63,901 bases of DNA, filler included, from Reclinomonas americana ATCC 50394 (GCA_048213135.1; 23 parts of 23 records of this genome joined end to end with filler, not necessarily neighbours in it); one strand, 5' to 3'; positions 1-63,901 are shown, numbered from the whole stretch's first letter. Translations and numbers: made by a program. The notes: generated by a model from the sequence alone, not told the origin.

Positions 1-325
1 GCACACACGCACACACAGAGAGTGAGAGAGTGAGTGAGAGACAGAGAGAGAAATCACAGTCAACCGCACACACCCTCAAATCGCGCCTCGCGTTCCAACC
101 CATAGGAGAGCGCCTCAAAGTCGATCTGCCCGAGCATCGATCGCACTCGACGATATGTGTGTGAGAGAGTGTGAGATACAGAGATTTGGGCGCGAAAATT
201 GCTGTTTTCTCCCGCCATTTCTCGACTTATGTCGAGTACAACGTGCGCTCCAGTCGGGAAGGTGGCATGAAGTAGTTTCTTTACTCTATATTGAGGGGTA
301 TGTGGTGGGCCGCCTGCTGCACGCC

Positions 326-2944
326 TCACTGTTTCGGCTCGAGCGGAATCCGCACTTGCATCGGTCGCGGCTCCTCGTGAACTGCCTTCGAATTCGTCAT
401 CTGTGAGGTTGCCACGCTCGACGCTGCCGGACGCTGGTTCTCGTCACTCGCAACCGGGTCAAGTTTCGAGACGCCGATATGGCAGTCGATTCTAGCAGTG
501 ACGGCGGTGGCCGCCACAGCCGGAGCGTCAGCAGGGCGTTCGGTAACCGCTGCGGAAACGCCAGCAGGAGCAGAAAACTCCATGCGGCTCACATGCATGC
601 AGAAACTGTGAGCCAGTGCCTCTTGCGCCGTCAGGCGTCGCTGCGGCTTGTCAATCAGCAAGGCGCTTACAAGCTGAATGCCCTGCAAGAATCGAGCATG
701 CGCGGCGACATTGTCGGCCTCCGCCAGCTCCTCGGCCTCTTGATACAACAACTCGATGAGCGTGGTCGCCAAGTCGATCGGCTCCACGTGAGGCAGAAAA
801 GAATCGATCTGCACCAGCTTCCGCTGCAGCAGCGCCTCGGCAATCACCACGCCTGCACTCCACATATCCGACGCGAAGCTCCACTCGCCCACCTCGTCTT
901 CGTCCGTCGCCGCCAGTGGATCAGGCAACGACTCCGGAGCCTGCGCGCGCACATGTGCGTACATATCAACGCCCCCAAGTATTTAGCACACAACTCGTGG
1001 AACAGACAGGAAGCGGCGAGTCAGAGCGCAACAAGGTAGCCCACGGTGCCTCCACGGCCGATATACGGCAAGTCACCGTTTCCGATGAAGCGTGCGTGGC
1101 CCCAGTCAACCAGCACAGCCACCATTGACTGCGACGAAAAGCAGACATTGTCGCATTTCACGTCGCGGTGAATGTAACCGTGCGAAGCTGCGTGCGCCAG
1201 TGCCGCCAGCAGGTGCCGCGTCAATGCACACGCCTCATCGACAGTGCGAGGCCAGTCATTGCCGTAGTACGGCGTGGTGAGCCCGAACCATTGGTGGCGG
1301 TGAGCAATGTTGGAGGGGATCGGGATCGGCAACGGACCCCAGTTGAGTACGCGAGGAATGGAGAGCACCGTGGGCGACGCAATCCGCAAAAGTACTTGAG
1401 CCTCGTGCAGACACCCGAAAGCGTCGACAACGCTCGGAGCACATTCGCTGCAGTTGACCCACTTGACGACCCACTGCCGGCAGCCATCTGCAAAAAACGT
1501 GACCCAGATCAGCAATGGAAAGAAAACAATGATCAGCAGATCGAGCCATGAACAAGTCACTCACCGTCGTGCAACACCACGCGACGTTTCGCACCAGGCA
1601 CTAGGTTTCTCGACGTGGCTGGCCTCAGTCCGGCAGGTTTTGCTGAAGTGTATTCTGCAACCTTGTTGGCACTGTTCCCGATTTCATGGTGTTTCGGATC
1701 TGAAGAGATGGGTACCCACGTGGGGAGAGATTGCTGTCGCCGACCACCACGAATAGCCTCCGTGAGCAACTCTTGACTCCGACACATTGCCAAGAACATT
1801 CGCGTCATTGCAATCACGAGTGACTCCTGAGTTGCGCCTGCATCGTAAGAATGCTCAGATGAACAAAACACCCATGACTCACAAGCACGAATGCCTGCGC
1901 GCGGACAAACGTACCAAATCTCGGCACCCACGTGCCCACCAGTGAAACGAGAACAGCGAATTTATCGCCATCTCCGCACAGCGCCGGATCAAGGCGAAAC
2001 GCCAGTATCGCAAGAGACTGACCCGTTGCCAGCATTGCGAAGCAGCGCAGTTGACGTCTTGCATCCGTGGCACGCAATGTGTGGGCCATCATCAGCATGT
2101 TGCCGGTCATGTTCCACACAACCTTGACAAAGTCCTTGTGTTCGCTGTCAGCACCGAAGGCGATTGGCAAGCCGACTCTGAGGGCGCTGAACCGGGTGCC
2201 GCGAGGACCGACACGAATCGGCTTCTCCGTATAGGTATTCGGGAACGCCGCCGTGCTAATTCGTGCACAAACGAGTGAGATTCGCGGTACAATAACACGC
2301 GACAACAAAAACGCTCGTGCACCTTACGAAACATTTTGTCAATGACTGCAGGTTGGAAAAGCTCTGGAGCAGGCCCGCAAGCAATTCCTGCCATGCACAG
2401 CACCTCGAACTGCTCGCCCACGGCGGCCAAAATATTGCAGTCGGGTCGCACGGCTCCCATCACGTGCTCGAATCGAGTCGGGAGTCCGTGGTCCGTGAAG
2501 CACTGGAACACGTCGGCCAGATTGTGATGCGACACAGTGCTCTCATGATACGGACAGGTGAGCCTGGCAAGTTCTGCAAGCGACACCCGCGTGTCTCCAC
2601 CCACGGTCGATGAATCAGGAGTCGATGCACCAGGCGCTGACACATCAGAGTCCGACTCTGAAAGCTCCAGTTTGTCGGCCTCGGCCGGCGCACCAGACCC
2701 CGATGCACCAGTATCATCGTCCGCGCTGGGGTCGTCAGCGGAGGTATCCACTTTGACGTCCTCACACGGGCCTTTCGCAAGAGCTGACAGATCAGTGAGG
2801 TGAAGAATGAAAGCGAGAATCACGGACTCAGCAACAACACACACACCTTTCCCAAAATATTGCTCTGCACCCTTGGCATAACGCACGAATTTGCGCACGG
2901 CTCGCCTCATGCACTTGATGAACGAGGTCAATCGTGACAGATTA
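326..2944 (-). CDS. Ser/Thr-type protein kinase with long N-terminal extension (5' partial, spliced)
   Basis: Spliced model gives VVK, HEAQVL, HRDVKCDN, DWG, GTVGYL^APE (intron 941-1032), SDMWSAG and RLTAQEALAH. Further introns at 1488-1564, ~1839-1914, 2256-2332 and ~2785-2846. Confidence 0.85.
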
Positions 2945-3018
2945 CTGCGACAGAGAACCACAGCGAGTTTGTCAGATGAAACTCTCTCCTCAGCGCCACC
3001 ACAAATCGAAAAGAGTGG

Positions 3019-3118
3019 NNNNNNNNNNNNNNNNNNNNNNNNNNNNNNNNNNNNNNNNNNNNTTAATTAATTAANNNNNNNNNNNNNNNNNNNNNNNNNN
3101 NNNNNNNNNNNNNNNNNN
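3019..3118. other. Artificial scaffold spacer (N44-TTAATTAATTAA-N44), first of 22
   Basis: The same 100-nt linker with stops in all six frames recurs, e.g. at 6892, 8080, 9633, 10962, 12310, 31188, 43717 and 62632. Genes such as EFHC and sideroflexin continue across it. Confidence 0.97.
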
Positions 3119-3129
3119 CGTTGTTGCAG

Positions 3130-6100
3130 TCGTCATCTCCCCGAGCAACATCGCCATCAGAACCGGCACCGCTGGCCAGATCGTTGACATCAGTGTCGCT
3201 GGCTCGGCGATTGCCTGGTCGACTGCCTCCACTGCCACTCTCTTCCTCGACCGCGCGTGCACTGGCGTGTCGCCCACCTCCGTAGTTAACTCCAGCACCA
3301 TCTCTGCTGCCTCGCTCACCTTTAATGCGTCTGGTGATGTCAATGGTGGTGAGCGATACCTGTGCATCGACATGGACGGTGCGGGCGCGGCCGCGCGCAA
3401 CGAGTTTGTCGCCACTGTGTTTGTCTGTTGCGTCTCCATCACTCTCATCATGATATGTGCGTCCTCCGACTGACTCCATCCTCTCCTTCCCTTCCCTTCT
3501 CACACGCAGACACCCTTGGTTCGCAAAACAAGTCGCCGCAGCTGGTCAATGGTCTCGCCGACTTTCGGCTGACGGTGGCTGGCCAGCACTTTGCCAATCG
3601 TGAGCTGGGTACTGGCGGCTCGTTCGGCCTGTACTCGGCCGCCGATTGTAGCGGGTCGACGGCACCAAACTCGAGCATCACTCTGCAGTCCAGCGATCCG
3701 GCTGGTCTCTACACTGTGTTCTCGGTGGCCACTGGCGCATTGTTCGCGCAGGGTGCGCTGGGTGTGACGGCCGCCGGCTCGTGCTCGCTGGTGACACCGG
3801 GCGTGTACTATCTGTGTGGCAAGTTGCGTTGATGTGCGGGAGAGAAAGGGAAACACTCAGTAATTTGTAATCATGTGAGGTCCGCCGCCTCCAACAGATG
3901 TGGAGAGAGAGAGAGAGGAGAAGAGTTGAGACGAGAAGAGAAGATGAGGGAGGTTAAACGGAAGAGAAGAGAAAGAACCAGAAAGAAGAGAAGAGACGCT
4001 TGTGTGATTCGAGTCTGGCTCCCCCCTCTGCACTCCTGATGTTCCTGCTGCTGGTCTTCTTTCTCTTCGTGTCTCTTAACTTAATCACGCGCTCACTCCA
4101 CTCTCCTTCTCCTTCTCGCTCCTCTTCTCCCTCTCTTTTTTCTTTATTCCGATTCCTCTCCTGCTTCCTCCTCTCCTTCCTCTCATCCTTTCCCTCTCCC
4201 TCTGCCTCCTTCCTCTATCTTTTTTATTCATTTCGCCCTCCTCTACCATCAGATTCCAGGCCGGTGGCACCACCGTGTACCGCCTGCAACCCCTCCCGCT
4301 CATTGTGACTGCCGCCTCATCGGCACCTGTGGTTTCCTTTGCCAATCCGCCCGTGCTCAAGTACGGCATTGCCAACTCGATTGTGATTGGTTCCACCACT
4401 GAGAACCTGACCGACTGCACGAGCTTCAAGCTGGTGCCGGTCGGCGTCGATTGCTCCACTCTGTCGGACTACTCGACGCTGACGGGCGGTGTTGGCGCGT
4501 CGTTCGTGGGCGCCGGTGCCGACACGTGTGAGTTTGCGACTGGCTGCCGCGTGTTCCGCGCGACCATCACGCCAAATGGATCGAGTGGCGGCGGTGCCTA
4601 CAAGTTGTGTGTGGCGGCCAACAACGGACCGTACGTGTCGGCGGAGGAGTCGTTCACTGCCGGATTCATGACGGCCGGTGGTCTCAGTGCGAGCAGCAGC
4701 GCGGCACCCACATCTTCGCTGTCGACCGCTGATGTCATGGACAGCAGCCCTGCCACCCCCAAGCCGAGCATGTCAACACTGGCAGTGACGGCAACCACGA
4801 TCCAGTTCACTTTCGCACGCGAGTTCTACCGCCGCCCGCGCGTGTTGCTCGGCTTTGCCAGTGTCGGTCGTCAGGGCGCCGCTGGCCCAATTTCCACTCT
4901 TGCCAACGATCCGACTGACGGCACGTTCGCATTCTGTGCGGAGCCGGTGGTGACTGCGGCGCAACTGTCGACTCGATGCCATGGCGTGTCAAGTGACGGC
5001 CAGCTGGGACCCACCATCACACTAAGTTGCGTTCACTACGATGAAGGACAAGGCATTGAAGTGTGTGACTCATCATCTTCCCTCCGCTTTTCTGCATGTG
5101 CAGGCTACCTGGCGTACTACGTGCATCAGACGAATGCTCTATCGATGGATGGTCAGCGCACGCTGACAAGCGCAGCGTGGGCGTCGGATGCGGTAAACAA
5201 GAACAGCTCAACTGTTGTGTGATTTTGTGTACTGTCGTCTCTCTCTCGCGCCTGCTCATCCAGCTTACTCCGTATCATGCACAGTTGGTCAGCGTGTCAT
5301 CCGCGTACCAGTTTGCGTCGGTGCCTGCCGTTCCCGTGGCCGTGATCGGTGTAATGTCGATGCGCCAGTCAGTTGCCGGCAATGATGGACGCGTTCGCGG
5401 CGATAATTTTTCGGTGACAAGCAACTCAGCCTCGCGCTCGAGTTTCGTCATCAAGGGCACGGTGAACGGCGACTCGCGCATTGAAGCGGTATCGGCACGC
5501 TTTGTTGTGGCACCGACACGCCCCGACAACACCAACAACAGCGGATTCGTCATGCTGTCGGGAGGTGCGTTCTCATCCTCCCCCTTGGTCGGAGTGACAT
5601 CAGGTTGTCTCTTTGCCTGACCCCTTGCGTGTGGCGCAGAGACGACGCACACCGGCGCAGCGACGACGCAGACCGCCAGTCTGGCGGCTTTGTCGACACC
5701 GAATGGCCTGCTGCGCGCCACCATCAGTGTGCAGCTGTTCCTGCGTGGGTGGAAGTCGTCGGCAGTCGTTGTGCAGAACCGCATCGATCAGCAGTCGCTA
5801 CAGTTCACCACCAAGCGCCTCGGCAATGAGGACTATGTGACGGCGATCTCGTACAGCGCCAGCGGGGCCGACGCGTCCGACATTGAGTATGTGACATGGG
5901 TGGCGATTGGTCGTGCGGCGCAAGGCGCGCCGATCTCGTGCCCTGTCGGCTACAGCGGCTCCAACTGCGGCGTGTGCACGCTGGCCGACGGTACCACGAC
6001 GTGCTCACTGAACCGACGTGCGGTGCTGAGCTGCGCCTATGGCACCACTCAGATTGTTGCTGAGTGTGCCGAGGGTCGCGAGTGCTTTGAGGCTTACGGC

Positions 6101-6891
6101 TCGGCACAATGTGGATGCTCGGCGAACGGTGCTGTGTGCTTGAATGGCGGCGACTGCTGCTCTGGCAGCTGTGATTCTGGTCTGTGTGTGTCAGCGTGCA
6201 GTCCGACCACCACGTGCTCTGGTCATGGAACGTGCAAGAGCGACGGAACATGCCAGTGCGATACCGACTATTACGGTGCATCGTGCAGTGTGAACTGTGT
6301 GGCGTCCTCGACGTGCTCCGGCAACGGAGCTTGTAAGAGTGACGGCACTTGCCAGTGCAACAACAACTATTACGGTGCATCATGCAATGTGAACTGCGTG
6401 GCGGGCACGACGTGCTCGGGCCACGGAACGTGCAAGACAAACGGCACGTGTCTGTGCACGGGCGACTACACCAATGCCAGCTGCAACTGCAGTCCCACCG
6501 TCACGTGCTCTGGTCACGGTACATGCAAGACTGACGGCACGTGTCTGTGCACGGGCGACTACACCAATGCCAGCTGCAACTGCAGTCCCACTGCGACGTG
6601 CTCTGGTCACGGTACATGCAAGACTGACGGCACGTGTCAGTGCGACACTGACTATTACGGTGCATCGTGCAACGTGAACTGCGTGGCGGCGACCACGTGC
6701 TCCGGCCACGGAACGTGCAAGACTGACGGCACGTGTCTGTGCACGGGTAACTACGCCTATGCCAGCTGCAACTGCAGTCCCACCGTCACGTGCTCTGGTC
6801 ACGGTACATGCAAGACTGACGGCACGTGTCTGTGCACGGGCGACTACACCAACGCCAGCTGCAACTGCAGTCCCACTGCGACGTGCTCTGG
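3130..6891 (+). CDS. Putative extracellular protein, copy 1: Ser/Thr/Gly-rich beta region, three H-type-lectin-like segments, EGF-like repeat array (both ends missing)
   Basis: Introns 3427-3509, 3823-4252, 5026-5103, 5214-5284 and 5565-5639 join one frame. Lectin-like motifs TIQFTFAREFYRRPRVLLGF, QFASVPAVPVAV and EYVTWVAIG (domain call by eye); CSGHGTC repeats at the 3' end. Confidence 0.7.
6197..6891 (+). repeat. Coding tandem EGF-like repeats (93/99-nt units, at least 7.5 units)
   Basis: CSPTxT or CVAxxT + CSGHGTCKxDGT + CQCDTDYYGASCxVN or CLCTGDYTNASCN; the array runs into a gap. Confidence 0.9.
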
Positions 6892-7315
6892 NNNNNNNNN
6901 NNNNNNNNNNNNNNNNNNNNNNNNNNNNNNNNNNNTTAATTAATTAANNNNNNNNNNNNNNNNNNNNNNNNNNNNNNNNNNNNNNNNNNNNACGTGCACA
7001 TGCACACACACACATACGCGCGCGCGGCATGCTCGACCACTTGTGTGTTTGTGATTCTGTGTGGTCTCCTACATGCGTACATTCTCCAACGAACACGTGT
7101 GATACCGCTGCACTGTGCGCGCGCGCAGAAAACTTCAGTATGTCTGCCTCTTTGCGGCACTCTCCTCCTTCCCTTCTCTGTGTCATTCCTTGCCACACTG
7201 TCTGCCTTGATTTTATCTCCGTGTTCGTTGCGCGCGAAAAGTTAACCGTTGGCATGCATCTCTTTTCGCGCGCAAACTCCATTTGTTGTTCTCCCTCTCT
7301 CCTTCGTTGTTGCAG

Positions 7316-9632
7316 TCGTCATCTCCCCGAGCAACATCGCCATCAGAACCGGCACCGCTGGCCAGATCGTTGACATCAGTGTCGCTGGCTCGGCCATTGC
7401 CTGGTCGCCTGCCTCCACTGCCACTCTCTTCCTCGACCGCGCGTGCACTGGCGTGTCGCCCACCGCTGTCCTTAACTCCAGCACCATCTCTGCTGCCTCG
7501 CTCACTTTTAATGCGTCGGGTGATGTCCATGGTGGTGAGCGATACCTGTGCATCGACGTGGACGGTGCGGGCGCGGCCGCGCGCAACGAGTTTGCGGCCA
7601 CTGTGTTTGTCTGTTGCGTCTCCATCACTCTCCCTCGCCTGTGCCTCCTCCGACTGACTCCATCCTCTCCTTCCCTTCCCTTCTCACACGCAGACACCCT
7701 TGGTTCGCAAAACAAGTCGCCGCAGCTGGTCAATGGTCTCGCCGACTATCGCCTGACGGTGGCTGGTCAGCACTTTGCCAATCGTGAGCTGGGTACTGGC
7801 GGCTCGTTCGGCCTGTACTCGGCCGCCGATTGCAGCGGGTCGACGGCACCAAACTCGAGCATCACTCTGCAATCCAGCGATCCGGCTGGTCTCTACACTG
7901 TGTTCTCGGTGGCCACTGGTGCATCGTTCGCGCAGGGTGCGCTGGGTGTGGCGGCCGCCGGCTCGTGCTCGCTGGTGACACCGGGCGTGTACTATCTGTG
8001 TGGCAAGTTGCGTTGATGGGCGGGAGAGAAAGGGAAACACTCAGTAATTTGTAATCATGTGAGGTCCGCCGCCTCCAAGNNNNNNNNNNNNNNNNNNNNN
8101 NNNNNNNNNNNNNNNNNNNNNNNTTAATTAATTAANNNNNNNNNNNNNNNNNNNNNNNNNNNNNNNNNNNNNNNNNNNNGAGAAGAGAGACGGAAAGAAG
8201 AGAAGAGACGCTTGTGTGATTCTAGTCTCGCTCCCCCCTCTGCACTCCTGATGTTCCTGCTACTGTTGTTCTTTCTCTCTCCCTCTCGGACACTCCATTT
8301 CGTGTCTCTTAACTTAATCACACGCTCACTCCACTCTCCTTCTCCCTCTCGCCCCACTTCTCCCTCTCTTTTCTTTTTCCGATTCCTCCTCTCCTTCCTC
8401 TCCTCCTTTCCCTCTCCGTCCCTATCCCTCCCTATCCCTCCCTCTCCCTCCCTCTCCCTCCCTCTCCCTCCCTCTCCCTCTCTCATTCATTTCGCCATTC
8501 TCTACCATCAGATTCCAGGCCGGTGGCACCACCGTGTACCGCCTGCAACCCCTCCCGCTCATTGTGACTGCCGCCTCATCGACGCCGGTGATCTCCTTTG
8601 CCAATCCGCCCGTGCTCAAGTACGGCATCGCCAACTCGATTGTGATTGGCTCCACCTCTGAGAACCTCACCGACTGCACGAGCTTCAAGCTGGTGCCGGT
8701 CGGCGTCGATTGCTCCACTCTGTCGGACTACTCGACGCTGACGGGCAGCGTAGGCGCGTCGTTCGTGGGCGCCGGTGCCGACACGTGTGAGTTTGCGACT
8801 GGCTGCCGCGTGTTCCGCGCGACCATCACGCCAAATGGATCGAGTGGCGGCGGTGCCTACAAGTTGTGTGTGGCGGCCAACAACGGACCGTACATGTCGT
8901 CGGGGGAGTCATTCACTGCCGGATTCATGACGGCCGGTGGTCTGAGTGCGAGCAGCAGCGCGGCGCCCACATCCTCGCTGTCGACCGCTGACGACATGGA
9001 CAGCAGCCATGCCACCCCGAAGCCGAACATGTCAACACTGGCAGTGACGGCAACCACGATCCAGTTCACGTTTGCTCGCGAGTTCTACCGCCGTCCGCGC
9101 GTGTTGCTCGGCTTTGCCAGTGTCGGTCGTCAGGGCGCCGCTGGCCCAATTTCCACTCTTGCCAACGAGCCGACTGACGGCACGTTCGCATTCTGTGCGG
9201 AGCCGGTGGTGACTGCGGCGCAACTGTCGACTCGATGCCATGGCGTGTCGACTGACGGCCAGCCGGGACCCACTATCACACTAAGTTGCGTTCACTACGA
9301 TGAAGGACAAGGCATTGAAGTGTGTGACTCATCATCTTCCCTCCGCTTTTCTGCATGTGCAGGCTACCTGGCGTACTATGTGCATCAGACGAATACTCTG
9401 TCGATGGACGGTCAGCGCACGCTGACAAGCAAGGCGTGGGCGTCGGATGCGGTAAACAAGAACAGCTCAACTGTTGCGTGATTTTTGTGTACTGTCGTCT
9501 CTCTCGTGCCTGCTCATCCAGCTTACTCCGTATCATGCACAGTTGGTAAGCGTGTCATCCGCGTACCAGTTTGCGTCGGTGCCTGCCGTTCCCGTGGCCG
9601 TTATCGGTGTCATGTCGATGCGCCAGTCGGTT
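7316..9632 (+). CDS. Lectin-like/EGF protein, copy 2 (partial)
   Basis: Near-identical to copy 1 in exons, with the same intron positions (donors 7613, 8007, 9285, 9473). Confidence 0.7.
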
Positions 9633-10043
9633 NNNNNNNNNNNNNNNNNNNNNNNNNNNNNNNNNNNNNNNNNNNNTTAATTAATTAANNNNNNNNNNNN
9701 NNNNNNNNNNNNNNNNNNNNNNNNNNNNNNNNACATGCACATGCACAGACACACGGCATGCTCGACCACTTGTGTGTTTGTGATTCTGTGTGGTCTCCTA
9801 CATGCGTACATTCTCCAACGAACACGTGTGATACCGCTGCACTGTGCGCGCGCGCAGAAAACTTCAGTATGTCTGCCTCTTTGCGGCACTCTCCTCCTTC
9901 CCTTCTCTGTGTCATTCCTTGCCACACTGTCTGCCTTGATTTTATCTCCGTGTTCGTTGCGCGCGAAAGTCAACCGTTGGCATGCATCTCTTTTCGCGCG
10001 CAAACTCCATTTGTTGTTCTCCCTCTCTCCTTCGTTGTTGCAG

Positions 10044-12309
<2,266 letters not shown>

Positions 12310-12409
12310 NNNNNNNNNNNNNNNNNNNNNNNNNNNNNNNNNNNNNNNNNNNNTTAATTAATTAANNNNNNNNNNNNNNNNNNNNNNNNNNNNNNNNNNN
12401 NNNNNNNNN

Positions 12410-13419
12410 CTGTGGCGATTGGTGGTCAGATTTACACTTCCACTGACTCTGGGGTGACATGGACGCCTCGTGACTCCACTCGTGACTGGATATCAGTAAC
12501 CTCCAACAGTGACGGCACCAAGTTGGTGGCTGGGGTTCGCAGCGGGCAGATGTTTACCTCCACTGACTCTGGCGTGACATGGACTGGGGTGACTTCCGAA
12601 GGGCTACATGGGAAGAATACCTGGCAGTCTGTCGCCTCCAGCAGTGACGGCACGAAGCTTGTTGCAGCTGTGCTAGGGGGTCAGTTGTACACCTCCACTG
12701 ACTCGGGCGTGACATGGACTGCTCGTGAAGCCACGCGCAGTTGGCAATCTGTGGCCTCTAGCAACGATGGCACCAAGCTGGTGGCAGTTGAGCAAGGTGG
12801 CCAGATCTACACCTCCACTGACTCTGGAGTGACGTGGACTGCTCGTGATTCCGCTCGCTTCTGGACCGCAGTGGCCTCCAGCAGTGACGGCACCAATTTG
12901 GTGGCTGTAGCTTTCTTTGGGCAGATCTACAACTCCACTGACTCTGGCGTGACATGGACGGCTCGTGAATCCAGTCGCCGGTGGCTTGGAGTGGCCTCCA
13001 GCAGCGATGGCACCAAGCTGGTGGCTGTGGTGAATAGTCGCCAGATTTACACCTCCACTGACTCTGGCGTGACGTGGACTGCTCGTGATTCCAATCGCGG
13101 CTGGAGTGGAGTGGCCTCCAGCAGTGAAGGCACCAAGCTGGTGGCAATTGAGCAAGGTGGCCAGATCTACACCTCCACTGACTCGGGTGTGACATGGACT
13201 GCTCGTGATTCCGCTCGTGACTGGACTGCAGTGGCCTCCAGCAGTGACGGCACGAAGCTGGCGGCTGTGGGGAACAACGATCAGCTGTACATCTCCACTG
13301 ACTCTGGTGTGACGTGGACACCTCGCGATTCCAATCGCATCTGGCTGTCAGTGGCGTTAACCAGTGACGGCACCCAGATTGTGGCCGTTGCGGATCAGGT
13401 GTACACTTTCCCGTGCTGA
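12410..13419 (+). CDS. BNR/Asp-box repeat beta-propeller, intronless, 5' partial
   Basis: Eight YxSTDSGVTW-type Asp boxes in ~40-aa (120-nt) units alternating with WxxVASSSDGTKLVA; stop TGA ends at 13419. Confidence 0.85.
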
Positions 13420-13571
13420 TCGCTGTCCAGCTGTTTCGTGTTCACAGCGGTGATGTGTTCGTGAGGGAAACTGCCATCACGCAATCTCGTACGACTTCGT
13501 CCTTTTCCTTGTCCTCCTGTCCATCGCATCCCTCCCTCGTCGATGATCATCAGCTCGACGTCAAGCCCTTT

Positions 13572-13633
<62 letters not shown>

Positions 13634-14052
13634 NNNNNNNNNNNNNNNNNNNNNNNNNNNNNNNNNNNNNNNNNNNNTTAATTAATTAANNNNNNNNNNN
13701 NNNNNNNNNNNNNNNNNNNNNNNNNNNNNNNNNTTCTTTCTTTCTTTCTCTCTCTCTTCTTTCCACAATCACTCCGCATTCTCTCTAGCTCTGTCTGTGC
13801 TTGTGTGTCTGCGTGAGTCTTTGTGTGCAGGCAGTCATCTCTCTCTCTCCCTCCTCTCTCTCTCTCTCGCACACTGTCTCTCCGCTTTACTGGTTGTTTG
13901 TTGTCTCTGTCATTTCTCAATTGCTTTCCTCTCTCTCTCTCTCTCTCGCCTTACTTTTCTGTTTCTCCGTCTCACTCACTCTGCTTCCTTCCTCCCTCCT
14001 TCACTCACTCACTCCTTGCCTTTCCTCTCTCTCCCTCTCTCTCCCTTCCCAG

Positions 14053-14429
14053 GCCTCATTCTCGACGTGGGCGCCAACCAAGCCGGCTGCTCTGCCGTGT
14101 CCGCCATGCTTGGACACCCGGTGATTGCCTTTGAGGCGATTGAGGAGAACGCCAGCATGATTGCGGCCAACATGGAGAAGTTTGGTGTGCCGCGCTCCAT
14201 GGTGCGCGTGGTCACTGGCGCAGTGTGGGATCAGGCGGGCGAGAGCAAGTTCTTTGATCCGCAGCCGAGAGTGGATTACGATGGGCAGATGGTGACAGTG
14301 GAGGCGGCGGGTAAGGAGGCGGGGAGGACGGTGCGAGAGGTGACGACGGTGACGATTGATCAGCATGTGCATGAGGATGTGTTGTTGATGAAGGTGGACG
14401 TGGAGGGGTGTGAGGCGAGGGCCATAAAG
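14053..14429 (+). CDS. FkbM-family SAM-dependent methyltransferase (internal exon)
   Basis: LDVGAN, VIAFEA, GAVWD, TID and LLMKVDVEGCE motifs; flanked by polypyrimidine-AG and AG|GTGAGG. Confidence 0.8.
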
Positions 14430-14689
14430 GTGAGGTGGGGAGGGGAAGGGAGGGGGAGATTGGGAGAGGAAAGAAAGCCGGCATGTTAAGCGAGAGAGAG
14501 AGAATCTCTTGAGGGATTGAGGCATAGGTTATTGATCTGAGACACGCAAGGAGGCAAGTCTGAAGAATGAGCAGCGAATGAGAGAGAATGAGAATGAGAG
14601 AGAGAAAGAGAGAGAGTCCTCAAAACGGAAGTGTGTCATGAGGGGATGCCAAGGGAGAGAACTGAAGTGGGTAAGAAGGCTGGAGAAAG

Positions 14690-14713
14690 ATTTGTTGTTG
14701 TTGTTGTTGTTGC

Positions 14714-14752
<39 letters not shown>

Positions 14753-14904
14753 CGTGCCTCTGTAAATGCGGGATGTGAGTCAAAAGAGGAAGCGGCGAGA
14801 CAAAGGAGCGAATGGAAGCGGGTGCGAATTGTGTGACGCTCGTGTAGGCTGGGAAATTGATTTGTCGTTGTTGTTGTTGTTGTTGTTGTTGTTGTTGCTG
14901 CTGC

Positions 14905-14947
<43 letters not shown>

Positions 14948-15099
14948 CTTGCGTGTGTGTGTGTAAGAGAGAGGGAGAGGGAGACGGGTTACTGCTGATG
15001 AGAGATGTGAGTCAAACGAGGAAGCGGCGAGATAAAGGAGCAAACGGAAGTGGGTGTGAACTGTGTGACGCTCGTGTAGGCTGGGAAATTGATTTGTCG

Positions 15100-15191
<92 letters not shown>

Positions 15192-15193
15192 AT

Positions 15194-15236
<43 letters not shown>

Positions 15237-15260
15237 CGTGCCTCTGCAGATGCGGGATGC
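14690..15260. repeat. ~235-bp tandem unit containing (TTG)n-(GT)n-(GA)n microsatellites
   Basis: The block gtgagtcaaa...gtgtgacgctcgtgtaggctgggaaattgatttgtcg starts at ~14776 and ~15007; each copy is followed by the compound microsatellite. Confidence 0.8.
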
Positions 15261-16114
15261 GAGAGAAACGGTGCGAAAGAAGGGAGCGGGAGATGAATGG
15301 GCGACAGAAGGCGAGACGTCGTCCAAGAGGCTTGAAGGAGGCTGCCTCATAAGTAACAGTTGTTTGTGATTAACGGAGGGGGTAGAACGTTGTGGTGTGA
15401 GAGAGACGGGTTACTGCAGATGAGGGATGTGATTCATTTGGGAGAGAGAAAGAGCGAAAGTAGGACGGGATGGAGAGGAATAAGTCGACCAAGCAAGAAT
15501 GTCAGTGTTTGTGAGGCTGTTGAAGAGAGCGGNNNNNNNNNNNNNNNNNNNNNNNNNNNNNNNNNNNNNNNNNNNNTTAATTAATTAANNNNNNNNNNNN
15601 NNNNNNNNNNNNNNNNNNNNNNNNNNNNNNNNAAGATAAGGGGAGGAGAAGGGGAGGAGAAGCGGAGGAGAAGGGGAGGAGAAGCGGAGGCAAAGGAGAA
15701 GAAGAAGAGAAGAAGGTGGAGATTGAGAAGGAGGAGAACGGGGAGAAAGAGAACAGGGAGGAGAGGGGGGAGGAGGAGAAGAAGAAGAAGAGAGAGGAGA
15801 GACAAAGAGAGAGAAGGGCAAGAACGCAGAGAGGCGACAGAGAGGGCAAGAAGGGAGAGGTGCACAGACGCGCGAGAGACAACGAGAGAAGAGCCAGTGT
15901 GAGAGAGTGGATGAGAAGGAGTGAGGGAAGATGCGAGATGCATGCAAAGATGCAAGTCACTCACTCACACACACACACTGTCTGTGCAGTTACACGCAAC
16001 GAGACTCGCTCACGTCACTCTTCTTCTTGCTCTCCATCACACACACAAACACAAACAATCAAACGAAACAACCAATCAACAAACACACTCTTTCTTTACT
16101 TATCATATCACAAC

Positions 16115-46618: not shown

Positions 46619-47707
46619 TCACATGTGCAACTCAAAGTCCACGCTGCACCGATAAAGCACAACAGCAGCATCCTCGACAATGAAGCAACGCAGCGCCATC
46701 TCCGGAAGACACCGTGAATCGGGTTCGTCATCCACCGGCTGCAGCTCCCGCACCGCCAGCATCGCCAAACGCGCAGCTTGCAGCTCTTGCCATGCGAGAC
46801 CGCGAGGAGTGGACCACACTCGCACTGCCTTGTCAAGACCACCACTCACAATGTGCTGATTATCGGCTGTGGCAGCAACAGAATACACCCGCTCTGTGTG
46901 TCCCTCCAACCGCTGCACTTCTTCTCCTGTTATTGCCGACCACACACGCACGGTCTCGTCGTCACTTCCACTCACAATGCACTGGCCGTTGTGAGTGACG
47001 GCAACGCAGAACACGTCACTGGTGTGTCCTTGAAACTGTCGCACCTGTTCTCCATTCGCCGCCAGCGACGACAGTCGCACTCTCTTGTCGCAACCCCCAC
47101 TCACAATGTGCTGACTGTCGGGAGTAACGGCCACGGACCACACGAAACCAGTGTGCCCCTGAAATCTGCACACCTCCTCTCCACTCGTGAGAGACCACAC
47201 TCGCACCGTGTTGTCCAAACCCCCGCTCACAGCTTGCTGACCGTCGGGTGTGATGGCAACCGAGTACACCCAGCCAGTGTGTCCCTCCAGTCGTCGCACC
47301 TCTTCTCCGCTCTCCAGAGACCACACACGCACTGTCGCATCATCGCTGCCACTCGCAACGCGCTGCCCGTCAGGAGCGCTGGCGACACAACGCACCACAC
47401 CAGTGTGCCCCACCAATTGTCGCAGTTCATCACCACTCGCCAACGACCACACTCGCACCTTCTTGTCACCGCCACCACTCACTATGCGTCGACCATCGGG
47501 GGTGATGGCAACAGACCATACGCCTCCAGTGTGAGCCTTCAGCAGTCGTACTTGCTCTCCGCTCGCCAGCGACCACACTCGCACTGTGTTGTCTACGCTT
47601 CCGCTGACAACGTACTCATCGTCGGGAGTGATGGCAAGGGACCGCACCCATGCAGCGTGTCCAAGGAGGCACTTGGAGGGGAGGAAGGGAGCAGGAGAGC
47701 GTGACAT
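46619..47707 (-). CDS. Intronless seven-blade WD40 protein with highly similar repeats and short helical tail
   Basis: Seven GHTxxVxxVAxTPDxxxxVSGxxDxxVRVWS units of ~42 aa; first plausible ATG at 47707. Confidence 0.88.
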   Translation of the reverse strand: MSRSPAPFLPSKCLLGHAAWVRSLAITPDDEYVVSGSVDNTVRVWSLASGEQVRLLKAHTGGVWSVAITPDGRRIVSGGGDKKVRVWSLASGDELRQLVGHTGVVRCVASAPDGQRVASGSDDATVRVWSLESGEEVRRLEGHTGWVYSVAITPDGQQAVSGGLDNTVRVWSLTSGEEVCRFQGHTGFVWSVAVTPDSQHIVSGGCDKRVRLSSLAANGEQVRQFQGHTSDVFCVAVTHNGQCIVSGSDDETVRVWSAITGEEVQRLEGHTERVYSVAATADNQHIVSGGLDKAVRVWSTPRGLAWQELQAARLAMLAVRELQPVDDEPDSRCLPEMALRCFIVEDAAVVLYRCSVDFELHM

Positions 47708-47780
47708 GATATGAAGTGATGGAATGGGACAAGGTCCGACCACTTTCTTCATCACTGTTGTCATTGTAGTGCCTTCTGCT

Positions 47781-48657
47781 TTATCTGGGCAGCTGCTGAC
47801 AGGGAGCCACGGGACACGCAAAGTCATAATTCCTGCACGTGTCGGGCCAACCCTGCGGCCCCTTCACCGCCAAGCATCGCATGCAGTACTCAACAAGGCA
47901 CGTCGGCTCCTGGCACTTCATGTGCTTGCAGCCGTCATTGTGATCTGCCACCAGGAAGAAGTGAGAGAGACGGCAATGCGGCACGAACAATCTTCACCAG
48001 TTACCTTGAATGCGATGGCATCGCGGACACGCACGCAGGCGTGGCACGGGATCGTCGGTGGCCTTGTCGAAGGGCCACATGAGCTGCACGACGTGGTGAG
48101 AAAGCGCGAATGCTTACGTGCTGCCGTGTCACACACACTCACCACCCACTCGCACGCGATGAGCAGGTCTGCAGCTGACATGCAACCAGGGTTGCCGCAG
48201 GGACCACGCGATCCCGAACCACTCGCCCATCGTCCACCACACCGCAAACAGAACCTGGTGCCGCACGGACAGTCGGCATCCTGGAACGACGTGTCCTCGG
48301 GCATACACATCGTCCCGCACTGTGCAATCACTGCTGTCAGCGACAGTCGGCGGAGACTGAGCACAAGCAGACGTGACACACCGTTGGACAAGGTTTGGTG
48401 TTGCTGTTCAGGAATGCTATGTTGAGCATGTCTTCGTAGGCGTCCAGATCGCGCCGCAAATGTGGTTTCCCCGCACAAGCATGTCGAATGACCGAGTCAG
48501 GGATGACTGCAATAACGAAGCACAACAGTCAATCGTAGAAGAAGAGTGAGGTGCACTTGGACATAAGAACGTACCAATTCGACAAGCCGTGACGCAGCAA
48601 CGCATCGCATCACCGGCTCCCGTGGCAACGTGCGATTGCAGCATGTCGGTCAAGCTG

Positions 48658-48744
<87 letters not shown>

Positions 48745-49399
48745 CGACGTAGTACGTACGTACGTACGTACTACTACAACGTACGAACGACGACGACGAC
48801 GTACGTACGTACGTACGTACGACCGTACCGTACCGTACCGTACGTACGACGAACTACTACCGTNNNNNNNNNNNNNNNNNNNNNNNNNNNNNNNNNNNNN
48901 NNNNNNNTTAATTAATTAANNNNNNNNNNNNNNNNNNNNNNNNNNNNNNNNNNNNNNNNNNNNTCAACGGCGTCAGCAGCCATCACCACAGACGGCTGCT
49001 CTGCAGGCGCCCATGCCGCTGAACGAGGATCTCGTCCATACGGATGACGGTGATGAGGGCCGCTGTCACCACGACCACCACGACCACCACCGCGACCACC
49101 ACCACGACCACCACGGCCATAATACGCACTTGCCGCCGATTCAGTCTCTGTGGATTGTTGTCGCGGCGATCGGGCCCCGCCTGCGCGCACGCATAATGCA
49201 CCTCATCAGCAATCCAAAACAACATCATGACATGAACACGATAGTGTGTGCGTGGTGATGTGATGCTGAAACGCAGGTTGATAGTGCACAATAGATGTGC
49301 AAGCACATTCGCTTGTCGGATGCTCATCCTCACACGCACAACATACATGTGTATACACACACCGCGACTCATGTCGGAGGGCCTTGCATCGTCGTCCAT
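47781..49399 (-). CDS. RBR E3 ligase 4: RGG-box N-terminus (RING1 exon partly in gap)
   Basis: Exon 1 MDDDARPSDMSR; exon 2 YYGRGGRGGGRGGGRGGRG; IBR and RING2 intact. Confidence 0.83.
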
Positions 49400-49667
49400 G
49401 TGCGCGTTCGAAGAGGAGTGACGGACAGGAAGAGGGACAGGACTCGACTCTTTTTTTCTTGACCATCCCTTGGTTTGGCCAGTCCGGGGCTGCGAGAACA
49501 ACGCACGCCAACAGCGCACTCCCAATCGTCAGCACTGGGGGCATTTCTCCGACATAGAAGCATTCACGAAGTTGCTTGCACGAAACCCCCCACCCCCCTT
49601 GTCAACTACTCAACCTCGTCAGCCTCCGTGCCTTGGATGCACCGTCGCCAACACCAGACTCCCCGCT

Positions 49668-50540
49668 TCATTTCGGCAACTGCTGACAGGGAGCCACGGG
49701 GCACGCAAAATCATAATTCCTGCACGAGGCTGGCCAACCCTGCGACCCCTTCACCGCCAAGCATCGCATGCAGTACTCGACGAGGCACGTCGGCTCCTGA
49801 CACTTCATGTGCTTGCAGCCGTCATTGTGATCTGCCACCAGGAAGAAGTGAGAGAGAGGCGCAATGCGGCACGAACAACCTTCACCAGTACCTTGAATGC
49901 GATGGCATCGCGGACACGCACGCAGTCGTGGCACGGGATCGTCGGTGACCTTGTCGAAGGGCCACATGAGCTGCACGACGTGGTGAGAAAGCGCGAATGC
50001 TTACGTGCTGCCGTGTCACACACACTCACCACCCACTCGCACGCGATGAGCAGGTCTGCAGCTGACATGCAACCAGGGTTGCCGCAGGGACCACGCGATC
50101 CCGAACCACTCGCCCATCGTCCACCACACCGCAAACAGAACCTGGTGCCGCACGGACAGTCGGCATCCTGGAACGACGTGTCCTCGGGCATACACATCGT
50201 CCCGCACTGTGCAATCACTGCTGTCAGCGACAGTCGGCGGAGACTGAGCACAAGCAGACGTGACACACCGTTGGACAAGGTTTGGTGTTGCTGTTTAAGA
50301 ATGCCATGTTGAGCATGTCTTCGTAGGCGTCCAGATCGCGCCGCAGATGTGGTTTCCCCGCGCAAGCATGTCGAATGACCGAGTCGGGGATGACTGCAAT
50401 AATGAAGCACAACAGTCAATCGCAGAAGAAGAGTGAGGTGCACTTGTGCACTGGAACGTACCAATTCGACAAGCCGTGACGCAGCAACGCATCGCATCGC
50501 CAGCTCCCGTGGCAACGTGCGATTGCAGCATGTCGGTCAA

Positions 50541-50628
<88 letters not shown>

Positions 50629-51436
50629 NNNNNNNNNNNNNNNNNNNNNNNNNNNNNNNNNNNNNNNNNNNNTTAATTAATTAANNNNNNNNNNNNNNNN
50701 NNNNNNNNNNNNNNNNNNNNNNNNNNNNCGGAGACGGAGCACTGTAGCCGTACTGCGGCTGCTGCTGCTGCTGCTGCTGCTGCTGCGGATAGACACCGTA
50801 CGGACTTGCCGACTCGCGAACATGCACAGGCGACACGGACCTGACATCGGTGCCATCAGTTGCACCCGCTACTCCCGTTGCAGCACCCACAGACGATAGA
50901 CCGACGGGTGCCGAGTACGCTGCCGGGTACGTTGGCTGCGGAGGCTGTCGGTACGGAGACGGAGCACTGTAGCCGTACTGCGGCTGCTGCTGCTGTTGCT
51001 GCGGATAGACACCGTACGGACTTGCTGCAGAGTACGTTGCACTTGGCTGCGGAGGCTGTTGGTATGGGCCCGGGGACGGAGGACCATAGCCGCCACCAAT
51101 GTACTGTTGCTGTGGGTAGCCTCCGTACAGACTGCCAGCAGCTGAGGGCTGATGGTGTGCATACGTTGCAGCATGGGCTGGTGCGAGTGACGCGGATCGC
51201 GACCCACCTGCGTACATTGACACATGCATGCACATCCTCATCAGCAATCCATGCCATCATCATGACATGAACACGATAGCGTGTGTGTGGTGATGTGCTG
51301 TGCTGAAACGCAGATTGACAGTGCACAATAGATATGCAAGCACATTCGTTTGTCGGATGCTCATCCTCACACGCACAACATACATGTGTATACACACACC
51401 GCGACTCATGTCGGAGGGCCTTGCATCGTCGTCCAT
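49668..51436 (-). CDS. RBR E3 ligase 5: Q/P/Y/G-rich N-terminus (RING1 exon partly in gap)
   Basis: Same exon 1 as RBR4; exon 2 has ASPYGVYPQQQQQQPQYGYSAPSP repeated; core near-identical to RBR4. Confidence 0.83.
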
Positions 51437-51686
51437 GTGCGCGTTCAAAGAGTGGCGGACAGGAGGAGGGACAGGACTGCACTTTCTTGACTTTTTCTTG
51501 ACCATCCCTTGGTTTGGCCATACAAGGTTGCGAGAACGGCGCTCTCTTGCAGCGTGACTCCCAATTGTCGGCACTGGGGCATTTCTCCGACATAGAAGCA
51601 ATCACGAAGTTGCTTGCATGAACCCCTCCTGAAACCCCCCACCTCCGTGCCTTTGATGCACCGTCACCATCACCACACTCTCCATT

Positions 51687-53925
51687 TCATTTCGGCAACT
51701 GCTGACAGGGAGCCACGGGGCACGCAAAATCATAATTCCTGCACGAGGCTGGCCAACCCTGCGGCCCCTTCACCGCCAAGCATCGCATGCAGTACTCGAC
51801 GAGGCACGTCGGCTCCTGANNNNNNNNNNNNNNNNNNNNNNNNNNNNNNNNNNNNNNNNNNNNTTAATTAATTAANNNNNNNNNNNNNNNNNNNNNNNNN
51901 NNNNNNNNNNNNNNNNNNNGACACACTCTCTCTCTCTCTCTCTCTCCTCCTCTCTTCTTCTCTCTCTCTCTCTCCTCCTCTCTCTCTCTCTCTCTCTCTC
52001 TCTGCACGCAATACCTTGAATGCGGTGGCATCGCGGACACGCACGCAATCGTGGAACCGGATCGTCGGTGGGCTTGTCGAACGGCCACATTCTCTGCACA
52101 ACACAATCACACAGCCGACTGGTTGAGCAGAGCTGTCCACGGTCTCTGCGCTTCCACAGTCATCGCACGCACCACCCACTCGCACGAGCCGAGCACATCA
52201 TTGGATGACATGCAGTCGCGATTGCCACACGGACCACGCGACCCAGCACCACTTATCCACCTTCCACCGCACCGCAAGCAAAACCGGGTTCCGCACGGAC
52301 ACTCGGCATCTTGAAACGCAGCATCCTCGGGCATGCACATGGAGCCGCACTGTGTCATCAAAGAAGTAAGCTTTTAACAGAGAAGATAATTTGTGCGTGC
52401 AGTCACACACCGTCGGGCACGGCTTGGTGTTGCTGCTCAAGAACGCCATGTTGAGAATGTCTTCGTAGGCGTCGAGATCACGCCGCAGATGCGGCTTCCC
52501 CGCGCAAGCGTGTCGAATGACCGAGTCGGGGATTTCTGCACCATAAAACTTCAGCTAACGCGGAACAATGAGTGATACTCGTCAGCGCAGGTGTATACCG
52601 ATTCGACAAGCTGTGCCGCAGCAGCGCATCGCATCGCCAGCTCCCGTGGCAATGTGCGAATGCAGCATGTCGGCCACACTATTACACACACAAATGGTGA
52701 GTAGCTGAGGCGCGGCAGTGATGCAGGAAAGCAACGCACCACTCCTGACACAATCCATGCCTGCACGGCAACTGGTAGCACACTTCCAGATTGCGACCGG
52801 TGCAGTTGGCGCATTGCAGGCTGCGATTGACGACAACACCCGACGGGAGCGATGCCGCTTTCTGCGAGCTTGCTGGAGTTTGAGCAGGTGTGGCAGCTGG
52901 CGTTTGAGCAGGTGTTGGTGCCGCAGGCCGCTGCTGTTGTTGTGGCGGCGAGTGTTGCGCGAAGAGTTCCTCCAACCCTAATGTGCTTGGCTGGCGAGCG
53001 GCTGCGGCGGGCGCTGCTCGCACCGGGGCCACCGGCGCGCGCGCTGGTGNNNNNNNNNNNNNNNNNNNNNNNNNNNNNNNNNNNNNNNNNNNNTTAATTA
53101 ATTAANNNNNNNNNNNNNNNNNNNNNNNNNNNNNNNNNNNNNNNNNNNNAAACTCTGCCAGCGCTTCCATGTCGACACGTCTGGCCTCGGCCGACGGCGA
53201 GCTTACTGCGATGACGGTGAGCGGCACACACATGCGCGCGCGCGGTGACTGACAACCGTGCAGCGACTTACCCGGACGCGGTGGCACAGCGGGCGCCCTC
53301 GCCGGAGCAGCAGCCGCAGCAGCAGCAGGCGAGTTCTCCTCAAACAGACTCCGCAGGCCGAGGTCGTTCGAGGAGCCCACTGACGGTCGCGGCGGCACCG
53401 GAGGCGCCGACTGCAACTGCGGTGGTCGAGCAGGTGGCGGTGGCGGTGGCGGTGATCGGCGGGTCGCCGAAGGCGCAGGATGCCGCACACTGTCAAATAG
53501 GCCGCTGAACTCGGCCAGCGCATCCACGTCCGCAGCGACTCGTGTGGCTGCAAATCCAGCAAGCAATGAGCGCTCGTGTGAGTGAGTGAGAAACGATCGC
53601 GAGCCTCACCTTGTCGATCTCGTGGTGGCACTGGTGGCGGCGACGATGCCGGGTGTGCGCTGGCAGGTCTCATCAGCGAGGCTGTACCCGCAAAAATGAG
53701 TGTTCGAAACGCAGAGGCGGACGAGTGATGTGCAAACGGACCTGCGAGCTGCTGTGCAGAGGCCTCCACAGAGGCCGACTGTCGCGCAGAGACCGGTCGT
53801 GATCCGGAGTGCTTCTTTGATGCTGTGTGGTGAGTGTCCGTGTTGAGCACAGAAATCGCAAAGTGAAGGCAGAGCGAAGGCGGAGAGGTGGACGCACACT
53901 TGTCGGAGGAGCTGGAGGTGCCCAT
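51687..53925 (-). CDS. RBR E3 ligase 6: MGTSSSS start, Pro-rich N-terminus with PxVPPR motifs
   Basis: Spliced 5' exons are phase-consistent; RING1/IBR near-identical to RBR3; spans two gaps. Confidence 0.8.
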
Positions 53926-54034
53926 TGTGTGTGTTAGTGCGACGGAGTGTGTACGCGCAGTGGACAGCAGCGGAGTGTGAGTGATCGAGAGTGAAGGCAC
54001 AGGACAGCAATCGATCAACCGAGTGCGGCGAGGC

Positions 54035-57000
54035 ATGCACCTCGGTGCAGTGACTTGCGTGGCATGGGTTGGCAAGGAGGACGATGCTCTGCTGTTGAGC
54101 GGTGCGTGTGTGTGTGTGTTTGCCCGGGCATCCCACCTATACTTGCTTGTCTCATCGATGAGTTTGCATTGCAGCCTGTGGACCATTGCTTCGACTGTGG
54201 AGTGTCACCAGTGGCCTGTTGCACGCTGAGCTGTGTCTTCCGTTCCGCGCTCACTGCATTGCTGGTGCTGGACTGGGAACAGTGATCGTGGGAGGAGAGC
54301 ATTCGGTGGCTGCTGTGCGCATGGAGAATGGACTGCGTGTGGTGGCGCTGCGCGAGGAGTTGCCACACTGGGTGCACACTGTCCATTACTGTTGTGAGGA
54401 GCAGGTGGCGGTGATTGGATTTGCTCGTGATGCGGTTGGCTGCTGGGATGTGACGGGTGAAGGCGAGCTTCGCGCGGTGCGATTGCGACCGTCGTGTTTG
54501 TTGTTGCGTGCTATGCATCCACCGTGGTGATGATACGCACAGCTCGGCTCATCGTTCTTTGATCAGGTATTCGATGGCCATTTGTGGTGATTCGTGGGCG
54601 GATGTGTGGGTGGCAGCAGGCACCACCTGCTCGAATGTGTTGGTATACCGACCGGGGCGGTCGTCGGAACCACACCAGAGGTTAGCAGGTCACGAGGTTT
54701 GTGTCGTCTCCACTCTCGCTTCTCTTGCAAATGTGTGGCCTCACCGACTGTCAGGGTGCCGTGTTTCACGTCAGCTGGAGCGACAATGGATGTGTGTTGT
54801 GCACGTGCTCTGAGGGACGCACCATTCGAGTGTGGCGGAGAGAGTGCGTGGATCCGCAGAGTGCGTTGAGCAAGGCAGTCGGCTGTCTCTCTGATCGTTG
54901 AGTGACGCACAGAGCAGTCGACCGTGATCTTGTCGAGTGCGTGGCAGTGCGAGGACACGAAAGTCGAGTGTGGCAGTCGTTTTTGTTGCCGAGTGGAGTG
55001 CTGGTCTCCGTGTCGGAGGTCTGTGTGAATTGTTGGCACTCGTTGCATAGACGCGACAAAATGACCAGTCGAGCAGGATGCGACTGTTCGGCTGTGGAGC
55101 GTCGCTGACGGGGGTGCTGCGAGGCACGTGTTTCGTGGTGCGTCTGTTCTGCAACATGAGCGCATAGGAGTGCCTCTGTGTGTGTGTGTGTGTGTGTGTG
55201 TGTTTCGTGGTGCGACTATTATGCAATGTGCATGCCTGTGAGTACCTCTGTGTGTGTTTGGCTGACTGCATGCATCCACTTAGGCCACAAGGGTTCGCTG
55301 CGATGTGTGACTCCAGTGGAAAATGGAGGGTGTGTGGTGCGTCTCCTCATAGCAAAAATTGGTGAGTGCATACTTGGCCATTCTGCTCATCGTGTCGTGC
55401 AGGCTTCTGGAGGTGATGATGGTGTGATTCGTGTGTGGAATGTGCGCGACGTGTGGAGGGAACCAGGTTTGTCTCCTGCGTCGTCTGCTCTCGTCTGGCG
55501 CGCGTTTGCCAATGAATGAGCACTTCGCAGTGGAAATTCTGCGTGTCGATCTTGCGGACATTGGAGGTCGTGTGCGTCACGTAGCACTGTGTGCAGGTGC
55601 GGAGACTGCTGTCGTCTCGCTCACGTCGGGGTACGTGTGCAACCAATTTTGATCTCCATGCCAGCTCTCCACTGACACACACACACGTGCTGCAGTCGAG
55701 TGGTGCGTGTGGGCCGCAGTGGTGCGGTCCAATTGCTGCCACTGTTCACTGCCACTGGCCGCGATGGCGTGGTTGCACTGGCTGTGCAGGAGACGCAAGG
55801 AATGCCTATGGCCGTCGGCTACTCCAGCGGGGCAGTGGCTCTCGGGGACGTTGATGGGGTACGTCGAAAACACTCAGAAGGAGCTGCCATTTCCTCTCAC
55901 TGCCACACGCAGGATGACGCCATTACAATCGATGCGTTTTCGGAGCGCACTTCTGTGTTTAGCATGTGGTGGACTTCGCCAGCACATCTTGCAGTCGCCA
56001 GTACAGAAGGTCATGTCGCACTGTTGACCGTCACGGCAGCAGAGGTGCTGTTTGCAAATCACTCCTCCTGAATGCTTGCCGCCTTTGCTTCTCACCTACC
56101 ACCAATAGGAGTGTGTCGCCGCCTCCTTTTGCACGCCACGGAGGCAGCGAGTGTTCTCTGCCTGCGAGCACGCGCGCGAAACCTGGCTATTTGTGGGTGA
56201 CGTGCGCGGAAATGTGCATGCCTACGATTGGGCACTCGGGCGGCATCTCTGCTCCATCCCGCGGGTGCACGATGGAGTTTCGTGGACCATTTATCGCCAC
56301 TCTTCTCCACTTTCGTGAACTCATTGTGATCCCAGCACCCGATTCACTCTCTGTTGTGGCACACCGAGCGCAGCGAGTTGGTGACTGGCGGCGGCGATGC
56401 CTTTCTGTGTCGTGTGTCGATTGCGGAAGATGGCGCCACCGGCAACGTAGAGGAGCGCACTCACTTTTCGGCGCATGTCAGCTCCATCACGCGCCTTGTG
56501 ACGACAAGCAGCGGGCATGTTGTGGGCATTGGAATCAAGGGTACAGTACCGCATTCGACGTCTCAGCGCTACACTTGCACTCACTCAGTGTCTTCTCACA
56601 CGTAGGGGATCAAGTGCGAGTGTTTGACGGAGGCGACGGGCAAGCAGTGCGTGCTGTCGGTCCTCCAACGCAAATTCACAGTCGCTCACCCTCGCCTCCA
56701 GTTATTCTCCGTGCCACTTGATCGGCGGTGTCACTCGATTCGCGTCGTGGACGGAGGTCTATCGTTTGCTGCCGCCGATGCATACGGAACAGTGCTGCGT
56801 GTATTGGCAACGCAGCCGCCAGCTCCCGTGTCATTCGTACACGAATTGGGTGACCGAGTGCACCACTTGCACGTGCATGTTGTGCTGGTGATGAGCGCGG
56901 ACGTTGGCACGCTGGTGGTGACATGTGGCGAGGACAGCGCCGTCATGTCGTATGCTCATCGGGGCGGTGAGGAACATCCGGTGCAGCACATGTCGGCCGT

Positions 57001-58204
57001 GTGGACGCATGATGGGGCGTGGCGGTGCTGTGCCAAAGGTTCTGTTCAAGAGTCTCAACTTCCACTCCCTGCTGAAGTGTCACTGAACCATGCAACAGTC
57101 GCGGAGGACGATGTCTTGGTGTTGCTCGCCACTGGCGGCCATTGCGAGCTGGTACAGCTTTGGAAGCTCAGCCGACACACCGGCGAGCTGACTGCGCATG
57201 GGCGACTGCTGGCAGCCGTATGGCCTGACTGTGAGATGGCGGAATGTGACGACGATGATGACGGTGACGATCGTGCCGCGCAATATCGCATGTACGCCAT
57301 GTGCGTGCTCGAGAACGATGCCGACCAGTCGATTCTCGCCACGGGAGCATCCGACGGACGTGTCAAGCTGTTTGCGTTGCCGCACGAGCCTCATCAATGC
57401 CCACGGCCACAACCGCTGCCAATGGTGGCCTACAGTGAGAGTCAGTGTGCCGGTGTGGTGCTGTGCTTGTGCCAGCTGAGTGTGGGACATGACGAACGCG
57501 CGCGAAAGCTGCTGCTGTCTGGCTGTACGGACGGTACTCTGGCAATCTACGACGTGACTCGTGTGCGCGCTGACGGAGAGGCTCGTCGATTGGAGCCATT
57601 GTTGGTTCGTCATTCATATATACGAGAGAAAATGTTGGCAGCCAGCTCATTGTTGTCGTGTCGGTCAGCACGAACGGATACACCAATCCGGTGTGAACTG
57701 TGTGAGTGCCGCGGCAGTCGGTGCATCGACATGGATTCGTGTGGTCACCGGCGGCGACGACCAGTCGGTGTGTGTGACCGACGTGGCGGTAATCGACCGT
57801 GACGAAGGCACGTCCCGCATTTGATGATAGAGAAAGTGCGGTGCTCATTGATCCTCGCCGCAGAGCCGCTCTCGGCGCGCATCGTCGAGCAGTGTCGCCA
57901 GGAGGAGGCGCACTGGGCGGCTGTGCGAGGCGTCGCTCTGCTGAGTGCCGATCGCGTAATCAGCGTCGGCGGTGATCGAGTTGCGTCGTGTTGTTCTCCT
58001 CTCCGTATACAGTTGACCTCACACTCTGCGCAGCGGCTGTGCACGTGGCGCTTGGCAGAATCGTCCGTGGAAGCCGTGTGCGAGCGGGTGGTGCACATTA
58101 GCAGTGTGCGCACGATGACGGCACGCGTGGTAGAGTCGGTCGCTCAGGTGTGGATCGCCGGCCACGGACTGGAGTTGTGTCGCATGAAGGTGCCAGCGGA
58201 GTGA
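54035..58204 (+). CDS. WDR6: WDR6/Trm734-like WD40 protein (tRNA 2'-O-methylation cofactor)
   Basis: AVTCV, CLL^YS, VAAGT, LAGHE^GAVFHV..TCSEGRTIRVW, GHESRVW, HQSGVN..VTGGDDQS, AHWAAVRG..GGDR^RLCTW and terminal AGHGLE match the WDR6 layout as I recall it; about 15 short introns. Confidence 0.82.
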
Positions 58205-58309
58205 AAGGGCTGCCAACAACGAATGCAACGTGTACCGCGCAATGCAGGCGCGATTCGACAACTTCCTTTCTGTACATTGCTGCAGATCTACAACTCATGT
58301 GCGGTCTCA

Positions 58310-59774
58310 CTATTCGGGGAGCTGCTGACGCCGAGCCACCCTGCAGGGAAAGCGGTAATCCTGGATTGCAGAATTTGTACCGCGGCAGCTGACGGGCCAA
58401 CCGTCGACGCCTTTGATGGCCAAGCAGCGCAGACAGTACTCTGTGCGGCAGGTAACATCCTGGCACTTCATGTGCTTGCAGCCTTCTTCATACTCTGCGA
58501 GGCACACACATGAATATTGTGGGTGTGGCTATCGAGTGAACACTCCTCGAGACTTCTGACCTTGGATTCTACTGCATCGCGGGCACGCGCGCAGTCTAGG
58601 AACTTTCTTGTCGCGCGGCGCCTCATTTGGCCACACATGCTGTGATACACGAGATACTGAGCGCAGCACTTGGATCCTGTTAGCAGCAACGCTGCTTCCT
58701 CACCACTTCCTCGCACTTGCGCAGCAACGTGTTCGGGGGGATGCAGTCCGCGTTTCCACAAGCGCCCCGGCTTCTCCATCTGCGCCATTGGTTGCCACAG
58801 CGCATGCAGAACTTGGTGCCGCAGCTGCAAACGGCCTGGCGGGTAGACCGCTTCTTGTCCATGACGCATGACAGGTCACACTGCACACCGAGCAGTGAGA
58901 ACAAATGTTGACCATCGCGACGCGGTGTGCATCATGATCACTCACCCTGGGGCACCGCCGAGCATGCTTGGCGTAATACGACTGGTTGAGAATGTCTCCG
59001 TAATCGTCGAGTGTCGGTTTCAACTCGGGCTGATAGGAGCAGGCGTGCATGACCACGAGGTCGTCCAGTTCTGCGTGGTTGTACGTGATAATCAAGAGTG
59101 CCTGATTCAGCGCTCTGATGAGAATTCACTGACCTGCTCGACAGCCGCTGGTGAGGCACCGCAGTGGCTCCGCAACCCCGGAGGTTACGTGCTGCTGAAG
59201 GAGGTCCACAACGCTACGAAATGACGAGAAGGATCGAATTAACTAACATGCCCGGAATTACAGCATCGACAGAAGGGGGCGAAAATGGAGAGAGATACAA
59301 AGGCAAAACAAGGTGGGTTGTCTTGATCAAAGGAAAAGAAAAGAAGACAGCGAGTAACTGACAACGATGAATCGCGACTGACGACACTCATTCGTTCGCC
59401 CACACTCGCCCACCCGACACTCACCACCCAGGGCACACGCCGTGACCGCACGACAGCCGATAAGAGGCCACTCCTAGTGATCTTCCACTGGCGGTGCAGT
59501 TGGCGCACGGCAGCCTCCAGGAACACTCTAATGGCGCAAACACTTGTCCTCGGCCTCTCAGCGACACACACCCTGATCGAGGCGTCAGTTCGCCGTCGTC
59601 GTCGATGCTTCCGCCGCTACTTGATCGCGGTAAGCGAAGCCGCGAGCCGTCGATAACCACCGTCTCCCGCGACAAGGGAATTGTGTCTTCACGAAGTTGG
59701 TAAGCCACGCGACTGCTGTCAGCGGCAGCGGCAAGCGCTTGCGCTTGACGGCCACGGTTGAAGAAGTTTCCCAT
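58310..59774 (-). CDS. RBR E3 ligase 7: short MGNFFNR N-terminus
   Basis: RING1 CANC..CGHGVCPGC; IBR CSCGTKFCMRC; RING2 CPRCSRIQEYEEGCKHMKC; five introns at the family-conserved positions. Confidence 0.9.

Positions 59775-63901: not shown

Follow-up and report, generated by a model that had tools for sequence, protein, structure and literature searches.

In a window of 63,901 nucleotides, filler included, which is the whole stretch of Reclinomonas americana ATCC 50394 DNA that was analysed, the curated donors fall into two classes, and the class is linked to the last base of the preceding exon (position -1). The donors of the ordinary class follow an exon-final G, usually as (A/G)AG/GT, and continue with a loose GTRNGT. 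The donors of the shifted class start with GTTGCG(T/C), which is nearly invariant across seven intron bases and is found without exon-side consensus. In the curated set with gene copies merged, G at -1 was determined in 31/35 ordinary and 1/13 shifted donors (Fisher p = 3.0e-7). We favour, with moderate confidence, the reading that all these are ordinary GT-AG spliceosomal introns, the 5' splice site of which is spelled in two ways, with exon side and intron side compensating for each other. The link of the -1 base to the donor class repeats the known trade-off between these sides in a sharper form and with another spelling.

Sequence and curation of introns

The window consists of 23 contigs with 22 linkers of the form N44-TTAATTAATTAA-N44 between them and contains about 62 kb of sequence. 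The sample comprised 49 introns of 9 genes, among which there are paralogues. After the merging of gene copies the curated set held 35 ordinary donors, 13 donors of the form GTTG(C/T)G(C/T) and one GTTTCGT donor; the shifted class accounts for 13/49, about a quarter. One gene is present in three copies, 91.6-97.4% identical, on contigs 2-6 (3119-12309). The curation covered contigs 1-7, 9, 10, 12, 15, 18, 21, 22 and a minor part of 23, with the WD-repeat gene outside the regions 54880-55140 and 56700-57980.

The genes were curated manually from reading frames and conserved motifs, because the automated approaches misplaced the donors or could not fix them. Self-trained codon models strayed onto repeats of low complexity, a custom parser of exons and introns whose signals were flat or poorly trained misplaced the donors, and a context-only score was unable to fix their positions. 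Junction translation and an exon-blind control were used as checks. The donor at 55362 failed the frame check and the one at 55337 was taken in its place. The ordinary donors were picked with the consensus known beforehand. In the exon-blind control, in-phase GTs were ranked by intron bases +3 to +7 alone in a leave-one-gene-out manner, and the highest-ranked GT was the curated donor in 35/41 introns.

Two donor classes and the -1 base

The heptamer GTTGCGT occurs at 29 sites on both strands, 2.5-fold above the expected 11.55, and none of 100 shuffles reached 29. The association of the heptamer with the exon end, which a preliminary description of the window had proposed, was found also in the five fully resolved genes, with G at -1 in 22/23 ordinary and 0/8 shifted donors (p = 1.1e-6), and with the exon-blind choice of donors (18/28 vs 1/13, p = 8e-4). 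That description had reported 17 of 18 shifted donors after a base other than G and most ordinary donors as G/GT. The latter holds in the curated set. The pattern of the former holds as well, and its count is inflated, because 12 of the donors are 4 introns seen in three gene copies. Between 1026 and 57986 we found 19 GTTG[CT]G[CT] donors at intron starts with copies included, all 19 after A or T; merging leaves 11 independent donors in this range and 13 in the window. The exception GTG/GTTGCGT at 60345 is real and lies outside the range 1026-57986 for which it was reported.

The background frequency of G before 749 coding-sequence GTs was 25.5%, and the 1/13 of the shifted class is no significant depletion (p = 0.12). 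The shifted class lacks the usual enrichment of G at -1 rather than avoiding G. In this class A or T stands at -1 in 11/13 donors compared with 47% in the coding background (p = 0.0065), which resembles position -2 of the ordinary class (A or T in 23/35).

The consensus of the exon side and that of the intron side were anti-correlated. The exon ends without G numbered 17, of which 12 carry GTTG[CT]G[CT] instead of a GURAG-like intron side, and 4 of the other 5 carry a perfect GTGAGT or GTGCGT. All 4 ordinary donors after a base other than G are such perfect hexamers; TCA/GTGAGT at 19308(-) and GCA/GTGCGT at 56647(+), both noted before, are present. The exon before the single GTTTCGT donor ends in A. 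GTGAGT and GTGCGT make up 8/35 and 7/35 of the ordinary donors, respectively. Both classes had been superimposed as a single motif, G-(G/T)-TGCGT, which fits these 7/35 and leaves out the other ordinary donors.

Donors of both classes are found at an intron position shared by three RBR/IBR paralogues, one of them a copy on contig 21. The donors there are GTG/GTGAGT (44489), GTG/GTGCGT (52172) and GTG/GTTGCGT (60345). All three exons end in GTG at this position, therefore the extra T of GT-T-GCGT, placed between GT and the intron motif of GT-GCGT, leaves the cut unmoved.

The classes are identical in branch, acceptor, length and composition features. All 49 curated donors begin with GT, and the 41 introns with a defined acceptor all finish with AG. 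A branch-like CT[ACG]A[CT] was found within the last 60 nt of 36/41 introns (10/13 shifted, the GTTTCGT intron and 25/27 ordinary), and CT[CG]A[CT] motifs are common to both classes. The acceptor is GCAG in 8/13 shifted and 20/27 ordinary introns, the median lengths are 70 and 66-71 nt, respectively, and the pyrimidine content is alike. A helix of the 5' heptamer with an (A/G)CGCAG 3' end was considered and rejected, GCAG being no commoner in the shifted class.

Junctions of the shifted introns

The coordinates of the introns and donors are presented in Table 1.

Table 1. Donors and introns of the window; the slash marks the splice site.
Feature	Coordinates	Strand	Details
Shifted intron, protein kinase gene	941..1032	-	CTT/GTTGCGC...GCGCGCAG/; 92 nt, in-frame stop
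Shifted intron 1, EGF-repeat gene	3427..3509	+	TCT/GTTGCGT; copies 7613-7693, 10341-10420
Shifted intron 2, EGF-repeat gene	3823..4252	+	CAA/GTTGCGT; 430 nt, in-frame stop, needed to join frames
Shifted intron 3, EGF-repeat gene	5026..5103	+	TAA/GTTGCGT; copies 9285-9362, 11963-12039
Shifted intron 4, EGF-repeat gene	5214..5284	+	ACT/GTTGTGT; 71 and 70 nt, in-frame stop
Shifted intron, sideroflexin gene	17695..17754	-	TGA/GTTGCGC
Ten ordinary donors, histidine kinase gene	24181..27159	-	9 after G, 1 CAT/GTGAGT (24634)
Shifted intron, hybrid histidine kinase gene	26086..26151	-	GCT/GTTGCGT; 66 nt
Shifted intron, hybrid histidine kinase gene	26304..26362	-	GCT/GTTGCGT; 59 nt, in-frame stop
Candidate, contig 14, uncounted	30901-30987	+	TTT/GTTACGT, read from sequence
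Candidate, contig 14, uncounted	donor 31073	+	GAC/GTTGCGT; contig ends inside intron (region to 31079)
Five ordinary donors, EFHC gene	31412..33876	+	all after G
Shifted intron, EFHC/RIB72 gene	31838..32300	+	AGA/GTTGCGT
Five ordinary donors, RBR/IBR gene	44348..45053	-	45053, 44911, 44723, 44489, 44348; all after G
Shifted intron, WD-repeat gene	54503..54566	+	GTT/GTTGCGT; in-frame stops follow
GTTTCGT variant intron, WD-repeat gene	56277..56335	+	GGA/GTTTCGT; ...RVHDG to HPIHSLLW..., phase 0
Shifted intron, WD-repeat gene	57980..58033	+	CGA/GTTGCGT; 54 nt, CTCAC branch-like motif, GCGCAG acceptor
Shifted intron after G, RBR/IBR paralogue	60276..60345	-	GTG/GTTGCGT; sole shifted case with G at -1
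Probable shifted intron	63724..63790	-	CAC/GTTGCGT; frames open on both sides, GCGTGCAG acceptor

Three shifted junctions are backed by homology, those of the RIB72 and sideroflexin genes to the residue and that of the kinase by motif. The exon preceding 31838..32300 aligns to RIB72 (6u42_6T) through residue 377 and the next exon from 378. At 17695..17754 positions 266 and 267 of the Pfam SFXN profile fall on either side of the intron, 266 on the last complete codon ahead of the donor and 267 on the first one past the acceptor. With 941..1032 removed, APE... follows on ...GTVGYL in phase 0, and the Pkinase profile stands at 163 before and 174 after the intron. The remaining shifted junctions, including that of the probable intron at 63724..63790, are proposed from their open frames only.

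Reading through is impossible for 10/13 shifted introns, because the length is indivisible by 3 or an in-frame stop is present, and possible in frame for three (5026, 26151, 57980). Copies of the same intron vary by 1-3 nt while the exons stay in frame. Intron 1 of the EGF-repeat gene is 83, 81 and 80 nt long in the three copies, with both flanking exons in frame. Intron 3 has lengths of 78, 78 and 77 nt, and in-frame read-through would be possible for the 78-nt form but not for the 77-nt copy. The donor of intron 2 has copies at 8007 and 10734, on contigs that stop within the intron, and the copies of intron 4 (9473-9542, 12150-12219) begin with GTTGCGT.

In the hybrid histidine kinase gene, the removal of 26304..26362 joins ...HIAR to LKGVEF..., and that of 26086..26151 joins ...NAIKFTRQG to SIVLRL..., which is the N-box layout. 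As in-frame read-through is possible at 26086..26151, the case for this intron is confined to its motif, branch and acceptor. Pfam and PDB searches with the small histidine-kinase exons, including the exon at this intron, gave no match. The joining at 54503..54566 produces a WD-like blade; an alternative acceptor 24 nt earlier may be used with the same donor. The intron at 57980..58033, for which in-frame read-through is possible, is therefore the weakest of the class.

Among the other searches, the largest EFHC frame gave no match in a homologue search, a metagenome scan for EFHC relatives detected 3 distant loci of 38-49% identity, a protein atlas search gave generic WD40 clusters only, and the contig 14 stretch taken as a putative EFHC N-terminus had no significant match in PDB. 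In the WD-repeat gene, candidate weak donors after a base other than G were also observed, T/GTGTGAA at about 55021 and either T/GTCTCTC at 54880 or C/GTTGAGT at 54897; such donors would soften the -1 rule.

Discussion

The G that ends most exons in nearly all eukaryotes, and whatever stands in when it is absent, are currently interpreted as a balance of contacts on the exon side (U1, U5) and on the intron side (U1, U6). According to the favoured reading, an exon without G at -1 would leave recognition wholly to the intron heptamer, which would be compensation taken to its extreme. The heptamer itself is the GCGT intron-side motif of this organism pushed one base downstream by the extra T. The RNA that reads it would have to be shifted in register or bulged by one base, with the cut staying at GT, and we infer that this reader is U1, later U6, in a non-canonical register. 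The preliminary description had suggested that exon ends may be freed from constraint in this class; this is the compensation at donors that is already known (PMC11732430).

The pairing was calculated in duplexfold with the standard U1 5' end, AUACUUACCUG, taken from Table 2 of PMC4856993, any register or bulge being allowed. The duplex energies of the 13 shifted sites were between -2.6 and +0.7 kcal/mol with a mean of -1.1, compared with means of -7.4 (n = 33) and -7.2 (n = 35) for the ordinary donors. Even non-donor exonic GTs, with a mean of -2.8, were predicted to pair more strongly than the shifted sites, none of which was predicted to form a stable duplex with standard U1 in any register. 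The shifted motifs that would be optimal for U1 were not enriched in the window (GTTAAGT, 0 vs 1.8 expected; GTTGAGT, 10 vs 11). Due to the weak energies and the lack of enrichment of these motifs, a plain register shift of standard U1 fails to explain the invariant GCG. Since the standard 5' end does not account for GCG, the snRNA of the organism or a helper factor probably differs from the standard.

Another explanation, which we regard as possible but unlikely, is a dedicated reader, namely a second U1-like snRNA, another RNA or a protein with a face complementary to GUUGCG(U/C). It would agree with seven invariant intron bases in the absence of an exon consensus, with sites that pair with standard U1 worse than random exonic GTs, and with the enrichment of GTTGCGT but not of GTTGAGT and GTTAAGT. 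With a hypothetical 5' end that is the complement of the heptamer, values of -11.0 for the shifted and -4.7 for the ordinary donors would be reached. Tentatively, such a reader, for example a second U1-type snRNA with an altered 5' end, would recognise 5' splice sites in a third way, next to standard U1 and U11, and free the last base of the exon from selection. The shifted introns would then be separate at the 5' end only, like U12-type introns, and would share the U2-type branch and acceptor. The U12-type introns have a long invariant 5' motif, RTATCCTT, and a TCCTTAAC branch site, and do not require the exon-final G. The shifted introns are similar in the length and invariance of the motif and in the dispensable G, and differ in its spelling. 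A TCCTTAAC-like branch site was found in 0/13 of them; their branch and acceptor are those of ordinary introns, and U12-type identity was rejected. Undetected snRNA variants have been raised as a possibility also for the GTGCGTG donors of Ostreococcus (PMC2483917). Against a dedicated reader, an Rfam search of the window found no RNA family, hence no snRNA, and branch, acceptor and length are alike in both classes. The occurrence of GTGAGT, GTGCGT and GTTGCGT at one paralogous position suggests easy passage between the classes, for which one flexible reader is simpler.

Somewhat less probable still is the strict model of the preliminary description, in which standard U1 is shifted by one base and G+1 pairs in place of G-1. 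The A/T spectrum at -1, similar to that at -2 of ordinary donors, the superposition on G/GTGCGT and the precedent of human sites (PMC4856993) are in agreement with this role of G+1. Against the model, the predicted helices are near zero, the C at +5 would lie opposite a U1 uridine, the better-pairing shifted motifs are unused, and the GTGCGT on which the superposition depends is confined to a fifth of the ordinary donors (7/35).

It is very unlikely that the class is an annotation artefact, in which part or most of the GTTGCGT sites would be non-donors and the -1 base would mirror background composition. At least 9 of the 29 sites are indeed non-donors: 22238 is antisense to a coding frame, 22834 is in-frame coding, 16649, 17100, 17246, 18800 and 18908 lie in tandem repeat copies, and 19586 and 39541 have no intron features. 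In addition, G at -1 is not significantly below background in the shifted class. The artefact is contradicted by the three homology-confirmed junctions, by the 10/13 introns that frame or stops demand, by the lengths that differ among gene copies and by the 2.5-fold enrichment of the motif. Mobile intron copies resembling introner-like elements, with GTTGCGT at their 5' end, are hardly credible. One gene has 4/5 introns of the shifted class, but local alignment scores between shifted intron interiors (mean 8.0, max 17) stay at the level of shuffled sequences (mean 7.2, max 15) and of shifted-ordinary pairs (8.2), and this candidate was rejected. The non-canonical G/TT start, one base downstream, which had been offered as another reading, can be dismissed almost completely: it preserves the frame when both ends shift by one base and gives an identical mRNA in 4/13 introns whose downstream exon begins with G, but it fails because four different 3' ends result (GC in 4, GG in 4, GA in 3 and GT in 2) with no common dinucleotide, while GT-AG fits 13/13.

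Rare 5' splice sites of human cells are established to pair with U1 snRNA in a register shifted by one base or with a bulge at +2/+3 (Tan et al. 2016, PMC4856993, where Roca and Krainer 2009 is cited), and 68 bulge +2/+3 sites are predicted in a table of that paper. The human sites and the shifted class have in common the extra base after GT, the cut at GT and the dispensable exon-final G. The human sites are rare, GUUAAGU-like and pair well with standard U1; the sites of the shifted class make up 13/49 introns, read GUUGCG(U/C) and are predicted to be unpaired with it. Donors of the GTTGCGT/GUUGCG type were searched for in the literature, and the matches were primers and guide sequences only, with no published description of this donor class in the literature covered.

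The compensation agrees with the division of 5' splice sites into two groups, AG//GUNNN and NN//GURAG, in which the exon-side and intron-side strengths are anti-correlated (PMC11842720, 2025). In both systems a G at -1 permits a loose intron side and another base needs a strong one. The difference is in the spelling, GU-U-GCG(U/C) here, displaced by one base and nearly invariant, instead of GURAG, and in the split, which is almost all-or-none (31/35 vs 1/13). In the present window the intron-side solution is a fixed heptamer, offset by one base, that standard U1 is predicted not to see. Should transcripts bear this out across the genome, the organism would be a natural system for separating the snRNA that sets the register from the one that sets the cut. 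The rule would also serve the gene finders of this lineage, as scoring by six intron bases would miss all shifted donors.

If confirmed, the shifted class would join the donors of Ostreococcus as a second example of the GCGT type for which no snRNA accounts. In Ostreococcus lucimarinus atypical GTGCGTG donors and a preference for CGCAG acceptors are found outside chromosome 2, and undetected snRNA variants are considered possible (Irimia and Roy 2008, PMC2483917). The likeness consists in GCGT-type and GTRNGT donors within one genome, acceptors leaning to (C/T)GCAG and the lack of an snRNA explanation. The Ostreococcus donors have no extra T, and the two sets there differ in branch motif (ACTGAC) and genomic region. 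In the present window both classes occur within the same genes and share their 3' features, so that two intron grammars of the Ostreococcus kind were ruled out. The corresponding frequencies were 7/35 ordinary donors for GTGCGT, 3/41 introns for ACTGAC and 14/41 for CGCAG.

Donor classes and the last exon base

All intron results were based on DNA, open frames and homology; introns were annotated by eye using frames, conserved motifs and paralogues. The curated set comprised 49 introns, 35 with ordinary donors (loosely GTRNGT), 13 with shifted donors (GTTG[CT]G[CT]) and one with GGA/GTTTCGT, the slash marking the cut. They belonged to the kinase (3), EGF-repeat (5), sideroflexin (2 annotated), hybrid histidine kinase (12) and EFHC (6) genes, the RBR/IBR gene of contig 18 (5; contigs in joined order) and its diverged contig 22 paralogue (3), the contig 22 WD-repeat gene (12, the resolved ones) and contig 23 (one). 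Same-intron copies, site 16000, contigs 8, 11, 13, 14, 16, 17, 19, 20 and most of 23, and the WD-repeat gene stretches ~54880-55140 and 56700-57980 were omitted. A donor at 55362 was rejected by the frame check, and G/GTGCGT at 55337 was taken instead.

The shifted donors were GTTGCGT (10), GTTGCGC (2) and GTTGTGT (1, both copies of which read GTTGCGT). The ordinary donors were more varied: GTGAGT (8), GTGCGT (7), GTTTGT (3), GTACGT (3) and many single forms.

G preceded the cut in 31 of 35 ordinary and 1 of 13 shifted donors (Fisher p = 3.0e-7), and in 22/23 and 0/8, respectively, in the five genes resolved end to end (p = 1.1e-6). Because the ordinary donors had been picked with the consensus known, the choice was repeated blind to the exon: the best in-phase GT reachable without a stop (mean 3.6 candidates per intron) was selected with a leave-one-gene-out model of bases +3 to +7 only. 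The pick and the curated donor were identical for 35 of 41 introns, and the contrast was 18/28 versus 1/13 (p = 8e-4). Since G precedes 25.5% of 749 coding GTs, the shifted value is no significant depletion (p = 0.12). Thus, the association of shifted donors with exons lacking G, proposed in the preliminary description, stands as a difference between the classes, the shifted class being without G enrichment and not significantly G-depleted. Its -1 bases were T (6), A (5), C (1) and G (1); the A/T share (11/13) exceeded the 47% background (p = 0.0065) and resembled that at position -2 of ordinary donors (23/35). The 17 non-G exon ends were followed by the heptamer (12), GTTTCGT (1) and GTGAGT or GTGCGT (4). 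These four ordinary donors all had a perfect intron side, and the two exceptions named earlier, TCA/GTGAGT and GCA/GTGCGT, were found among them (Table).

Contigs 2-6 (3119-12309) contained three copies, 91.6-97.4% identical, of one EGF-like-repeat-rich gene with GTTGCGT-type donors in 4 of 5 introns, so that each of these introns is present three times. Where 17 of 18 shifted donors were first reported after A, C or T, the count here was 19 at intron starts in 1026-57986, all after A or T; with copies collapsed, 11 independent donors remain. A further two are found beyond this range, at 60345 (after G) and 63790 (after C). Judged from the sequence, the observation holds once the threefold pseudo-replication is removed. 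The gene encodes a long protein with many EGF-like cysteine repeats (CSGHGTC...) in its C-terminal part.

Support for the shifted junctions

Homology confirmed three shifted junctions. At AGA/GTTGCGT of the EFHC gene (31838) the upstream frame aligned to RIB72 chain 6u42_6T through residue 377, and the frame after the acceptor (32301) from residue 378. At TGA/GTTGCGC of the sideroflexin gene (17754) the last full codon before the donor and the first past the acceptor corresponded to Pfam profile positions 266 and 267, respectively. At CTT/GTTGCGC of the kinase gene (1032) splicing joined ...GTVGYL to APE..., presumably the protein kinase APE motif, with Pkinase profile positions 163 before and 174 after. 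Support for the remaining ten is weaker. Read-through is impossible in 10 of the 13 introns, owing to a length not divisible by three or an in-frame stop, and same-intron copies varied in length (83/81/80, 78/78/77 and 71/70/70 nt) with the exons staying in frame. At 5026, 26151 and 57980 in-frame read-through is possible, and the assignment was based on the motif, branch-like motif and acceptor; one copy of the 5026 intron has 77 nt, which precludes read-through.

Position of the cut and other intron features

The shifted donor has the form GT-T-GCG(T/C), an intron motif displaced by one base. In three RBR/IBR paralogues the exons before a common intron all end in ...CE(W/E)V, with GTG as the last codon, and the intron starts with GTGAGT (contig 18), GTGCGT (contig 21) or GTTGCGT (contig 22), indicating that the extra T leaves the cut unmoved. 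The one-base displacement in the earlier view of both classes as a single motif is clear; the superposition is partial, since G/GTGCGT makes up only one fifth of the ordinary donors. The alternative of a G/TT intron start, which keeps the frame when both ends are moved one base, was rejected because it gives four different 3' ends (GC 4, GG 4, GA 3, GT 2) where GT-AG fits all 13 introns.

No other difference between the classes was found in branch-like motif, acceptor, length or pyrimidines. The branch-like CT[CG]A[CT] was similar in both; GCAG acceptors (8/13 shifted versus 20/27 ordinary), median length (70 versus 66-71 nt) and pyrimidine content (0.63 versus 0.59-0.61) were comparable, and the classes were intermixed within individual genes. 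Interiors of shifted introns were no more alike than shuffled sequence, which argues against mobile-intron copies. A U12-type branch site, scanned for by its general consensus, occurred in none of them. Overall, acceptors were strongly biased toward (C/T)GCAG/, with GCAG ending 28 of 41 curated introns.

Pairing with U1

Duplex energies were calculated against the standard 5' end of U1 as given in PMC4856993, any register or bulge being permitted. Ordinary donors gave a mean of -7.4 kcal/mol (range -13.0 to -4.4, 33 donors; -7.2 for 35), the 13 shifted sites -1.1 (-2.6 to +0.7) and non-donor exonic GTs -2.8. GCA/GTGCGT-type sites were also weak (model site -1.1). With such near-zero pairing, standard U1 explains neither the invariant GCG nor the unused GTTAAGT and GTTGAGT. 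Hypothetical U1 changes at positions 5 and 6 or a heptamer-complementary 5' end brought the shifted sites to -4.9, -7.0 and -11.0; in this model, the gains would indicate only the type of reader that fits.

That -1G is traded off against the intron side has long been known as 5'/3' compensation. It is described in PMC11732430 as classes AG//GUNNN and NN//GURAG, in which U5 loop 1 and the U6 ACAGA box are implicated, and in PMC11842720 as left-handed and right-handed sites. Both a one-base-shifted helix in which G+1 replaces G-1 and pairing with the U at +2/+3 bulged out are proven for rare human sites (PMC4856993). The suggestion that G+1 assumes the U1-pairing role of G-1 thus points in the right direction and has a human precedent, but standard U1 is insufficient for it. 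Given this failure, the preferred reading, which we consider somewhat probable, is that exon-side/intron-side compensation would operate with the intron motif displaced by one base, the displaced motif being paired in a non-canonical register by a putative snRNA or helper. A dedicated second reader for shifted sites would be the boldest reading compatible with the data, and an unlikely one.

The nearest precedent is Ostreococcus lucimarinus, for which PMC2483917 describes atypical GTGCGTG donors outside chromosome 2, without an snRNA explanation, and a preference for CGCAG acceptors. As in the window, GCGT-type donors stand alongside typical ones; however, the extra T is not found in the Ostreococcus donors, and its two intron sets differ in branch motif (ACTGAC) and occupy different genomic regions, whereas here the branch motif is shared and both classes occur within the same genes. 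A full-text search of one literature collection, matching strings and not meaning, found no published account of a GTTGCG donor class. On sequence grounds, the main interest of the class would lie in its high frequency and sharp definition among curated introns.

Motif frequency and gene content

GTTGCGT occurred 29 times in the window versus 11.55 expected (at least 29 in 0/100 shuffles), and at least 9 of the 29 sites are non-donors. GGTGAGT was also enriched (28 versus 11.2); GGTGCGT (16 versus 11.64; at least 16 in 13/100 shuffles), GTTGAGT (10 versus 11.0) and GTTAAGT (0 versus 1.8) were not significantly enriched in the window.

Table. Positions of donors, non-donor sites and genes in the window.
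Feature	Position (strand)	Detail
EGF-repeat gene shifted donors, three copies	3427, 7613, 10341	
EGF-repeat gene shifted donors, three copies	3823, 8007, 10734	
EGF-repeat gene shifted donors, three copies	5026, 9285, 11963	
EGF-repeat gene shifted donors, three copies	5214, 9473, 12150	
Ordinary donor after non-G	24634	CAT/GTGAGT
Ordinary donor after non-G	60575	AAT/GTGAGT
Ordinary donor after non-G	19308	TCA/GTGAGT
Ordinary donor after non-G	56647	GCA/GTGCGT
GTTGCGT non-donor	22238	antisense to long coding frame
GTTGCGT non-donor	22834	coding, in-frame
GTTGCGT non-donors	16649, 17100, 17246	copies of tandem repeat 16600-17250 (-)
GTTGCGT non-donors	18800, 18908	copies of tandem repeat 18780-18920 (-)
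GTTGCGT non-donors	19586, 39541	intron features absent
GTTGCGT at contig ends	31073, 16000	neither assigned as donor
Ambiguous WD-repeat donors, omitted	54897 or 54880	C/GTTGAGT or T/GTCTCTC
Possible WD-repeat donor, omitted	near 55021	T/GTGTGAA
Contig 14 candidate donors, omitted	30901, 31073	T/GTTACGT, C/GTTGCGT
Candidate first two exons	30848-31079 (+)	MAERARIPVELPLLPGN...
RBR/IBR-type family	34230-34600, 42030-42880, 44110-45100, 47780-48000 (-)	
RBR/IBR-type family, further	49670-50000, 52170-52810, 59950-60700 (-)	
Hybrid histidine kinase	24015-27223 (-)	receiver domain; at least 12 introns, one of 603 nt with internal repeats
WD40 gene	46619-47707 (-)	no introns; seven very similar repeats
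BNR/Asp-box-like repeats	12412-13416 (+)	...YTSTDSGVTWT..., about nine units; long frame without intron
P-loop NTPase-like frame	38657-39780 (+)	GVPGVGKT
TPR-rich frame	20462-22200 (-)	long, no introns
Ankyrin-repeat frame	43345-43714 (-)	

The window (63,901 bases, G+C 50-58%) contained 44 N-runs of 44, forming 22 linkers N44-TTAATTAATTAA-N44 (3019-62731); it therefore consists of 23 chained contigs of about 1-9 kb in meaningless order, and genes facing each other across a linker are not genomic neighbours. Copies that look tandem could be alleles, paralogues or duplicates left uncollapsed in the assembly. The genes are of eukaryotic type with short, pyrimidine-rich introns, and contigs 7 and 10 have long frames without introns. 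A Pfam search on the 150 longest stop-to-stop frames detected an EFHC/RIB72 flagellar protein, a WD40 protein, a protein kinase, a histidine-kinase ATPase domain and a sideroflexin. The candidate exons of contig 14, whose product we take to resemble the EFHC protein N-terminus, gave no match in a PDB search. The RBR/IBR-type (RING-between-RING-like) family is multi-copy, on at least 6 contigs, with blocks 76-96% identical. The GTTGCGT-bearing tandem repeats, whose motif copies do not appear to be donors, lie downstream of and inside the sideroflexin gene region. The window is also rich in long runs of (GA)n, (GT)n and (CAA)n. The codon usage of the WD40 gene at 46619-47707 is unlike that of the other genes (in the correct frame its leave-one-out score is -13).
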